This document shows positions 1-64,000 of a DNA stretch of 64,000 nt, in pieces (positions within the stretch are counted from its first letter, which is position 1; the number at the start of each line of letters is the position of its first letter). The DNA lies in IMG/VR virus record IMGVR_UViG_3300025141_000062, positions 1-64,000 of that record. The stretch is one strand, 5' to 3'. The translations under genes and the position numbers were made by a program. The notes beneath the pieces were generated by a model, which saw only the letters and a list, made by a program, of their open reading frames with translations, was not told the origin of the DNA and did no database searches. Origin of the DNA: a virus.

Positions 1-761
1 TTGATCAATCAAATAGATTTTTTGACACAATTATGCCAAAATTTATGACATATGCAAATTTATCAGATGGCTTTGGAAGAAATGAATCTACAGGATCTAT
101 TGATATGATAGCGTTTAATCCTACAACATTCTACATAGAGTCTTCAAATAACAGGCAGCCATTTCCATATTCTGGAAATCCAAGTAGAGTTGATGATGAT
201 CCAACTGGCGTGTGGCTACAGCAGGGTGCAGGAGGCGTAACAGGCCAGGCTTCAGCTCTAAGGGGCACACTAAGTGTTAAGCAGATACTTTTTACAGTTG
301 GGTTTAAGGGCGGATCAATAACAACATATGTCTACGGTCATGAAGGAATAAGAACAAAAATAATAAATACATTTAAGCATGCACATCCGTCTGCAACTGG
401 ATCTACTGGATTTAGATATGGAATTATGAACATTGTTCCAGAGTTTCCTAAGAATATATTTAGAAGAGATAGGTATGGACAGCTTAGGGATATGCTCGAG
501 CAAGGGTCAGAAGGAAGATTTTATAAGCCAAGGCTGTCTGATATCGAAACTACAAGAAAGGGTATAAATACTAAAGATACATATGTTGGAGATCCGGCGG
601 TCTACAGCACGTTTACTGAAGCAAGCTCTTTTACAGAAGTCTCTCCATCTTCTACAGCATGCTCAAATCTAAGCTTTGCATCAACGTCATCTCTCCCTTA
701 TTTTGACGGAGAGACAAGAAATCGAGCATATACAACAGATACTGTTATTCTGGTTTCATAA
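1..761 (+). CDS. C-terminal part of a hypothetical (probably virion) protein, truncated by the window start
   Basis: The frame is open from position 3 up to the ATG at 33, so the true start is probably upstream of the window. The stop overlaps the next ATG (TAATG). Confidence 0.6.
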   Translation, partial: DQSNRFFDTIMPKFMTYANLSDGFGRNESTGSIDMIAFNPTTFYIESSNNRQPFPYSGNPSRVDDDPTGVWLQQGAGGVTGQASALRGTLSVKQILFTVGFKGGSITTYVYGHEGIRTKIINTFKHAHPSATGSTGFRYGIMNIVPEFPKNIFRRDRYGQLRDMLEQGSEGRFYKPRLSDIETTRKGINTKDTYVGDPAVYSTFTEASSFTEVSPSSTACSNLSFASTSSLPYFDGETRNRAYTTDTVILVS

Positions 762-1387
762 TGTCATTTAGTGTTTCAAAGGACAGTGCTAGAAGAAATG
801 AAAGATACACTGTTAGAAGTGGCTCAGACGATGGGCATATTGATGTAGTAATATTTCCAAACAGACTACAAATAGGGCTGGACGATAGTGATTTTAACCA
901 TGTTAACGTGATATCAGGAAGTCTCAAAGTTACAGAAAGCGTTACTGCAACAGAGGCAGTTACTGGAAAAATTCTCTATTACACATACCATAATTTTACA
1001 ATTTCATCAACAAGCGTCAATTACATTCCAATAAACACAGTCTCAGAAAGCACATCTGAAACAAACCAGGGTGTAGGGTTTCAAGCCCCTCACGATGGTC
1101 AGCTTAAAAGAGTCTTAATTAAGGTAAACGGAGCATGGGGTTCTGGATTTTTACATCTAACAACAATTGCATTTCACAAGGGTGGGAACGGTACAGAAGG
1201 AGTGGATTCAACTGCTTTGGAGTCTAAAACTGTTCAACTAAGCAGTGCAAATACAGTAAAGACTGCATCTTTTTCAACTGCAACCTTTAGTGCAGGAGAC
1301 ACAATTGCAGTTTCAATTGATCCATATGCAAGTGATTCGAGAATAGTTAGGATGACTTGTGTTTGGGAATATGACACTAATACATAA
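761..1387 (+). CDS. hypothetical virion protein, beta-rich C-terminal domain (fibre/decoration-like)
   Basis: 208-aa S/T-rich ORF with a beta-strand pattern, coupled to the upstream gene, in a structural-gene context. Confidence 0.45.
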   Translation: MSFSVSKDSARRNERYTVRSGSDDGHIDVVIFPNRLQIGLDDSDFNHVNVISGSLKVTESVTATEAVTGKILYYTYHNFTISSTSVNYIPINTVSESTSETNQGVGFQAPHDGQLKRVLIKVNGAWGSGFLHLTTIAFHKGGNGTEGVDSTALESKTVQLSSANTVKTASFSTATFSAGDTIAVSIDPYASDSRIVRMTCVWEYDTNT

Positions 1388-1406
1388 TTAATGAAGAGGA
1401 AAGGCT

Positions 1407-2378
1407 GTGGCAGGCATATTAGATAATAAAACTAGAATAATGGACGTAGTCTTAACAGACGAGGGAAAGCGTCAAATTACATCTGGAGAGTTAAAAATAG
1501 AGTTTGCTACTTTTTCAGACGGACAGACATTCTATCTAGGTGACATAATAAGTGGATCAGATGATGCAGCATCTAGGCTTTATCTTGAAGCATGTTCGCT
1601 TCCGAGAGACCAGATAGCGTTTGAGGCATCTGATGCAGGAAGCCTATCAACATTTACAGGAGGTGACATAGAGGTTTCAGGCGATGGAACAATATATTCT
1701 GGAAGTGCATCATCTAGACTATCTCCGATATCCAGCGGATCTATTTTTGCAAGCCTTGTAGATACAGTTCTTTCATCATCTATAAATAATTTTAAAAACC
1801 TTCAGACGATTGGAACAAAGGGATTTTTTGATAGTGATGAATTTGAAACCGATACTGACTATTTTGACTTTTATATATCTTATGAGTCTCCCTTTACAGA
1901 GCCTGCAACTGCAACAGCTGCACTTGATTGCATAGAGCCCTTATTTATGGACTATAGACTCAGCCATATTCCTGCATTTGCATTTTTACCACCTGTAATT
2001 CCTGCAGACAAGACTACAAGCGGTGTTTCATCAAACTGGGGAACATATTCTGACCTAAGTCAGGCAAGAGTTACTGAGTGGTCAGATCTTCTTTCAAAGG
2101 TATGGCCAAATTATCCAGATCCGGATTCAATTCCACAATATAGTGAGCTTAACTTTACAAATACTTCAAACTCTAATAATCTAATGTGCCAAATATTTGA
2201 GTCAGGCGGGGTATCTGACAATAGGCTAAAAAAGCTTGACGTTATTGACTTTGGAGAATTTACACTAGAAAATGAGCCAACAAAGCATGCTTTTTTTGCA
2301 GGTAAGGTATTTATAGATAGTGTTGGACAACCTACATTTGTTAACTTATTTACAATTGTATTTGAAAAGGAGTCATAG
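1407..2378 (+). CDS. putative virion structural (baseplate-associated) protein, paralog of 12370..13074
   Basis: GTG start after GAGG. N-terminus MAGILDNKTRIMDVVLTDEGKRQ resembles MGFLDHSTNNIILDAVLTDKGRELL. Confidence 0.55.
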   Translation: MAGILDNKTRIMDVVLTDEGKRQITSGELKIEFATFSDGQTFYLGDIISGSDDAASRLYLEACSLPRDQIAFEASDAGSLSTFTGGDIEVSGDGTIYSGSASSRLSPISSGSIFASLVDTVLSSSINNFKNLQTIGTKGFFDSDEFETDTDYFDFYISYESPFTEPATATAALDCIEPLFMDYRLSHIPAFAFLPPVIPADKTTSGVSSNWGTYSDLSQARVTEWSDLLSKVWPNYPDPDSIPQYSELNFTNTSNSNNLMCQIFESGGVSDNRLKKLDVIDFGEFTLENEPTKHAFFAGKVFIDSVGQPTFVNLFTIVFEKES

Positions 2379-3389
2379 GTGAAAATAAGTCTACCAACAA
2401 TAAGTGCTGTTTCATCAATAAGTGAGAAAATTATAGAAATTGAAGACGGATCAGACGGAAGAACATACTTTAACTATGAAATTTCAGTAGATGCAGATAC
2501 AGTTATGCTATTGGGAAATGATGTATCTATAATCTCTATTGTGCTTGTTGAGTCACTTGGATCTTCTCCCACAAGTGACTTTAGAAAGCTTGCAAGAGGA
2601 GATCTATCTCCAGCTGGACCGGAAAATATAAGAAACTTATATTCAGTAGATGAGTCTAGTAGTGGTGATTTATCAGCCATGCAATTTTCACCTTCTCTTA
2701 CAGTTGCTGATAGAAAGAAAATATTATTTTCTAAAAATAAAGCAATTGCAAGATCGATCATTAAAAATGAAAATCAGCAAAAAGCGCATATATCTAAAAA
2801 TAGTCAAAAAAGAAGAAATAAAAAAATAGGTGAGGCTAGCATATCTGTAAATTCATCAATTAATTCAGATGTTAAGAAAGAGATAGCAAGACAAAAATTA
2901 AAAAATTCTATAGTATCTAGTACAGGAGATACAATTTCTAAAAATAGCTCTGCTAATAATGTATTTTTTGATGGCGGATTTAAAATATCACAGATTAATA
3001 TTTCTAATATTCCCAGCTTTACTTCAAAAAACTTGAGCGAAATACCAATAATTGATTCACTGTTTATTCAAAAAAGAAGCCAAAGCATTCTATCAAACAT
3101 AGGAAATACAGAATATGTTAGAGATAGTTCTGGAAATGTTACAATTTCAAATAATTCTAAAAATATAAGTGTATCTACATCACAAGACGCACTGCAGGGT
3201 GTTCTAGAGAGGTCAGGAAATGGAACTATAGAAAAATCTCCTGTAGAGCAAACATTCAGCTCTGCATGTAAGTCAGCAATTATAAAATATGGAATGTCTC
3301 CAACGAAAATTATATCAAAAGATATATCAGAAATTATTAATTCTGCATATGATAATTTTCAGGGAACACTAACTAAAAAGAGGTCCTAA
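2379..3389 (+). CDS. hypothetical protein (S/I/K/N-rich); may be the N-terminal part of a fusion with 3389..5260
   Basis: 336-aa ORF, AGGAG upstream of the GTG start. Confidence 0.55.
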   Translation: MKISLPTISAVSSISEKIIEIEDGSDGRTYFNYEISVDADTVMLLGNDVSIISIVLVESLGSSPTSDFRKLARGDLSPAGPENIRNLYSVDESSSGDLSAMQFSPSLTVADRKKILFSKNKAIARSIIKNENQQKAHISKNSQKRRNKKIGEASISVNSSINSDVKKEIARQKLKNSIVSSTGDTISKNSSANNVFFDGGFKISQINISNIPSFTSKNLSEIPIIDSLFIQKRSQSILSNIGNTEYVRDSSGNVTISNNSKNISVSTSQDALQGVLERSGNGTIEKSPVEQTFSSACKSAIIKYGMSPTKIISKDISEIINSAYDNFQGTLTKKRS

Positions 3390-5260
3390 TGTCTAAAGTA
3401 AACGATTCACTATTAAAAGCTCTTGAATATAGGCAGATTTTAGGAACTCTTCGACATGGAATTGAAAAAATCCCATCAGCTTCTCCGCAAAATGCATCAC
3501 AGGTTTCAAAAAATAAAAAAATATCTATGATGACAAGGACTACGTCTGAAAGCACAAACATCAACACAAGCATCCAAGTAAGCACAAATAAAAACTTCTA
3601 TCTTAGTCTTAGGCTTATTAATTCAAATGGAATCATTGTTCAATCTGAGACAAAGAGCATAGATCATAATACAAATATTGACGATTTATATTCTTCAACA
3701 ATAAAGCCAAATATTTCTGCACAAAGACTAAATGATTCAACAATGAGAATATCTGTCAATCAAATGGATCCAAACTCAAATAAGGTTATAGTCCTATACA
3801 AGACAATAGACAATCAGACATTTTCTAAAGGGTCTGGATATAAGAAGATTGGTGAATATGATGCAAAACTTAAGGGCGATGCTATTGAAATAAGCAAGAA
3901 TATCTCTCCAGGGTCACACGTAATAGTAAGGGCAATATGCATATCTAGAAAGGGAATATATGGTTCATTTTCCGATGTTGTTGTTAAGCCGTCTATAGTA
4001 CCTTCTGACTATATGCTAGATGATAAAGACTCCTCTATATCCATATTTTCAAGAAACACAGGCACAGGGATCATTGTTGAGATACCAAGAGTTGTGGGTG
4101 ATCCAGTTGCTGTTAAATTTTTAAAAAGAGAGGTCACAAACACATCTAGCTCAATTGACAAGTTTAAGATATTGGACAATAATAAAAATGAGCTATTTCA
4201 TAAAAACAAACCTTTTCAAATAATTGACAAGGATGTCCATGACGGGCACACATATGAATATAAGTGTAAGCTAATATTTAAAAACGGAACTGAAAGACAG
4301 TCAAATAATAGCTCTATATCAAAAAGGGTAAAGCCATTTGACTCAATAGGCCTATCTTTAGACAGCCCCTCTGTCGCTCGTCTTGGGAGAGAGGGAAATT
4401 ACTCAGTCGCTCTAAACTGTGATGTCTCTATTCCGAGCTCTGATGCAGACACAGTAAGGTCAGTATTTTCAAATCTAGGTCTTTTAGATTTATTTTCATC
4501 TGAATTTGAAGACGTTAAGTCTCAATTTGAAACAATCTCAATGGTTAAGATTATGAGGCTTGATGTGACAACAGGTGAGATTTATGATTGCGGCGAATAC
4601 CCTGCAGGATCTTTTACAGATAGGGGAGATTCATTAAAGGGAAGGCCATGCCCAGTTTCAGGTTCTGAATATATATACATTGTCAAGACCCTAATAAGAG
4701 TCCCAGATCAAGTTATTTCAGAAATTAAGACAGCTCAATCATACAGAAATTCAAATAAATTTGACAAGATTCAATCGGCAGTTTCAGGTAGAGATGATGG
4801 TTCATCAATTGATCCAAACTTTAGTGAAAAGTTTTTTACACCTATTGCAATTAGAAGGTCTACAGTCTCCTATGGCATTGCGCTAGTTAAAAATCATGCT
4901 GGAAATACATTTGAAATAGGTGAAATCGGTGTGGAGAAAATAGTAAGAGTTTCAACTCCAAAAAAATCTATATCCATTAGGCCAAAAAGAATTTCCGTAA
5001 ACTTTAGAAAAGAGGTAATTGTAGAGTGGAGAGTAAGAGGCGATATCAGTGAAATTGATCACTTCATAATAACATCAACAAGAAACGGTGTAACAGTTCC
5101 GACAGGTGTTCATCACTCAACTTCAAAAAATAGCTCATTTAAGTACGTTGACACAAATCAGCTAAAAATTCCAGGAGATGTTACATATGGAATAATCCCT
5201 GTATTTTCTAATTATGATGTCGGATTACAGACAAGTTTGGGAAATGTGTCAATTGACTAA
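3389..5260 (+). CDS. hypothetical protein with Ig/fibronectin-III-like beta-sandwich repeats
   Basis: FN3-like strand motifs DKDVHDGHTYEYKCKL, GSEYIYIVK, VEWRV...TYGIIPV. Confidence 0.5.
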   Translation: MSKVNDSLLKALEYRQILGTLRHGIEKIPSASPQNASQVSKNKKISMMTRTTSESTNINTSIQVSTNKNFYLSLRLINSNGIIVQSETKSIDHNTNIDDLYSSTIKPNISAQRLNDSTMRISVNQMDPNSNKVIVLYKTIDNQTFSKGSGYKKIGEYDAKLKGDAIEISKNISPGSHVIVRAICISRKGIYGSFSDVVVKPSIVPSDYMLDDKDSSISIFSRNTGTGIIVEIPRVVGDPVAVKFLKREVTNTSSSIDKFKILDNNKNELFHKNKPFQIIDKDVHDGHTYEYKCKLIFKNGTERQSNNSSISKRVKPFDSIGLSLDSPSVARLGREGNYSVALNCDVSIPSSDADTVRSVFSNLGLLDLFSSEFEDVKSQFETISMVKIMRLDVTTGEIYDCGEYPAGSFTDRGDSLKGRPCPVSGSEYIYIVKTLIRVPDQVISEIKTAQSYRNSNKFDKIQSAVSGRDDGSSIDPNFSEKFFTPIAIRRSTVSYGIALVKNHAGNTFEIGEIGVEKIVRVSTPKKSISIRPKRISVNFRKEVIVEWRVRGDISEIDHFIITSTRNGVTVPTGVHHSTSKNSSFKYVDTNQLKIPGDVTYGIIPVFSNYDVGLQTSLGNVSID

Positions 5261-5281
5261 TATTAAGAATAGAGGTGTGAA

Positions 5282-8200
5282 ATGTCAAAAGGTGTAGAGA
5301 TAGAGTCAATTCCCACATCTGCAGCTTGTGTCTGCAAGGGAACAATTATTAAGACACAAAGGGGAGACATTCCAGTAGAGAATATTGAAGTCGGTGATAG
5401 GGCATTTACATATAATTTTAATGAAAGAAGGCTTGAGTACTTTGATATACCCTGGATAACAGGGCCTAGAGATGTTGAAAGATACGTCAGAATTGTTACA
5501 TCACAGGGATATGAGATTAAATGTTCTGAAACACATCCAATTTGTAGTGATGATGTTTTATCCTGGGTAATAGATGCATGTGAAATGAAGGTGGGAAATA
5601 GCCTATTTGTGCTACATGAAGGTGAGATTGCTAGAGATACAGTCAAAGATATTGAAATATGTGATCAAAAGACAACAGTTTATAATTTTGAAGTAAGTAA
5701 GGTTCACACATATCTAAGCAATAATATATTGTCACATAACATGGCAGCTGCAGGTGCAACAGGCTCATCATCACATGGTGCCAAAACAGCTAGATATGCT
5801 ACCGGAACATTTGTCGTGCTAGGGGGAATGTCATCTGAAGAAAGCAGCTCTGAGCCTGGATCTACAACGGAAAGTACAACAGAGTGGGTGTCAGAATATC
5901 CCGGAGAAGGAACATCTTCAATTACATTATATACACACGGATCTACTGGAAAGGTAGACTTTATAGATTCTATTTCTGAAATACTTGAAGAATTTACAAG
6001 TCCAGCAAGAACTATCGGATTATCAACAGGTGCACCTGAAATTATAGCAAGCATAGACTTTGTTCCTGTCTATAATAGTGACTCTTCAGACGACGTTAAT
6101 ACAGAGGTTAAAGACTCTCTTTATCAAAGTGCACTACTTGATACACTGACTAGAGAGGCAACTAGAAACTCTCTAAGAAAAATTATAGATAATGAAGATG
6201 GTGTAACAGACACAATAATATCGCAGATAGGAGATCAGCTTTCAACAATAAGCTCATATAGTGAACTTTCTGCAGTCATATCAAGTCTCAATAGCAAAAG
6301 ATACTATACGATGGGGCTAGGTGTGGGTGGTGACTTATCTGCAATATATTATGATCTGTATACAATGTTTAGATATCTAAGAGATGTTTTTGACGTAAAT
6401 TTCTCAACAGGCGATATGATACCAGCATTCATGGAAACAGACGCAACTGATACAAGAAATCTCGGATCAGAAACATATCTATCAACAGAAAATTCTGGAC
6501 CGCTCGGGGCAGCTGCTACTTCAATTGCATATTTTTTTAAAAATTATTTAAATTTTTCAGAAGATGCATATGCAAGCTCATCTGCAACTAAAATAGTTGG
6601 ACAGATTGTACAGGACCTGAGAAGGTCAATATTTATGTCATCTCCAATAGCAGCCATGGAGGGCTCTAGCTTTTCATATGCCACTGAAGATGGAACATCT
6701 GATAGGGCAAATACGCTAATCCCGTATACTGTTGTCGACGATACAGATGCTGATTATTGTAATATGTCATCTACAAATACTTCAATAGCTTATTTAAATA
6801 AAGCATATGAGGATATTGGAACTCTTGAAGGTGTTGTAGACGAAGATGGAAATCTAATATCGCTATTTGGAATAAGCCAGGATAATTATACTTCTTTTGT
6901 AAAGGGCTTGCCAGATTCTGGTGTAGAGACAGTTACATCAATTCTTCACATTATCGGTCGCGAGATAAATCTGTCATTTTGTAATCTTATGCCTGAGGTT
7001 CATAGCATAGTAAATAGTCTAACTGGTGACTCAAGCTTCTACATAGACCAGACAGATCAAGCAAATTCTGCAAGCGTGCCTGGTCCACTAGAGATGATAA
7101 ACAAAGTCCTTGGAAATATAGCAGGATCTCTGGGATCATCAGACCACACTCAAAATATTGAATCAATATCAACACTTATAAATCCTTCATTCACCCCTAC
7201 CGCAGCTGACGGATCAGAGGCTTCAAAGATATTTATGTTTGAGAAGTTTTCAATAGACGATTCATTTGGCATAGATGCAATTGCTGGATATGATGCCTTT
7301 GCTGGAGATCTTGTCAGCGGAATTAGAGACTATGTGGACACTGGTACGATGACATTCTCATCTCTATCTGAGTGGAGCAGTGACTGGGCAGCAAAGGGAT
7401 CATCAATAAGACATCTTATTCCACTTATGATCGGCGGCGCGAGAGGTCAAACCGCCCTCCCAGCACATATGTTCAACTATCTCGCTCAATACATCTTACA
7501 AAATCAGATAACAACAGACTACGGCCTCGAGGGCTATCTTCAGTCAGATTCAGGTAGAGAAAATCTAGACGAGCTAGAAATGATAAGGCTTTATGTCATG
7601 AAGCTCGCTGGAGAAAATCCAACAGTAGGATACTATCTAGCAAGATATCTTGATCTAAGATTTTATATGCAAGCTCTCGATGAGATACCAAAATTTTCAG
7701 CATTTGGATCAAGTGAGACAGGCTCATATGACGCAGTTGTTGATGAAGATAGGGCAAATAACTTAGATATCTCTTCTTTAGATAGCGATCTTATGTCAAA
7801 TCTTCAGAGTGTATATAAACAGTTCTATAGTGCAGCGAGCGATCTTGCAACAGAAGTTTTTAACGTAGTTCACGTATCATCTAGCACAGAAGAAAGTCTT
7901 GAATCAGTTCTTGATGAAATAGATGAAAATTTCTATAGAAGTGAAGATGAGACAGCAATCCTTGTAACAACCATGGAGCAAGAAGAAGATTTTGACGTTC
8001 TAGAGACAGTTTTAGGAATTGCGCTAGTCACGCAGGATAACACATCTCTAACAAGATCTATATTTGATCTTCCAGCGCTTATTTTTAATGAATTTATAGA
8101 AGAGGCCGACGGAGTTGACTACTTTGAAGATTTAGGAATGGCTGGCCTCTTATTTCCTCACGAGCCTTCTGTTGAAGAGATGATCGGTTCAAAGTCAGTT

Positions 8201-10165
8201 GAGGATTTTGAATCTAAGGTATCAAACTGGAAAACAACATATAGGGAGCTTTCATCAAGCTGTATGAGAAGCGCAATATCTCACTGTATATCAACAGTGC
8301 TTAGTGATTCAAGCTTTGGGATAAGCAATGCAATTAATTTAGCAATGCCTAGAGATATACTTGAAATCGATGGAGATTCATCGTGGGTAATAGGCTCTGT
8401 AATCCATATAGACTATGTTAAGTTTACTGAATTTTCAGTTGCCGTTGCAAATATACTAGATGAGAATGTTACATTTTCCGGAGATATGCTTCTTGTTGAT
8501 GTAGATGCAGAAGCAACAGGTGAATCACTAGCATCTACTGCTCATACATATTTTTCTAGTAATTCAGACACGTATATGTCTACAGACGGAACGTGGACGT
8601 CAATAAATACAGTATTTTCTGCTCTAGCAGAAGACTATGCAACAACTATAGGGCTTGCAGAGATTCCATCACTTATAGCTGGAAATATATCTCAAAGATA
8701 CACTGATCTCCAAGCTGTTTTTAGCTCTTCTGGCTTTAAGAGTGCAATGCACATTACAGATATGCTTACACAGTCATGTCTTTCAAATGAGACATCGCTA
8801 TACGGCATGGACTATGATGACATATTTTCATCAATTGTGTCAAAATTTATGACGCCAGAGGGTGTATCGTCTATGTACGTTCATCGAGCAAGGGCACTGC
8901 TCCTATCACCGGGAGGATGCTTCGATGACGAAATAAGCCAAGAAGGTGTTCAGAACAGCGGCGAAGATCTCTTAATGCCCATGTCAGAAGTAATACCGCA
9001 GAGCTACCTAATAGAAAGAGTTATTCCATTTACGAGAATTGCAAATATAAATGGCGAAGTTTCACTTACAGGAGATCCAAGCACAGATAGAAAGAAAATT
9101 ATTACAGTCGGAATTCCTGCCGGACTATGCGAAAGGTTGCGTGAGCAGGCTTCACAATACGCTGGAGACGGAATGGGTGAAAGCAAGGTTTATGAGAATA
9201 GCTCCTTAATTAATATAAAGATATTTAAGAAAGATCTTGATGTGGGAAATGTGTACTACTATCCCATGAACTTTCTATTTGACACATCGCTTTGGGTAAA
9301 TCCCGGCATACAGAGTGTAGAGTCGATAACAAGCGATATCTTTGGAGGAACAGGCTGGTACTCTCCATCTGAAGTTGAGTACGACACAGCAGACCAAGAA
9401 ACTGAATTACTTCAAGGCATGGGCTGGGTTTATTGCCATATACCTCCGAGAGGGGATGGACCTGCAGCAACAGGAGCTTCTGGCAATCTATACTCATCAT
9501 ATGACCTTGAAAGTAACCTTAGAATTGTTTCAAATAAGTTCGATTCAGATGAGGTATTTAAAAATCACGCATACGATAGGTTTCTAAAGTCATACATAAA
9601 GCTCATGTCCGGACTAGATGTAAATGAAAATAAATTTAACCTATTTAAAGATGCTACATCTACACAATCAGATGTCAGCTCCGGGGTAGGGAATAACGTT
9701 ACAGCTATCGCAGAAGCCCTCTCAGGGTATGCTGATCTATCTAGTTCTGAACTTGACAACCAAGAGAATGACACTATGAAGCTAGATATTCTTAAAATAT
9801 TGAAGCATGGAATAACAAATAGCATTCTAGGTGACTTCTCACCTTCGACATACACAGCAGATAGAATAGTTGCCTGTGCAAGGCAGACTTATGCACTTTC
9901 TAGTGATAAGTACATTAACCAGATATACCTACCTCAGATATTTGATAGAATATTTTGTATGATTATAGATCCAGATGCATTTGTACTTAGCGGTGAGACA
10001 GATGATGGTGGTTCTGACTTTCTCGGCGATCTTTCTTCCGCCGGCATAGATGTTGACTATAAATCTGAGCTATTTAATATTTACGCAACAGTTGAAATAG
10101 TTTCAACGACAGATGCCACAGCATATACGTCGACTAATATTGATGATGGAAAATTTACAACATAG
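5282..10165 (+). CDS. large acidic putative virion protein with an N-terminal Hint (intein-like/BIL) domain
   Basis: Residues 16-153 carry block A CVCKGT, block B CSETHP and blocks F/G VYNFEVSKVHTYLSNNILSHN. The remainder is D/E/S-rich with no recognised motif. Confidence 0.75.
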   Translation: MSKGVEIESIPTSAACVCKGTIIKTQRGDIPVENIEVGDRAFTYNFNERRLEYFDIPWITGPRDVERYVRIVTSQGYEIKCSETHPICSDDVLSWVIDACEMKVGNSLFVLHEGEIARDTVKDIEICDQKTTVYNFEVSKVHTYLSNNILSHNMAAAGATGSSSHGAKTARYATGTFVVLGGMSSEESSSEPGSTTESTTEWVSEYPGEGTSSITLYTHGSTGKVDFIDSISEILEEFTSPARTIGLSTGAPEIIASIDFVPVYNSDSSDDVNTEVKDSLYQSALLDTLTREATRNSLRKIIDNEDGVTDTIISQIGDQLSTISSYSELSAVISSLNSKRYYTMGLGVGGDLSAIYYDLYTMFRYLRDVFDVNFSTGDMIPAFMETDATDTRNLGSETYLSTENSGPLGAAATSIAYFFKNYLNFSEDAYASSSATKIVGQIVQDLRRSIFMSSPIAAMEGSSFSYATEDGTSDRANTLIPYTVVDDTDADYCNMSSTNTSIAYLNKAYEDIGTLEGVVDEDGNLISLFGISQDNYTSFVKGLPDSGVETVTSILHIIGREINLSFCNLMPEVHSIVNSLTGDSSFYIDQTDQANSASVPGPLEMINKVLGNIAGSLGSSDHTQNIESISTLINPSFTPTAADGSEASKIFMFEKFSIDDSFGIDAIAGYDAFAGDLVSGIRDYVDTGTMTFSSLSEWSSDWAAKGSSIRHLIPLMIGGARGQTALPAHMFNYLAQYILQNQITTDYGLEGYLQSDSGRENLDELEMIRLYVMKLAGENPTVGYYLARYLDLRFYMQALDEIPKFSAFGSSETGSYDAVVDEDRANNLDISSLDSDLMSNLQSVYKQFYSAASDLATEVFNVVHVSSSTEESLESVLDEIDENFYRSEDETAILVTTMEQEEDFDVLETVLGIALVTQDNTSLTRSIFDLPALIFNEFIEEADGVDYFEDLGMAGLLFPHEPSVEEMIGSKSVEDFESKVSNWKTTYRELSSSCMRSAISHCISTVLSDSSFGISNAINLAMPRDILEIDGDSSWVIGSVIHIDYVKFTEFSVAVANILDENVTFSGDMLLVDVDAEATGESLASTAHTYFSSNSDTYMSTDGTWTSINTVFSALAEDYATTIGLAEIPSLIAGNISQRYTDLQAVFSSSGFKSAMHITDMLTQSCLSNETSLYGMDYDDIFSSIVSKFMTPEGVSSMYVHRARALLLSPGGCFDDEISQEGVQNSGEDLLMPMSEVIPQSYLIERVIPFTRIANINGEVSLTGDPSTDRKKIITVGIPAGLCERLREQASQYAGDGMGESKVYENSSLINIKIFKKDLDVGNVYYYPMNFLFDTSLWVNPGIQSVESITSDIFGGTGWYSPSEVEYDTADQETELLQGMGWVYCHIPPRGDGPAATGASGNLYSSYDLESNLRIVSNKFDSDEVFKNHAYDRFLKSYIKLMSGLDVNENKFNLFKDATSTQSDVSSGVGNNVTAIAEALSGYADLSSSELDNQENDTMKLDILKILKHGITNSILGDFSPSTYTADRIVACARQTYALSSDKYINQIYLPQIFDRIFCMIIDPDAFVLSGETDDGGSDFLGDLSSAGIDVDYKSELFNIYATVEIVSTTDATAYTSTNIDDGKFTT
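5327..5740 (+). other. Hint domain (138 aa, no homing endonuclease); +1 residue is Met
   Basis: Starts TGT (Cys16), ends CAT AAC (His-Asn), followed by ATG at 5741. Confidence 0.85.
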
Positions 10166-10174
10166 GAAAATAAA

Positions 10175-12271
10175 ATGACACATGGAATCAGCAGCGATGA
10201 ATCTGACATTCAGTCACTTATTGAATCATCGTATTCATCTCTTCCATCAAAGGGATTAAATGTATGTGATCTTGATATCCCAGCTGATGTAGTGACGTCA
10301 TTTCAGTATAATTACTTTACAAAAGATGAGACAACTTCAAGAGATCAAACATTTAAGGGCGAGTCTATATCTTCATTCTCTACTGTAAGCGAAGACGCAA
10401 CACAGGAGGAGATTTTAGTTGCAAAATCTCAATACGATGTTCCAAGATTTAATAAAATATCATGGTCAGAAGCTATTTTAGCCTCTAGAAACTCACTTAT
10501 GTCAGAAGCAGGTGTTACAACTGAAGAAATGGGAACTCCAGATGTTTCAGTTTCTGATAATATTTCAAATGTCATATACGAAGAAGCGCTAACTTCATAT
10601 CAGTATACCGGAATTACAATGCAAGATCAGCAAGGCCTAACATGCTTAGAGGAAATTGCAAAAATAGCAATAGACACATCAGAGCTTCCTATTGAGTTTT
10701 CAACACCTGAGACATCTTCTCCCTCTTCTGACTCAAACTTAGATGTAATTAATGCATATCTAGAAGCTGTGAGCGATGGATCATCTATGGACGGTACGGC
10801 AAAGGAGATGCTGAGATCAGCAATGTCAAACTATCAAAGTTCAGGAGATTTTGGATTTGTAAGCAGAAGAGATGAGGAGCTTGAATATTTATCACAAAAT
10901 CTTGCATCTCACGGATCTGCAGTTGACATTGGAATGTCAATAAGCAATGTGCTTGCAGATAGATGTGCAGACTCTTTGATTTCAAACGGAGGAAGCCTAT
11001 ATTATGAAGAGGCATCGAATTCAAAATCAGTTCTTGATCAAATTGCTAATTCTGCAATATCACTAGAGGTTGCTGGAAGAATATCAGAGGATGATTATGA
11101 TATTTCTGGAACTCCTGTGGTAGTTGATACAATTCAAAGTGACACAGGAATGAATAATTCTGATAGTAGCTCTACTTTATTTTCTCACACTTCTGATATT
11201 GTTGGATATATAGTTGAAAAATTAGAATTTGATACTTCTGGAAATATATTATCATTTAATCCGATAGCAGTTGATGGAAAGTCAACAACAAATATTCTTG
11301 ATGTAAATGTTCTATACGGAGCATCTTACAAATATAGAGTAAGATCTGTAGCGTATATTGAATTTGACGCTATAAACGTGTTTCCAGGAAATGAAGCAGA
11401 AAATACAACTGTCAAATCAGGATTTTTATTTGCCTCAAGAGCATCACAGTGGTCAGAAGTAAACTGTATTGAAACTGTTCCACCAAGACCGCCAGTAGAT
11501 ATCGGCTTTATATACGATGGAAGTAACTCTTCTTTAAACATTAACTGGACACTTCCCATAAACAAGCAAAGAGACATAAAGCAAATTAATATATTTAAAA
11601 GATCTTCAACTCTAGAGCCTTTTGGATTAATTAAGTGTTATTATTTTAATGACTCTACGACTCTTACTGCTACTGATGAAATAGCTGATCCTGACTCTTT
11701 AATTCTCGATGATAAAAGCACTCTCGATGGAGCGTTAATTCAAGTTGTTGACGGTTCACCAGGGCTTTTTCATGATTATGATTTTGGCATTGACAGTTCA
11801 TCAATTTACGCACTAACCTCAGTAGATGCAAGAGGCTTAACATCAAACTACTCCCAGCAATTTAGAGTGACATATAATAAATTCAACGCTCAGATTCAAG
11901 TAGAGCTAGTGTCTAGATCATATGCCCCAATACCATATCCAAACTATTTTATATCACAAGATACCTTTATTGATACAATGAAGATTTCTAATTTTGAAAA
12001 AATGACAGTATATTTTGATCCAGAATATCTAACTGTCAATGAGGCAATTTATGATGATGATGGAAATATTTCAGAAGATGCAGACGTAAATCTTATATCA
12101 ACTCATCAAGATAATCCATCATATAAAATATCTATGATAAATCTTGATAATCAGAAATCAAAAAATATAGATATTTATGTTAGAGACATAAGAGATGCAA
12201 CTTTGCAATCTGATGAAGGGGAGGAGTATTCTGTGAAAACAAGAATAGCATCTCTCTTTAGTGATATTTAA
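10175..12271 (+). CDS. acidic hypothetical protein with FN3-like domain(s), putative virion protein
   Basis: Motifs DVNVLYGASYKYRVRSV, PPRPPVD...LNINW, YALTSVDARGLTSNYS. Confidence 0.55.
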   Translation: MTHGISSDESDIQSLIESSYSSLPSKGLNVCDLDIPADVVTSFQYNYFTKDETTSRDQTFKGESISSFSTVSEDATQEEILVAKSQYDVPRFNKISWSEAILASRNSLMSEAGVTTEEMGTPDVSVSDNISNVIYEEALTSYQYTGITMQDQQGLTCLEEIAKIAIDTSELPIEFSTPETSSPSSDSNLDVINAYLEAVSDGSSMDGTAKEMLRSAMSNYQSSGDFGFVSRRDEELEYLSQNLASHGSAVDIGMSISNVLADRCADSLISNGGSLYYEEASNSKSVLDQIANSAISLEVAGRISEDDYDISGTPVVVDTIQSDTGMNNSDSSSTLFSHTSDIVGYIVEKLEFDTSGNILSFNPIAVDGKSTTNILDVNVLYGASYKYRVRSVAYIEFDAINVFPGNEAENTTVKSGFLFASRASQWSEVNCIETVPPRPPVDIGFIYDGSNSSLNINWTLPINKQRDIKQINIFKRSSTLEPFGLIKCYYFNDSTTLTATDEIADPDSLILDDKSTLDGALIQVVDGSPGLFHDYDFGIDSSSIYALTSVDARGLTSNYSQQFRVTYNKFNAQIQVELVSRSYAPIPYPNYFISQDTFIDTMKISNFEKMTVYFDPEYLTVNEAIYDDDGNISEDADVNLISTHQDNPSYKISMINLDNQKSKNIDIYVRDIRDATLQSDEGEEYSVKTRIASLFSDI

Positions 12272-12369
12272 GACATTTTGGTAGAGAAGTGGCTTAAATT
12301 TCAATCTTTAGAAATTATTTTACTGGCCTACTTGGCCAAATGTATATTTACAATCAGGAGTGAAAATAA

Positions 12370-13074
12370 ATGGGTTTTCTAGATCATAGCACAAATAATA
12401 TTATACTAGACGCTGTCCTTACAGACAAGGGAAGAGAGCTTCTTGCTAGAAATGATGGATCATTTCAAATAGTAAAGTACGCTCTTTCTGACGATGAAGT
12501 AGACTACACTATTGTAAAAAAGTTTGGAAGAACAGTAGGAAAAGAAAAAATTGAGAAAAATACTCCAGTCCTAGAGGCTCTGACAACATCTCAAGTTGCA
12601 CAAAAATATAAGCTAAGAAGTGTATCAGTACCAAATCTGGTAAGACTACCATCACTTGGACTAGACGGTGTAACTTCTGATACAATTAGCCTGGATATTG
12701 TCACAACTAGAAATAGTGATGTAACAGTTAAGCAGACAATAGGTGCCAGTGAAGTTATTCCAAATGAGCTAGTTGATCAGGTATATAGGATAACAGTAAA
12801 TAACCTATTTCTTCAACTATCAGGACAACGACCAGTTTCAATAAATTCAGATAGCATAGCGACATATCTTGTTACAAGAGGTTCAACTTTGGATACCGTA
12901 ACTGGAGGTTCAAAAGTAGTTCTTGGTGTAACTGTTAAGTCATCTCTTACTACTACAATGTTTGACACGTACGGAACAGCTAGTGACAAAACTGTAATAA
13001 ATTCTTATATTACAGTTACCGGACAGCAGTCAGGATCAGTCAAAGACTTTCTGGTTTCAATAAGCAAGACTTAA
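12370..13074 (+). CDS. putative virion structural (baseplate-associated) protein
   Basis: AGGAG SD, ATATTTA motif upstream, N-terminus paralogous to 1407..2378. Confidence 0.55.
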   Translation: MGFLDHSTNNIILDAVLTDKGRELLARNDGSFQIVKYALSDDEVDYTIVKKFGRTVGKEKIEKNTPVLEALTTSQVAQKYKLRSVSVPNLVRLPSLGLDGVTSDTISLDIVTTRNSDVTVKQTIGASEVIPNELVDQVYRITVNNLFLQLSGQRPVSINSDSIATYLVTRGSTLDTVTGGSKVVLGVTVKSSLTTTMFDTYGTASDKTVINSYITVTGQQSGSVKDFLVSISKT

Positions 13075-13097
13075 TAGTATAATTAAAGGCAATAAGC

Positions 13098-14381
13098 ATG
13101 GCAACATATAAAGAAATCTCTTCTGCTGACATTAAGACAAGCAGATCAGTTTTAAATCAGCTAGTTGATATAATTCAAGAAGATATCTCAGGCTCAACAA
13201 CTAGAAAAAAATATCAAGTATTCGTAACGGGTGGTGTAGGTCCTGGTGTGACTTCTTCACTGTTTCAGACAGTCTATGATCAAGACTATACGCTTCAGAC
13301 GGCAAATCCTATCTTTGATATGACACTTGGGATATATTCTGGAAGCGGAATAGTTTCTGCTTCATCTACAGGTCAAGATAGTGCTGGCAAGCTATTGTTT
13401 CCATCATCTTCTCTCATGATGAGAGAGAAGGTGAACGTATATAGACAATTTGCACAGCTTCTATTGGGAAATGCAACACATCAGTTCTCAACACCCTTTT
13501 CAACATCTCAGCCGGCAGCAGATGATGATAAAATAGATGCAGCATTATTTCTAACTTTTAAGCGACTGTTTTCAAGAGACAAGATCAAGAGAGAGACATT
13601 TGCAATGAAGTTCTACCAGTCTGCATCAAGAGCACCAGGTGCAGGTGGTGGATTTAACCCTACACACATTAATAATGGTGTAACTTGGGGGCCTAATATA
13701 AACCTTGGAACTGTGTCTGGATCTGCAATCTATACAGATGTAGGATCTTCAACAGCAAAAGAAACATCTGTCGGAGGTGAGGTTGGAAATATTGTCGACT
13801 CATCAAACACAAGTAGAAATGTAGGGCTCCTATTCTATGATATGGGAATAGCAGTTCTTGATGTGGAGAGCGTAATATCTGGATCACAGCATGTAAGCGG
13901 AACAGTATCGGCAATGAATAGCGCATCAGGAAACGGTTATGCTGCAGGTCAGATTGTTATAGGAGATGTAAGAAAAAGCGGAAGAGGAACAGGGACACAC
14001 AAAGCAAAATTTGTTCCAGATTTTATAGTATCTGGATCAATGGATGACGTCTTAGATCACTTTGCATCTGTAAGATTCCAATCAGGATCACTTACGGCAA
14101 TGACTTTTCAGAATGTTACAAATATTAATTCAACACTTGTATTTTGCAGAGCTACATCTGATGAGTTTAATTACTCATCAAATCCAACTTTTACTGACGA
14201 TACAGGAAGAATAAACTGCATAGACAGCGGAGAGGAAACTACTCAACGTACATTCTCATTTCCAACTACGATTGGACTATATGATGGAAGAAATCAACTA
14301 CTTGCTGTTGCAAAGCTTAGCAGGCCAGTAGAGAAGAATGACGAGAAGGATCTTACATTTAGAATTAGACTTGACTTCTAG
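13098..14381 (+). CDS. putative baseplate/tail-fibre attachment protein
   Basis: C-terminus TTIGLYDGRNQLLAVAKLSRPVEK...FRIRLDF resembles tail-collar/fibre attachment domains (DUF3751-like). SGS-rich. Confidence 0.55.
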   Translation: MATYKEISSADIKTSRSVLNQLVDIIQEDISGSTTRKKYQVFVTGGVGPGVTSSLFQTVYDQDYTLQTANPIFDMTLGIYSGSGIVSASSTGQDSAGKLLFPSSSLMMREKVNVYRQFAQLLLGNATHQFSTPFSTSQPAADDDKIDAALFLTFKRLFSRDKIKRETFAMKFYQSASRAPGAGGGFNPTHINNGVTWGPNINLGTVSGSAIYTDVGSSTAKETSVGGEVGNIVDSSNTSRNVGLLFYDMGIAVLDVESVISGSQHVSGTVSAMNSASGNGYAAGQIVIGDVRKSGRGTGTHKAKFVPDFIVSGSMDDVLDHFASVRFQSGSLTAMTFQNVTNINSTLVFCRATSDEFNYSSNPTFTDDTGRINCIDSGEETTQRTFSFPTTIGLYDGRNQLLAVAKLSRPVEKNDEKDLTFRIRLDF

Positions 14382-14401
14382 ATCTATAGGGAGGTGGGCC
14401 A

Positions 14402-17400
14402 ATGTCTATCATTAAGATTACACCAGACCTGATTGAACTAGTTAGCCTAAAGACTCATCCTAAGGTAAAGTTTGTCTCATCATCAATAGGTGTTGTTAAT
14501 ACAGAGGTAACGTCCAGCTCAGGTATAGTAAGTCACTCTGGAACTCTAGGAGAGGTAAGCCTGCTCCCTAGGACTAATAGAGTGATAAAGTCAACAAGGC
14601 AGTTTGATATCACATCTGCACTATTTAATGAAGACCAGCTAGAGTTAGCTATAAATTTAAAAAATGCTGTAACTTTAACAGAAGCAGGTGAGACAGATAT
14701 ACAGTCGTATATGGGACATGCTACGCCCTGGCCACACTCTTCAACTGAAGGCTCTATTGACGGTGCCCCTGCATCAGAAGCATACGATCAAGGGTATATG
14801 AGAGCAGTCAATCAGGCAAAAAAGAGCTCAAAACAGCTAAAGACATTCCAGATATCAAGATTTAGACCGTCATTTCTTTTTGAAGATGAAGGATTTACTA
14901 ATCATGAACTACTTACTGCATCACTACCTGCAAAGACAAAAGGTGTAAAGAGCCATATAGAGAATGTGCTTTTAAAGAAATATAAGTCTCACTACACTAA
15001 TCCAAATTATTCATATACAAACTATCATTCATTAAATTTCTTTACATCGTCTCATACAAATACGCTTCACGGCCATAGCGTCGTATCAAGTTCTGTTCTA
15101 ATATATCCATGTATGACATCATCAAATAGAACTGATCAAGGACCGCATCTCACAGGGACAACAAGGTTTACTGGAAGATACTGTCCAGAAGGTGCATTTA
15201 CATTTGACTTTTATATAAACCCAAGATATTCAAATGATGGTCCAGTGGGACAGGGCGCTGGCGACTCAAATAATTCATTTAATGCAGGCACAATATTCCA
15301 TATGAGCTCTACATTTGCTGTATCGCTTATTTCAGGATCTAGTGTAGATGAGTTTGGTAAGTGTGACGGATATAGGCTCCTACTCCAGCTTTCTCACAGT
15401 GCAGGCTACCCTCCTTCAAGATTTACAATAACTGCATCTAGCAATAATCCTGTATATAATGGAAATCTTGCAAGATATAAGGATAGAGACTTTAGATATG
15501 CGTTTCTATCACCAGATAACTCTCTTCAAAGAAACAAGTGGCATCATGTTGCAATTAGGTGGGGTACCAAAAATATAAATGATGGAACGGGATCGTTTTT
15601 TATAGATGGAAATGAAGTCTCACGCTTTTGCATACCTGAGACAAGCATAGCACAAACTGTATTTACACTAACTGATGATCACGCCGAAGACAATAGGGTT
15701 AACAGCTATTTAAGGGCTGCAGGAAAGATAGACGCTGATTCTAATCAACCCATATCAGATCCAGATGCATTATTTATAGGAAACTTTTATGAAGGAAAAA
15801 ATACAACTGGATCTAATGCAACTTCAATTAATAGATTTTTCAACTGGAAGGCACAAAATCTAGAGGGATTCTCACAGGGTCAAAATTCTGGACAGCAAAA
15901 AGGTCTCCATATTGAAGATGGTGATCCAAAGTCTTATGCCTTTAATCATCCACTAAATGCCGAGGTTCATGATCTTAAAATTTACGCATCATACAGGACG
16001 TCAGATCAAATACTAACAAGCTCTCGTCATGGACCTGAGAACTCTGATGATCTTTTATTTTATCTTCCGCCATTTTTTGTTAAAGAGGGCTTTGATAGAA
16101 GATTTTTTGGGACAGCAGTCCAGACAATTAAAAAGCATCAAGTTGCTCACGATCAGGCAAACGATTCATTTTTTGACACATATCTCTCAAGACCGTTTAA
16201 TGCAGGTCTTTCTATGACAGTTGACTCAACACTGATAAATCTTGAGAACTTTTGCAGAGACCTTGTTCAAGGTGTGTATCCGAGACTTTTATTCCTAACA
16301 GCTTCTGCAATATCTGATGTTGAGATGCAAACACAATATGACAATAAAGAGAAACCTTGGCGATTTCCAAATGGAAGCGTGTCTGCACCACAAAGAAGAG
16401 TTTCAGATCTTCTATTCTCAACTGCATCACTAGCAAAGAGATGCCTAACTATTCTTCCATGTGATAACGGTAAATTCCTTCCAAACTATTCACTAATTCT
16501 ATCTGGTGCAAACGATTCCAAGCCAACATCTGGCTCAGAGATGTCTCTATTTGTTGATGACTACGGTCACAGTGATATATCAAGCATAAGTCTTAAAAAT
16601 TTATTTACTCAGACACCAACCGCTATGACACTTATTCCAGATGGTGGCAGCTCTGTTGACACAATAGTTGATACTTTAAACTACTATACTGGAACAGGTG
16701 TTTCTGGACTATATGATAGCTGGAGAGGCTCATCAAGCGGCTTTGGCGACGGAGACATGTCAGATGAAAATACCGGCCCACTTGCAAGCCCAGATAGGCC
16801 AAACGGTGCAATCTGCTTTGAGTCCACTAGCTCAATACCAAGATTTATGGTGTATCAGGCAACACAGGACTCATCTAGCAATGAGGTTGTGATATTTAAT
16901 ATTCCAAATTTATTCTATGGAAATAGAATTTCTCCAGGAACATTTAAACTGTCTGACAAAAATCTTTCTGGATCTAGAGGCAAGGTGTCAATGACACTAA
17001 AAGATGATGGATTTGGAACACTGTACAGGGCTGATTCAATAACTGAAAATGCTAAGTTTAACTGTGTTGGAAATATATTTTATGAAGAGGGACTTGTTTT
17101 AATAAAGTCTCCTCACCTTGTTCACTTTGGAAAGAGAGAATTTGAGATGGAGTTTAAAGGGGACCAGAATATTCATGTAATGTCTGTCAATGTTCCCTGT
17201 GAGCCAGGTCTTGTAAACAGCTCGTCTAATCCAGCGTTTAAGTCGCTATCTGCATCATTTGATGCAAATGACTATAATAACGAATTCGTCTATATCACGT
17301 CAGTATATCTTCATGATGATAACTTTAACGTCATTATGAAGGCCAATCTTGCACAACCAGTTGTCAAGAGAGAGTCAGACGAATTTTTATTTAGAATAAA

Positions 17401-17413
17401 GATGGATTTTTAA
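14402..17413 (+). CDS. LamG/concanavalin-A-like domain virion protein with a C-terminal fibre-attachment domain
   Basis: LamG-type motifs FTFDFYINP, NKWHHVAIRW, FFIDGNEV, LFIGN, VHDLKIY. C-terminus paralogous to 13098..14381. Confidence 0.65.
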   Translation: MSIIKITPDLIELVSLKTHPKVKFVSSSIGVVNTEVTSSSGIVSHSGTLGEVSLLPRTNRVIKSTRQFDITSALFNEDQLELAINLKNAVTLTEAGETDIQSYMGHATPWPHSSTEGSIDGAPASEAYDQGYMRAVNQAKKSSKQLKTFQISRFRPSFLFEDEGFTNHELLTASLPAKTKGVKSHIENVLLKKYKSHYTNPNYSYTNYHSLNFFTSSHTNTLHGHSVVSSSVLIYPCMTSSNRTDQGPHLTGTTRFTGRYCPEGAFTFDFYINPRYSNDGPVGQGAGDSNNSFNAGTIFHMSSTFAVSLISGSSVDEFGKCDGYRLLLQLSHSAGYPPSRFTITASSNNPVYNGNLARYKDRDFRYAFLSPDNSLQRNKWHHVAIRWGTKNINDGTGSFFIDGNEVSRFCIPETSIAQTVFTLTDDHAEDNRVNSYLRAAGKIDADSNQPISDPDALFIGNFYEGKNTTGSNATSINRFFNWKAQNLEGFSQGQNSGQQKGLHIEDGDPKSYAFNHPLNAEVHDLKIYASYRTSDQILTSSRHGPENSDDLLFYLPPFFVKEGFDRRFFGTAVQTIKKHQVAHDQANDSFFDTYLSRPFNAGLSMTVDSTLINLENFCRDLVQGVYPRLLFLTASAISDVEMQTQYDNKEKPWRFPNGSVSAPQRRVSDLLFSTASLAKRCLTILPCDNGKFLPNYSLILSGANDSKPTSGSEMSLFVDDYGHSDISSISLKNLFTQTPTAMTLIPDGGSSVDTIVDTLNYYTGTGVSGLYDSWRGSSSGFGDGDMSDENTGPLASPDRPNGAICFESTSSIPRFMVYQATQDSSSNEVVIFNIPNLFYGNRISPGTFKLSDKNLSGSRGKVSMTLKDDGFGTLYRADSITENAKFNCVGNIFYEEGLVLIKSPHLVHFGKREFEMEFKGDQNIHVMSVNVPCEPGLVNSSSNPAFKSLSASFDANDYNNEFVYITSVYLHDDNFNVIMKANLAQPVVKRESDEFLFRIKMDF

Positions 17414-17955
17414 TGATATTGGGACTGGATATATCTACAAGCTGTACTGGGTGGTGTATTTTAAATTCATCTGGTGAGCTTGTTAAGATGGGATACATTC
17501 CTCTTGCAAAGATAAAGTCTATGTTTAAAAAAGCACAGACTGTGAGGCACATGCTTTCTTCGCTAAATGTTGACTATGACATAGAGAGAATCTACATAGA
17601 GGAGAATCTTCAGGCATTTCGCCCTGGGCTGTCATCAGCAAAGACCCTGTTGTCACTTGCAAGATTTAATGGAATTATAAGCTACATTGCCCAGGAAGAA
17701 TTCTTTATATCGCCGGAGTTTATCAATGTCAACGCAGCTAGAAAGAAACTGTCAATTAAGATAAAGAGAAAGAAGAATGGCGGTAAACCTACAAAGGAGC
17801 AAGTTCTAGACTGGGTGACATCTCAGATAGCCTCCTATACTTGGCCAAAAAAACAGCTAAAATCTGGCCCTAGAAAGGGTAAGCTTATCTTAGAGCCGGG
17901 ATGCTATGACATGGCTGACTCATATGTAATAGCACGCGCAGGTATTTTAAATTGA
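17413..17955 (+). CDS. RuvC-like Holliday junction resolvase
   Basis: RNase H-fold acidic motifs MILGLDISTSCTG, IYIEE, DMADS. Confidence 0.8.
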   Translation: MILGLDISTSCTGWCILNSSGELVKMGYIPLAKIKSMFKKAQTVRHMLSSLNVDYDIERIYIEENLQAFRPGLSSAKTLLSLARFNGIISYIAQEEFFISPEFINVNAARKKLSIKIKRKKNGGKPTKEQVLDWVTSQIASYTWPKKQLKSGPRKGKLILEPGCYDMADSYVIARAGILN

Positions 17956-17987
17956 AAAAATAGCTTATCATAGATTATGATTATTCT

Positions 17988-18959
17988 ATGGTTACATTTA
18001 CACAAAAGCTATCTTTTTTAAAAAAAGTGTTTGGTGATTATGAGCTTGATAGAAAGCAAGAAAATGGAATCTTTAGGTGCCCAAGCTGCGGCACTGGAAC
18101 GAAAAAGAAGAAATTCTATATAAATCTTGAATCCTGGAAATGTCACTGCTGGTCTTGTAACTTAAAGGGAAGAACAGTGCTTCCTGCACTTAGAAAGTAT
18201 GGGACAAGAGAAGATGTTTCTTACTTTACTGAAAAGCTATGTGGGAACAAACGGCAAAATATATCAGAGAGCTCTCAGGAAGAAGTAAATAACAATGTCA
18301 GACTTCCTGACGGATTTTTATTTCTTGGAGATTTTAAAAAATCTCTAGATCCAGACATTAGATCATGTATAAAGTATCTATACTCCAGGGGATTGAGTGA
18401 AAGTGACATTTGGCGATATAGAATTGGCACATCTAGATACGGAAAATTTAGAAGGAGAGTTATATTTCCATCTTTTGACATAGATGGAGATCTTAACTTT
18501 TTTGTATCAAGATCTATTGACTCTAGTGTAAAGCGCAAGTATATTAATTCTAATGTAAATAAAAAGCTAATAGTGTTTAATGATATTGATATTGACTGGT
18601 CTAGAGAAGTCACTCTTGTTGAGGGTCCATTTGATATGATAAAGGCAGGAGATAACTCAACATGCATGCTCGGTTCAAGCCTATCTGATGATTATTTTTT
18701 ATTTTCAAAAATTGTATCAAATAAGTCACCTGTACTTCTTGCACTTGATAGTGATATGAAGAAAAAAGAGCAAGATATAGCAAGGTTGTTAGTTTTATAT
18801 GGCTGTGAAGTGAGAATTCTTGATCTCGGAAGATTTTCAGATGTAGGCGAGATGTCAAAGATTGAGTTCATTGAAAAAAGAAAATATGCAACTAGCTGGT
18901 CACCGAGTCAAAGACTTAAGATGAGAATTGGAGCCCTAAGAAGTGGATCTCTCTTCTAG
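17988..18959 (+). CDS. DNA primase (Zn-binding domain + Toprim)
   Basis: CPSC...CHCWSC Zn finger, YLYSRG, RRRVIFP, KYIN, LVEGPFD, LALDSD. Confidence 0.85.
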   Translation: MVTFTQKLSFLKKVFGDYELDRKQENGIFRCPSCGTGTKKKKFYINLESWKCHCWSCNLKGRTVLPALRKYGTREDVSYFTEKLCGNKRQNISESSQEEVNNNVRLPDGFLFLGDFKKSLDPDIRSCIKYLYSRGLSESDIWRYRIGTSRYGKFRRRVIFPSFDIDGDLNFFVSRSIDSSVKRKYINSNVNKKLIVFNDIDIDWSREVTLVEGPFDMIKAGDNSTCMLGSSLSDDYFLFSKIVSNKSPVLLALDSDMKKKEQDIARLLVLYGCEVRILDLGRFSDVGEMSKIEFIEKRKYATSWSPSQRLKMRIGALRSGSLF

Positions 18960-18994
18960 TTTGTAATAGTTATTGTTATAACTGAGATACGAGT

Positions 18995-19417
18995 ATGAAG
19001 ATAACAAGACTAGAGCTTAGAAATATCATTAGAGAGGTCATTCAAGATATAGATGAGGATGCTCTATTTCCAACAAGAACATTTCTTGGCCTAGAGCCCG
19101 AGAGAGACATTCCAGGGCAGACCCCTCCCCCAGTATGTAAAAAATGTGCAGTTCATCACGATACAGGTGGGTGCAAACATCACGGCGACGAGGGTGGGAG
19201 AAATCTAGGGTATGGAAGTGTAAAGTCAGATGATAGAGAAGGGAGAATGACCAAGGGTCATTTATATAAAATATCAAAGTATTCTCAAAGCCTTCACGAT
19301 CTACTTCAAGATAATGACGATCTCCCAGAATGGGTTCAGAGCAAGATAGCAAGGGCTGCTGATAAAATGGAGGCTGTATATGGCTATCTTGATTATAAAC
19401 TTAGTAAAATGAAATAG
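18995..19417 (+). CDS. hypothetical protein, probable internal head protein
   Basis: N-terminal MKITRLELRNIIREVI helix, ATAGTTA motif upstream, C-terminal DDLPEWVQSKI segment. Confidence 0.5.
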   Translation: MKITRLELRNIIREVIQDIDEDALFPTRTFLGLEPERDIPGQTPPPVCKKCAVHHDTGGCKHHGDEGGRNLGYGSVKSDDREGRMTKGHLYKISKYSQSLHDLLQDNDDLPEWVQSKIARAADKMEAVYGYLDYKLSKMK

Positions 19418-19460
19418 CATCTTGTACACTGGGCTGCATTGTTAGAATAATATAAAACAT

Positions 19461-22400
19461 ATGAGGATAATTCATATTGCTGATGTCCACTGGCGTGGAC
19501 TCTCCCGTCACGAAGAATATAGGAAATGCTTTTTAGAGTTTTTTAAAAAAGCAAAAACCCTAGATCCCGATGTAATATATGTTGGCGGAGATATTGTGCA
19601 CTCAAAGACTCAGGGTATATCACCTGAGCTAATTGATAGTCTCTGCTGGTGGTTTACAGAGATGTCTAAAATATGCCCTGTTCATATCATATTGGGAAAT
19701 CATGACGGCTTGATAAGCAACAAAGATCGCCAGGATGCTATTAGTCCAATAATATCAGCTCTGGATAACTCTGAATTACATCTATATAAGGAATCAGGTG
19801 TTTATCCTACGGGTGTACCAGGATTTAACTGGTGCGTCTTTTCATGCTTTGATGAAGAGCGGTGGGATGTAGTCACTCCTGTAGACGGAGATGTCAATAT
19901 TGCATTATACCATGGCGGAGTGTGGGGATCAAAGACAGATATTGACTGGGCCATAGAGGGAGAAATAGATGTTGAATTTTTCTCTAACTTTGAATTTGCG
20001 CTACTTGGTGATATCCATAGAGTTCAATTCCTTAATGATAAAAAGACTGTTGCATATTGCGGATCTTCGATTCAGCAAAATTACGGAGAAGATCCAGATA
20101 AGGGATTTTTATTTTGGGATATAAGAAGTGCAAATGATTTTGATGTTAAGTTTTATCCAATACCACATTTAAATCAATTTGTAACAATTGACTGGCAGGG
20201 TAGTGTAGAAAAGACCTTGTTAATGACAGAAAACTGCCAACAAGAATCTAGATTTAGAATAAGATCCAGCCAAAAAATACATCAATCAGATATCGCTCTA
20301 CTTTATACAAGAATAAAGGCAACGAAGTCTGCATCTGAGATAGTTTTCAAAATAGATCAGGCCCCAGATGCAGAGATAATTCAAGCACAGGGAGAGGTAT
20401 TTTCTAAAAAGAACCTTAGAGACTTTTCTGTTCATCAGAAGTTAATGACATCATATTATGAAATTACTGAAATTCCTGAACATACTTGGAAGAAAATGGA
20501 AGAAAAGATATCAAAATATATTTCTTCAATATCAAGAATGGATGAAGTTTCTAGAAATATAAGGTGGTCAATAAATAAGCTTTCTTTTGATAATACGTTT
20601 TCCTACGGCAAGGAAAATATTTTAGATTTCAATAAGCTTGGTGGGATAACTGGGATATTTGGAAAAAATAGGCAAGGAAAGTCTTCGATAATCGGATCTT
20701 TAATGTACAGCCTGTACAACACAACAGATAGAGGTGGGATAAAAAATCTTCACATTATCAATACTAGAAAGAAACACTGCAGAGCAATAGCAGAAATAAA
20801 TGTAAATGGGTTGTTATACAGGGTAGACAGAGGCACAGTAAAGCACCAGGCAAGAAAGGGACATGTATACGCAACTACAAGTCTCAATATATCAAAAATA
20901 GATAAAGAGGGAAATGTCATAGAGGATATGTCAGGTGAGCAAAGAAGAGATACAGAAAAGATTCTAAAAAAGCTCATAGGCACATCTGAAGACTTTCTCT
21001 TAACTTCGTTGTCTTCTCAAGGTGAGATGAATACATTTATTAAGGAGAAGGCAACTTCTAGAAAAAATATATTAAGTAAATTTCTTGACTTGCAAATATT
21101 TGATCAAATGTTCAATATGGCAAAAGAGGAGTCGTCAGGGATACGTGTAGAGGCAAAAAATCTTCCAAAAATAGACTGGGATTGTGAGATAGATAAAATA
21201 GTCTTAGCAATTGAAAAGAAAAGAGAGAGCTCATGTCAGTATGAGACAGATTTATTAAAGCTTAGATCAAAGCAGCAAGATCTCAAAATTGAGCTTGCAA
21301 CATCTCCAGATAGAGACCTTGTAACAATAGACGATGTCAATTATCAAAAGAAGCTTATTTTAGATTCCAATAAAAAAATTACCACACTAAATAAAAAATC
21401 CCTAGATCTATCTTGTGAGATAGAGCTATCAGAAGAAAAAATTAAAAAAATTAAACTTGTAAAGTCTCAATTTCCAGTAAGCGAAATTAAGCAAAAGATA
21501 AAAGACTTAAGGACAGCAAGAACAGAGCATCTGAAACTAGAGCATGAGACAGATAGGCAGAAAGCAATACTTTCAAATCAAGAAAAGTCAATAAAAAAGC
21601 TAGAAAACATACCATGTGGAGACTCATTTCCAAAGTGTAAATTTATAAAAGATTCTTATAAGAATAAGTCAAAAATAGATGAGCAGAGACAGCTAATTTC
21701 AATATTGTCAAGTCAGATAAAAGACTCTAAAAGATACATAAGACTTTTAGAAAAAGAAAGCTTAGAAGAAAATCTTAAAAAGCATGAAGCACTTATTAAA
21801 AAAGAATCAATACTTAGCGTTGATATTTCATCAAAGAAAATAACTCTCCACGAGACAGACTCTGAGATATCACAGCTAAGCAAAAAGATAGAATCTCTAA
21901 ATGATGATCTATCAGAAATGGAAATGAGAGTAGTTGATGATGATTCAGAGAACACTGCAATAAAAATAAAGAGAAAGCTATCAGATATTTCATATAAGAT
22001 AGCTGAAATTGATGCAAAAAGAATTTCTCTAGTTGAGCAAATTGGAAGTAGTGAAACTAGGTTGTCAAACCTAAAGTTAGAAAAAAAGAAGTCAAAAGAT
22101 ATATCTGACAAGCTACAAGTTTACGATCTTATTCTTCAAGCAGTTTCTAAAAATGGAATACCTAGACAGATAATGAGATCTCAATTACCCGTTATTAACT
22201 CTGAGATTTCAAATATTCTTCAAGGTATAATGGGGTTTACAGTAGAGCTGGAGGCAGACTCTGATTCCAACTCAATGGATATCTTTATTAACTACGGAGA
22301 TTCTCGTAGAATAATTGAACTAGCCTCTGGTATGGAAAAGATGATAGCGTCGCTTGCAATAAGGGTTGCATTAATCAATGTTTCTTCTCTTCCTAAGACA

Positions 22401-22598
22401 GACTTGTTTATAATTGATGAAGGCTTTGGAAATCTTGATGAAAATAATATTGCAGCATGCAATAGACTTCTTACGTCTATGAAAAAGTGGTTTAAAAATA
22501 TTTTAATAATTTCTCATGTAGAGGGTGTCAAAGATGTAGTTGATAACGTTCTCGATATATCCTCAGTAGAAAAGGATGCAAAAATTGTACACATATAA
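19461..22598 (+). CDS. fused Mre11/SbcD nuclease - Rad50/SbcC ATPase (T4 gp47-gp46-like)
   Basis: Phosphoesterase motifs IADVH, GGDIVH, GNHD, YHG, GDIH. Walker A GKNRQGKS, coiled coil with central CGDSFPKC hook, signature ASGMEK, Walker B IIDEGFG, ISH. Confidence 0.9.
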   Translation: MRIIHIADVHWRGLSRHEEYRKCFLEFFKKAKTLDPDVIYVGGDIVHSKTQGISPELIDSLCWWFTEMSKICPVHIILGNHDGLISNKDRQDAISPIISALDNSELHLYKESGVYPTGVPGFNWCVFSCFDEERWDVVTPVDGDVNIALYHGGVWGSKTDIDWAIEGEIDVEFFSNFEFALLGDIHRVQFLNDKKTVAYCGSSIQQNYGEDPDKGFLFWDIRSANDFDVKFYPIPHLNQFVTIDWQGSVEKTLLMTENCQQESRFRIRSSQKIHQSDIALLYTRIKATKSASEIVFKIDQAPDAEIIQAQGEVFSKKNLRDFSVHQKLMTSYYEITEIPEHTWKKMEEKISKYISSISRMDEVSRNIRWSINKLSFDNTFSYGKENILDFNKLGGITGIFGKNRQGKSSIIGSLMYSLYNTTDRGGIKNLHIINTRKKHCRAIAEINVNGLLYRVDRGTVKHQARKGHVYATTSLNISKIDKEGNVIEDMSGEQRRDTEKILKKLIGTSEDFLLTSLSSQGEMNTFIKEKATSRKNILSKFLDLQIFDQMFNMAKEESSGIRVEAKNLPKIDWDCEIDKIVLAIEKKRESSCQYETDLLKLRSKQQDLKIELATSPDRDLVTIDDVNYQKKLILDSNKKITTLNKKSLDLSCEIELSEEKIKKIKLVKSQFPVSEIKQKIKDLRTARTEHLKLEHETDRQKAILSNQEKSIKKLENIPCGDSFPKCKFIKDSYKNKSKIDEQRQLISILSSQIKDSKRYIRLLEKESLEENLKKHEALIKKESILSVDISSKKITLHETDSEISQLSKKIESLNDDLSEMEMRVVDDDSENTAIKIKRKLSDISYKIAEIDAKRISLVEQIGSSETRLSNLKLEKKKSKDISDKLQVYDLILQAVSKNGIPRQIMRSQLPVINSEISNILQGIMGFTVELEADSDSNSMDIFINYGDSRRIIELASGMEKMIASLAIRVALINVSSLPKTDLFIIDEGFGNLDENNIAACNRLLTSMKKWFKNILIISHVEGVKDVVDNVLDISSVEKDAKIVHI

Positions 22599-22884
22599 TG
22601 TAGTTGAGGGCTTAAGACACATAAGATGTAAGTCTGGACTTGTAGTCGTTTACCCAAAGGATCTATCAAAGCCAACACCACTATTTTGTCCAATATGTGA
22701 ATATATCATGAGAAGTAGATCTGACTCACAGTACTATGAAAAGTTTAATTGCTGCTATGAGTGCGGAATGAAGTGGGCTGAAATCGATCAAGAGTCTTGG
22801 AGCCAGGGAAATAGACCTTCAAAAAAAGAAGTTAGTGATGAAATTAAAAAGAGAAAATCTATTCCTATCTCTTTCTACTTTTGA
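22576..22884 (+). CDS. small Cys-rich (zinc-binding) hypothetical protein
   Basis: CPIC...CCYEC motifs. Confidence 0.55.
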   Translation: MQKLYTYNVVEGLRHIRCKSGLVVVYPKDLSKPTPLFCPICEYIMRSRSDSQYYEKFNCCYECGMKWAEIDQESWSQGNRPSKKEVSDEIKKRKSIPISFYF

Positions 22885-22911
22885 GAGATACATATTGAAG
22901 AGGTATAAAAA

Positions 22912-23292
22912 ATGCTTAATTTTCATGAAATTAATGTTCTAGGTGGAATATGTGATTCGACTATTGGAAGAAGCTCAACTGTAAAATCTCCAACAGTATC
23001 CATTAAAACAAGCTTACAGGGTGATATGTTTTCAGTAACATACACTACTGTTGTAAATCTTGCATCTGTATATGAAATGAGAGCGCTTGCCAAGCGCTAT
23101 GAAGAAGAGTCAATCGGTGTAATTAAAGAATATATCAAGCATGTTAAAAAGGACTTTAAGTCAGAGGCTGGTAGGTCACTAAAAATTAAAGAAGAGTTTT
23201 CAAATGATAGTTTTGATGTAATCACAACTTCTCCATTTTCACCAAGAAGAACTGCGTACTATAAAAGAACATCATCATTTAGAGTTGGCTAA
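22912..23292 (+). CDS. hypothetical protein translationally coupled to terminase
   Basis: GAGG SD; TAATG overlap with the TerL start. Confidence 0.6.
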   Translation: MLNFHEINVLGGICDSTIGRSSTVKSPTVSIKTSLQGDMFSVTYTTVVNLASVYEMRALAKRYEEESIGVIKEYIKHVKKDFKSEAGRSLKIKEEFSNDSFDVITTSPFSPRRTAYYKRTSSFRVG

Positions 23293-24920
23293 TGTCAACA
23301 ACAAACAAGTCAAGGCAAGTTAAGGAGATAATTAAGTGTGGAAAAGATCCCATTTACTTCTTTAACAAGTATACAAAAATACAACATCCAGTAAGGGGTC
23401 TTATTCCGTTTGACACGTATGCCTTTCAGGATGATTGCATTGATACGTTTATAGAAAATAGATTTTCAATCATCGTCAAGTCAAGGCAGCTAGGTCTATC
23501 TACACTGACAGCAGCATATGCAACCTGGCTTGCAATATTCCAGAAAGATAAAAACATTCTAATTATCGCAACAAAGCTTAGTGTTGCACAAAACTTTATT
23601 AAAAAAGTTAAGACAATAATTAGAAATCTTCCAAAATGGCTCGTACTTCCACAGATAGTGTCAAACAATAAGCAGTTATTGGAATTTAGCCACGGATCGT
23701 CAATTAAGGCAATCCCGACATCAGATGATGCAGGAAGGTCTGAGGCACTGTCATTACTGATTATTGACGAGGCAGCATTTGTAAGAAACTTTGATGAATT
23801 GTGGATGGGACTTTACCCTACAATCTCAACAGGAGGAAGGGTCGTCATTCTATCTACACCAAACGGTGTAGGAGGACAGTACCATGAGCTATATACACAT
23901 GCAGAGTCTGGACTAAATGAGTTTAAGGCAATTAGACTCCCGTGGGATGTACATCCAGAAAGAGATCAAGAATGGTTTGAAAGAGAGACTAAGAACTTCT
24001 CAGTAAGAAAGGTTGCACAAGAGTATCTTTGTGACTTTGCATCTTCTGGTGAGACTTTTTTAACAGATCAAGATTTAAAATTTCTCCACTCTCAGATAAG
24101 AAGCCCAATAGACAGGGGAGGAAGAGACATGAATGTCTGGATATGGAAGTACCCACTTTCAGACAGGAGATATATTCTATCAGCAGACGTCTCAAGAGGC
24201 GATTCTAAAGACTACTCTACGTTCCATATAATAGATGTAGATGGGTGTGAAGTTGTTGCTGAGTATAAGGGAAAGATTCCCCCAGATGACTTTGCTGTGC
24301 TTATTAATGAATTTGGTCTAAAATATAATAAGGCAATTGTCTGTCCGGAAAACAATAGCTATGGATTTGCGACAATAATAAAGCTAAAGGATTTAAACTA
24401 TCCCACTCTCTACTATAGAAGACGAAAAGCAGTGATTATTGGAGACTATATACCCCCTGGTGATACACAAGTTGCAGGATTTACAACAAGTGGAAAGACA
24501 AGGGGAATGATACTTACAAAGCTTGAAGAGGTCATTAGAAATAAGCAGATCGGAATATATTCATCAAGATTTTATGAAGAGATGAAGACATTTATATGGA
24601 AAGGCGGAAAAGCGCAAGCTATGAGAGGAAACTATAATGACGACCTAGTTATAAGTCTTGCAATAGGTTGCTGGCTATATGATTCATCTTCTGATCATAG
24701 TAGAAACTCTGCTGCACTTAATAAAGCTATGCTTGAAGCCATGAGTGTTAAGACAAATACAATGGACATGCCAAGAGATATTCCTTCTGCAATTTCTGAC
24801 AATAGGCCTTATAATCCGATTAGAACAGATTCTAGCGACAATAAAAGAAATTCAAAATGGCAAGATAAGTGGGGTCAAAAATGCTCAATTTCACCTGAAT
24901 TTGAGTGGGTGTATAAATAA
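23292..24920 (+). CDS. terL: terminase large subunit (T4 gp17-like)
   Basis: KSRQLGLST Walker A, LLIIDEAAF Walker B, STPNG coupling motif, nuclease ADVSRG..DYS and NDDLV. Confidence 0.95.
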   Translation: MSTTNKSRQVKEIIKCGKDPIYFFNKYTKIQHPVRGLIPFDTYAFQDDCIDTFIENRFSIIVKSRQLGLSTLTAAYATWLAIFQKDKNILIIATKLSVAQNFIKKVKTIIRNLPKWLVLPQIVSNNKQLLEFSHGSSIKAIPTSDDAGRSEALSLLIIDEAAFVRNFDELWMGLYPTISTGGRVVILSTPNGVGGQYHELYTHAESGLNEFKAIRLPWDVHPERDQEWFERETKNFSVRKVAQEYLCDFASSGETFLTDQDLKFLHSQIRSPIDRGGRDMNVWIWKYPLSDRRYILSADVSRGDSKDYSTFHIIDVDGCEVVAEYKGKIPPDDFAVLINEFGLKYNKAIVCPENNSYGFATIIKLKDLNYPTLYYRRRKAVIIGDYIPPGDTQVAGFTTSGKTRGMILTKLEEVIRNKQIGIYSSRFYEEMKTFIWKGGKAQAMRGNYNDDLVISLAIGCWLYDSSSDHSRNSAALNKAMLEAMSVKTNTMDMPRDIPSAISDNRPYNPIRTDSSDNKRNSKWQDKWGQKCSISPEFEWVYK

Positions 24921-24966
24921 TTTATGTAGATCCAACAATGCTGTATATTGAATCTGGAGAGTAGCT

Positions 24967-27087
24967 ATGGCAAAAAAGGGAGAAGAAAGCCTGTTTAGGA
25001 GGCTTACCCAGCTGTTTAGAAGCGGCCCTGTTATTAAGCGAAAGATAAAAGCTTATTCAAACAACAGACCTTCGTCAGCTTTTGATATTTTTAGAAAAAA
25101 TCAAAGTCACGTCTATAATACTGCCATGAGCGCGTATGGCACATATGATAGAATGGCAAGATATTCAGACTTTAGTGAGATGGAATACACACCTGAAATA
25201 TCTTCTGCTTTGGATGTGTACTCTGAAGAGACAGCTGCTTCAGATGAAAACTCTCAGATACTTCATGTTCATTCTGAGAATCCAAAAATCATGAAGCTTT
25301 TAGAAGAGCTATTTTTTGATACAATAAATATTGAATTTAATCTAACATCATGGGTTAGAAATCTTTGTAAATACGGAGATTTTTTCTTATTTAATGATGT
25401 CTCACCAGACCACGGTATTATTAATGTATTGCCAATACCTGTAAATGAAATCGAGAGAGAAGAGGGATTTGACCCAGAAGACCCACTTGCAGTAAGATTT
25501 AGGTGGGTCACACAGGGAAATCAAGTTCTTGAAAATTGGCAAGTTTCTCATTTTAGATTGCTGGGAAATGATGCATTCTTGCCGTACGGCTCATCAGTCC
25601 TAGAGTCTGCAAGAAGAATTTGGAGGCAGTTAATTCTTGTTGAAGATGCCATGCTGGTCTACAGGGTGGTTAGATCTCCAGAAAGAAGAGTGTTTAAAAT
25701 TGATGTCGGAAACGTTCCGCCCGAAGACATTCCAAACTATATGGAACAAGTCCAGACAACACTTAAGAGAAGCCAGGTTGTAGATAAGACTACTGGAAGA
25801 GTAGACCTTAGGTATAACCCAATGTCAGTCGACGAAGACTACTATCTGCCCGTTAGGGGGTCAGAGTCAGGAACATCTATTGAGACACTTGCCGGTGGGT
25901 CAAATGCAACTGCAATTGAAGATGTTGAGTATATACAAAAGAAGCTATTTGCAGCGCTAAAGATACCAAAGGCATATCTTGGATATGATGAAGGGCTAGG
26001 GGCAAAAGCAACCCTTGCTCAAGAAGATATTAGATTCTCTAGGGCTATTAATAAGATACAGAGGACTATAATATCCGAGCTCAATAAGATTGCAATTATT
26101 CACCTTTATTCATATGGGTTTGAAGGTGAGGATCTTCTTGATTTTAATCTTATGCTTTCAAATCCATCTACAGTTGCACAGCAGCAAAAACTTGAATTAT
26201 TTAGAACGAGATTTGAAATAGCTGGAAGCCCGCCAGAGGGTCTTGTCGATAGAGACTTTTTAAGAAAAAATATATTAAATCTAACAGATAAGCAAATAGC
26301 TGAAATTGAGCAAGGTAAGGTTGAAGATAAGCTTGTTGATCTTGAGGTAGAGGCAACTAAGCTTCCCACCCCAGTATCACAAGAAGGTGGTGAGGGCGAT
26401 GATGCGCCGCCAGATGACTTCGGCGGAGGAGACGAATCACCTCCCGCAGACCTGGCTTCAGACGATAGAAATACAAATTCACTACCAGTCTTAATAGGTG
26501 ACGGTGGAAAGGATGATATTGATATCTCTGAGGCAGATGACGACGATATTGTAAGATTTAGAATAGATGATGAAAATGCACCTATACTTGCACAGCACAA
26601 GATAAGCATTCATTCAAATATACTATCAGAAGATGGAGATGTTGACAAAGATGACTCTAGTGATGATAAAGATTCTAACCAGAATGAAGAAATGTCCCAG
26701 GCTGATAGGGCAAAAAAGAACAGGTCAAGAAGGAGAAAGAATACGCTTACTACAATCGGAGGACGAGGATTATTTCCAGATATCAATGCAATGGTTTCTA
26801 CGGATAGGAAAAATCCAGATGATTCAATAGAGCACCCATTCGGCAGGCTTGATTTTTTTAAAGATGAAACAAGGTCATTAATAAATCCACTTAAAGAATC
26901 CGAAGATGATACAGATGTTGATCTAGACCTATCATTTTATGAGAATTTCTTTAGTAGAAGCACAACAAAACAGGCAAAGATGACATCAGACCTTAGATCT
27001 ACATTAAAATCTCTTGAGAAAAGAATAAGTATTGATAAAAGGGAGATCTTAACAGAGTCCGATACCGAGGATGAAGAAGTAATTTAA
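24967..27087 (+). CDS. portal protein (T4 gp20-like) with a long acidic C-terminal extension
   Basis: EDAMLVYRVVRSPERRVFKIDVGN, EDYYLPVRG, IETLAGG, EDVEYIQKKLFAALKIP. Confidence 0.95.
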   Translation: MAKKGEESLFRRLTQLFRSGPVIKRKIKAYSNNRPSSAFDIFRKNQSHVYNTAMSAYGTYDRMARYSDFSEMEYTPEISSALDVYSEETAASDENSQILHVHSENPKIMKLLEELFFDTINIEFNLTSWVRNLCKYGDFFLFNDVSPDHGIINVLPIPVNEIEREEGFDPEDPLAVRFRWVTQGNQVLENWQVSHFRLLGNDAFLPYGSSVLESARRIWRQLILVEDAMLVYRVVRSPERRVFKIDVGNVPPEDIPNYMEQVQTTLKRSQVVDKTTGRVDLRYNPMSVDEDYYLPVRGSESGTSIETLAGGSNATAIEDVEYIQKKLFAALKIPKAYLGYDEGLGAKATLAQEDIRFSRAINKIQRTIISELNKIAIIHLYSYGFEGEDLLDFNLMLSNPSTVAQQQKLELFRTRFEIAGSPPEGLVDRDFLRKNILNLTDKQIAEIEQGKVEDKLVDLEVEATKLPTPVSQEGGEGDDAPPDDFGGGDESPPADLASDDRNTNSLPVLIGDGGKDDIDISEADDDDIVRFRIDDENAPILAQHKISIHSNILSEDGDVDKDDSSDDKDSNQNEEMSQADRAKKNRSRRRKNTLTTIGGRGLFPDINAMVSTDRKNPDDSIEHPFGRLDFFKDETRSLINPLKESEDDTDVDLDLSFYENFFSRSTTKQAKMTSDLRSTLKSLEKRISIDKREILTESDTEDEEVI

Positions 27088-27088
27088 A

Positions 27089-27937
27089 ATGAAAAGCTCA
27101 CATAATAAAAAAAGAAATGTAGGAATAGTCTATGAGCTTCTTCTTAGGCATGTATCGTCTATGTTGATTGAAGAAAGTAGGAAAAATGCTCAAAAAGCGC
27201 TGGATATTATTGAAAAATATTTTAATGAAAATACAGAACTATATAAAGAGTTTAGGCTTTTTAATGCGCTAGCCAAGTCAACTGTTAGTGATACTCCAAT
27301 AGCAGCTGCAGTCCTAACTGAAGCAAAATCAGCAGCAAGACGGTGCAATGTTAAATCTCTGAATAGAGAGAAGTCAATGCTGATTAAAGAAATAAATTAT
27401 AAAATAAATGACTCACAGTTCTACTATAGAAGAATACCTGAATATACAGTCTATGCAACTATTCAGTCTCTTTTAAATGAGTGGAGAAAGAATGATTTAT
27501 CTGATCTATCAAAAATTGTCGACTATGAATCAAAAATAGTCAGATGGCTACTGGAAGAGAAGGTGAATGAAAATATAGAGGATCAAGTTGATCCAAATAT
27601 TGATAAGCTTGTTGTTAAAATTTTAACAGAAAAATTTAATAAAAAATATGATAAGACATTAAATACAGAGCAGAAAGACATTATTAGATCTTACGTTTTT
27701 TCAATGTCGTATGATGAAGGTAGATCAATATATAAAAAGCTCAATGAAATAAAAGATAGAACGGTTTATGAGCTTGACAAATTTAGGAAAGAGACAGACA
27801 GCCAAGTCATTCTTGAAAAAATAGGTGAAGTCAAACAGAGAATATCAAATATAGATTTAGGTAAAATAGACGACCAATCTATATCTAGATTTCTCTTAGT
27901 ATCAAGGCTTAAAGATGAACTTCTGGAGGAGAGATGA
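27089..27937 (+). CDS. hypothetical head-module protein
   Basis: 282-aa helical ORF between portal and protease. Confidence 0.6.
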   Translation: MKSSHNKKRNVGIVYELLLRHVSSMLIEESRKNAQKALDIIEKYFNENTELYKEFRLFNALAKSTVSDTPIAAAVLTEAKSAARRCNVKSLNREKSMLIKEINYKINDSQFYYRRIPEYTVYATIQSLLNEWRKNDLSDLSKIVDYESKIVRWLLEEKVNENIEDQVDPNIDKLVVKILTEKFNKKYDKTLNTEQKDIIRSYVFSMSYDEGRSIYKKLNEIKDRTVYELDKFRKETDSQVILEKIGEVKQRISNIDLGKIDDQSISRFLLVSRLKDELLEER

Positions 27938-28548
27938 GCGATAAACTTCAATTGCTTACAGAGTGGATGCCACTTACGTATGATCCAAAAACTATTAATG
28001 AATCCTTAGAGAAAAATGGAGGAAAGTTTCTTTTAAAGGGCGTCTTGCAAAAGTCAGACACTCTAAATCAAAATGGTAGAATTTATCCTCATGCAATTCT
28101 TGAAAGAGAAATTAGGAATTATCAAAAATTTATTAGAGAAAATAGGGCGCTAGGTGAATGTGACCATCCAGATTCCTCAGTTGTAGAGCTTAAAAATGCA
28201 TCTCACATTGTAAGAGAGGCACACATGGATGGAGACGTTTGTGTGGGGACAGTTGAGCTTCTCGACACACCTAGTGGAAAGATACTTCAAAGCCTAGTTC
28301 AATCAGGTGTAACTTTGGGAATATCTTCAAGAGGTGTTGGGACTACAAAATCTCAAGGAGAGACGCAAATAGTCCAAGAAGACTTTCAGCTAATTTGTTT
28401 CGATATGGTTTCTGAACCATCCACACCAGGTGCATTTATGCTTAGTGAAGGAAAAAATGTATCAAAAAAGGATCTAGATAACTTTTTTACTAAGAGTGAT
28501 AAGGTTGATAGAATATTTAACGAAATACTATCATGGGGAGATGAGTAA
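27934..28548 (+). CDS. prohead protease (T4 gp21-like)
   Basis: NQNGRIYP, ALGECDHP, ASH, LLDTPSG, GISSRGVG, DMVSEPSTPGA. Confidence 0.95.
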   Translation: MSDKLQLLTEWMPLTYDPKTINESLEKNGGKFLLKGVLQKSDTLNQNGRIYPHAILEREIRNYQKFIRENRALGECDHPDSSVVELKNASHIVREAHMDGDVCVGTVELLDTPSGKILQSLVQSGVTLGISSRGVGTTKSQGETQIVQEDFQLICFDMVSEPSTPGAFMLSEGKNVSKKDLDNFFTKSDKVDRIFNEILSWGDE

Positions 28549-28982
28549 TGTCGTATAATCAGCTAAAACCCGGTCCAAACTTTGTTCCAGCGTATCAGCT
28601 TTCAGGAGTTCCCTATGTAACTTCAAGTGTTGGTGTAACAACAACACCTGTAGAGATAGAATTTCCCCAGGCTACGAGATTTTTTCAAGTTATAAATACG
28701 GGTGATACAAGTGCGCACCTGAGAGTTGGATTTACTGCAAATGGTGTAAATGCAAATCCCACAACAAATGGACATTATTTTATACTTTCAGGTACAAAAT
28801 CAACTGAAAGGCTAGAGCTAAGGTGTAAATCTGTATTTATAAGAGCAGATGGGTCTCAAGTAGGAAGCTTCAGTCTAATAGCCGGCCTATCAGGTGTAGA
28901 TGCAGGAGACTTTCCAATACTAACTGGTTCAATATCTGGATCTGGAAGAACAGCAGAGCCTAGATTTAAAGGAGTAGGGTGA
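28548..28982 (+). CDS. small beta-rich putative virion (decoration-like) protein
   Basis: 144 aa, beta pattern, VTSS/LTGSISGS motifs, in the head module. Confidence 0.5.
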   Translation: MSYNQLKPGPNFVPAYQLSGVPYVTSSVGVTTTPVEIEFPQATRFFQVINTGDTSAHLRVGFTANGVNANPTTNGHYFILSGTKSTERLELRCKSVFIRADGSQVGSFSLIAGLSGVDAGDFPILTGSISGSGRTAEPRFKGVG

Positions 28983-29491
28983 TGGCAAAGCTCTCAAAGA
29001 GAATGCTTAAGGAGATTGTCAAAGAGTGTCTTGTTGAAATATTAAATGAAGGAATCTCAGGAAATTCTTTAAATAATTCTCGACACACGGGAGGCTCTAT
29101 AAGTGAGAATAAAAGAGCAGGCACGCTAATGAAAAATATGTCTAAAAACAATCTTCTAAGGTCGACAAGACCTGCTCTAGATTCTGTCAGCTACGGAAAA
29201 GAGCAAAAGATAGAAAATGGAAATTTTAGCAAAAACGTGTCATCTGCTGTTAATTCTTTAACTTCTGACCCAGTTCTTTCTTCAATATTTGAAGATACTG
29301 CAAGAACAACACTTCAAGAGCAAAAATCATCTGAATCCTCTAGCTCATCTATTGTTTCACACATGGCAGCTGCAATGTCACAGGGCGATACAGCTGCAAA
29401 GATCGTAGCCCAGAACGATCCAACTGATATTTTTGGCGGAGCTGCAGAAAAATGGGCATCACTTGCATTTTCTGATTCTGCAAATAAGTGA
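28979..29491 (+). CDS. hypothetical head-associated protein
   Basis: N-terminal LKEIVKECLVEILNE helix. C-terminal KWASLAF resembles the scaffold end RWAKLAG. Confidence 0.55.
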   Translation: MMAKLSKRMLKEIVKECLVEILNEGISGNSLNNSRHTGGSISENKRAGTLMKNMSKNNLLRSTRPALDSVSYGKEQKIENGNFSKNVSSAVNSLTSDPVLSSIFEDTARTTLQEQKSSESSSSSIVSHMAAAMSQGDTAAKIVAQNDPTDIFGGAAEKWASLAFSDSANK

Positions 29492-29562
29492 AGCAAGATT
29501 AGATTATTCTTATCTTTAGACAATATGTATGATTGAAGTCACTCTTACAACAGGAGAACATT

Positions 29563-29796
29563 ATGGCTAGAGTTAAAAGACTAACACCCAGCGTCTTAAG
29601 AAGAATCATCAGTGAAGAAAAAAAGAAAATTGATGGTGCAAAAGAAGTTAAGGCAAAAGATATGGCAAATACCCTATCTAATAAAATTGACTATCTTAAG
29701 GCACTTAAGATTCGTGAAGTAAAGCTTAAAAGAAAGCTTAGTAAAATAATTAACGAAAGAAAGAGAGTCAAAACGTCAATAATGAAGGATTTATAA
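29563..29796 (+). CDS. small basic hypothetical head-associated protein
   Basis: ATG at 29563 follows AGGAG, a better start than the TTG at 29533. Contains LRRIISEE. Confidence 0.6.
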   Translation: MARVKRLTPSVLRRIISEEKKKIDGAKEVKAKDMANTLSNKIDYLKALKIREVKLKRKLSKIINERKRVKTSIMKDL

Positions 29797-29797
29797 G

Positions 29798-30328
29798 ATG
29801 CCAACGCACACACAAGCGACTGTGGTAGCAGCAGGCCCATCTGGAGATGGAACACTGGGTCGTAGAAGTGATACAAACCTAAGGGCAGCATTTTCTAAAT
29901 CTCCTCTATATAATGAGTACAATGAGTCAATAGTAAACGATATAGGTGTTTCAGCATTGAACGGAAACGGCGGCTCAGGTGATAGCTCAACTGGCGTCTC
30001 TAATGGAATAGTAAATGATGCAGGTCACACATTTGGATCTTTCGATCTAAACTATGGTGATTCTCCAAATGTTCAAGATGTTGAAACGGGCGGCGGCGGT
30101 CTACCATCAACTCCGTATACACCTAATCCAACGTCTCCGGGTCCGGGAAGTGTCTTCCCAAATGATCAAGATGAGTTTACAGGCGAAATACACGGACCAG
30201 GTGTCGAATTCGGATCTGGCCTCGGTGGTCTTGCAAATCCATCAGAAACAAGGGCTGGAATATCAAGTCAGACTCTAAAGTCGTATATATCAGGTCGATC
30301 TTACGAAGGTTCTGACGGACAGGTGTGA
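29798..30328 (+). CDS. G/P/S-rich hypothetical protein
   Basis: 176-aa ORF tightly packed in the head module. Confidence 0.55.
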   Translation: MPTHTQATVVAAGPSGDGTLGRRSDTNLRAAFSKSPLYNEYNESIVNDIGVSALNGNGGSGDSSTGVSNGIVNDAGHTFGSFDLNYGDSPNVQDVETGGGGLPSTPYTPNPTSPGPGSVFPNDQDEFTGEIHGPGVEFGSGLGGLANPSETRAGISSQTLKSYISGRSYEGSDGQV

Positions 30329-30329
30329 C

Positions 30330-31010
30330 TTGAAAAAAGGGCTGCCCAGGTTGAGTCTTAAGCGGCTTTTTAATATTAATGAGCAAGGTTTAGGGGGCCA
30401 GCCCTCAACATCGTATACGCCATATGATGGTAGAAAGGGTCACGGATACGGAACACTTGATCCAAAGTTTGACATAACATATAAAAAAGGATCATCATAT
30501 CCGTATACTGACCCTCCTGAAGAATATGATGTTGAAGTTGTTGATGATGCCTTTGAGGGAGATATGTCAACATTAGACAAGTTCGTAAGAATGATTAATA
30601 GGAACTTTGTTAGAACAGATCCTTCAAATAGAGCTGACAGAAGCTCTTTTGTGTCAAATCAAAGAATAAGACTCCCAGAGATGAGATCGATATCTACAAG
30701 AAAGGGAGATCCTGAGCATGGGTCGATGTCTCCCATACCATTTAAGACACTATATAAGAATCAAACAGGGCCAGCAATAGGTGCACCTACTCAGGCAAAT
30801 CTTTATACAACGGGTCCGTATGGGCCATCTGGGCACAGAACAGGAACACACTACGGAACATCAAGAAAGCCTCTTTTTCTAGGGTCGCAGGATACAGATC
30901 CAAGTGATGAAATTATGGCATATACACTTGAAGATATACTTGATCCGAGCGCTGAGCCGCTTAAACCGATCATTAGAGCAAGAATAACAGCTAAAAATAG
31001 TGTGGAATAG
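30330..31010 (+). CDS. hypothetical protein (low complexity, G/P-rich)
   Basis: 226-aa ORF filling the gap before the scaffold gene; start uncertain. Confidence 0.5.
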   Translation: MKKGLPRLSLKRLFNINEQGLGGQPSTSYTPYDGRKGHGYGTLDPKFDITYKKGSSYPYTDPPEEYDVEVVDDAFEGDMSTLDKFVRMINRNFVRTDPSNRADRSSFVSNQRIRLPEMRSISTRKGDPEHGSMSPIPFKTLYKNQTGPAIGAPTQANLYTTGPYGPSGHRTGTHYGTSRKPLFLGSQDTDPSDEIMAYTLEDILDPSAEPLKPIIRARITAKNSVE

Positions 31011-31073
31011 ATTCGATTTATTGAATAATTAATATTGAAAATAGTTAATTTTACTATCAAGGGAAGAACCATA

Positions 31074-32588
31074 ATGTCAAAATCACTCTACGAAGAAGCA
31101 ATTGCTGAGGCAAGACAGCTTAGAGAAGTTGCTGAGAAAAATGCAAAAGCAGCTTTAGTTGAAGCAGTTACACCAAAGATAAGACAGTTCATAGAAGATC
31201 AGCTGGTTAGAGACCATACAGACATGAGTGACAAAGATATTCTTGAGGAAGTAGCTTCAGAAGCAATTGGAAATTCCAATAGCGACAGTGTTACACTAGA
31301 TGAGTCCGCCATATACTCATTAATGAGCCTTTTAGGAGGTTCAAAAGAAATATCAGATAGCATGGCAAAGACAATGAAAGATGCTTTAAGTGAATCAGTT
31401 GATGATTTGTCAAATGAAGAGAGACAAAAGCTAGTATCAATTACTAGAAAGCTTGAACGGCAGGATGGTATTTTACCATCCAGCGGAATAGTTATGAATC
31501 GAAACAACACCCCTACTATTGAGGAGAGCCAAAACATGGCAAGAACAAATGAAACACTCTACGAGGTAGATATTAATTCTTTAATGACAACTCTTAGCGA
31601 AGGCAAGCACGATAAAGAAGGGCCAGATACTAAGAAAGACCCTGTAGATGAAAATAGCGCAATCATAGCACAGATGCTTGCAGAGCTAGATGATGACAAG
31701 GATGAGATGTACGATCCCCTTAGTGAATATGACCTCCTTGAGCAGGAAGAAGATCTTATGGATGAACCTCTTGACGAGCCTGTTGGCGATCTTCCTGCAG
31801 ATGAACCTGCTGGGGGTGAAGCGGATGCTGATGTTGTTGCTGCTGCAGAGACAATTGAAGCTGGGCTAGACGATCTTCTTGCTGCCCTAGGGATGGAAGG
31901 AGGCGAAGAGCTTCCGATGGGTGAGGAACTACCCCCACTCGAAGAGCTACCTCCAGATGAAGGGGGAGATGAAGAACCTCTTGCAGAGGTTCTTGATGTA
32001 GATATTAATATGCTTAGATCTGAGATTAAGAGAATGAGACGACTTGCAGAGGAGGCAGCTCCAGGTGCTGGGTCTACAGATCCAAAGGCTAAAGACTACG
32101 GCGGCGGAAAGGTTGAGAGAGAGCTTTTTGTCGACAGTGAAGATAAACACCTTAATGTTCAAGCAGAGAACAGAAAACTGCGAAATGCATATACAAAACA
32201 GGGGCGCACGAATCGATCCCTGGCTGCTAAGCTCGATGAATACAGAAGTGCCGTTCATTCACTTCGTGAGCAACTTACAGAGATGAATCTATTTAATGCA
32301 AAGCTTCTTTATGTTAATAAGCTTATGCAAAATGGTGAAGTTTCTTCAGCGCAGCGTCGTTCAATAATAGAGGCTCTCGATAGTGCGAAGAGTCTTCGTG
32401 AAGTTAAGCTTCTATACAAGACCTTAACAGAATCTATCGGGAATCGAAAGAAAGGAAGAACGCTGACTGAATCAGCGGTTCGGAGAAATCTTGGTTCCGC
32501 ATCCCGCACTACAACAAGGTCATCAACACCACATTCGGGTGCTGCTGAGCTAGACCGTTGGGCTAAGCTCGCGGGAATAAACAAATAA
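31074..32588 (+). CDS. prohead core/scaffolding protein (gp22-like)
   Basis: Immediately upstream of MCP, acidic centre, C-terminal coiled coil (LREQLTEMNLFNAKLLY), many LxE sites. ATG at 31074 preferred over TTG at 31035. Confidence 0.75.
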   Translation: MSKSLYEEAIAEARQLREVAEKNAKAALVEAVTPKIRQFIEDQLVRDHTDMSDKDILEEVASEAIGNSNSDSVTLDESAIYSLMSLLGGSKEISDSMAKTMKDALSESVDDLSNEERQKLVSITRKLERQDGILPSSGIVMNRNNTPTIEESQNMARTNETLYEVDINSLMTTLSEGKHDKEGPDTKKDPVDENSAIIAQMLAELDDDKDEMYDPLSEYDLLEQEEDLMDEPLDEPVGDLPADEPAGGEADADVVAAAETIEAGLDDLLAALGMEGGEELPMGEELPPLEELPPDEGGDEEPLAEVLDVDINMLRSEIKRMRRLAEEAAPGAGSTDPKAKDYGGGKVERELFVDSEDKHLNVQAENRKLRNAYTKQGRTNRSLAAKLDEYRSAVHSLREQLTEMNLFNAKLLYVNKLMQNGEVSSAQRRSIIEALDSAKSLREVKLLYKTLTESIGNRKKGRTLTESAVRRNLGSASRTTTRSSTPHSGAAELDRWAKLAGINK

Positions 32589-32618
32589 TACTCAATTCAT
32601 CAAACTTAGGAGAAAAAA

Positions 32619-34547
32619 ATGAGTAAGTCTTTTACGTTAAGCCAATTAACAGAAGGAATACGTCAACGTCACCTGGGTGCACACAACAAGCGTCTCGTTG
32701 AGAAGTGGTCACGTACCGGTCTTCTTAGAGGGCTTGATGGCCAGCATCGAGAGAACATGGCAGGCCTTCTTGAAAATCAGGCTGCACAGCTTCTTAGAGA
32801 AGCTAACTCTGTTGGAACAGGAGCCGGTGCAGGTACCGCCTCTGGAGACCTTCAGGGATTCACAAATATCGCGTTTCCAATCGTCCGTCGTGTTTTCGGT
32901 GGCTTGGTTGCAAATGAGCTAGTTTCAATTCAGCCAATGAGCCTTCCTTCCGGACTGCTATTCTATCTGGATTACACATATGGCTCAAGGGTCGGTGGTG
33001 ACACAAACCTTGCCACAGGCGCTGCAGGAGCAGCTGATGCTCAGACCTATAAGATGGGTCAGTCAATCTATAACAACCCAGCAGGAAAGGGAGTACGCTC
33101 CGGATCACTTGCAGCAGGTGGGCAGTATGACCTTGTCGGAACTTCATTCTCCAAGGTTCACACATCCTCAGCCTCGATTACTGTTAAGGCTTCAGGTTCG
33201 TTTGGTGCTAACTCAACTCTTGGACAGGCTACTACCGCACACGCGACAGGTTCTGATGGAAAGCTACTTCAGTTTGACCCACAGATCACATCGCTTATTG
33301 AAGATGATCCCTCCAGAGATGGTCTAGGAACATTCCAGTTCGTTCTGTTTAATCTAAGCTCGCTTCCAGCAAGCACAGATCTTACAATGTACAAGGAAAT
33401 TTCAATATTCAGTGCTGTTCCAGGCGCAGCAGCTCCATCAACAGCTAATAACGTTGGATATGGCGCAATTCCAGAGTCGATTCAGGGAGGAAAGAACATC
33501 CTCAACGTACGTCGTCTAAATCAGCTTGGAACTTGGGTTGGAGATACATTCACTTCAGATCCATTTGCAACCAGAAGCACAAGTAATGGTGTACTTCTAA
33601 CAGTAGTATCTGGAACAAGAGGCCGAGGAGGTGGCGCTGCCACACTTAACCTTACAGCTTCTGTTGTTATATCACCAACGCTTAGTGTTGAAAGCGACGG
33701 TTCAGCTCTAACGATTCCATCGTTTGAGTCCAACTTTAGCACATCTTCACCTTCACCGATCATCCCAGAGATCGACATCAAGATCGAGTCAATCGCTGTT
33801 ACAGCGGTAACCCGTAAGCTCCGTGCTCGCTGGTCACCAGAACTCGCTCAGGACCTGAACGCTTATCACAGCTTGGATGCTGAGGTTGAGCTTACACAGA
33901 TCCTATCCGAGCAGATTGCTCTTGAGATTGACAGAGAGATCCTAAATGATCTGCTATCTGAAGCAGCTGGTGCTAACTACTACTGGTCACGTATGCCTGG
34001 TAAGTTTGTTAACAAGACAAACGGAACTGTTCAGGATAAGGCAAGCACACTGTCTGCTGGTCCCCAGTTCACAGGTACTGTCCGTGAGTGGTACGAGACG
34101 CTTGTTGAGACAATTATTGATGTTGCAAATGAGATTCACAGGAAGACACTCCGTGGCTCAGCTAACTTCATCGTAACCTCACCAGATGTTGCTACAATCT
34201 TCGAGGCATCAGTTCTTTACAAGCCGAACCTCAAGATTGACGGAGATGGACAGGTCGGTGCTCCATTCCAGCTTGGTGCTGCCAATATCGGCTCTCTAAG
34301 CAACCGATTCACGGTTTACAAGGATCCATATTTCCCACGGAATAAGGTTCTTGTTGGATACAAGGGTGGAAGCTATCTTGAAACAGGATATGTTTACGCT
34401 CCATATGTCCCGCTGATCGTTACACCTACTATCTTCCAGCCGGAAGACTTCACACCCCGTAAGGGAGTTATGACTCGCTACGGTAAGAAGATGGTTAGAG
34501 GTGACTTCTACGGTACAGTTACAGTTATGGATCTAAACGTCATATGA
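32619..34547 (+). CDS. major capsid protein (T4 gp23-like)
   Basis: LVSIQPMSLPSGLLFYLD, TRKLRARWSPELAQDLNAYH, EIDREIL, YAPYVPL, FTPRKGVMTRYG. Strong AGGAG SD and codon use shifted to CGT/TTC/ATC. Confidence 0.97.
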   Translation: MSKSFTLSQLTEGIRQRHLGAHNKRLVEKWSRTGLLRGLDGQHRENMAGLLENQAAQLLREANSVGTGAGAGTASGDLQGFTNIAFPIVRRVFGGLVANELVSIQPMSLPSGLLFYLDYTYGSRVGGDTNLATGAAGAADAQTYKMGQSIYNNPAGKGVRSGSLAAGGQYDLVGTSFSKVHTSSASITVKASGSFGANSTLGQATTAHATGSDGKLLQFDPQITSLIEDDPSRDGLGTFQFVLFNLSSLPASTDLTMYKEISIFSAVPGAAAPSTANNVGYGAIPESIQGGKNILNVRRLNQLGTWVGDTFTSDPFATRSTSNGVLLTVVSGTRGRGGGAATLNLTASVVISPTLSVESDGSALTIPSFESNFSTSSPSPIIPEIDIKIESIAVTAVTRKLRARWSPELAQDLNAYHSLDAEVELTQILSEQIALEIDREILNDLLSEAAGANYYWSRMPGKFVNKTNGTVQDKASTLSAGPQFTGTVREWYETLVETIIDVANEIHRKTLRGSANFIVTSPDVATIFEASVLYKPNLKIDGDGQVGAPFQLGAANIGSLSNRFTVYKDPYFPRNKVLVGYKGGSYLETGYVYAPYVPLIVTPTIFQPEDFTPRKGVMTRYGKKMVRGDFYGTVTVMDLNVI

Positions 34548-34568
34548 TGTAAGATTTACATTGATCTC

Positions 34569-34600
34569 AAAGGGGCGGCTTTTTAGCCGTCCCTTTTTTT
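34569..34600 (+). terminator. rho-independent terminator after MCP
   Basis: AAAGGGGCGGCT-TTTT-AGCCGTCCCTTT followed by a T tract. Confidence 0.85.
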
Positions 34601-34634
34601 ATTAACTGATTGAATCAGTTGGTTATTATCTAAT

Positions 34635-35513
34635 ATGATAATTTCACACAAGAATAGATTTGTATTTTTTAAACCTATGAAAGTTGCAGGATCAAGCTTA
34701 GAGGTTGCTTTAAGCAGATTTTGCGGAAAAGATGATATATTAACTGGTACAAATCACATAGCAGAAAATCTATCTAGTGAATATGAATATCCAGCTAGAA
34801 ATAATATGATATCACAAAATCTGAAACGAGATGCTGCAATTGAGGCTATGAGGGCATCTGGAAATATCGACAAAGTCACAAAAGAAATGATTGATGAAGG
34901 ATTTATTGTACGCTTCCTAGAGCCAAGGTTTCATATGCACGCAACTCCGTTACAGGTTCAGCTATCAGAAGACATAGACACATCAAGCTATAGGCAGATA
35001 ACAATAATAAGAAACCCCTGGGATATGATTGTTTCATTTTTTTGGTGGTCTTTCTATACTCTTCCAAACGGATATGTTGATAAAAATGGAAACGTATATA
35101 AGAAAGATCAAGCATATAGGCTTTCACCGGCTAGAAATCCAGATATTTCACCAACAGAGAATGACACCATATCAGAACTTAGACTAAAGTTTGAGATATT
35201 TTGTCAAATGTCTGCTGATATGATAGGTCCATACGGATTAGAGAAAAATGTCAAAGTTGTTGACTGGTTTATTAATAGAAATTTAGAATACTACGCCGAT
35301 AGCATAGATCATATTTTAAGATTTGAATCAATTCAAGATGACTACAATGCTCTCTGCAAAGACCTGTCTCTAGATTCTTCACCACTCCCAAGACTTAAGA
35401 CATCTCAGAGAAAATTAAAGACACCCTATAGAGAATATTTTAATGACTGGACATACAATTACATAGAAAGCAGAGTTAGCCAGTGGAAAGAAAAATTTAA
35501 ATATTCTTTCTAA
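34635..35513 (+). CDS. sulfotransferase (Sulfotransfer_2-like family)
   Basis: MIISHKNRFVFFKPMKVAGSS (5'-PSB loop), IIRNPWDMIVSFFWW (3'-PB motif), ILRFESIQDD, YREYF. Confidence 0.75.
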   Translation: MIISHKNRFVFFKPMKVAGSSLEVALSRFCGKDDILTGTNHIAENLSSEYEYPARNNMISQNLKRDAAIEAMRASGNIDKVTKEMIDEGFIVRFLEPRFHMHATPLQVQLSEDIDTSSYRQITIIRNPWDMIVSFFWWSFYTLPNGYVDKNGNVYKKDQAYRLSPARNPDISPTENDTISELRLKFEIFCQMSADMIGPYGLEKNVKVVDWFINRNLEYYADSIDHILRFESIQDDYNALCKDLSLDSSPLPRLKTSQRKLKTPYREYFNDWTYNYIESRVSQWKEKFKYSF

Positions 35514-35543
35514 CTTAGTGACTTGATAAGAATACTTACTGAT

Positions 35544-35601
35544 AAGCCCGGCACCTAGCATAAAGGCGACCCCACCGTCGTGTCGGAAGCATGTGGACTT
35601 A
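35544..35601 (+). ncRNA. candidate structured cis-regulatory leader RNA (pseudoknot-capable)
   Basis: GC-rich island in an AT-rich spacer. CCGGCAC (35548-54) pairs with GTGTCGG (35580-86), inner GAC/GTC hairpin, loop CCAC complementary to GTGG (35593-96). Confidence 0.45.
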
Positions 35602-35625
35602 ACACCTATTAAAAGGGAGAAAATT

Positions 35626-36006
35626 ATGCCAAAAATGACCTATACAACCGCTAAGGGCTTAGTTCAATCAGGAGGATCTGGTGCTCCAAATATGTACTGG
35701 ATGAAGCCAGGAAGCACAACTGCTTCAGGTGCTGGTGCAATTCCAGTCACACATGCATATGTTGCTGCCACAGCCGGCGGTGCCGTTGCCTGGACTCTTG
35801 CCGATGGCGACCCCGGTCAGGTTCTACAAATTTATTCAGTAGATGCAAACACCGGAACACTTACACCTACAACTGCGACGGGTTGGGCAACAATCGTATT
35901 TACCGACGCGGGTGACCGTGCTGTGCTTCAATTTATTGATGGTACTATTGGGTGGATAATTCTCGGTCTTTCAGGAGTTGCAGCTCCACCTGTTACTACA
36001 GTTTAA
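35626..36006 (+). CDS. small A/G/T-rich beta protein, putative capsid decoration protein
   Basis: ATG at 35626 after GGGAG SD (MPKMTYTTAKGLVQ), with its own promoter motif and terminator. Confidence 0.55.
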   Translation: MPKMTYTTAKGLVQSGGSGAPNMYWMKPGSTTASGAGAIPVTHAYVAATAGGAVAWTLADGDPGQVLQIYSVDANTGTLTPTTATGWATIVFTDAGDRAVLQFIDGTIGWIILGLSGVAAPPVTTV

Positions 36007-36052
36007 TTCATACCGTTAAGATAGACATCTATCTTATAAGAGTAGACAGCTT

Positions 36053-36082
36053 AAAGCCCGCACTATGTGCGGGCTTTTCTTT
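36053..36082 (+). terminator. rho-independent terminator
   Basis: AAAGCCCGCAC-TAT-GTGCGGGCTTT followed by TCTTT. Confidence 0.85.
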
Positions 36083-36141
36083 ATTTCAAAAAATAAGATA
36101 TTTTATTAAATATTTATAATGTGATACTATGGTAAGTTATC

Positions 36142-37374
36142 ATGGCAAGTACAATGAGAACTGTAAGAAAAAATTACAGTAAGCAAAAAAATGTTAAAAA
36201 TACAAATTCTCAATTCTACGCTGACGAAGAAGTTAGCAATGATGATGAGAGCGGTGATAAAGTGAAACCAGTAGATAAAAAAGAAAAAACAGAGAATGCA
36301 AAAAAGGAGACAGAAAAAATAATGTCCAATTCTAATGATGATTTTGATTTTGTAGCAGATTATGATGAACCAGTAGAGAGTGGTGGCGATAAGCTTTTAC
36401 CAGAAAATGAGGCACAATCCTCAATATCTGTAGGCTTTGTAGGTGTCGGCGGAGGCGGTGGAAAGCTAGCGAAGGCATTTATAGACATAGGGTTTAAAAA
36501 GACACTAGTCGTAAACACAACAGAAAAAGATCTACCTGCTGGAATAGACAAGGAACATTTTCTTCTTCTACCTGGCGCAGATGGTGTGGGTAAAAATGTC
36601 AAGCTAGGAAAGAAAATATTGACAGAAAATAGTGCATTTCTTGAAGACTTTTTAAGAACAAGGCTGGGAAAAGTTGACTGGCTCTTTGTCCTTGCTGGTG
36701 GCGGAGGAGGAACAGGAAGCTCTTGCTGCGCACTAGACGGAAGTCTTAATAGATATCTAAAGTCTACATCTGCATCTGGCAAGGTTGTATATATCGTTAC
36801 AGCACCAACAGCTCAGGAGCTTTTAAATCCAACTATTGAGGAAAACTACAAGCTTCTAAGAGAAGATGTCTCAGATAAGCCTCATATCATAATTGATAAT
36901 GAAAGACAGCTACAGCTTCTTAGAGGAAAGGTTGGAATGCTTGGTCTATATCCAGCAGCAAATAAGAACTTTGCAAAGCTAATTGGTCAGATATTAAAGC
37001 TTTCTAACGAGCCATCACCAATTCAGACTTTTGATTCAAAGGATCTTGAGAGATGTCTAAGTACACAGGGGAGAATGTTTCTAGGGACAACAGTGATAAG
37101 AGATCCAAGTGATCCGAACCTTGGATCGCTCATATATCAGAACTGCCTTAGCAAATCACCATGTCCAGCCCCTACTGGCCGAGCACAGACAGGCGTGCTA
37201 CTTCTTGTCGTTACATCTGAAATGGCTTCTGATCCAGCCCTAAGCAACCAATTAGAGGCAGCAATATCTTACGTGGGAGGAAGAACATCAGCCCTATTTT
37301 CAGGAGTCTATGTTAGAGAGGGTCTTCCCGGATTGATAGCAATATCAGCATTGGGTGGAATTGAAGAAAAATAA
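36142..37374 (+). CDS. tubulin/FtsZ-family GTPase (PhuZ/TubZ-like)
   Basis: VGVGGGGGK (T1), VNTTEKD, GADGVGKN (T3), AGGGGGTGS (T4 signature), IIDNE, FDSKD (T7-loop equivalent). Confidence 0.85.
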   Translation: MASTMRTVRKNYSKQKNVKNTNSQFYADEEVSNDDESGDKVKPVDKKEKTENAKKETEKIMSNSNDDFDFVADYDEPVESGGDKLLPENEAQSSISVGFVGVGGGGGKLAKAFIDIGFKKTLVVNTTEKDLPAGIDKEHFLLLPGADGVGKNVKLGKKILTENSAFLEDFLRTRLGKVDWLFVLAGGGGGTGSSCCALDGSLNRYLKSTSASGKVVYIVTAPTAQELLNPTIEENYKLLREDVSDKPHIIIDNERQLQLLRGKVGMLGLYPAANKNFAKLIGQILKLSNEPSPIQTFDSKDLERCLSTQGRMFLGTTVIRDPSDPNLGSLIYQNCLSKSPCPAPTGRAQTGVLLLVVTSEMASDPALSNQLEAAISYVGGRTSALFSGVYVREGLPGLIAISALGGIEEK

Positions 37375-37524
37375 TTTAAAGTAATTTATTTTTTAAATTA
37401 AATTCTATCTTTTATTATGGGACATTTTTTGATTCTATGCTGCATTTTTGCGATTGACATCATTATTTATTCTCTAGTCTAAGTACATACTTATTGATAG
37501 TTATTCTTCTAGAAGGAACTGTCA

Positions 37525-38700
37525 ATGGCAACTTTTTCAAATACAACTAGTCCTACACCGTTTGGATTTTTTGACGACGATACAGATTTTCAGCTCGAGG
37601 CTGACAATATAGTAACATTTGTCAAGAGAAAGATGGGTGATGATATCCTTAGTGTCGAGCTTACTAAGAAGCAGATCTGGGGAAACCTTGAAGAGTCCTG
37701 TCTCGAATATGGGTCAATTTTAAATCAGTATCAAGCTAAGTCACAGCTCATTCAATTTTTAGGAATGCCAACAGGAAGCCACCTTTCAGGATCAGAGCAG
37801 AAGTACCCTAGAGAGAATCTGGAGTATCTCATAAGATTTGCTGAACCATATGCTATGGAAGCAGGCGTCGGAGGATCCTATAATACAATATCGGGATCTA
37901 TTCAGCTAGTTAAAGATCAGCAAGACTATGATATATACACAGATTTAAAAGACTCGCACGGAGGAATATTATTTCAGTCTGGAAGTAATTCTTCACCCAA
38001 GACAAAGCTTAAGATAAGCGAGGTCTTTCACTTTGGCCCAGAGGCTGCATATAGATTTTTTGATACAACTAGTGCAATTAACTATCTTAATAATGAGTTC
38101 AGCTTTGAGTCATTCACACCAGAGACTATATTCTATGTTCTTCCAGTCTTTGAAGATATACTAAGAGCAGGCCAGTTAGACTTATCAAACAGGGTTAGAC
38201 GATCTAACTATTCATATAAGATTCAAGGTACAAAAATAAGGATATATCCGAAACCATCTACCTCTGACCCTAAAAAGCTATTTATAAGAATTATGTTTAG
38301 ACCAGACCCACTCAATCCTGCGTATGAAGATGATACAATTCATGGTGTTTCCAATCTTTCAAATATTCCGTTTGGAAATCTGATATACGCTAGGATTAAC
38401 AGCATAGGAAGACAGTGGATTAGACAGTATTCACTTGCACTAAGTAGAGAGCAGCTAGGGTTGATTAGGTCTAAATTTGGAAACATTCCTGTTCCGGGGT
38501 CTGATGTCACATTAAACGGATCAGACCTAATAACACAGGGAAGGGCAGATAGGGATGCACTTGTTACGCAGCTAAAGGAAATGCTTGACACGCTGACATA
38601 TGATAAAATTATGGAGAATGCTGCTACACGCGCAGAATCTGTTCAAAAACAGCTTAGATTTTCACCAATGCCAAATGGCTTTACAATCTTTATGGGATAA
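37525..38700 (+). CDS. neck/head-completion protein (T4 gp13-like)
   Basis: VELTKKQI, WIRQYSLALSREQLGLIRSKFGNIPVPG..VTLNG motifs, and position after the head module. Confidence 0.75.
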   Translation: MATFSNTTSPTPFGFFDDDTDFQLEADNIVTFVKRKMGDDILSVELTKKQIWGNLEESCLEYGSILNQYQAKSQLIQFLGMPTGSHLSGSEQKYPRENLEYLIRFAEPYAMEAGVGGSYNTISGSIQLVKDQQDYDIYTDLKDSHGGILFQSGSNSSPKTKLKISEVFHFGPEAAYRFFDTTSAINYLNNEFSFESFTPETIFYVLPVFEDILRAGQLDLSNRVRRSNYSYKIQGTKIRIYPKPSTSDPKKLFIRIMFRPDPLNPAYEDDTIHGVSNLSNIPFGNLIYARINSIGRQWIRQYSLALSREQLGLIRSKFGNIPVPGSDVTLNGSDLITQGRADRDALVTQLKEMLDTLTYDKIMENAATRAESVQKQLRFSPMPNGFTIFMG

Positions 38701-38703
38701 AAG

Positions 38704-39372
38704 ATGGCAAGACTTTTCATCACACCTCGTGAGATAGATTTTATAAATGATACTGCAAAGGAAATTGTAAAAGATGTAATTGGACAAAAGATATACTTCT
38801 TTGCTGTATCAGAGATAAAAACAAATGTTCATGATGTATATGAAGAAGCACCTGAAAAAATATTTGAAAAACCTGTTCAAATTGACTGCATGGTGAAATA
38901 TGAGCCACAGGTAATTAAGACAAATAGATTTGGTAGTGAAGAATATTATAGCATAGAAGTCTATATCCAAAAGAGAGATCTTCTTGACAAAGAGATTGAA
39001 ATACGTGAAGGTGATTTTTTTAGTTATGGAACAATATTCTTTGAAGTCATACAAGTTCCAGACTCTCAAACAATATATGGTGAGATAGAATATACAAGCT
39101 TTATTACAGTTAAAGGCAAGCAGGCAAGAAAGGGTCAATTTAACTCTAAGATGTTCGGTCCTACTGATGAAGCTTACAGTGATGAAGATGCTGTCCAGGA
39201 AACCTTTGTACAGCAAAGAGGATTTGATGAAAATAGGCTTGGAAAGACTGCTGATGAAAGAGACCTTGTTAAAAAGGGAATTATCGATAAGCCAATTACA
39301 GGCCCTGCAGAGGTTTCTGTAAAGGGTACTGACTCAAAAGCAGGCTCATCATTTTATGGAGATGACACTTAG
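38704..39372 (+). CDS. neck/head-closure protein (gp14-like)
   Basis: GQKIYFF, DVYEEA, REGDFF motifs; gene order. Confidence 0.6.
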   Translation: MARLFITPREIDFINDTAKEIVKDVIGQKIYFFAVSEIKTNVHDVYEEAPEKIFEKPVQIDCMVKYEPQVIKTNRFGSEEYYSIEVYIQKRDLLDKEIEIREGDFFSYGTIFFEVIQVPDSQTIYGEIEYTSFITVKGKQARKGQFNSKMFGPTDEAYSDEDAVQETFVQQRGFDENRLGKTADERDLVKKGIIDKPITGPAEVSVKGTDSKAGSSFYGDDT

Positions 39373-39380
39373 GAGATAAA

Positions 39381-40592
39381 ATGGCAGAGGGAATTCCAAA
39401 AAAATTCGAGGGAACAAATGTCCCAGATGATTTCTATATACCTCCATGCGGTATTGAGAATATAGATAGGGCAATATTTGAACTCTTTGATAAGCGACTT
39501 AATTTTTCAATATCTGTTGACGGTGTACCTAGAAAGGTTCCAGTCGTCTTTGCTGCAGGTGAAAGATTTGCACTTACAAGGCGCTTATCTGACATAAGAG
39601 ATGTCAACAATACACTAATCCTCCCCATTATATCCATAGAGAGGGGAACAATAGACTACTCTGCAGCACAAAGCCCATATGGGACACCAATTGCGACAAG
39701 AGATCAGATATCATATACAGTAAGGAGAAGGCTAGATAGCACAGATAGAGACTATCAAAACATTATCAACAAGCTATCTTTAAAAAATCAATCAAACGTA
39801 TCAAGTAGAGATAATTTTGGAAGTAGTGAAATATTTCCAGGAAATGATGCAAGGCCGGGAAGGGTTGCGTCTAGAAGAAATTCATCAAACTTATCATTTG
39901 TTGACAATCCTAGTGGGAAGCTACTGTCTCCAAATATTGAAGATAATATATTTGAAATAATAACAATTCCCTATCCTGAGTTTGTAACAATAGAATATAA
40001 TGTTTCATTTTGGACACAGTACTTGCAAAATATGAATAAGCTTCTTGAATCAATCCTTATCCAATTTGATGGACAGGAAAAGGCCTTTAGGATAAATACA
40101 AGAGAGGGATACGAGCTAGTTGCATACTTTCAAGGACAATTCACATCAGATACAAACTTTAGTGACTTTACAGACAATGAAAGAGTAATTAAGCATAATT
40201 TTAATATCAAGGTACCTGCATTTATTATTGCACCAGATTCAGATGATCTTCCAACTCCATTTAGAAGATTTTTATCTGCACCGACTATTGAATTTGGAGT
40301 CAGTCAAGCAAAAAGCCAGATATCATCAACAGAGGCAAAAGGCCCAGGTCAAAATGACATAAATAAGTTTATACTTAGCGATGTTAATGAGCTTGACTCA
40401 AGCGGTAATCAGCTTGATCAAAGAGGACAGCACGGTGTAAGAGTTCTTGAGACAATTGCGAATCCCTTTACTGGAAAAAATGAAAAGAAATTTGTTAAAA
40501 TTATAACAAAAAACCAAAGGTCTGGAGAGACTGTTGCAAGCTCTAGAATTATAGTAGACCTAGAAACAATAAATGATACCAATAGTCATTGA
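39381..40592 (+). CDS. tail completion/terminator protein (gp15-like)
   Basis: KVPVVFAAGERF, LPIISIER, PEFVTIEYNVSFWT; lies just before the sheath genes. Confidence 0.65.
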   Translation: MAEGIPKKFEGTNVPDDFYIPPCGIENIDRAIFELFDKRLNFSISVDGVPRKVPVVFAAGERFALTRRLSDIRDVNNTLILPIISIERGTIDYSAAQSPYGTPIATRDQISYTVRRRLDSTDRDYQNIINKLSLKNQSNVSSRDNFGSSEIFPGNDARPGRVASRRNSSNLSFVDNPSGKLLSPNIEDNIFEIITIPYPEFVTIEYNVSFWTQYLQNMNKLLESILIQFDGQEKAFRINTREGYELVAYFQGQFTSDTNFSDFTDNERVIKHNFNIKVPAFIIAPDSDDLPTPFRRFLSAPTIEFGVSQAKSQISSTEAKGPGQNDINKFILSDVNELDSSGNQLDQRGQHGVRVLETIANPFTGKNEKKFVKIITKNQRSGETVASSRIIVDLETINDTNSH

Positions 40593-40653
40593 GACATTTG
40601 ACTCACAAGACGATAGTTATATGTGAGTAGATTGAATTAAAGGAGAAAGATCT

Positions 40654-43600
40654 ATGTCTGAACAGACCTTCAGATCGCCGGGATTTTTTGAAAGAGAAAT
40701 CGACCTATCTCAAAGGTCCGAGGAGATTTCAGGTGTTCCAGCAGGTGTCATTGGAACATCAGAAACAGGACCTGCATTTATTCCTGTTACAGTTGGATCA
40801 TTTGCTGACTTCCGGGCTAGATTTGGCGACCTAGACTCTACAAAGTTTGGGCCGTATGCGGCTAATGAATTTTTAAAAAATAGAACAGCACTAACCTTCA
40901 TAAGGGTTCTGGGCGCTGGATCAAATGAGACATCTACAGATATTGCCAATACAACAAATATGGGAACTGTAAAGAATGCAGGCTTTAAGATAATCGGAGC
41001 ACAGACAAATGCTTCGATTGGTGCTGGAAGATCTGGATTCTATGAGGGTGCAGTGCAGTTCATAGCTGCAAGGCATATTATTGACAAGAATGAAGATGTA
41101 GGTTTCCCAGTATTTTCTGACAATGTCAGCTATGGCCTAAGCCGTACAGATAGGGGTGATGAGGCGTTTCTCGTGAGAGGAATGGTCTTTATGTCAACAG
41201 CAAGCAAGCTTCAGATTCTTAGCTATGACGCAAATTACTCTCCAGCAACTGAGTCTGATCTTGCAACTGCAGGACCGGGATCACTTGGAGAAGCAAGCCC
41301 TCTCTATAAGAAGTTTAAGCTTGTTATATCAAGCTCAGCCGGGACTTCATTCGGTAGCGATGAAGGATATGCAGGATTAAAGATACTTACTGCATCTCTA
41401 GACCCATCGGATGATGCATATATTTCAAAGGTACTAAATACAGATCCAGAAAGATTTCAAATTGAGCAGCACCTTCTTTACGGTGACTTTGCCGTTGAAG
41501 ATGAAATAGCAACAATTTCAACAGGGTCTGGAGATATAGGCCTTCTTTCAGGATCAAATTCTACATCTCCGTCTTCTGGAGATACTTCTCTTGCATATAG
41601 AGATATGTTTGGAAGGTTTGACACAAGATATAGGGGCGCAAAAACAACACCGTTTATCTCTCAACCTTACGGTGAAAAAGAGTGGGATTTATTCCACTTT
41701 GAGACAATTGCAGATGGTGCTGCTATTAGTGATAAGTATAAGGTGTCAATATCTGATATTAGGATGTCATCTGATCCGAAAAATCCAGTTGGATCATTCT
41801 CTGTCCTAGTAAGGGCATTTGATGATACAGATACAGCACCTCAGGTGTTAGAGCAGTATGGAAACTGTACACTTGATAAGAATGATGATGATTTCGTTGC
41901 TAAAAAGATCGGCGACCTAAGCGTTAAATTTAACTTTGATGCAGAAGATCCCGATGAAAGAAGATTTGTTGTTAGGGGAAGCTATCCAAATGTTTCAAAC
42001 AGGGTCAGAATAGTCATGAGCAATGACTTCTTAAATGGAAATGTTCCAAGAGATGCACTTCCGTTTGGTTTTAGAGGCCTCCCTGTTCCTAAGACAAATA
42101 ACCTTCTGTGCGATGTAACTATTTCAAAATCCACAACACCTGCTGCGTCAGGAGTGCCACAATACCTGCTTGATGTTGTCGGCGGATCTGATACTGTCAG
42201 AATGGCATTTGTATCAGGCTCGTGGCATCAAACAGCAAACGAGCCCGATGACGATTCTCAGCCCCAACTTAAGCTATCAGGATCAATTGTTCCACCAGTT
42301 CCTCATAGATTTAAGGTGACCAGGGGTAATACATCTGTATCAAGAAGGACAGATGCAGCTCGCACTGCTGCAGGATATCCTGGAACAAATGAGAGGGCTG
42401 ATAACAGATACTATTGGGGTATCATGACAGCGAGGCTTCCAAGAACTGGCACCCTTGCTGATGCCATACTCAATCCAAATGTAGGTTCTGAGCCCAATCC
42501 TCTAGTTAGAAGCTATACTAAGTTTCTCGGAATTGAAAAGCTAGATTCTATGGTAACAGGATCTGGTGCAGATAGATTTAATGATAATAAATTCTCTCTA
42601 TCAAAGGTCGCACTTGGAAACAGGCTTGATGGAAGAACTCTAGTTAAGACACTAGAGGCTAACATTACAGGATCAGCAGATGAGCACATGCTAGATGCTG
42701 CATACATTAGAGATGGAAGGCCAATACCTGGAGACTACACTGTCCATGATCATGTCGGAGGGGCAACTAGAAGGGTGACACTGGGATCTTTGGTCTCGCT
42801 CACATCGTCTGTATATTTTAATAGATTTTCAAACTACAATAAGTTTACAAATATATTCTATGGCGGATTTGATGGAAACAATATTCTAGATGTTGATATG
42901 TCTAGAATGAATGATAGGGCTGCTTCAACTGATACAGGCGGAAAGGCTGGAAGGACAAATCCAGCTGCAAGCTCTGACCTTGATATTGGTCTTACATCAA
43001 CATATAACGTAGGGACAGGAAAGTTCAATAACGCGATATTCTCATACAGGTCTGCAATAGATATTATAACAGATCCCATGGTTACAAGGATTAATATCCT
43101 GTCTGTTCCAGGGATAAGAGATACATTTGTTACAGATCATGCTGCAGATAAGACACGTGACTACAGTCAGGCAATGTATCTTATGGATCTGCCACTATAT
43201 AACTCAGATGAAGTTAGAATGTTTGATAATGATGGCTTGAGAGCAAGTGTTGAAAAGACTGTTGAGAAGCTAGAGTCTCGGGCTGTTGATAACAATTATG
43301 TTGCAACATATTTCCCTGATGTAAGTATGATAGACGATAGCACAGGAAATCCTGTAAGGATGCCTTCTTCAATCGCTGCGCTATCTGCTCTCGGATTTAA
43401 CGATGCTGTATCATATCCATGGTTTGCACCAGCAGGATTTAACAGGGCAGCACTCTCAAATGTGGTTAACACATCATGCAGATTAAACAGCGCAGATAGG
43501 GATGATCTATATGATGCAAGAATAAATCCAATAGCAACATTTCCAAATGCAGGATTTGTTATATTTGGGCAAAAAACACTTCAGCAGGCAAAATCTGCAC

Positions 43601-43917
43601 TCGATAGAGTAAATGTTAGAAGAATGCTTCTCGAAGTTAAGCGCCTTGTATCAGAAATTGCAAGAAGTATTGTGTTTGAGCAAAATACACCGACAACTAG
43701 GGCGAAATTTGTATCGCAGGTGACACCTCAGCTAGCACTAATTCAAAGCCAGCAGGGAATTGATCAATTCAGAGTTGTTATGGATGAGAGCAATAATACT
43801 ACAGAAGACATAGAGTCAAATAGGTTAAATGGTAAGATTATTCTTGTTCCAACTAGAGCAGTTGAGTTTATATCAATTGACTTCATTATTACAAATTCTG
43901 GTGTTAGTTTTGAGTAA
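40654..43917 (+). CDS. contractile tail sheath protein 1
   Basis: SPGFFEREIDLS, GPAFIPV, PWFAPAGFNR, INPIATFP, GQKTL, SALDRVNVRRML, FEQN, EFISIDF. Confidence 0.93.
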   Translation: MSEQTFRSPGFFEREIDLSQRSEEISGVPAGVIGTSETGPAFIPVTVGSFADFRARFGDLDSTKFGPYAANEFLKNRTALTFIRVLGAGSNETSTDIANTTNMGTVKNAGFKIIGAQTNASIGAGRSGFYEGAVQFIAARHIIDKNEDVGFPVFSDNVSYGLSRTDRGDEAFLVRGMVFMSTASKLQILSYDANYSPATESDLATAGPGSLGEASPLYKKFKLVISSSAGTSFGSDEGYAGLKILTASLDPSDDAYISKVLNTDPERFQIEQHLLYGDFAVEDEIATISTGSGDIGLLSGSNSTSPSSGDTSLAYRDMFGRFDTRYRGAKTTPFISQPYGEKEWDLFHFETIADGAAISDKYKVSISDIRMSSDPKNPVGSFSVLVRAFDDTDTAPQVLEQYGNCTLDKNDDDFVAKKIGDLSVKFNFDAEDPDERRFVVRGSYPNVSNRVRIVMSNDFLNGNVPRDALPFGFRGLPVPKTNNLLCDVTISKSTTPAASGVPQYLLDVVGGSDTVRMAFVSGSWHQTANEPDDDSQPQLKLSGSIVPPVPHRFKVTRGNTSVSRRTDAARTAAGYPGTNERADNRYYWGIMTARLPRTGTLADAILNPNVGSEPNPLVRSYTKFLGIEKLDSMVTGSGADRFNDNKFSLSKVALGNRLDGRTLVKTLEANITGSADEHMLDAAYIRDGRPIPGDYTVHDHVGGATRRVTLGSLVSLTSSVYFNRFSNYNKFTNIFYGGFDGNNILDVDMSRMNDRAASTDTGGKAGRTNPAASSDLDIGLTSTYNVGTGKFNNAIFSYRSAIDIITDPMVTRINILSVPGIRDTFVTDHAADKTRDYSQAMYLMDLPLYNSDEVRMFDNDGLRASVEKTVEKLESRAVDNNYVATYFPDVSMIDDSTGNPVRMPSSIAALSALGFNDAVSYPWFAPAGFNRAALSNVVNTSCRLNSADRDDLYDARINPIATFPNAGFVIFGQKTLQQAKSALDRVNVRRMLLEVKRLVSEIARSIVFEQNTPTTRAKFVSQVTPQLALIQSQQGIDQFRVVMDESNNTTEDIESNRLNGKIILVPTRAVEFISIDFIITNSGVSFE

Positions 43918-43955
43918 CTTATATTTAATTATTAGAAACTTTGGAGAAAAGAAGA

Positions 43956-46900
43956 ATGCCTGAACTGACATTCAAAAGCGCTGGTATCAGCGTAAGAGAA
44001 ATTGATCTATCGCAGCCGACTCCTACAACACCAACTGGTGTTCCTGCAGGTATTATCGGAACATCAAATGAAGGCCCGGCTTTTGTCCCTGTGACAGTTG
44101 CAAACTTTAGTGAATTCATATCTAGATTTGGTTCAACAGATGGTGAAAAATTTGGGCCTCTAGCAGTCAATGAGTGGCTTAAGAATGCATCTTCTGCAAC
44201 ATACATTAGAGTTCTAGGTGCTGGAGACGGAAAGAGAAGAAATACAAGCACAGGAAAAGTTACAAACGCTGGATTTGTAGCTGGTGCACAACAGGTCCAA
44301 GCAACTGGAATAGTTGCAGCAAATCCGTTTGCAAATACCGGAGGAGACACAGGAAACACATATTTTCTAGGCTGTTATATGTCTCAGTCGTCTAACTCCT
44401 CTGTATTTATAGATGCAGGAAATATAGATCATAAGCCGATAGTTAGAGGAGTCTTAATGGCACCCGATGGTGTTATATTAAGGCTCTCAAGCTCCTCGCC
44501 GACTGGTTCAAATCTTATGAATGCACCAGGTTCAACTGTAATTGGCAAAGAGGGCAACACTCTTATGCGAGGAGCAGTTACAGGGTCTGTAGATCTTGCA
44601 AATGGAAACTTTGTCATGATGCTCAATGGCCACAAGGGAACAGCTGAGAATCCCAGAGTCATTACTGCATCGTTTGATGTCAATTCTCCTATGTATCTTC
44701 CAAACGTCTTTAACACAGATCCGTTTAGCATTCAAGAAGCAGGACACTATCTTTACAGCCACTATGACATCCACAGCTCTCAGGCAGTCGCTACAGGCTC
44801 AGGCTTTATAGTTCAAAACTATCCAGGCCCTCATAGAATAAATCTTGGAGAGGGAGATCACGTACTTGAGCCTATTGCATTCCTAACAACAGGTGCCCTT
44901 GCTGGAGGAAGCTCAACTGTTCCAGACTATAGGTCATTTGAAGATAGATTCGCAACTGCAAAGTCTCCATATGTCATATCACAGGAGTTCGGCGGAAGCC
45001 CTTATAATCTATTTAAAGTTGAATCTTTATCAGATGGCTCAGCTTCAAACACTAGATTTAAAATATCAATAGAAAATATTGCAAAATCGAATTCTGATGC
45101 AAATCAATTTGGAAAATTTGACCTTGTAGTTAGAGATTTTTATGACAATGATTCAGAAAAGGTAGTTCTTGAGCAATTTAGAGGGCTTTCACTGGATAGG
45201 GATTCTGATAGATATTTTGCTAGAGTCATAGGTGATCAAAAGATCTATTTTGACTTCGACCAAAAATCAACTGCACAAAAGATGGTTGTAGATGGTGATT
45301 TTAAAAATCAGTCAAGGTATATAAGAGTCAATGTATCTTCTGAGGTTGTTGCAGGATCTGTACCGGACAATGCACTACCACTAGGATTTAGAGGCCACTT
45401 CCATCTTGTTACATCTGGAACAGCTCCTTTAACAACCGTATTAGATGGATCCGGCGGTGGGGGTCCAAACACGCTGGCTGCTGACATGGCTTCAAATGTA
45501 CTAAAGCGGTCAATCGTTCCGCCCGTTCCGTTTAGAGATAATTTAAATATTGGATTAGACCCTAAGAAAGTAGTGCAGCCAAGTCTTTACTGGGGATGTC
45601 AATTTACAAGAAAGGTAGACTTAGACCAGCCAAACAAGCCTGATCTTTTTGAAAGAAGCTTTGAAGGCTATGCCAAATATTTTCCAACATTTGCTGTCTC
45701 AAATCTAAATGTCTCTGTTGGAGATAATGAAGGAAAGGCAGACACATCTGCAAACCCACTTCTTGATGCAGACAGATTTAATAACAATAAGTTCACACTA
45801 GAAAACATTAAGGTGAGAACTGGATCTGATACTTACGCAGATCCGAAGGAATGGGTAACAGCTTCATATGTTAGAAATGGAGACATATCTGCAAATCCCG
45901 GACTTAAGACTAGAGCATTCTCAGTTAATGATCTTGGGGTCGTTGGAAATAGAAAATATGCCAAGTTTACATTCTTCCTTCAAGGAGGATTCGATGGTAC
46001 AAATATCTTCAATAAGGATAAGTCAAACCTTCTAGACAATGCAGCAAAAAGAGAGATGGATGATTCATCAAATCAGGGCGGAAAAGATGGTCCAACAGTT
46101 GCATCATATAGAAAGGCAATAGACATCATTGGTAGCAAGACAGATGCTGAGATAAAGCTACTTGCTATCCCAGGGATGAGAGACGAGTCGATATCAGACT
46201 ACGCAATAGATGCAGTTGAAAGTAGATTTGATTCAATGTATATAATGGATATTGAGGAATATGACACTGTCAACAAGATAGTTACATCATCAATCCAAGA
46301 TGTAGGTGTTTCAAATACAGTTACAAAGTTCAAAAATAGAGCACTAGACACATCATTTGCTGCTGCATACTTTCCAGATGTAGTTGTGCAGGATCCGACG
46401 ACATTAACAAATGTTAAGGTTCCGCCATCTGTTGCAGTTCTGGGCGCATTCTCTCTAAACGATACACTTGGACACCCATGGTTTGCTCCTGCAGGATTCT
46501 CTAGGGGGTCTCTGACGTCAGTAATACAGGCCTCAGTAGACCTTAACAGGGCAAATCTTGATGAGATCTATGATGCAGACATTAACCCACTCACAGACTT
46601 CCCGGGAACAGGTGTAGTTGTTTGGGGTCAAAAGACACTCCTTGCAGCAGCTTCTGCTCTTGACAGGGTTAATGTTAGAAGGCTTCTAATTGATATAAGA
46701 AGAAAGGTTAGAGCAATTGCAAATACGCTTCTATTCGAACCAAATAGAGAGTCAACATTAGAGAAGTTTTCCGGCCTGGTTAATCCAATCCTTCAGAAGA
46801 TTCAGGAGCAAAGCGGGCTAGATAGATATAAGGTCATAATTGACACAACAACAACTACACAAGCAGATATTGAAAATAACACCATTAGAGGAAAGATCTT

Positions 46901-46973
46901 TGTACAGCCTACTCGAACAGCAGAGTTTGTTGCACTAGACTTTGTTGTCACTAATGCAGGTGCTATTGTCTAG
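43956..46973 (+). CDS. contractile tail sheath protein 2
   Basis: Same sheath motifs (PWFAPAGFSRG, WGQKTL, LDRVNVRRLL, FEPN). ATG at 43956 after GGAG. Confidence 0.93.
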   Translation: MPELTFKSAGISVREIDLSQPTPTTPTGVPAGIIGTSNEGPAFVPVTVANFSEFISRFGSTDGEKFGPLAVNEWLKNASSATYIRVLGAGDGKRRNTSTGKVTNAGFVAGAQQVQATGIVAANPFANTGGDTGNTYFLGCYMSQSSNSSVFIDAGNIDHKPIVRGVLMAPDGVILRLSSSSPTGSNLMNAPGSTVIGKEGNTLMRGAVTGSVDLANGNFVMMLNGHKGTAENPRVITASFDVNSPMYLPNVFNTDPFSIQEAGHYLYSHYDIHSSQAVATGSGFIVQNYPGPHRINLGEGDHVLEPIAFLTTGALAGGSSTVPDYRSFEDRFATAKSPYVISQEFGGSPYNLFKVESLSDGSASNTRFKISIENIAKSNSDANQFGKFDLVVRDFYDNDSEKVVLEQFRGLSLDRDSDRYFARVIGDQKIYFDFDQKSTAQKMVVDGDFKNQSRYIRVNVSSEVVAGSVPDNALPLGFRGHFHLVTSGTAPLTTVLDGSGGGGPNTLAADMASNVLKRSIVPPVPFRDNLNIGLDPKKVVQPSLYWGCQFTRKVDLDQPNKPDLFERSFEGYAKYFPTFAVSNLNVSVGDNEGKADTSANPLLDADRFNNNKFTLENIKVRTGSDTYADPKEWVTASYVRNGDISANPGLKTRAFSVNDLGVVGNRKYAKFTFFLQGGFDGTNIFNKDKSNLLDNAAKREMDDSSNQGGKDGPTVASYRKAIDIIGSKTDAEIKLLAIPGMRDESISDYAIDAVESRFDSMYIMDIEEYDTVNKIVTSSIQDVGVSNTVTKFKNRALDTSFAAAYFPDVVVQDPTTLTNVKVPPSVAVLGAFSLNDTLGHPWFAPAGFSRGSLTSVIQASVDLNRANLDEIYDADINPLTDFPGTGVVVWGQKTLLAAASALDRVNVRRLLIDIRRKVRAIANTLLFEPNRESTLEKFSGLVNPILQKIQEQSGLDRYKVIIDTTTTTQADIENNTIRGKIFVQPTRTAEFVALDFVVTNAGAIV

Positions 46974-47027
46974 AAAGCTTGGAAGTCATATACTTAAAAT
47001 AGTAATTCCCTCTCGGAGAAATTTAAA

Positions 47028-47519
47028 ATGGCAGAAACACTTAACGTTACAGATTTACTTCCCAATAAGTTTGAACCCAAAAGAAAATATAGATGGGTTT
47101 TCGCTATAGAGGGAATAGATGCGTTTTTAATTAAAACAGCAGGTCGACCAGGCTTTACTCACACAGAGTCGACAATAAAGTTTATTAACTCAATCAGATA
47201 TCTTGCTGGTCGTCAAACATTTGATCCAATATCAGTTACGATGTATGATCCAATTGCACCATCAGGAGCACAGCAGGTGATGGAGTGGCTTAGGCTGCAC
47301 TATGAATCAGTCTCTGGAAGGGCGGGTTACGCTGACTTCTACAAGAGAGATTGTCAGATAAAGCTTCTCGATCCTGTTGGAACAGTTATTGAGCTTTGGG
47401 ATCTCAAGGGCTGCTTCATACAGAATGCTAAGTTTAACGACCTATCATACGACGACGATCAGACGCCGATGGAGATCAACATGTCTCTAAGATATGATAA
47501 CTGCGTACTTCAGTACTGA
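47028..47519 (+). CDS. tail tube protein (T4 gp19-like)
   Basis: EPKRKYRW, VMEW, GYADFYKRD, WDLKGCF, LRYD; directly after the sheaths. Confidence 0.88.
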   Translation: MAETLNVTDLLPNKFEPKRKYRWVFAIEGIDAFLIKTAGRPGFTHTESTIKFINSIRYLAGRQTFDPISVTMYDPIAPSGAQQVMEWLRLHYESVSGRAGYADFYKRDCQIKLLDPVGTVIELWDLKGCFIQNAKFNDLSYDDDQTPMEINMSLRYDNCVLQY

Positions 47520-47540
47520 TATACTTACTTATTAGCATAT

Positions 47541-47566
47541 AGGCCCACTTCATGTGGGCCTTTTTA
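47541..47566 (+). terminator. rho-independent terminator after the tail tube gene
   Basis: AGGCCCAC-TTCAT-GTGGGCCT followed by TTTT. Confidence 0.85.
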
Positions 47567-47619
47567 TTTACATGATAGATATGTTAATATAAGATTTTAT
47601 CTAAAAAAGGGAGGTTTTC

Positions 47620-48474
47620 TTGTCAGAAGACAGAACGACCAGAAACCAGATATTTGGCGGACAAGATATTTCATCTGGAATAGAGAGAAGAAGTATTATG
47701 GAGGATGACTTTGGGTGGGATGTCCCTGTTGAGACAGTTCCAATTCCATCTGAAGGGAAAGTTTATCATCAAAATAGTAGCTTATTTAATAGAAGCACTG
47801 TTGATATTAAGGCTATGACTGCTTATGAGGAAGATATACTGACATCAAGAGCTCTCATTACAAGAGGGGTTGTCATTAATAAGCTCCTAGAGTCGTGTGT
47901 GATCGAAGAGGGAATAGATGTCAGTGAGATGCTTATCGGGGATAGAAATGCCTTGATGGTCGCTGTCAGGGTTACTGGATATGGCGTAGAGTATAATGCT
48001 TCAACAAGGTGCCCTGTGTGCGCAGCAGCAGGAAGCTATACATTTAATCTAGGAGAGCTTTCAATTAAACGACTTGACATAAATCCTGTCACACCAGGTG
48101 AAAATAGATTTGAATTCATACTACCTGTGACAAAGAAGACAGTACACTTTAAGTTTCTAACAGGAAGAGATGAGTCTGAGATGTCTCAAGAAGGTGACAG
48201 ACTTAAGAAGATGTTTCCAGATAAAGAAGTGGAAAATAACGTTACAAGAAAGCTTAAGCGTTCAATATTGTCAGTTGATGGAATTCAAGATAGAAGCAAG
48301 GTTGATAAGTTTGTTATGAATATGCCTGCTCTTGACTCAAGAAGACTTCGTGGCTATATTGATACATATGAGCCAGGAATTGACATGTCTAGTAGCATGA
48401 CATGCAGAGCTTGTGGTGCTACATCGGAGGTATCTTTGCCCATGGCGGCATCGTTTTTTTGGCCTAGGGACTGA
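47620..48474 (+). CDS. baseplate hub/tail assembly chaperone (T4 gp26-like)
   Basis: VPIPSEG, MTAYEEDIL, GDRNALMVAVR, CxxC pairs, FILPVTKK, C-terminal FFWP; between tube and tape measure. Confidence 0.75.
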   Translation: MSEDRTTRNQIFGGQDISSGIERRSIMEDDFGWDVPVETVPIPSEGKVYHQNSSLFNRSTVDIKAMTAYEEDILTSRALITRGVVINKLLESCVIEEGIDVSEMLIGDRNALMVAVRVTGYGVEYNASTRCPVCAAAGSYTFNLGELSIKRLDINPVTPGENRFEFILPVTKKTVHFKFLTGRDESEMSQEGDRLKKMFPDKEVENNVTRKLKRSILSVDGIQDRSKVDKFVMNMPALDSRRLRGYIDTYEPGIDMSSSMTCRACGATSEVSLPMAASFFWPRD

Positions 48475-48694
48475 CCACAGAGAGAACGTCTTAGAGGAGA
48501 TATTCATCCTCATGACTCATCTAAGGATGAGCTATACAGATTGCAGAAGGATCCCTATCGTTTATAGGCGGTGGTTTATAGACAGAATAGTAAAGGACGT
48601 CAAGAGAAAGAAAGAGGCTATATCAGGAGAAAACACGATAGACCAGGACACAGGTCCATCAGTAAGCCTAATGGGTCAAAAGAGATTTGTGTGA
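48455..48694 (+). CDS. frameshift-accessed C-terminal extension of the tail chaperone (G-T-like)
   Basis: The +1 frame from the T7 run reads FFGLGTDHRENVLEEIFILM...IPIVYRRWFIDRI. No convincing SD/start of its own. Confidence 0.6.
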   Translation, partial: FFGLGTDHRENVLEEIFILMTHLRMSYTDCRRIPIVYRRWFIDRIVKDVKRKKEAISGENTIDQDTGPSVSLMGQKRFV

Positions 48695-48739
48695 TTCTCT
48701 AGATAGAGCATATTTAGTGATAGCACCACGGGGAATCAA

Positions 48740-51331
48740 GTGACAACTGATCGTACACGAGAGCTTAGAGAAATGCTCGCTGCACTCGAGGACACAGATG
48801 AATCCCTTGAGGCATTTAACGCCAGATGGGGAACGACAGCAACTAGTATCCAAGAGGCTAGAGATGAAGCGCGCCACCTTTTTCAGGAGATGAGAGTAGG
48901 TAGCGCAGAGGCACAGGCAGCTTGGGGATCTACACTAACACATCTTGCAAGGGGAATGGACGACATTAGGACGTCTGGCGACCTTATGCTAGAGGCTCAG
49001 GAAGAGGTAGGTAGAGAAGTCCGAGGTATATATACAAGGATGACAGGCTTTATTGGTGGAAACTTTATTGAGTCACTTCATAATTTCGGCCAAGTTTCAG
49101 ATGGGTATGTTGCCACAACGGGTCGTGCCTTAACTACCCTATACGAAGATTTTTACAAAGGAACAATCGGAGAAGCGGGCCCAGCCAGGCTTTTCTTCGG
49201 GAAGCCTGAGCAATTTTTTAACTATATAGATCAGATAGTCTATGCTGCAGGCTCAGGCTTTGCAATGATGGAAGGGTTTGCTAGGCAGGCAGAGCAGACA
49301 GGTGTGTCACTAGAAGAGCAGATGAAGAGCTCTGTTATGATAGCATATGGCCTGGGCTTATCAGAAAAGCAGATGCTTGACGTCCTTGATAGGCAGTTTA
49401 GTAGAACTGGTGAGTCAGGAGATGCAATACTAAGAGAGATGACAACATACTCTCACGCAGTTGCTGCTGTAACAGGCGACTCTGTCAAGGCAATATCTCA
49501 GGGAATGGCTGAGATGATATCAGATACAAGCACATTTGGAAATATTACAGTTGAGACAGCTGCCCAGACAACAGCCGCACTAAGGACACTTGGCCTAGAG
49601 GTGTCAGATCTTGCAGGAATGGTTGATAAGTTTTTAAACTTTGACACAGCTGCTGAGTCGCTATCAAATCTAACTACTGTTTTCGGTGTTCAGCTAGACG
49701 CGATGGAGATGATGGAAGCTGCCTCTAATGATCCATTTGAAGCAATGATGATGATGAGAGAGGCGTTTCTTGATACAGGTATAGCAGCATCAGATCTCTC
49801 ACTTCAACAGAAAAATCTCATACAGAATCAGCTAGGGCTTAGGGACATTGAGGCTGTTGAGCGACTTTTTGATCCAAGAGAAGATATTCAGTCAATGGAA
49901 GACCTTCAGAGAGCAACTGAAGGGGTCTCTGTTACAGATGCAGCTGAGTCTATGGCACTTTTAGAGGACGATATATCCCGAGTCGTAGAGACCGGTAGGG
50001 GATTTTCTGAGGAGATCATGAATACCCTGTTGCAGCAAGGTCTAGTTCCAATGGCATCCCAGGCTGCACAAAACAGCGCAAGAATGAATCAGCTATCTCT
50101 CAATATAGATCTTGTTAGAGAGAACTATAGGGATCTTATTAGTGAGGATCTTGCAGGTGATGTTGAGTCTATGCTGGACGAAGGTCTGACAAACGCCCGG
50201 GCAGGCATTCAGACACTGGCGACAGAGTTTACGGGAAATATAGCAAGAGATGCTGGTGTTAATATAACTGACGCTGTAGCGCCTGATTATGCTAGAGGCA
50301 TGGCAAATAGAATGACGAGAAGCATACGGGAAGATCCCGACACTAGGGCAGCATTTTCTTCAACTGGAACTGAGATGCTAGAGGCTCTTCTCGAGGATTT
50401 TGCTGCTGAAGAGGGAGGTAGATTTATCGGATACAATATGGGAATTGGAATAGATGGCGGGCTACACGAAGCTCTTGGCTGGTATTCTCCCGTACCTGTA
50501 TTTGAAGCTCTAAAAGATGATGCACTAGAGTCACTAGGTAAGGTTCCAAGGAGCCTAAGACGACAATTAAGGGATTCAGCAAATGAGATCAACATAGCTT
50601 CTAGAACTCATCTAGATGTTCTGATAAACGATACAGACTCTGCACTAAACACAAGTCTAAATGCAGTTGACAGGTATCTTCAGCGTGCAGGTCAAAGCTT
50701 CTCTGAGCTTACTGACGCACAAAGAGCAGACATTACAGCTCTTGCACTTCACAAGCGAGAGGTCACAGCAGCTGATATTGCCTACATGGAGGAGGCATAC
50801 TCGCTTAGGGGTGGCGGTACATCAATTGTGGAGGCCGGAAGAGAATATCTTGAAACAACACTTGGTGCATTTACACCGGGCCAGCTATTGTCACAAGAGG
50901 GCAAGGACACACTTAGAGAGCACCTGAGCGGATATGGAATAACTGTAACAGATTCAGAAATAGATAATCTTTTCTCTGCAGATGAAGCAACAAAGGCTGC
51001 TGCTCAGGGAGCAATTCTTGAGAGAATGGCGCAGGAGTCTATGCGAGCAAGGACAGAGGCAGCAGCTGAGGCCATACAGGGCTTGACAGAGACTGGTGAG
51101 GGTGCTGCTGGCACAGAAGCGCTTCCTGCTGAGCTTGGTCGACTTCAGGCTGCAATTGCACAGCTTGCATCAGCAACAAGAGGATCACAGGATAGGCCGA
51201 TAAGAATTACATTCGACTCTCAGGGCATGTTCGGTGCACTTCTTGAGGAGTTTATACGAGGAGCAGCTGTCACAGAGACAGCAGATGGATGGCAGCTTGT
51301 TACAAGAGCTCCTGGTCCGGCAAGGCAATAG
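48740..51331 (+). CDS. tape measure protein
   Basis: 863-aa A/E/M-rich helical protein directly after the chaperone genes. Confidence 0.75.
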   Translation: MTTDRTRELREMLAALEDTDESLEAFNARWGTTATSIQEARDEARHLFQEMRVGSAEAQAAWGSTLTHLARGMDDIRTSGDLMLEAQEEVGREVRGIYTRMTGFIGGNFIESLHNFGQVSDGYVATTGRALTTLYEDFYKGTIGEAGPARLFFGKPEQFFNYIDQIVYAAGSGFAMMEGFARQAEQTGVSLEEQMKSSVMIAYGLGLSEKQMLDVLDRQFSRTGESGDAILREMTTYSHAVAAVTGDSVKAISQGMAEMISDTSTFGNITVETAAQTTAALRTLGLEVSDLAGMVDKFLNFDTAAESLSNLTTVFGVQLDAMEMMEAASNDPFEAMMMMREAFLDTGIAASDLSLQQKNLIQNQLGLRDIEAVERLFDPREDIQSMEDLQRATEGVSVTDAAESMALLEDDISRVVETGRGFSEEIMNTLLQQGLVPMASQAAQNSARMNQLSLNIDLVRENYRDLISEDLAGDVESMLDEGLTNARAGIQTLATEFTGNIARDAGVNITDAVAPDYARGMANRMTRSIREDPDTRAAFSSTGTEMLEALLEDFAAEEGGRFIGYNMGIGIDGGLHEALGWYSPVPVFEALKDDALESLGKVPRSLRRQLRDSANEINIASRTHLDVLINDTDSALNTSLNAVDRYLQRAGQSFSELTDAQRADITALALHKREVTAADIAYMEEAYSLRGGGTSIVEAGREYLETTLGAFTPGQLLSQEGKDTLREHLSGYGITVTDSEIDNLFSADEATKAAAQGAILERMAQESMRARTEAAAEAIQGLTETGEGAAGTEALPAELGRLQAAIAQLASATRGSQDRPIRITFDSQGMFGALLEEFIRGAAVTETADGWQLVTRAPGPARQ

Positions 51332-51346
51332 AAGCTGAGGAGTGAA

Positions 51347-51613
51347 ATGAGCGATATTTTACTAGAAATTGAGAGAGATCCAGAGATCTGGGATGATATG
51401 GCAGATCTTACAGAGGAAGAAAAGAATATGCTATTCTCTGAGATAAAGAATATTTCAAAAAATCTTCAACATGCACTTGATTCACTAGAAAAGTCTCTAA
51501 ATACTGAGGATGGAATACTTAGATTTGTTGAGACGGTTGGAAAATCTATTTCCAGCGGTGAGTTTAGTGAAAACATCGGTACAGAGGTGATAGAGTGGCC
51601 AGAGAAACCCTAA
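51347..51613 (+). CDS. small acidic hypothetical protein
   Basis: GAGGAG SD, 88 aa. Confidence 0.6.
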   Translation: MSDILLEIERDPEIWDDMADLTEEEKNMLFSEIKNISKNLQHALDSLEKSLNTEDGILRFVETVGKSISSGEFSENIGTEVIEWPEKP

Positions 51614-54600
51614 GAGATTTCTTATCATCAATCGGAAGCGGAAAGTCTTCGATATCATATAACGTGAGAGATGATTCGGGAGACGGTTCAGTAGGTTCAG
51701 GAGATGATCTGGGCGTAGATCCCTCTACTGGAAAGGAGCTTCTTAAGCTAGGCGATCAGTCAAAGGGTCTTCTTGGAGACTATCTAAGCTTTATTCAAAA
51801 AAATTCAAATGTAATATTTAATGTGGCACCTGGAAATACTGAGGCAGTTTCAGCAGTTAGGGGAAATCCGCTTGAGTCAGCGCTTGATCAGGGTGCAGAA
51901 AATGTATTTATTGATGTAAATGATTCATCTGAGGGCTCTATCAATCTAAATAGAGTATCAAATAGCAGTAGAATGTCAACTCTTATAGATAAGACACAGG
52001 GCACCAAAGGTCATTATCTTTTAAATGACATAGAGGGTGCTGATACAAATATATCTGGAAAGCTAAGCATTAAGCCCAGACCGTATCCACCAACACCGGA
52101 GGGCGCTAGTGAAAAGGAGCTTGTCAATCTGTCTGTTGAGGTAATGAGAGAAGATGGAAGATTCTATCCTGCAGGCGCAGCCATGGGAAAGGCATTTGCA
52201 AAGAGGTATCAATCTTCAGATGTATTTGATGAGTCAGATGATAAGCTTACTGTTCAAAGAGATTTTGGTGACTACAGTGACATAGCAACAGCTGCAAGTC
52301 TTGAACAGCTAAAGAGAATCGGAAAATCACTTCTATCACAGGCAGCTAGAATAAGTGACAGTCAGAAATATCCAGAAAAAAATCTTACGTCAATAGAGCC
52401 CACAGATAAGGTAGACCCATCAGACCTTATGGCAAAGAATGCTGACGGATTTCCAACTACAGAGTCTGGAGATTCATCAAGAATCGGAAGGGGAGAGTTT
52501 ATATCTTTAGATGCAACAGACTCATCAAAATCGTTTGGGTCACTAACAGATGTAGATCACAAGTTTGACACAGTAAGTGATTCATATATGAAGGCAAGAG
52601 CGGCAGTCGGAATAAAGGCAGCTGTCCTTGCTATCAAGACATTTAGTAACTTAGCATTTCAGGCATCAAAAGGCGAATCAGACGGAATAAACGGATCTCT
52701 TGAAACAGGTATGGGTGTAAAGATATCTGGTAAGAATAAGCAGTATGTAGATGAAGGAACATCATTTATAATGTCGTCTCTTTTAATACCTACTAGACAT
52801 TCATATGAAAGGTGTGTAAGAAACGGTCTAAAATATATGTTCTCAATTGACAATATGGACAAGCCTAAGGGATCTAAAAATAGCGATGTATCATCATCTA
52901 AGCTTGTCTCAAGCGCACCAGGATATTCTGTAGTTCTAGCAAGATCTATATTTAGATCTGTTGAGAAGCTCAACAACATAATGTCAACAATATCATCTGG
53001 ATCTGCTGAAAACTCTGAAGTAATCCTTATGCAAATTGCAAGATCTGGAATTATTGGGTTTTTAAACTCACTTGCAAGAGTAGGTGATATTAGAATTTCT
53101 AGATTTGACTCCAGAATCAGAACAGAATACTCTAGCAACGGACCATGGGATGTTGACAATCTTCCAGATGGACCATCAACAAGGGTGTCTAAGAGCAGGA
53201 CGTCAGATGGATTTAATTCAACTGCACTGTCCATGAGAACATCTGCAACACCCTCAGCATATGTCCTTCCTCTGGGTCCAATAAGGGCTGCTATAAGAAT
53301 GGGAACAGGTGGAATAGGTGTAAACCCCGCAAAGGGAATGCTTGTTAGCTCTATATCAAAGAAGACGTTTTTTGGACCTTCATTGACAAAGTCTGGAAAT
53401 GGACCTCTTGCAACTGAAGGGCGGATTCCACCAGAAGTTGTTAGAAGAGTAGAGGATATGCTTGATGCAGAGTATGTTCCATTTTACTTTCACGATATTA
53501 GGACAAATGAAATAATTGCATTTCACGCATTCTTAGACTCACTGTCAGACGGATTTAATGCTGAGTACTCTGCAACATCAGGGTATGGAAGAATGGACCC
53601 AGTTCAGACTTATAAATCTACAAGTAGGACAATTGGATTCTCATTTCACGTAGTTGCAACCTCTGAAGAAGATTTTGATGAGATGTGGTTTAAGATCAAT
53701 AAGCTTGTAACACTTGTGTATCCGCAGTGGACAAAGGGTGACCTTATTACAGATGGAACTGCAAAGTTTATTCAACCATTTAGTCAGGTAATTGGTGCCA
53801 CTCCCTTGATAAGACTTAGAATTGGTGACGTTATAAAAAGCAACTATTCTAAATTTAATCTTTCTAGAATGTTTGGAACAGGTGAGCCTGATACTAAGTT
53901 TTTAACAAAGGCAGAGGGCGTCCTATCCTCGCTTGCAAGTGTAGGTGAAAAACAGCTTGACCTTGAGGCAATCTATAGAGAGGCATTCTTAAACATATTT
54001 GCTGTAAAGTTTGGAAGTCCAATATCAACACTATCAGCATTGCTTGGTGGGGCTAGAAATATTCCAGCTGCAGATGTTGTATTTAGTGCAGGACTGTCTG
54101 CAGCTTCTAAGTTTCTAGATAATGGATTTGCCTCTTGGTCTATGAACGCCATTACAAATAAGCTAATCGACCCAGTAAGAGAAAGAGCTCCAGATATAGA
54201 CGGTGAGTTTGGATATGTGGGAGGCGAGAGGCCTGCGTTTATGCCCGGAGCCGGTGCTGCAGACGTTGTATTTATAAAGGGCACTACGTCAAAAGGCTAT
54301 TTAGTTACAGACGGCATATCAGAAATGCTTGGCGGAAAAATTTCACTGCAGGTTCTTAAAGTTGGTGATAGAATTAGATTTTCTAGACCAGTGAAGGCAG
54401 TTGTGATATCTAGAAAGATAGTTTCATCAGGTAACAAAGGAATTAGTGATTTTCCAGGATCTGCATCGGATAGTTTTAAAAGAAGAACCATATACACAGT
54501 AGAGCTTATGGGCGGACTATTTGACGGATCAGCAGCAATTCCATATTATCTTAATGGAGTGCAAATAGAAGTTTCACACTCTGATATTATTCCAGACCCC

Positions 54601-55089
54601 AACGACATCTTTAATAGGCTAATGCTTCCATTTCTAGACCCAATTGGATGGGCAATGTCAAGTGTTCAGGAAAAGATTAATAGCGCAGCAGGTGCAATAG
54701 GCATTCCTGGGGACACTGTAAATATAAACTACACACATTCAAGCAGATTCATGGTTGCAAGAGATAATGCAATAGTTAAGTCATTTGATAGTACAAAGGG
54801 TAGGGGTCTTGCCGGAGTAATAGACAAGCTATCATTTAACTGGATCGGAGACGAACCGTGGGAGATAGATTGGGGCTCTAGGGCACCAAAGGTATGCAAG
54901 ATTGATGTTGGATTTAGGCCAATTCACGACCTTCCGCCCGGAATTGATCATGAAGGATTCAATAGAGCACCAGTTTATAACGTCGGAAAGATTATGAGAT
55001 ATGTTGCAGGTGACCCATATGACGATAACGGAGAATCTGCTAAACGTGAATATGAAGTAGAAAATAAAAAGACATTTAAGCTAGAGTAA
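51595..55089 (+). CDS. baseplate/tail-tube initiator-like protein with large insertions
   Basis: AFLDSLSDGFNAEYS..GYGRMDPVQTYKSTSRTIGFSF, PLIRLRIGD, GVIDKLSFNW...PWEI...IDVGFRPIH resemble the tube-initiator fold of contractile tails. Confidence 0.6.
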   Translation: MARETLRDFLSSIGSGKSSISYNVRDDSGDGSVGSGDDLGVDPSTGKELLKLGDQSKGLLGDYLSFIQKNSNVIFNVAPGNTEAVSAVRGNPLESALDQGAENVFIDVNDSSEGSINLNRVSNSSRMSTLIDKTQGTKGHYLLNDIEGADTNISGKLSIKPRPYPPTPEGASEKELVNLSVEVMREDGRFYPAGAAMGKAFAKRYQSSDVFDESDDKLTVQRDFGDYSDIATAASLEQLKRIGKSLLSQAARISDSQKYPEKNLTSIEPTDKVDPSDLMAKNADGFPTTESGDSSRIGRGEFISLDATDSSKSFGSLTDVDHKFDTVSDSYMKARAAVGIKAAVLAIKTFSNLAFQASKGESDGINGSLETGMGVKISGKNKQYVDEGTSFIMSSLLIPTRHSYERCVRNGLKYMFSIDNMDKPKGSKNSDVSSSKLVSSAPGYSVVLARSIFRSVEKLNNIMSTISSGSAENSEVILMQIARSGIIGFLNSLARVGDIRISRFDSRIRTEYSSNGPWDVDNLPDGPSTRVSKSRTSDGFNSTALSMRTSATPSAYVLPLGPIRAAIRMGTGGIGVNPAKGMLVSSISKKTFFGPSLTKSGNGPLATEGRIPPEVVRRVEDMLDAEYVPFYFHDIRTNEIIAFHAFLDSLSDGFNAEYSATSGYGRMDPVQTYKSTSRTIGFSFHVVATSEEDFDEMWFKINKLVTLVYPQWTKGDLITDGTAKFIQPFSQVIGATPLIRLRIGDVIKSNYSKFNLSRMFGTGEPDTKFLTKAEGVLSSLASVGEKQLDLEAIYREAFLNIFAVKFGSPISTLSALLGGARNIPAADVVFSAGLSAASKFLDNGFASWSMNAITNKLIDPVRERAPDIDGEFGYVGGERPAFMPGAGAADVVFIKGTTSKGYLVTDGISEMLGGKISLQVLKVGDRIRFSRPVKAVVISRKIVSSGNKGISDFPGSASDSFKRRTIYTVELMGGLFDGSAAIPYYLNGVQIEVSHSDIIPDPNDIFNRLMLPFLDPIGWAMSSVQEKINSAAGAIGIPGDTVNINYTHSSRFMVARDNAIVKSFDSTKGRGLAGVIDKLSFNWIGDEPWEIDWGSRAPKVCKIDVGFRPIHDLPPGIDHEGFNRAPVYNVGKIMRYVAGDPYDDNGESAKREYEVENKKTFKLE

Positions 55090-55094
55090 TTAAA

Positions 55095-55385
55095 ATGGGA
55101 TTTGGAAGATATTCATTCAATAAAAAGGTAAATGGAAGATTTTACAAGACAAACGAGTATGCATCTGCAATCAGAAGGGGCGTCGTTGATGGATCAATAC
55201 CATATTCAACAAAGATTCTTGCAGAGGGTGAAAGACTTGATACAATAGCAGGAAACACATACGGAGACGGAAGGCTTTGGTGGGTAATTGCAGCTGCATC
55301 TGGAATTGGCTGGGGTTTGCAGGTTCCTCCTGGAACATTAATTTTTATTCCAGACAGTACAGGTCAGATATTTTCACTTATATAG
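55095..55385 (+). CDS. LysM-like baseplate wedge protein (gp53/P2 gpX-like)
   Basis: GERLDTIAGNTYGDGRLWWVIAAAS...PGTLIFIP. Confidence 0.8.
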   Translation: MGFGRYSFNKKVNGRFYKTNEYASAIRRGVVDGSIPYSTKILAEGERLDTIAGNTYGDGRLWWVIAAASGIGWGLQVPPGTLIFIPDSTGQIFSLI

Positions 55386-55421
55386 ACACTTTATTTTTAC
55401 AACACCTAAGGATTAAAAACC

Positions 55422-58400
55422 ATGCCGTTTAATGGAGACGCACTTAAGTTTGGGTTTAACGGTGTCACTCCTCACAAAGCAACAAATCTTCTCTTAAAGT
55501 ATTTTGCGTATGGTGGAGCAGGCCCATCACCCACGATAACTACACCCTCTGAGGGTGATATGCCCGTAAGGATTATCAGCACATCAACATCAGACTCTGC
55601 CACTGTTACATCAAGACGGGCAACAGCGCAAGATGTAGTCAACAATCCTGGAACGGGTCTTAGTGAAGGCGATCTAGTAGAAGAGACTGTATTTCATGAT
55701 GGGCAACAGTTCGGTGCGTATACACCGTTTTACTCCTCTTCTGAGGTTTCAAACACTATTATTGACAATTTCTTTGATAACTCTCAGGGAGCAAGCTTTG
55801 CTGTAGATATTATAAAAGATCTTGTTTCTGTTTCTAACACAACTGAGGTTATGACATCAACTTCAGTACTCAGGCTTCAGGAAATGGAGAGGGCTGAGAA
55901 TGCTGGAGCCCCTCTTAGAAGTGGAGATGTTGGTTGGTCTCCAGAGTATGAGGAGCTTTTTGGTGCTGACATCCTTTCCTATGTAAACATATACTATGAG
56001 CATCTTGATGAAAGTGTATATGGCGAGCACGGAATGCCACTCTGGCAACCAGAGCATCGTGGGACTAGAGACATCAATACAAGCTATGATAATGGAAGAG
56101 GTTTTATAGGAACTGCAAGCATGGCTATGATTACGGCTGATCTAGTTGCATTTTCAGATGTAGGCGAAGATTCAGACGATATCGCTTCTGCAACACCAGG
56201 CACAAATCTTAACCAGGAGCTTCTAGTCATAGCAGTCCAAAACGCACTTGAAGAGGCAAAAGAGAGAGAGATACCGGCTGGTGAAATCGGATTGGGATCA
56301 TTCGGATATACAAGAGGGGTGGGTTCAACTCCATATGTCATAATCAACTCTGTTGGGCCGTCTTCGAGGGAAGCAAGATCAAGTGCCGACTTTGCCCAGT
56401 GGATCTATTACGAGGCAATGGCATTGTCGTACGGTCACGACTACACAGGTGCTGTCGATCGGTCTGAGGGAGATTCAACAACAGGTGGATATGAAACGTA
56501 CTATCTGGGTGTAGATGAACAAAGAGTGATTACAGAAACTGATCCTGACACAGGAGAAGAAACAGGAGATACCACTTTAAAATACTGGAATGTTAGAGAG
56601 CTAACATTCGCCCTATCAGTCCTCTCTAGACTACTTGACAAGCCATCGTCTGAGTTTGTAAGTGACGCACTTCAAGATTCCAATGGTCAATTTTCATATG
56701 GCATAAATTTAAATCCAATGATGCCGGACAGAGTTACGTCTCCCAGTCTATCAGCAATAGTTCTTCCAACAATGCAACACAATATAGCAGTTAGAGATAC
56801 AGACTCTGCAGCTCTGTTCATGTCTGCAATTCCTACTGTTGAGATGTCTAGATGTTCTCCTCTTCTTAACCTAAGGTTCAATATAGACACACCTCCATTA
56901 GATCAATATGGTGTTGTTTCACAGCCTCATCTTGTTGGATTTCTTGGAAACCTAATGCCCTGGCCAGGCACTGCTAACTTTTCAATGGTTAACTCAATGC
57001 CCGAGTCTATGATAAGGGGTAGCGATGAGAATTTATTTACTGACTATGGTGTGCAGGCAGTGTCTAGGCTTTCACACAATAGTGAAGATGCAGAAATGAA
57101 AAACTATGGAGTTCAAAAGCTAAATGTTGCATCAATGGGAATGGAGGTCTTTACATCTCCGCAGACTCTTGTAAATATGCAGGTTAATACTGGAAGATTT
57201 GGAAGGCTCCCGGTACTAGATCCAACGCAGCCGTTCATGACACTAGAGAGCGCAACCATAAGAGAGTATTCATCAGGATATGGGCTTATTGGATTTAAAA
57301 AGGCAACTGTCACTCTTACTCTTCATGACAGATCTAGACTTCATGAGATAGCACCATTTATATCACCAAGGGGATTTGGAGCTGTAACAGCAACACTTGA
57401 GTACGGCTGGTCTCATCCTGACAGTGATCCAATGACAGGTTCACCCTATGGTATATTTCTAAACTCACTTAGAAAGGTCGAGAGATATAGATTGATTAGG
57501 GGAAACTACAGCATGGATCAATCTGGTCAGATAAAAGTTACACTTGAGATGGGCATAACAGGCGGAGAAGATGTTAAAAGAACACACTTTGCAACAGGTC
57601 AATACATCATGGCAGCTGAAGTTGACAATGTCTTCAAAGATATTTTTGACATACAGCGAAGGGCAGTTCAAAGAGCTGTGTCAACATTAAGCCCAGACGT
57701 TATGCAAGAGCAAAGCATGGCAATAAGAAATGCGTCCTCTGAGGGTCTCATGGTTAGAAGAACACTGTATGTGATTGCACTTGAAATGAGGAGAAAGCTT
57801 CTAAATTCAAATATGGACCCATCCATGAACACGACGGACCTTGTCGGCAATATCAATATTGCTGAAGATATCGTTTCAACGTATAACAGCCTATATGATG
57901 CTTGCACACAAAGGCCTCAGTCAGATACAATTTCTGCTCAACATGTTTGTCTAGGAAAGCTTAATTCACTTAATCCAGTTCACCCACAGGCAACACCAGA
58001 TCCGTTTCTTGCAAATTTTTCCATAAGATATTCAGTTGACGGCGGAGGAACAGTTATTAATGCGTTTTCTACTGAGACAGAGCTCGCAAGGTCAGACCCA
58101 GGAAGTGAAAGCAGCGCATGGGTCTCTCTTGCAAAGGTTTTTATGTGTCTAGTTGGAAGGCCACTGGCTGCAACGCACAGATACGATGAGGTTCAGGTTG
58201 TATTTTATGGGTTCAACGACTCTGCTGGATGTGCTAGCAGACAAGATATATCTCAGTTTCCAATTAGCTATGAGCAGCTTGCACTAGACATGACTAATGA
58301 AATTACTAGAAATCCAAATCTAAAAGTTGGACAGATTATAGATATAATTTCAGACTATGTAGACAACCCGATGCATCCAGCTTACGGTCTTACACATGTA

Positions 58401-59654
58401 TATGAGGCAAAGGATGCCTACGATGCTGAAATAGCTGCATCTTCACAAGCAGTCGTGGATGGAACCGCTGCAGCCGGAGAGGAAAGAGCATCTCAGGAAG
58501 AACCTTTTGATTTGGGATATGAGATAAATAGAGCACTTTATCACATGGGTCTTCCAAGACCTGAATTTAGGGTCCCAAGGATGAAGGTGCTGTTTGAAGC
58601 ACTTCCGGCAAGAAGCGCAGGTGCCATGGATCTTTCAAGAGAAATATTAAGAATTCATGTATTTGATAGAAATGTTGTTAGAAATGTGGGAGAGAAGTTC
58701 GCCTTAGATTGTGCAACATCTGGAAAGATGATGTCGCTATACCAGGATGCAGCTGATAGCATGGGTGGATCAGGTGATCTTAATGACAGAACGCAGTCAA
58801 GAAGAATGCTTAGTGCATTTATAGGCTCTTCACAAAACATACTTGGAAGAATGGAATCACCAGAGGGATCAAATGAGGAGGGTCAAACTCCAGATCCCTG
58901 GGATCAGTTTGCAACATACTACAATGATGCACTAAGCAGAGATGCAGTTCATGCGTTTGTGAAGTCAAGGGTGCCGTCTATTCTATTTGGATCATCATTT
59001 AGCCCAATAGACAGTTTAACAATAAACGGAAGAAGTAGCGGTCAGGTTTTTGATGCACTTCTTTCTGAGCAGTGGTCAGGAAATACAGACAGTGACGTAA
59101 ATCAGGGATCTGGTGAAAATATAACTGAGCTTAGGGTCGTTCCTGTAGATGCAAAAGCATCAGGCCTTGGGTGCACATCAATACACTACGGTCAGCAATT
59201 TTATCTAGACCTTAGGACAGGTACAACAGCAGATAATATATTTGTAGTAAGCGATGTTACTCACACGCTGTCACCTGGAACGTTTAAGACAGATATTACA
59301 TTTAATCCTGCTGGTGCATATGGAACAGTTGACTCTGTTAGGTCTAAGGTTCTAAGCACTCTAAACGCCATAAGGGCAGCATCAGGCGTAGAAGGTCAGC
59401 CGGTCGCACAAGATCCTGAGGTCGATAGAAGAGATGAGAATGCAGAAACAATCATAGAATATCTTGATACAGAGACTGTCAATGGACAGTCAGTTCTTGA
59501 TTACATGCGAGAGCTAGGGTATGAAGAAGAAGACGTCACTGAAGTCAGCGCCGGTATAGAGGCTGCAGGCGATGAGTGGAAGACATGGGTTGAGGAAAAT
59601 ATAGAAGCAATTGACGATAATAATGAGTCAACAGGCGAAGAGTCTTCTGAGTAA
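55422..59654 (+). CDS. putative baseplate hub protein (gp27/gpD-like) with extensions
   Basis: TLEYGWSHP and C-terminal FVVSDVTHTLSPGTFKTDITF hub-like motifs; follows the LysM gene. Confidence 0.55.
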   Translation: MPFNGDALKFGFNGVTPHKATNLLLKYFAYGGAGPSPTITTPSEGDMPVRIISTSTSDSATVTSRRATAQDVVNNPGTGLSEGDLVEETVFHDGQQFGAYTPFYSSSEVSNTIIDNFFDNSQGASFAVDIIKDLVSVSNTTEVMTSTSVLRLQEMERAENAGAPLRSGDVGWSPEYEELFGADILSYVNIYYEHLDESVYGEHGMPLWQPEHRGTRDINTSYDNGRGFIGTASMAMITADLVAFSDVGEDSDDIASATPGTNLNQELLVIAVQNALEEAKEREIPAGEIGLGSFGYTRGVGSTPYVIINSVGPSSREARSSADFAQWIYYEAMALSYGHDYTGAVDRSEGDSTTGGYETYYLGVDEQRVITETDPDTGEETGDTTLKYWNVRELTFALSVLSRLLDKPSSEFVSDALQDSNGQFSYGINLNPMMPDRVTSPSLSAIVLPTMQHNIAVRDTDSAALFMSAIPTVEMSRCSPLLNLRFNIDTPPLDQYGVVSQPHLVGFLGNLMPWPGTANFSMVNSMPESMIRGSDENLFTDYGVQAVSRLSHNSEDAEMKNYGVQKLNVASMGMEVFTSPQTLVNMQVNTGRFGRLPVLDPTQPFMTLESATIREYSSGYGLIGFKKATVTLTLHDRSRLHEIAPFISPRGFGAVTATLEYGWSHPDSDPMTGSPYGIFLNSLRKVERYRLIRGNYSMDQSGQIKVTLEMGITGGEDVKRTHFATGQYIMAAEVDNVFKDIFDIQRRAVQRAVSTLSPDVMQEQSMAIRNASSEGLMVRRTLYVIALEMRRKLLNSNMDPSMNTTDLVGNINIAEDIVSTYNSLYDACTQRPQSDTISAQHVCLGKLNSLNPVHPQATPDPFLANFSIRYSVDGGGTVINAFSTETELARSDPGSESSAWVSLAKVFMCLVGRPLAATHRYDEVQVVFYGFNDSAGCASRQDISQFPISYEQLALDMTNEITRNPNLKVGQIIDIISDYVDNPMHPAYGLTHVYEAKDAYDAEIAASSQAVVDGTAAAGEERASQEEPFDLGYEINRALYHMGLPRPEFRVPRMKVLFEALPARSAGAMDLSREILRIHVFDRNVVRNVGEKFALDCATSGKMMSLYQDAADSMGGSGDLNDRTQSRRMLSAFIGSSQNILGRMESPEGSNEEGQTPDPWDQFATYYNDALSRDAVHAFVKSRVPSILFGSSFSPIDSLTINGRSSGQVFDALLSEQWSGNTDSDVNQGSGENITELRVVPVDAKASGLGCTSIHYGQQFYLDLRTGTTADNIFVVSDVTHTLSPGTFKTDITFNPAGAYGTVDSVRSKVLSTLNAIRAASGVEGQPVAQDPEVDRRDENAETIIEYLDTETVNGQSVLDYMRELGYEEEDVTEVSAGIEAAGDEWKTWVEENIEAIDDNNESTGEESSE

Positions 59655-59682
59655 ATGAACATTTAAGATTATTGTGTATTAT
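59655..59682 (+). promoter_or_regulatory. sigma70-like promoter
   Basis: ATGAAC-N16-TATTAT upstream of the polA-like gene. Confidence 0.45.
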
Positions 59683-59688
59683 TAATAT

Positions 59689-60900
59689 GTGGCTATATGC
59701 ATTAATAAAAATCTAATTGGCAGTGAAAGTCATCTTGTCTATGATGGAAGTACATTTTCATGGAAGAGCTTGATTCCTAAAGACTCATGGCTTTGTGGAT
59801 TTTCTGAGCGACACGTAAGAAGCATAGACATAATCTCAGAGGCTCTCGGCGATAAAATTCAAACTTCACCCGGTGAAAATTATGAGAAAGCATGGAGCAC
59901 AGTTAGGCCCGATGGGCTTACAAACATTCCGCTTTCAAAAGCTCTTCAGCGTGATGTATTCCAAGCTTATATAGAGCGCCTTGTGGACCAATCCTGGAAT
60001 CTTCTTGCAAGTTGTCAAGGTAAATATCATACTAAAGAGTTCCTGACAATACGCAGCTTTCTGCTAGGTTTGGGCCAATGCAAAATTGATATAAAGTCAC
60101 TATATAAAGTTCTAGACAGTGAATCTGAAAATGGATCGTCTCTAAGATCATTTATACCTGATTCAAGTGGATTTATTCCCAAGGTGATGTACAGCCAGAT
60201 TTCGTCATGTAGCGGCAGGCTAACAGTTAAAAGTGGCCCTTCAATCTTGACCCTAAGAAAAGATAGAAGAAAATTTTTTAGATCTGCTAAACACAATGGA
60301 AATATAGTTCAAGTAGACTTTGTATCACTAGAACCAAGGGTTGCTCTATCACTATCTAAAAACTATCCCAAGGGTGATGTGTATGAGAAGATTAGAAGAG
60401 ATGTTCTTGATTCAAGTGTGACAAGAGATGTTGCTAAGATTGCAACGATTGGATCACTGTACGGAATGTCTGCCAGCAGGATGTCAAGCGTGATATCTGT
60501 TGAAGACATATCTTTGTGCAAGACAATATTAAAAAAAATAAGAGAATATTTTAAGATACCAGATATTGAAAAATCACTTAAGAAGGAGTCAAAGATCTCT
60601 GGAAAAATTCTAAGCCACTATGGCAAAGAGATGAGTGTTGACCAAGAGCCGGGGCATATTTTAGTAAATAGGTTTATACAGTCAACATCATCTGATGCAG
60701 CAATTCTTGGATTTTCTCTATTTAGAGAGATGATATCTAAAGCCGAAATAGATGCATCACCCGTGTTCGTAATTCACGATGCACTTATTCTTGATGTCTG
60801 CGGAGAAGATGTTGAAAAGCTTAAGTTGCTTACCAGCGAATTCTCAGCACTTCCTGGTCTTGAAGGGTCTTTTCCTCTTTCATTTGAGATTATCTCATAA
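59689..60900 (+). CDS. minimal family-A DNA polymerase-like protein (polymerase domain only)
   Basis: SGRL, motif A VDFVSLEPRV, motif B RDVAKIATIGSLYGM, NRFIQSTSSD, motif C VIHDALILD. Confidence 0.8.
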   Translation: MAICINKNLIGSESHLVYDGSTFSWKSLIPKDSWLCGFSERHVRSIDIISEALGDKIQTSPGENYEKAWSTVRPDGLTNIPLSKALQRDVFQAYIERLVDQSWNLLASCQGKYHTKEFLTIRSFLLGLGQCKIDIKSLYKVLDSESENGSSLRSFIPDSSGFIPKVMYSQISSCSGRLTVKSGPSILTLRKDRRKFFRSAKHNGNIVQVDFVSLEPRVALSLSKNYPKGDVYEKIRRDVLDSSVTRDVAKIATIGSLYGMSASRMSSVISVEDISLCKTILKKIREYFKIPDIEKSLKKESKISGKILSHYGKEMSVDQEPGHILVNRFIQSTSSDAAILGFSLFREMISKAEIDASPVFVIHDALILDVCGEDVEKLKLLTSEFSALPGLEGSFPLSFEIIS

Positions 60901-60911
60901 GAAATTTAAAA

Positions 60912-60940
60912 ATGAACAAATACTAGAATTACATTAAAAT
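60912..60940 (+). promoter_or_regulatory. sigma70-like promoter
   Basis: ATGAAC-N17-TAAAAT, then AGGAG SD. Confidence 0.5.
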
Positions 60941-60958
60941 ATCCATAGGAGATTTAAA

Positions 60959-61540
60959 ATGAACATAGAAGACATTGAAAGCAATTGGGCAATGTTTGAA
61001 AAATTATGCAAAAGGATATCTGATCAAAATATAAATCTAATGATAGATGCACTTGGTGAAAGACTTTCTGTTTCACCTGCCAGCACAAGAACAGATCAGT
61101 ACAATGCACATCCAGGTGGGCTTGTTAAACATAGCCTTGACGTAACTTCAAATTTAAGAAGCATGAATGACGCACACAATCTAAACTTACCTATAAGATC
61201 GATAATTCTAGTAGGCCTGCTTCATGACATCGGAAAAGTGGGTGATTTAAACAGTGACCACTTTATCCCTCAGGATTCTGACTGGCACAGGGAGAAGCTC
61301 GGACAGATGTTTAAGTATAATGAGAATTTAAACAAGATGTCAGTATCTCATAGATCTCTATTTTTACTTCAAAGCTTTCATGTAAAGCTTACACAGGATG
61401 AGTGGATTGCTATACAGCTAGCTTCTGGACCTCACTTTGAGGAAAATAGATTCTATGTTGGGCATGAGCCCACACTTGCACTAGCCCTCCAGCAAGCTAA
61501 GTCATTGACAGTTCATCAATTTAAGAACAGTAATAGCTAG
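60959..61540 (+). CDS. HD-domain phosphohydrolase (YhaM-like HD domain)
   Basis: PAS...HPGGLVKHS, LLHDIGK, HRS. Confidence 0.8.
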   Translation: MNIEDIESNWAMFEKLCKRISDQNINLMIDALGERLSVSPASTRTDQYNAHPGGLVKHSLDVTSNLRSMNDAHNLNLPIRSIILVGLLHDIGKVGDLNSDHFIPQDSDWHREKLGQMFKYNENLNKMSVSHRSLFLLQSFHVKLTQDEWIAIQLASGPHFEENRFYVGHEPTLALALQQAKSLTVHQFKNSNS

Positions 61541-61561
61541 TTGATCTAGATATTTATCTAT

Positions 61562-62269
61562 GTGAAAGATAAAGGCGAAAGCAAAACAGGTCTTGGATCT
61601 GGTAGTGGAATTAAGGTTCCAATGGGGCCTGCATTTACTGCATCTGATAGGTCGCAATATCTTGGGAGGCCAAGAAGACCAAGAATGAGCGGCGAGCTTG
61701 GGAGCCCAAGTCAGTCTGCAGATTCTGGATTTTCTTCAAGACTTGCCGGAGTAAACAAGGGATATGAGCTGGATATTGAAATGCCGCCAATGTTTCCAGA
61801 CCAGGACGAAGACGTCGAGGAAGAAGAGGAAGGCGCTCCTATCATCATTATGCCCATATCAGAGTCGAGGTTTCGCCTTCTTGAGAATAGATATAATAGG
61901 ATAATGAGGAATTTAGGAATGTCACATTCAACTTTAAGAGTATTTATCAAAGAGATGATTGCAGAGGCAAAGGAAGACGAAGAAGCACTAAGAGATTATG
62001 GCGATGGATTTCTAAGATATGCTCCAGATCAATACGGATCACCGACAGGCCAGGACTATGTAGGCTCAGAGGAAGAAGAGGAAGAAGCAGATGAGCTTAG
62101 GGATAGATATTCTGTTTCATATAAAGGTGATATGGGATACAGGTCATATCACACGAGGCCAGAAGATGTCAGAGAGTCTGCACTAAGAAGAATTATTAGA
62201 AGGGAAGCAAAAGAAATGCTTTCTAGTGAAGAAGACACAAAAAAAAAGATAAGAAAAAGAAGTCATTAA
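61562..62269 (+). CDS. hypothetical protein, probable internal head protein, likely extended to 62457 by a -1 shift
   Basis: Contains LRVFIKEMI and LRRIIRRE helices, ATATTTA upstream, ends just after A_AAA_AAG. Confidence 0.55.
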   Translation: MKDKGESKTGLGSGSGIKVPMGPAFTASDRSQYLGRPRRPRMSGELGSPSQSADSGFSSRLAGVNKGYELDIEMPPMFPDQDEDVEEEEEGAPIIIMPISESRFRLLENRYNRIMRNLGMSHSTLRVFIKEMIAEAKEDEEALRDYGDGFLRYAPDQYGSPTGQDYVGSEEEEEEADELRDRYSVSYKGDMGYRSYHTRPEDVRESALRRIIRREAKEMLSSEEDTKKKIRKRSH

Positions 62270-62460
62270 GCAAGGATGAAGCTAGCGGAGCAGCAGCAGC
62301 TGGAGGCGGTCCAGCCACACCGCTTGGAACCGGACCTGACGGTGGAAAAGGTCGAGATAGCGGTGCAAGAGAAAGATCAATTTATGCTAATGAGAGAGGG
62401 TATGGTGGTGGAAAGAGGTCTACCGACTGGATGGTATACCCAATAAAAGGTTATTAACCG

Positions 62461-62489
62461 TTGAACATTTGATAATTTAATCGTATTAT
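62461..62489 (+). promoter_or_regulatory. sigma70-like promoter of ssb
   Basis: TTGAAC-N17-TATTAT. Confidence 0.6.
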
Positions 62490-62494
62490 ATAAC

Positions 62495-62516
62495 TTATGA
62501 TCACGTGTGATCATAA
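62495..62516. repeat. perfect 10-bp inverted repeat
   Basis: TTATGATCAC-GT-GTGATCATAA. Confidence 0.85.
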
Positions 62517-62560
62517 TACAATATTGCCAATTTAACAATTTGATAATCTAGGAGGTTATT

Positions 62561-63334
62561 ATGGCATTTGACAGAGAGGCATTACAGCGTAGACTTGACG
62601 CTTTAAGCGGAAATAGAAGAAAGAAGTCTTCAACATGGAGGCCAACCGAAGGCGAAGAGGCTACTGTTAGACTTCTTTCGTTTCCAAACAATGATGGTCA
62701 GCCATTTAAGGAGCTGTGGTTTTATTATAACATTGGAAACAACCCTGGCCTTCTTGCACCATATCAGTTTGGCGATCCCGATCCAATTCAAGATCTAATC
62801 AAGAAGCTTAGATCTGATGACAATCGAGATTCCTATGAGCTTGCGAAGAAGCTTTATCCAAAGATGAGAGTATATGCACCAATTATCGTAAGAGGTGAAG
62901 AGGATAAGGGAGTACAGATCTGGGGCTTTGGCAAGATGGTCTATCAGTCGCTTTTGAATATCATGCTTGATGAAGATTACGGTGATATCACTGATCCGTC
63001 TTCTGGCCGTGACGTAAAAGTCACTTGCACAAGAGAGGCGGGAAGAAAGTGGGCAACGACTACTGTTCGACCAAGAGGTAAGGATTCTGCACTGTCTACA
63101 AAGGCAGACCAGGGCTCTGGGTGGATGTCAAACATACCAGACCCAACCCAGATGTATGAATGCAAGTCTCATGATGAGCTTACAAAAATTATCAATGACT
63201 GGCTAAATTCTGATCTTGATTCAGAAGATGATGAAGGAACTTCAATGGGAGGAAATCCCAAGGCGTCAACGACACCTACTGATGGATCTGGATACAAATC
63301 TCTTGATGATGCATTTGCTGATTTGATGGATTGA
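62561..63334 (+). CDS. single-stranded DNA-binding protein (T4 gp32-like)
   Basis: VRLLSFP, VQIWGFGKMVYQ, DITDPSSGRDV, acidic amphipathic tail SLDDAFADLMD; AGGAGG SD. Confidence 0.85.
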   Translation: MAFDREALQRRLDALSGNRRKKSSTWRPTEGEEATVRLLSFPNNDGQPFKELWFYYNIGNNPGLLAPYQFGDPDPIQDLIKKLRSDDNRDSYELAKKLYPKMRVYAPIIVRGEEDKGVQIWGFGKMVYQSLLNIMLDEDYGDITDPSSGRDVKVTCTREAGRKWATTTVRPRGKDSALSTKADQGSGWMSNIPDPTQMYECKSHDELTKIINDWLNSDLDSEDDEGTSMGGNPKASTTPTDGSGYKSLDDAFADLMD

Positions 63335-63341
63335 AACTGTG

Positions 63342-63372
63342 GTTGCGGGGCATTGCCCCGCAACTCTATTTT
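63342..63372 (+). terminator. GC-rich hairpin between ssb and recA (terminator/attenuator)
   Basis: GTTGCGGGGC-ATT-GCCCCGCAAC followed by TCTATTTT. Confidence 0.65.
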
Positions 63373-63395
63373 CGATATTATACCTGGAGTGTAAA

Positions 63396-64000
63396 TTGCC
63401 AAAAACAAATGACTTTACTAGTGAGCTAATTAAATCTCTTAATAAAGAGCATGGAAGCCGTGTAGCATATAATTTAAGCCAAGACGAATCTCCTACTCAT
63501 GTTAATCGGTGGATTAGTACTGGATCAAAGCTTCTTGACTATATCTGTTCAAACAGGCGAGACGGAGGTCTTCCAGAGGGTAGAATTGTAGAGGTATTCG
63601 GGCCACCATCAATTGGAAAGTCTCACATTGCAACACAGATTGCAAGGACAACCCAGCAGATGGGAGGAATTGTTGTGTATATTGACACAGAGAATGCTAC
63701 ATCTGTTGAGAATCTAAAGATGCTTGGTGTAGATGTCGCTAGGCGTTTTGTATATGTCGATACACATTGTACGGAGGAAGTTCTTTCAATTGCTGAAGCG
63801 ACAATTATGAAAGCAAAGGCTATGGACAAAAATATTCCTGTGACAATTGTATGGGACTCTGTGGCTGCTTCCTCTCCAAAGGCAGAGCTTCTCGGTGATT
63901 ACGACAAGGAGTCAATAGGCCTTCAAGCCAGAGCAATTTCAAAGGGAATGAGAAAGATTACAGGCGTAATTGCAAATCAAAATGTCCTATTTGTAATTCT
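63396..64000 (+). CDS. recA: RecA/UvsX-family recombinase, truncated by the window end (not in the ORF track)
   Basis: TTG start after GGAG. Manual translation gives WISTGSKLLD...GGLPEGRIVEVFGPPSIGKS (Walker A), VYIDTENA, IVWDSVAA (Walker B), IGLQARAISKGMRK. Confidence 0.92.
   Translation, partial: MPKTNDFTSELIKSLNKEHGSRVAYNLSQDESPTHVNRWISTGSKLLDYICSNRRDGGLPEGRIVEVFGPPSIGKSHIATQIARTTQQMGGIVVYIDTENATSVENLKMLGVDVARRFVYVDTHCTEEVLSIAEATIMKAKAMDKNIPVTIVWDSVAASSPKAELLGDYDKESIGLQARAISKGMRKITGVIANQNVLFVI

Follow-up and report, generated by a model that had tools for sequence, protein, structure and literature searches.

General O-glycosylation in Bacteroidota uses the sequon D-(S/T)-(A/I/L/V/M/T), and the GtfA/GtfB O-GlcNAc transferase pair of serine-rich-repeat adhesins, encoded by adjacent GT4-fold genes, has Ser-Ala-Ser or Ser-x-Ser acceptors. 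Mimivirus fibrils and the chlorovirus capsid are glycosylated autonomously, the virus itself encoding a nucleotide-sugar cluster and several glycosyltransferases (GTs). An autonomous glycosylation machinery of giant viruses is outlined in PMC4691112. Mycobacteriophage virions are O-glycosylated by phage-encoded GTs (Freeman et al. 2023, as summarized in PMC12619734), and according to that summary the capsid and tail-tube subunits carry their glycans at the C-terminus. For the autotransporter heptosyltransferases Aah and TibC, the acceptor Ser or Thr is described as the residue that opens the loop joining two strands (PMC3835316, citing Charbonneau et al. 2012).

The window analyzed here is a 64,000-nucleotide stretch of DNA from an uncultured T4-like jumbo phage (IMG/VR record IMGVR_UViG_3300025141_000062) from a 74 kb contig, in which a sequence-only reading had singled out the tripeptide [ST][GAS]S as a candidate glycosylation and sulfation sequon of exterior virion proteins. 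Its by-eye counts all agree with our recount, and the excess remains under composition-preserving shuffles, global as well as local. Whole-protein shuffles gave 11 observed versus 3.0 expected sites (z 4.9; six are SGS) for a conserved 427-aa protein (13098–14381, +), 21 versus 5.4 (z 7.0) for a 1003-aa protein with a central ConA/LamG/pentraxin-type jelly-roll (14402–17413, +), 8 versus 3.1 for the gp23-type major capsid protein (MCP) (32619–34547, +; PF07068, E 2.8e-76, 257.8 bits, above cut-off), 4 versus 1.1 for a gp13-like neck or head-tail adaptor protein (37525–38700, +; PTGSHLSGS, ISGS, QSGS), and 10 versus 4.5 and 10 versus 3.3 for two tail sheath paralogues of 1087 aa (40654–43917, +) and 1010 aa (43941–46973, +). 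Shuffling residues solely inside 10-, 20- or 40-residue blocks left an excess at every block size, so it is due to residue order and not to S/T/G content. In the six named proteins no other of the 8000 tripeptides is as over-represented as SGS, TGS and TAS. These three stand at expectation in the other 40 window proteins, which together hold 58 [ST][GAS]S sites versus 68 expected.

Two smaller proteins complete the set of enriched families: a 323-aa virion-module protein (1407–2378, +), weakly enriched (5 versus 2.1; 2.4x in orthologues), and a 144-aa protein (28548–28982, +) encoded directly 3' of a gp21-type prohead protease (3 versus 0.8, with LTGSISGSG; 3.7x in orthologues), whose product may be internal to the virion. 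A 208-aa protein (761–1387, +) that matched no Pfam or PHROG family has 3 sites versus 1.7 expected, which is not significant. The C-terminal fragment of a giant fibre-like protein (3–761, +), cut by the contig end and open at its 5' end, likewise has 3 sites, not significant by itself; it is 41.5% identical to a 1445-aa protein of the relative G001 that carries 16 sites versus 6.3 expected. Among the controls, TerL (23292–24920) has 1 site versus 1.1 expected, the portal (24967–27087) 0 versus 1.5, an 863-aa protein without a family match that was earlier termed tape measure (48740–51331, +) 0 versus 2.3, and Mre11-Rad50 a single site. The lack of excess in TerL, portal and tape measure shows that the motif is not genome-wide. 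The tube protein at 47028 has no site.

In a subset of virion proteins, whose folds are for the most part unrelated, the motif is genuinely non-random. Among the enriched families hhalign finds a single homology, a C-terminal domain common to the 427-aa and 1003-aa proteins; the two sheaths are paralogous over their full length. The use of the motif as a mark of exterior proteins is only partly borne out. All eight MCP sites (spanning residues 73–375 of 642) fall in a clade-specific insertion at approximately residues 60–375, and those of the first sheath lie N-terminal of the conserved sheath domains; the motif-bearing parts, namely, the insertion of the MCP and the stretch of the sheaths that precedes their conserved core, are lineage-specific and probably outward-facing. 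However, the large serine-rich proteins at 2379, 5282, 10175, 51595 and 55422, and that at 3389, are module-mates without enrichment, and the motif is therefore not a mark of every such protein. In the Phage_sheath_1/Phage_sheath_1C domain test, PF17482 is above cut-off in both sheaths and PF04984 is above it in the second and below it in the first. The two sheaths are 33% identical and have approximately four aligned motif sites in common.

In hundreds of IMG/VR relatives the excess is inherited by the same families, for the most part at fixed hydrophobic-hydrophobic-[ST]-G-S positions. The entire excess falls in fixed alignment columns: 8 columns account for 82% of all motif instances in 79 sequences of the 427-aa family, where S31/S33, T52/S54 and S312/S314 are invariant, and 17 columns account for 69% in the 1003-aa family, whose orthologues at only 35% identity retain 15 sites versus 4.0 expected. 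Sporadic sites run at about the composition expectation or below it (4.7 versus 4.0 per sequence in the 1003-aa family and 1.5 versus 2.4 in the 427-aa family), giving no sign of site turnover or density selection. Neck orthologues average 3.6 sites versus 1.2, with SGS123 retained in 51 of 52, and the sheaths show 2.3x and 2.7x enrichment in their respective orthologues. MCP orthologues average 4.8 sites versus 2.8 expected (1.7x), with SGS161 invariant in all 82; the eight sites counted here top their range. In all, approximately 50 conserved sites share one five-residue pattern across at least seven unrelated families plus non-homologous giant proteins. Such giants in a complete 369 kb relative show the excess too, and in a complete relative 420 other ORFs stand near expectation. 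The G001 giants have 22 sites versus 4.0 (p 3e-10), the cultured phage Mel-JY01 has 81 versus 26, and a 373-aa protein of the cultured phage immuto has 17 versus 2.9, partly with a 6-residue period; a 331-aa protein of G001 repeats vgvS[GA]S. T4 gp6, gp7, gp13, gp18 and gp23 show no excess (26 versus 30 in total) and no site with the hydrophobic context, and phage RM378 shows none either, its same-length orthologue of the 427-aa protein having 1 site versus 1.2.

As a consensus the element reads hydrophobic-hydrophobic-[Ser/Thr]-[Gly>Ala,Ser]-Ser. The earlier remark that the motif often follows a hydrophobic residue proved correct, with hydrophobic residues at −2 in 60% and at −1 in 57% of sites versus a 32% background, in the enriched families only. 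Hydroxyls are strictly required at positions 1 and 3, Thr is disfavored at position 3 (SGT 1.9x versus SGS 4.9x), and generic turn formers are not enriched instead (NGS 0.4x, DGS 1.4x, SGN 0.8x, SGD 1.4x). The Bacteroidota sequon was rejected, as Asp or Glu stands at −1 in 1% of sites and +1 is Gly, Ala or Ser. In AF2 models of moderate confidence (pLDDT 64 and 70), including one of the 427-aa protein, 14 of 32 sites, and 9 of the 15 conserved ones, begin no more than three residues from the C-terminus of a strand or helix, versus a background of 24%.

The explanation we favor, with confidence and reservation in about equal measure, is that the motif is a structural turn ending beta strands or helices in lineage-specific outer virion modules. 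The observations behind it are of an excess that is exact in its residues, is inherited at fixed positions and is biased toward predicted secondary-structure ends. The element would end a strand or helix in beta-rich outer modules (fibre-like giants, LamG-bearing baseplate proteins, sheath and capsid insertion domains, and the neck protein), where two buried hydrophobic residues would close the strand and the hydroxyl residue, glycine and serine would form a tight polar turn, lying on the surface or where subunits meet. The turn itself may then be selected via folding, assembly or inter-subunit hydrogen bonding, without covalent modification. The fixation of the excess in columns without turnover, the restriction of the hydrophobic context to enriched families, the placement near element ends, the regular strand-turn-strand unit in the fibre-like proteins (those of 373 aa in immuto and 331 aa in G001, and the giants) and the disfavored Thr at position 3, as for a turn residue, all support this explanation. 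It shares with ordinary beta-turn and strand-terminating motifs the small polar residue and Gly after buried hydrophobics, but it differs from them in being strictly hydroxyl-Gly-Ser and lineage-restricted. Indeed, the motif-free T4 and RM378 orthologues show that the fold does not require Ser-Gly-Ser, and both the failure of NGS, DGS, SGN and SGD to substitute and the recurrence of one pattern in so many unrelated families, which looks like something read in trans, also count against a simple turn, as does the moderate quality of the AF2 models.

A possible, if doubtful, alternative is that the motif is the acceptor site for phage-encoded cytoplasmic O-glycosylation, with the sulfotransferase excluded. 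The sequence-only reading had noted that no glycosyltransferase is present; this is true of the whole 74 kb contig, which we searched, but not of the relatives. GT2 and/or GT1 genes occur in 9 of 10 large relatives, and relatives carry 7–9 GT genes plus nucleotide-sugar pathways, and a glycan cluster of approximately 19–30 kb. In the closest relative the cluster lies 15–45 kb beyond the position matching the window start, just past the end of our contig, so the absence here reflects contig truncation. The cluster of G005 encodes three GT2 and four GT1/GT4 enzymes, RmlA/B/D-like enzymes, a PseB/PglF-type dehydratase, a DegT aminotransferase, a GNAT protein and a UDP-Glc dehydrogenase, and in G001 the most motif-rich giants directly follow the cluster. 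The absence of an initiating phosphoglycosyltransferase and a Wzx flippase from five genomes (three at least 91% complete) fits a soluble acceptor, and the strict hydroxyl requirement is likewise in keeping with glycosylation. Nevertheless, the fixed sites are unlike a shield-type sequon, the same-module serine-rich proteins at 5282, 10175, 3389 and 2379 lack enrichment, and no known protein-glycosylating enzyme family was found in five clade genomes, one of them complete, from which Maf/MptE, GT41 and GT9 (PF01075, GT9-type heptosyltransferase) are all absent. This last result also supports the structural turn.

One enzymatic candidate is an orthologous adjacent GT4 pair shared by this clade (G005), immuto and Mel-JY01, all of them motif lineages; GT1-hit pairs with matching spacing occur in G001, G002, G003 and G006, and T4 has neither member. 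Co-occurrence of motif and GT genes, proposed earlier as a test, is seen in three motif lineages but fails in RM378, where a GTa orthologue with a faint GTb-like neighbor occurs without motif excess, a point again in favor of the turn; this comparison covers five lineages only. As in GtfA/GtfB, two adjacent GT4-fold genes would serve Ser-x-Ser-type acceptors, but the pair scores only 17.2 bits against the GtfA model (TIGR02918, cut-off 574.6) and 15 bits against SdgA (cut-off 800), and the acceptors here would be isolated turns and not long serine-rich repeats. It matches only generic soluble GT4 enzymes (MshA, BshA and chlorovirus B736L). The pair adjoins a PD-(D/E)XK nuclease gene, and in RM378 DNA polymerase and RNR genes; these neighbors, together with a match to Pfam "GT4-conflict," raise DNA as a possible target.

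Comparison with the other systems is similarly divided. The glycosylated capsid and tail-tube subunits of mycobacteriophages provide a precedent, with phage GT genes (here in relatives) and virion structural proteins as the proposed target; however, measured against the summary in PMC12619734, the candidate sites here are internal, number approximately 4–20 in each protein, conform to a defined five-residue pattern and spare the tube protein. The strand-end geometry suggested by the AF2 models (pLDDT 64–70) may resemble that given for Aah/TibC in PMC3835316, but the GT9-type enzyme is missing from the five clade genomes, and Aah has no known sequence consensus, while the element here is sequence-strict. 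As in the giant viruses outlined in PMC4691112, a sugar cluster (rhamnose-type, with aminotransferase and acetyltransferase) and GTs occur without lipid-carrier or export steps, but those viruses have eukaryotic hosts and other acceptor proteins and sites, and the cluster here may target DNA.

We consider it improbable that a factor other than a glycosyltransferase reads the motif in trans, with the motif acting as a dock for a decoration or cement protein, as a tag for an assembly chaperone, or as a site of phosphorylation or of O-sulfation by the accessory sulfotransferase. The convergence of unrelated virion families on a single pattern found nowhere else in the proteome would suit such a reader, but no candidate reader protein was found. 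A sulfotransferase-like accessory gene (34635–35513, +) occupies the variable MCP-neck slot. It matches PHROG 3347 (E 4e-8), falls below cut-off for Pfam Sulfotransfer_2 (PF03567, E 1e-3, 19.7 bits against 22), and has no NCBIfam match. Judged by eye, KPMKVAGSS and RNPWDMIVS look like the 5'-PSB and 3'-PB (PAPS-binding) loops. The gene appears intact with both predicted loops, and the four nearest relatives that cover the slot (L001–L004) also have it. Its proposed role as a component of the system is not supported: only 9 of 51 relatives spanning this hypervariable slot have such a gene, MCP motif counts do not differ between relatives that have it (4.6) and those that lack it (4.8), and Pfam and PHROG group it with carbohydrate and not protein sulfotransferases.

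Finally, it is most improbable that the motif is a statistical by-product of post hoc choice, S/G-rich composition, low complexity, paralogy or a DNA signal such as GGATC: motif and protein list were chosen by eye, every S/T/G permutation is approximately 2x enriched in the 1003-aa protein, and the sheath paralogy, the shared C-terminal domain and the reduced MCP excess in orthologues would fit, but the 10-residue block shuffles, the tripeptide ranking, GATC at expectation (328 versus 311), use of GGATCN by [ST]GS no greater than by other xGS dipeptides, mixed codon usage at the sites and, above all, replication in independent proteins and lineages (G001 giants, Mel-JY01, immuto) have already largely refuted it.

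The 427-aa protein is possibly a gp6-like baseplate wedge. Neither it nor the 1003-aa protein has a PDB sequence match, and fold comparison recovered T4 gp6 only at Z 2.7. Their order on the genome (small protein, then 427 aa, then 1003 aa) and their common domain are no more than suggestive of a gp6/gp7 pair.

A recount bore out the motif frequencies of the sequence-only reading, which were all right or nearly so. Against expectations derived from composition (2,000 whole-protein shuffles), the tripeptide [ST]-[GAS]-S occurs 11 versus 3.0 times in the 427-aa product of gene 13098 (genes are named by their start positions), 21 versus 5.4 times in the 1,003-aa LamG-bearing protein 14402, 10 versus 3.3 and 10 versus 4.5 times in the sheath paralogues 43941 and 40654, 8 versus 3.1 times in the major capsid protein (MCP; 32619), and 4 versus 1.1 times in the neck protein (37525). 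This excess persists under the composition-preserving shuffles that the same reading had called for, global as well as in blocks of 10 to 40 residues. Since it is kept even with 10-residue blocks, overall and local S/T/G contents are both insufficient explanations, and composition or local low complexity was rejected as the cause. Post hoc choice of the motif was tested against replication in proteins and genomes that had no part in its definition, and against a ranking of all 8,000 tripeptides, which is headed in the six named proteins by SGS, TGS, and TAS; these three are at expectation in the other 40 window proteins (motif total, 58 versus 68). Nor does a DNA-level signal lie behind the excess: the sites draw on mixed codons rather than a single codon word, and GATC/GGATC does not account for them.

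The earlier impression that a hydrophobic residue often precedes the motif also held: within the enriched families, 60% of sites have a hydrophobic residue at position −2 and 57% have one at position −1, compared with a background of 32%, and motif instances outside these families lack this context. A position-by-position specificity scan of 349 orthologues found enrichment in X-G-S for S (4.9-fold) and T (4.0-fold) only, in S-G-X for S alone (4.9-fold; T, 1.9-fold), and in S-X-S for G (4.9-fold) ahead of S and A (about 2.5-fold each). Asn and Asp were not enriched in these orthologues, and control families were flat. Together, the sharp specificity and the hydrophobic context define the element as hydrophobic-hydrophobic-[ST]-[G>A,S]-S.

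The excess is inherited. In sets of IMG/VR orthologues, which are phylogenetically non-independent, the observed/expected ratio is 3.4 for 13098 (n = 78, 60% identity), 3.8 for 14402 (n = 72, 35% identity), 3.7 for the 144-aa protein 28548, 2.9 for the neck protein, 2.3 to 2.7 for the sheaths, 2.4 for the 323-aa protein 1407, and 1.7 for MCP; it is at most 1 for TerL, the portal, Mre11-Rad50, 10175, 3389, 5282, 12370, and the remaining families. In 13098, 82% of the motif instances fall in eight alignment columns; in 14402, 69% fall in 17 columns. Invariant Ser/Thr residues include S31/S33, T52/S54, and S312/S314 in the former and S26/S28 and S940/S941 in the latter. Sporadic sites outside such columns are no more frequent than expected by chance and thus give no indication of selection for motif density or of site turnover. 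The claim that homology does not explain the motif stands in the main, as BLAST and hhalign uncovered no cryptic domain common to the enriched families; the exceptions are the sheath paralogy and a C-terminal domain shared by 13098 (residues 236 to 427) and 14402 (residues 807 to 1003). Distant 13098 homologues resemble it only over the last ~100 residues, which precludes site-level comparison with them, and all 120 matches listed in a homology search with the sheath are clade members, so that search supplied no distant comparison.

Within MCP, all sites lie inside a clade-specific insertion, and most sheath sites lie ahead of the conserved C-terminal sheath domains. AlphaFold2 models of 13098 and 14402 (pLDDT 64 and 70, respectively; the latter has a central LamG/pentraxin jelly-roll) put many sites close to where a strand or helix finishes: 14 of all 32, and 9 of the 15 conserved ones, are no more than 3 residues from its C-terminal end, versus a 24% background. 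Foldseek and VIA-align returned nothing above noise for the 13098 fold, and PDB sequence searches with the 13098 and 14402 family profiles were empty; a gp6/gp7-like identity of the two proteins is presumed. The proposal that the motif marks exterior virion proteins is a fair but imperfect label, given that 28548, placed after the prohead protease, may be an internal head protein and that the large serine-rich module proteins 2379, 5282, 10175, 51595, and 55422 show no enrichment. In both the window (48740-59654) and G001 (230329-240891), motif counts fall below expectation in the tape-measure-like protein and in the two large ones that follow it, 51595 and 55422 (8 versus ~26 sites in all); a helical or Gly-rich structure may be all that lies behind this.

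The window covers the first 64 kb of a 74-kb viral contig, and all of its long ORFs are on the plus strand. They encode a T4-like virion module: a gp23-type MCP, two sheath paralogues, a gp13-like neck protein, a gp21-type prohead protease, a TerL and a portal that match annotated genes of Flavobacterium phage immuto, the protein earlier named Mre11-Rad50-like, and replication genes at the 3' end. Full-length MCPs with 65 to 82% identity are carried by more than 599 IMG/VR contigs, some of them 200 to 370 kb long, so the window comes from a fragment of a jumbo phage that belongs to a large clade and is itself uncultured. Its nearest cultured relatives are immuto, Microcystis phage Mel-JY01, and Rhodothermus phage RM378. 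The ORF at 3-761, open at the contig start, encodes the C terminus of a giant protein (41.5% identity to a 1,445-aa protein of the complete relative G001), and the contig break therefore falls within a fibre-like gene.

The excess recurs in G001 (369 kb, 429 ORFs; those of all relatives were called mechanically), where nine ORFs hold 129 versus 39 sites and 35 versus 4.2 of the hydrophobic-context form. These are four giant proteins at 347 to 364 kb, a 331-aa "vgvS[GA]S" repeat protein between the MCP and neck genes, a 340-aa protein at 197.5 kb in which the sites belong to Ser/Pro-rich low-complexity sequence and lack the hydrophobic context, and the orthologues of 14402, 13098, and the sheaths. 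The remaining 420 ORFs are near expectation (53 versus 59 in the 46 others of at least 400 aa). The baseplate module of Mel-JY01, a cultured cyanophage, has 81 versus 26 sites; it has undergone a tandem expansion, in which five consecutive paralogous genes (L187:11453-20399), all included in this count, each end in a C-terminal domain of the 13098 type. In immuto, a 373-aa repeat protein, for which a search of cultured phages found no homologue outside immuto, has 17 versus 2.9 sites, and MCP and the neck protein are not enriched. There is no excess in T4 (26 versus 30, with zero sites in gp6, gp13, and gp23), or in RM378 (13098 orthologue, 1 versus 1.2). The trait is thus lineage restricted rather than a requirement of these folds, and a universal property of these protein families is ruled out.

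These patterns could well mean that the element is a purely structural turn, a proposition that we hold to be evenly balanced. It is favored by the fixed positions, the lack of turnover, the buried-strand context, the strand-end location, the regular repeats in fibre-like proteins, and the lack of a dedicated enzyme.

A more tentative reading, which we consider possible but rather doubtful, is that a widespread group of aquatic T4-like jumbo phages (the clade, Mel-JY01, and immuto) coat the virion exterior with sugars from their own cytoplasmic glycan factory, attached at hydrophobic-hydrophobic-[Ser/Thr]-Gly-Ser where surface loops start. An acceptor read in trans would fit the strict hydroxyl specificity, the ~50 conserved sites that are convergent across unrelated virion families and found in almost no other ORF, the same-fold orthologues of T4 and RM378 that lack the motif, and a clade-wide glycan factory that lies beside virion genes and has no export steps. 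Against glycosylation stand the fixed positions without site turnover and several features of the enzymes.

No glycosyltransferase was found on the 74-kb contig, in line with the earlier remark on the window, but such genes are general in relatives, as the search proposed beyond the window showed; in the closest one they lie 15 to 45 kb beyond the position equivalent to window base 1. The lone relative without a match, G004, is uninformative because its contig stops 13 kb past the 13098 orthologue. Glycan-biosynthesis clusters of 19 to 30 kb (L165, at G005:127000-146999; G001:313000-341000; G006:1400-31600) encode GT2, GT4, Rml-type, PseB/PglF-type, DegT, GNAT, and UDP-glucose dehydrogenase proteins; the ~19-kb cluster of G005 has seven glycosyltransferases, with Rml-type enzymes, a PseB/PglF-type dehydratase, a DegT aminotransferase, a GNAT protein, and UDP-glucose dehydrogenase. 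The lipid-carrier steps, initiating phosphoglycosyltransferase (PF02397) and Wzx flippase (PF01943), are absent throughout the clade genomes searched, which is compatible with a soluble acceptor. Also absent from them are the known cytoplasmic protein glycosyltransferase families Maf, GT41, and GT9 (PF01973, PF13844, and PF01075), which counts against glycosylation. The domain-level similarity of a conserved 636-aa GT2 protein to chondroitin synthase was too weak (E = 1.3e-3) for that assignment.

Two adjacent GT4 genes, GTa and GTb, form a pair that is orthologous between the clade, immuto, and Mel-JY01; in the last of these, two ORFs make up GTa. Matches of the pair are confined to generic soluble GT4 enzymes, and searches did not support a GtfA/B-like identity. 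In these three lineages the pair follows a PD-(D/E)XK nuclease gene, and it matches "GT4-conflict"; nuclease and pair may form a DNA modification module (loci compared, with RM378 among them: L165:15969-19246, L189:1965-5884, L188:1376-6303, and L190:2166-4894). In RM378, a GTa orthologue and a faint GTb-like neighbor lie next to DNA polymerase and RNR genes without any motif excess, a further point against glycosylation in a comparison of motif and transferase co-occurrence that spans five lineages. The nuclease neighbor, the "GT4-conflict" match, and the motif-free RM378 pair make DNA a credible alternative target. RM378 also has a UDP-galactopyranose mutase-like gene amid its baseplate genes (L186:15773-16924), despite its lack of motif excess.

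The sulfotransferase beside MCP had been suggested as a component of the modification system, and here the evidence was unfavorable. Gene 34635 looks like a real sulfotransferase, and it is present in 9 of 51 relatives; MCP motif counts do not covary with it (4.6 with the gene versus 4.8 without). The MCP-neck interval (window 34548-37524) is a hypervariable accessory slot, with a gap of 96 nt to 7.5 kb and differing cargo in the 51 relatives. Its cargo here consists of gene 34635, a gene for a 137-aa protein rich in Thr, Gly, and Ala (35593), and one whose product weakly resembles tubulin/FtsZ (36142; PF00091, E = 5e-5, below the cutoff).

Some other trans-acting reader of the element, which the convergence of the sites would also suit, seems improbable, and with the excess persisting in shuffles and recurring in other genomes, we see hardly any room for an artefact.

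If glycosylation is real, tailed-phage virions would gain their first O-glycosylation sequon that is defined by sequence. Acceptor sites would make phage virion glycosylation predictable from sequence alone, would account for the large sugar clusters without export machinery in these jumbo phages, and would be relevant to the ways in which phages of aquatic habitats hide or adjust their surfaces (adsorption, aggregation, and grazing or immune recognition). If its role is structural and nothing more, the element provides a lineage signature for spotting outer virion modules in a very abundant uncultured phage group. Because the motif occurs together with the conserved transferase pair in the cultured phages Mel-JY01 and immuto, the question is directly testable under either reading.

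The 1,627-aa protein at window 5282-10165 carries a Hint/intein-type domain at its N terminus (PF07591, E = 1.9e-8, residues 22 to 147). Distant from the head module of G001, two adjacent small ORFs (135 and 202 aa; G001:120305-121317) are similar to parts of MCP (33 to 52% identity) and may be a capsid gene fragment or a decoration-type derivative. The sheath genes (window 40654-46973) are tandem full-length paralogues of ~1,000 aa each with 33% identity, and since both are retained in the complete G001, two different proteins may together make up the tail sheath.

Follow-up and report, generated by a model that had tools for sequence, protein, structure and literature searches.

Organization of the locus

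The window analyzed here, a stretch of 64,000 nucleotides, belongs to a virus record of 74 kb in IMG/VR (IMGVR_UViG_3300025141_000062), the completeness of which CheckV puts at 21%. This implies a phage genome of probably about 350 kb, and the source is an uncultured marine jumbo phage. T4-type genes for the large terminase, a gp20-type portal, and a gp23-type capsid protein lie in the window together with tail genes for two sheath paralogues and a gp19-type tube protein. The nearest named relatives of the capsid protein come from Flavobacterium phage immuto, a Microcystis phage, and an uncultured 484-kb phage. In scans of the neighbours (1407–5260 and 10175–17413) with family profiles, the sole signal was a sub-threshold match to Laminin_G_3 in the ORF at 14402–17413.

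An ORF of 1627 amino acids occupies positions 5282–10165 of the plus strand. It encodes a 15-amino-acid leader or N-extein (5282–5326; MSKGVEIESIPTSAA, with Ala15 at the −1 position), a Hint domain of 138 amino acids (5327–5740), and a body of 1474 amino acids (5741–10165). The start codon at 5282 is served by a Shine-Dalgarno (SD)-like motif, AGAGGTG, at 5271–5277, and a comparable motif stands ahead of most genes in the window. In-frame stops are found at 5258, 5264, and 5270; since the frame is open only from 5273, with the ATG at 5282 as the sole start, the leader can be no longer than 15 residues. Read-through from the upstream ORF (3389–5260), which lies in the same frame, is ruled out by the three intervening stops. 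The residue directly after the Hint domain (+1) is Met154, encoded by an ATG at 5741–5743, and the 20 nucleotides preceding this codon hold no SD-like motif, as the preliminary description of the locus had noted. From here to position 5968 extends a linker rich in Ala, Gly, Ser, and Thr, which is not conserved in the alignment with the orthologue P0002 and whose first part is predicted to be disordered. The GC content of the Hint region (0.345) is below that of the body (0.39), a difference that falls inside the gene-to-gene spread of the window and thus says little about a recent foreign insertion.

Runs from metagenomes of marine, seawater, or other aquatic origin contain the stretch in 16 studies dated 2017 to 2025; none of the listed runs containing it is an RNA run. 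After leaving out the probable source sample, contigs from four independent marine metagenome studies span both the 5740/5741 junction and the junction between upstream gene and leader with no indels, and none of these bridging contigs has a joined form without the Hint. The in-frame fusion of Hint and body is therefore real, and both an assembly artefact and a Hint-less population variant are ruled out by bridging contigs free of joints and indels. For the Hint of a diverged strain (run X6), one conservative replacement (R50K) is listed against three synonymous changes, at Asp55, Gly61, and Asn153 (AAC to AAT).

A Hint domain of the bacterial intein-like type

The motifs of the Hint domain are Cys16, block B (Ser82-Glu-Thr-His85), block F (VYNFEV..VHTY), and block G (ILSHN), which ends in His152-Asn153. 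Residues 16–153 match the Pfam family PT-HINT (PF07591) with 35.1 bits against a cut-off of 27.7; the Intein_splicing (28.5 bits) and Hint_2 families fall short of their Pfam cut-offs for this region. When PDB sequences were searched with phmmer, the best match was the bacterial intein-like (BIL) domain of Clostridium thermocellum (2LWY, E 1.7e-9), and two of the PDB alignments reach the terminal His-Asn. An AlphaFold model of residues 1–200, calculated with an input alignment of 22 viral Hints, has block-mean pLDDT values of 85–98 over residues 21–150, 81 in the block of Cys16, and 65 in that of His152-Asn153. Model confidence is low ahead of the Hint and past residue 156 (pLDDT below 50 at residues 157–183), and leader and linker are read from the model as disordered. 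Foldseek again places 2LWY on top (target-normalised TM-score 0.87, rmsd 2.3 Å, E 5e-11), followed by the BIL2 domain of Tetrahymena BUBL; gp41-1 (TM 0.89), DnaB mini-inteins, and Hedgehog (1AT0, 0.82) are among the further matches, all with a probability of 1.00. In an alignment of 22 viral Hints, the other members of which share merely 21–35% identity with the window Hint, Cys16, Gly20, Thr21, His85, Asn135, His152, and Asn153 are invariant. The position of Ser82 in block B (Ser82-x-x-His85) is held by Thr in most of these sequences. Asn153 is followed by Met154 and an Ala/Gly/Ser-rich stretch, leaving no Cys, Ser, or Thr at +1. With its catalytic residues intact, the domain appears catalytically complete, and by every feature testable at the sequence level it is a Hint of the type-A BIL/PT-HINT kind. 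The layout first proposed for this gene, a 15-residue leader, a complete Hint of 138 residues, and Met at +1, is thus borne out by the Pfam match, the alignment of 22 Hints, and the model.

The window Hint resembles type-A BILs (exemplified by C. thermocellum 2LWY and PF07591) in being a mini-Hint of about 138 amino acids with an N-terminal Cys, a block-B His, a VYNF..HTY block F, and a terminal His-Asn, in lacking Cys, Ser, or Thr at +1, and in residing in a non-conserved part of its host protein. In contrast, known BIL and PT-HINT domains belong to secreted, hypervariable, or polymorphic-toxin proteins, in which they lie internally or close to the C-terminus, preceded by a long N-extein and often followed by a toxin, whereas here an N-extein of 15 residues is combined with a conserved C-extein of 1474 residues. 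No toxin match to the C-extein was found in Pfam, PHROGs, or the PDB; since no toxin domain stands behind it, the Hint is not a pretoxin-HINT module of polymorphic toxins. Class-1 mini-inteins such as gp41-1, Ssp and Npu DnaB, and Pho RadA share with it the fold and the four blocks, and their E-values nearly match that of the BIL. Unlike canonical class-1 inteins, however, it has Met in place of the +1 nucleophile, holds no homing endonuclease, and does not interrupt a conserved site in a conserved host protein or an essential enzyme.

The body and its Hint-less homologues

Relatives were obtained solely from a full phmmer scan and from pattern scans, word-based searches with the body, the Hint region, or the Hint alone having returned no homologues. 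Queried with the first 1200 residues after Met154 against 1.8 billion representatives, phmmer yielded 16 proteins: a closer orthologue with 33% identity (P0002), one fragment identical to the window protein, and distant relatives of 1100–2000 amino acids with C-terminal motifs in common. Alignment A1 of this family of large-phage proteins defines an N-terminal motif (PEI..DF.P) and C-terminal motifs (VGIPAG, VYKRDL, and FDRVF..VDPD.F), all of which are present in the window body. Orthologues were detected with a family HMM in contigs G001, G002, and G003, and syntenic ones are found in L004, L002, and G003.

The Hint is absent from these homologues: an HMM built here recovered it in none of 17 proteins (the 16 phmmer matches and the L002 orthologue), and the G003 orthologue, which begins with MATSTD, is Hint-less by inspection. 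A Pfam scan of 12 body homologues found no family in 11 of them and a sub-threshold Spc7 match in the remaining one. P0002 is encoded in contig L004 in the same gene order, with its ATG one base past the upstream stop. (The string TAACATG is shared by the gene junction in L004 and the Hint/body junction of the window; this is probably chance since the CAT-AAC codons for His-Asn yield the string.) BLASTP aligns the window protein with P0002 in two segments (E 5e-65 and 3e-59). Detectable homology starts only at residue 230, which pairs with residue 67 of P0002, so that P0002 begins at the equivalent of residue 164, ten residues past Met154. Likewise, the first conserved motif (PEI..DF.P) lies 99 residues past Met154 in the window protein; among the 12 Hint-less homologues that align at this column, its distance from the start is 80–387 residues. 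The Hint thus sits ahead of a non-conserved, low-complexity N-terminus. Together, the Hint-less homologues, their start positions, and the lack of an SD-like motif at 5741 support the view that leader and Hint were placed before a former start; Met154 is probably the ancestral start codon of the body. The question raised in the preliminary description, whether Hint-less homologues start at this Met, is answered with an approximate yes, in that their starts lie near the equivalent of Met154.

What the body does is not revealed by comparison with Pfam, PHROGs, or PDB sequences, none of which gave a match. A model of its C-terminal 398 residues has a pLDDT of 58.5 and found no convincing counterpart with Foldseek or VIA-align (best Z 6.3, a helical hairpin only), and a protein atlas search with the body gave no usable match. 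Named phages were not matched by tblastn with either the whole protein or P0007, nor did the A1 profile match LR756508 or Flavobacterium phage immuto, both of which share the capsid type. The body had initially been called a putative virion protein. With no family, PDB, or fold match for the body and no family match among the scanned neighbours (1407–17413), this label is unsupported; what would suggest it is analogy with the capped GpJ-like proteins described below and the position near structural genes.

The same layout on other phage proteins

Pattern scans based on the window Hint and two PT-HINTs returned 68 loci from IMG/VR, and scans based on the three closest Hints returned 23 loci from metagenomes. 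The closest Hint, L023, lies in the 242-kb contig G003 and shares 36% identity over 168 aligned residues (E 7e-34), or 39% over the 138 Hint residues by tblastn. It follows a 20-amino-acid leader, keeps Cys1, the block-B His, and the terminal His-Asn, and ends in VLSHN, after which come Ala and a Gly/Ala/Ser-rich linker. The two Hints are about as diverged as a flanking orthologue (33%) while their catalytic residues are kept, which argues for retained function. The 984-residue body behind the L023 Hint has no detectable similarity to the window body. The gene directly upstream of the L023 capped gene is 33% identical to window positions 1407–2378, and directly downstream follows the giant-family orthologue (E 5e-16), which starts without a Hint. 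The G003 phage is related to the window phage, and in these two related jumbo phages one Hint lineage caps two neighbouring, unrelated genes.

A truncated second example of the L023 type was found in L096, the leaders of the two being 20–21 amino acids long. In L048, L073, and L070, leaders of 20–25 residues and one or two Hints precede proteins with Phage-tail_3 and FNIII-A_GpJ domains, and their sequence past the Hint can be aligned with lambda GpJ and J-like proteins nearly from the N-terminal end of the latter. For L048, the residue numbers in this alignment with lambda GpJ and J-like tip proteins nearly match (query 124, chain 114), which places the cap before the native start of a genuine tail-tip protein. 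In L046 and L049, the Hint caps a tail of 99 amino acids. Across the 42 loci tabulated under translation table 11 (34 from IMG/VR and 8 from metagenomes), the +1 residues are K, A, G, T, D, R, I, V, and N, and Cys is found at this position only in L069. Leaders are not conserved between capped proteins. L055–L059, of which L056 looked N-terminal, were dropped as caps: TGA stands at Trp positions, and reading with genetic code 4 yields proteins of about 2800–3150 amino acids in which the Hints are internal. In the Ruminococcus phage protein P0019, the Hint is followed by a tail that by inspection resembles a WHH-type nuclease in its WHH motif.

A tree of 28 Hints groups the window Hint with L023, L093, L024, and L095 (support 94/95, not starred). 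Placements within this group are N-terminal, near-C-terminal, and internal, and N-terminal caps also occur in two other parts of the tree. The presence of the same Hint lineage on different, unrelated large proteins suggests a movable module.

Proposed processing of the precursor

In canonical splicing, a +1 nucleophile is required for trans-esterification, a route that is excluded here by Met154. Type-A BILs with a terminal His-Asn and no +1 nucleophile form an N-terminal thioester, are cleaved at their C-terminus by Asn cyclisation, and give mainly cleavage products, although some splicing also takes place when the freed amine attacks the thioester (PMC4031507, PMC7664689). The gene product is, on its predicted layout, a precursor composed of a 15-residue leader, a complete type-A BIL Hint, and a phage protein of 1474 residues. 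Given that type-A BILs mostly cleave and that canonical splicing is excluded, we consider it probable that leader and Hint form a type-A BIL-like, self-removing N-terminal cap that is released by cyclisation of Asn153. Translation would start at the ATG at 5282, and Asn153 would then cyclise to a succinimide. The bond that cyclisation would break is the one between Asn153 and Met154. The body would be freed with Met154 as its N-terminus, essentially the N-terminus of the Hint-less orthologues. The Cys16 thioester would be hydrolysed separately or left unresolved, and the fragment of leader and Hint (about 17 kDa) would be discarded. Points that weigh against this reading are that Asn cyclisation rates vary widely between Hints and depend on flanking residues, that type-A BILs can also splice, and that nothing found for the body independently calls for a free N-terminus.

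As to how the cap arose, it looks like a portable module, judging from a few loci, that would have been placed before large phage proteins and would have brought along a leader, a start codon, and a ribosome-binding site of its own. The cap could serve as a timer or guard of an assembly-prone N-terminus; it could also be just a tolerated passenger that removes itself. Rather doubtful is the wider proposal that the cap is a portable, self-removing pro-domain cassette that moves between the 5′ ends of large structural genes (the giant gene of the window, its neighbour in the related phage, and GpJ-like tail-tip genes in other phages) and acts as a protease-independent timer or guard, the N-terminus being blocked until Asn cyclisation.

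Alternative readings

The preliminary description had considered cleavage as the outcome for a domain without a +1 nucleophile. This agrees with the reviews on type-A BILs (PMC4031507, PMC7664689) but passes over splicing by amine attack, in which the freed α-amine of Met154 would attack the Ala15-Cys16 thioester and the leader would stay on the body, making the Hint a harmless, intein-like passenger. Passages of PMC4031507 that cite Dassa 2004 and Aranko 2013 describe such splicing as possible for type-A BILs that end in His-Asn and lack a +1 nucleophile. The best match in both structure and sequence, 2LWY, is a BIL for which ligation of this kind has been described, and the small, Ala-rich flanks (SAA and MAAAG) are sterically permissive. 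The predominance of cleavage products in the reviews (PMC4031507, PMC7664689) argues against it, however, as do a leader that is not conserved among capped proteins and has no counterpart in the Hint-less orthologues, and we regard splicing as unlikely. Even less weight is given to a Hint that is never processed and stays in place, be it as an N-terminal domain with an inert or structural role or because the fusion is recent and has yet to be purged. Certain Hint-like elements show no activity until they are mutated, and a Magnetospirillum BIL with Tyr at +1 failed to splice (PMC4031507). Against this, all catalytic residues are intact and conserved with L023, a relative of only 36% identity, Asn153 is kept through a synonymous change in the strain variant, and the fusion is stable across samples dated 2017 to 2025. 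The N-terminal part of lambda GpJ lies inside the tip complex, where an additional domain of 17 kDa would be hard to fit. To this tail-tip protein, solved in PDB 8IYK, the capped GpJ-like proteins are homologous.

Independent initiation at the ATG at 5741 would account for most of the body if the Hint-fused form were a minor by-product of a free-standing Hint gene upstream whose stop codon had been lost. The Met at +1 fits an ancestral start codon, and an embedding-based atlas listed viral clusters with Hint-bearing proteins of 150–175 amino acids, a lead suggesting that free-standing Hint genes may exist. This possibility is nevertheless very improbable: the codon lies inside a translated frame, and the 20 nucleotides before it lack the SD-like motif that most genes of the window have. 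The suggestion that the Cys16 thioester ligates the 15-residue leader to another molecule, by transfer to an amine or other nucleophile in the manner of BUBL or Hedgehog, found nothing in its support beyond an intact Cys16 and block-B His85 and the second-best structural match, BUBL BIL2, as a distant precedent. Against it stand the short leader, which capped proteins do not conserve, and a partner gene that did not come to light; such a transfer is extremely unlikely. The self-removing cap therefore stays the preferred reading.

Comparison with known systems and implications

A BIL-like Hint on a large phage protein has a parallel in the "tail protein" of Alcaligenes phage Afa-NA1, where the domain occupies the very end of the protein, is presumed to remove itself, and is likewise followed by Met at +1. 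In that protein the Hint is C-terminal and the bond that matters is the Cys1 thioester, whereas for the body in the window the N-terminal position of the Hint would make Asn cyclisation the decisive step. Engineered N-terminal self-cleaving intein tags are built in a related way: a short sequence is followed by a C-terminal-cleaving mini-intein that leaves a native N-terminus through Asn cyclisation. These tags are laboratory constructs in which the N-terminal nucleophile is usually mutated, whereas the window Hint is natural and keeps Cys1. A literature search turned up inteins in phage genes for terminase, helicase, and reductase, and BILs in toxins of bacteria, but nothing that describes phage proteins with N-terminal Hint caps. 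The window Hint differs from described BILs in where it sits, only 15 residues into a giant phage protein that is conserved.

Phage virion proteins are known to mature via dedicated prohead proteases or via C-terminal S74 chaperone domains. If the proposed cleavage occurs, an N-terminal Hint that yields a native N-terminus without a protease would constitute a further maturation route, and the self-cleaving intein tags employed in protein production would have an equivalent in nature. The cap recurs on neighbouring genes in two related jumbo phages and on GpJ-like tail-tip proteins, which suggests a movable Hint module that may also serve as a recombination handle for the exchange of gene starts.

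Hint domains at protein N-termini

The Hint domains closest to that of the window are those of L023, a pattern-scan locus in a 242-kb related-phage contig, and L096, a truncated metagenome-scan locus of the same type. Both are preceded by acidic leaders of 20–21 residues, starting MGGGLDDH and MGGGWPGL, respectively. Leader and Hint together constitute the N-terminus of a 1142-aa protein (L023:5941-9366, in IMGVR_UViG_3300012952_003952; L096:3330-3713), the gene of which lies directly upstream of the orthologue of the giant family, to which the 1474-aa body of the capped window protein belongs. N-terminal Hints behind leaders of 20–25 residues are also found on GpJ-like tail-tip proteins featuring Phage-tail_3 and FNIII-A_GpJ domains (L048:1144-4086, L073:5926-8862, and L070:2686-5019). 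L070 carries a tandem pair of Hints separated by GGGGKGG.

Internal and C-terminal Hint domains

At loci L055–L059, conserved tryptophan positions within the Hint are encoded by TGA. Read with genetic code 4, these Hints are internal to proteins of about 2800–3150 residues and are flanked by Gly/Lys-rich linkers; the loci probably derive from phages of hosts that decode TGA as tryptophan.

In the viral proteins of L030–L039 (ORFs of 587–594 aa) and L041–L043 (916 aa), the Hint is C-terminal, His-Asn being followed by a single lysine and the stop codon. The annotated "tail protein" of Alcaligenes phage Afa-NA1 (L018:4032-5462), with a sequence match in Salmonella phage Sen-NF, harbors collagen-like Gly-X-Y repeats and a Hint near its end, after which just 12 residues remain, with methionine at +1. 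Three genes downstream, the deposited annotation lists a "large intein domain protein."

Related genomes and other window genes

The capsid protein most similar to that of the window resides in LR756508.1, a 484-kb uncultured phage. Six PT-HINT-like matches occur at 128–262 kb of this genome, only one of them above the PT-HINT cut-off and two sharing a 1387-aa frame; no giant-family member was found in it. A 200-nt contig of word depth ~200, present in sequencing runs X2 and X4, matches the window only at 5959-5993 (35 nt, four mismatches) and probably stems from an unrelated abundant organism with a short similar stretch.

Upstream of the capped gene, window ORFs 2379-3389 (336 aa) and 3389-5260 (623 aa) each share ~40% identity with one 990-aa ORF of the syntenic contig L004 (L004:5027-7999), to which they correspond; this is a case of gene splitting or fusion. 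Window ORF 19461-22598, with a homologue in the contig of L024, combines a calcineurin-like phosphoesterase (SbcD/gp47-like) and SMC/SbcC Walker B motifs (gp46-like) in 1045 aa; its product is a fused nuclease-ATPase.
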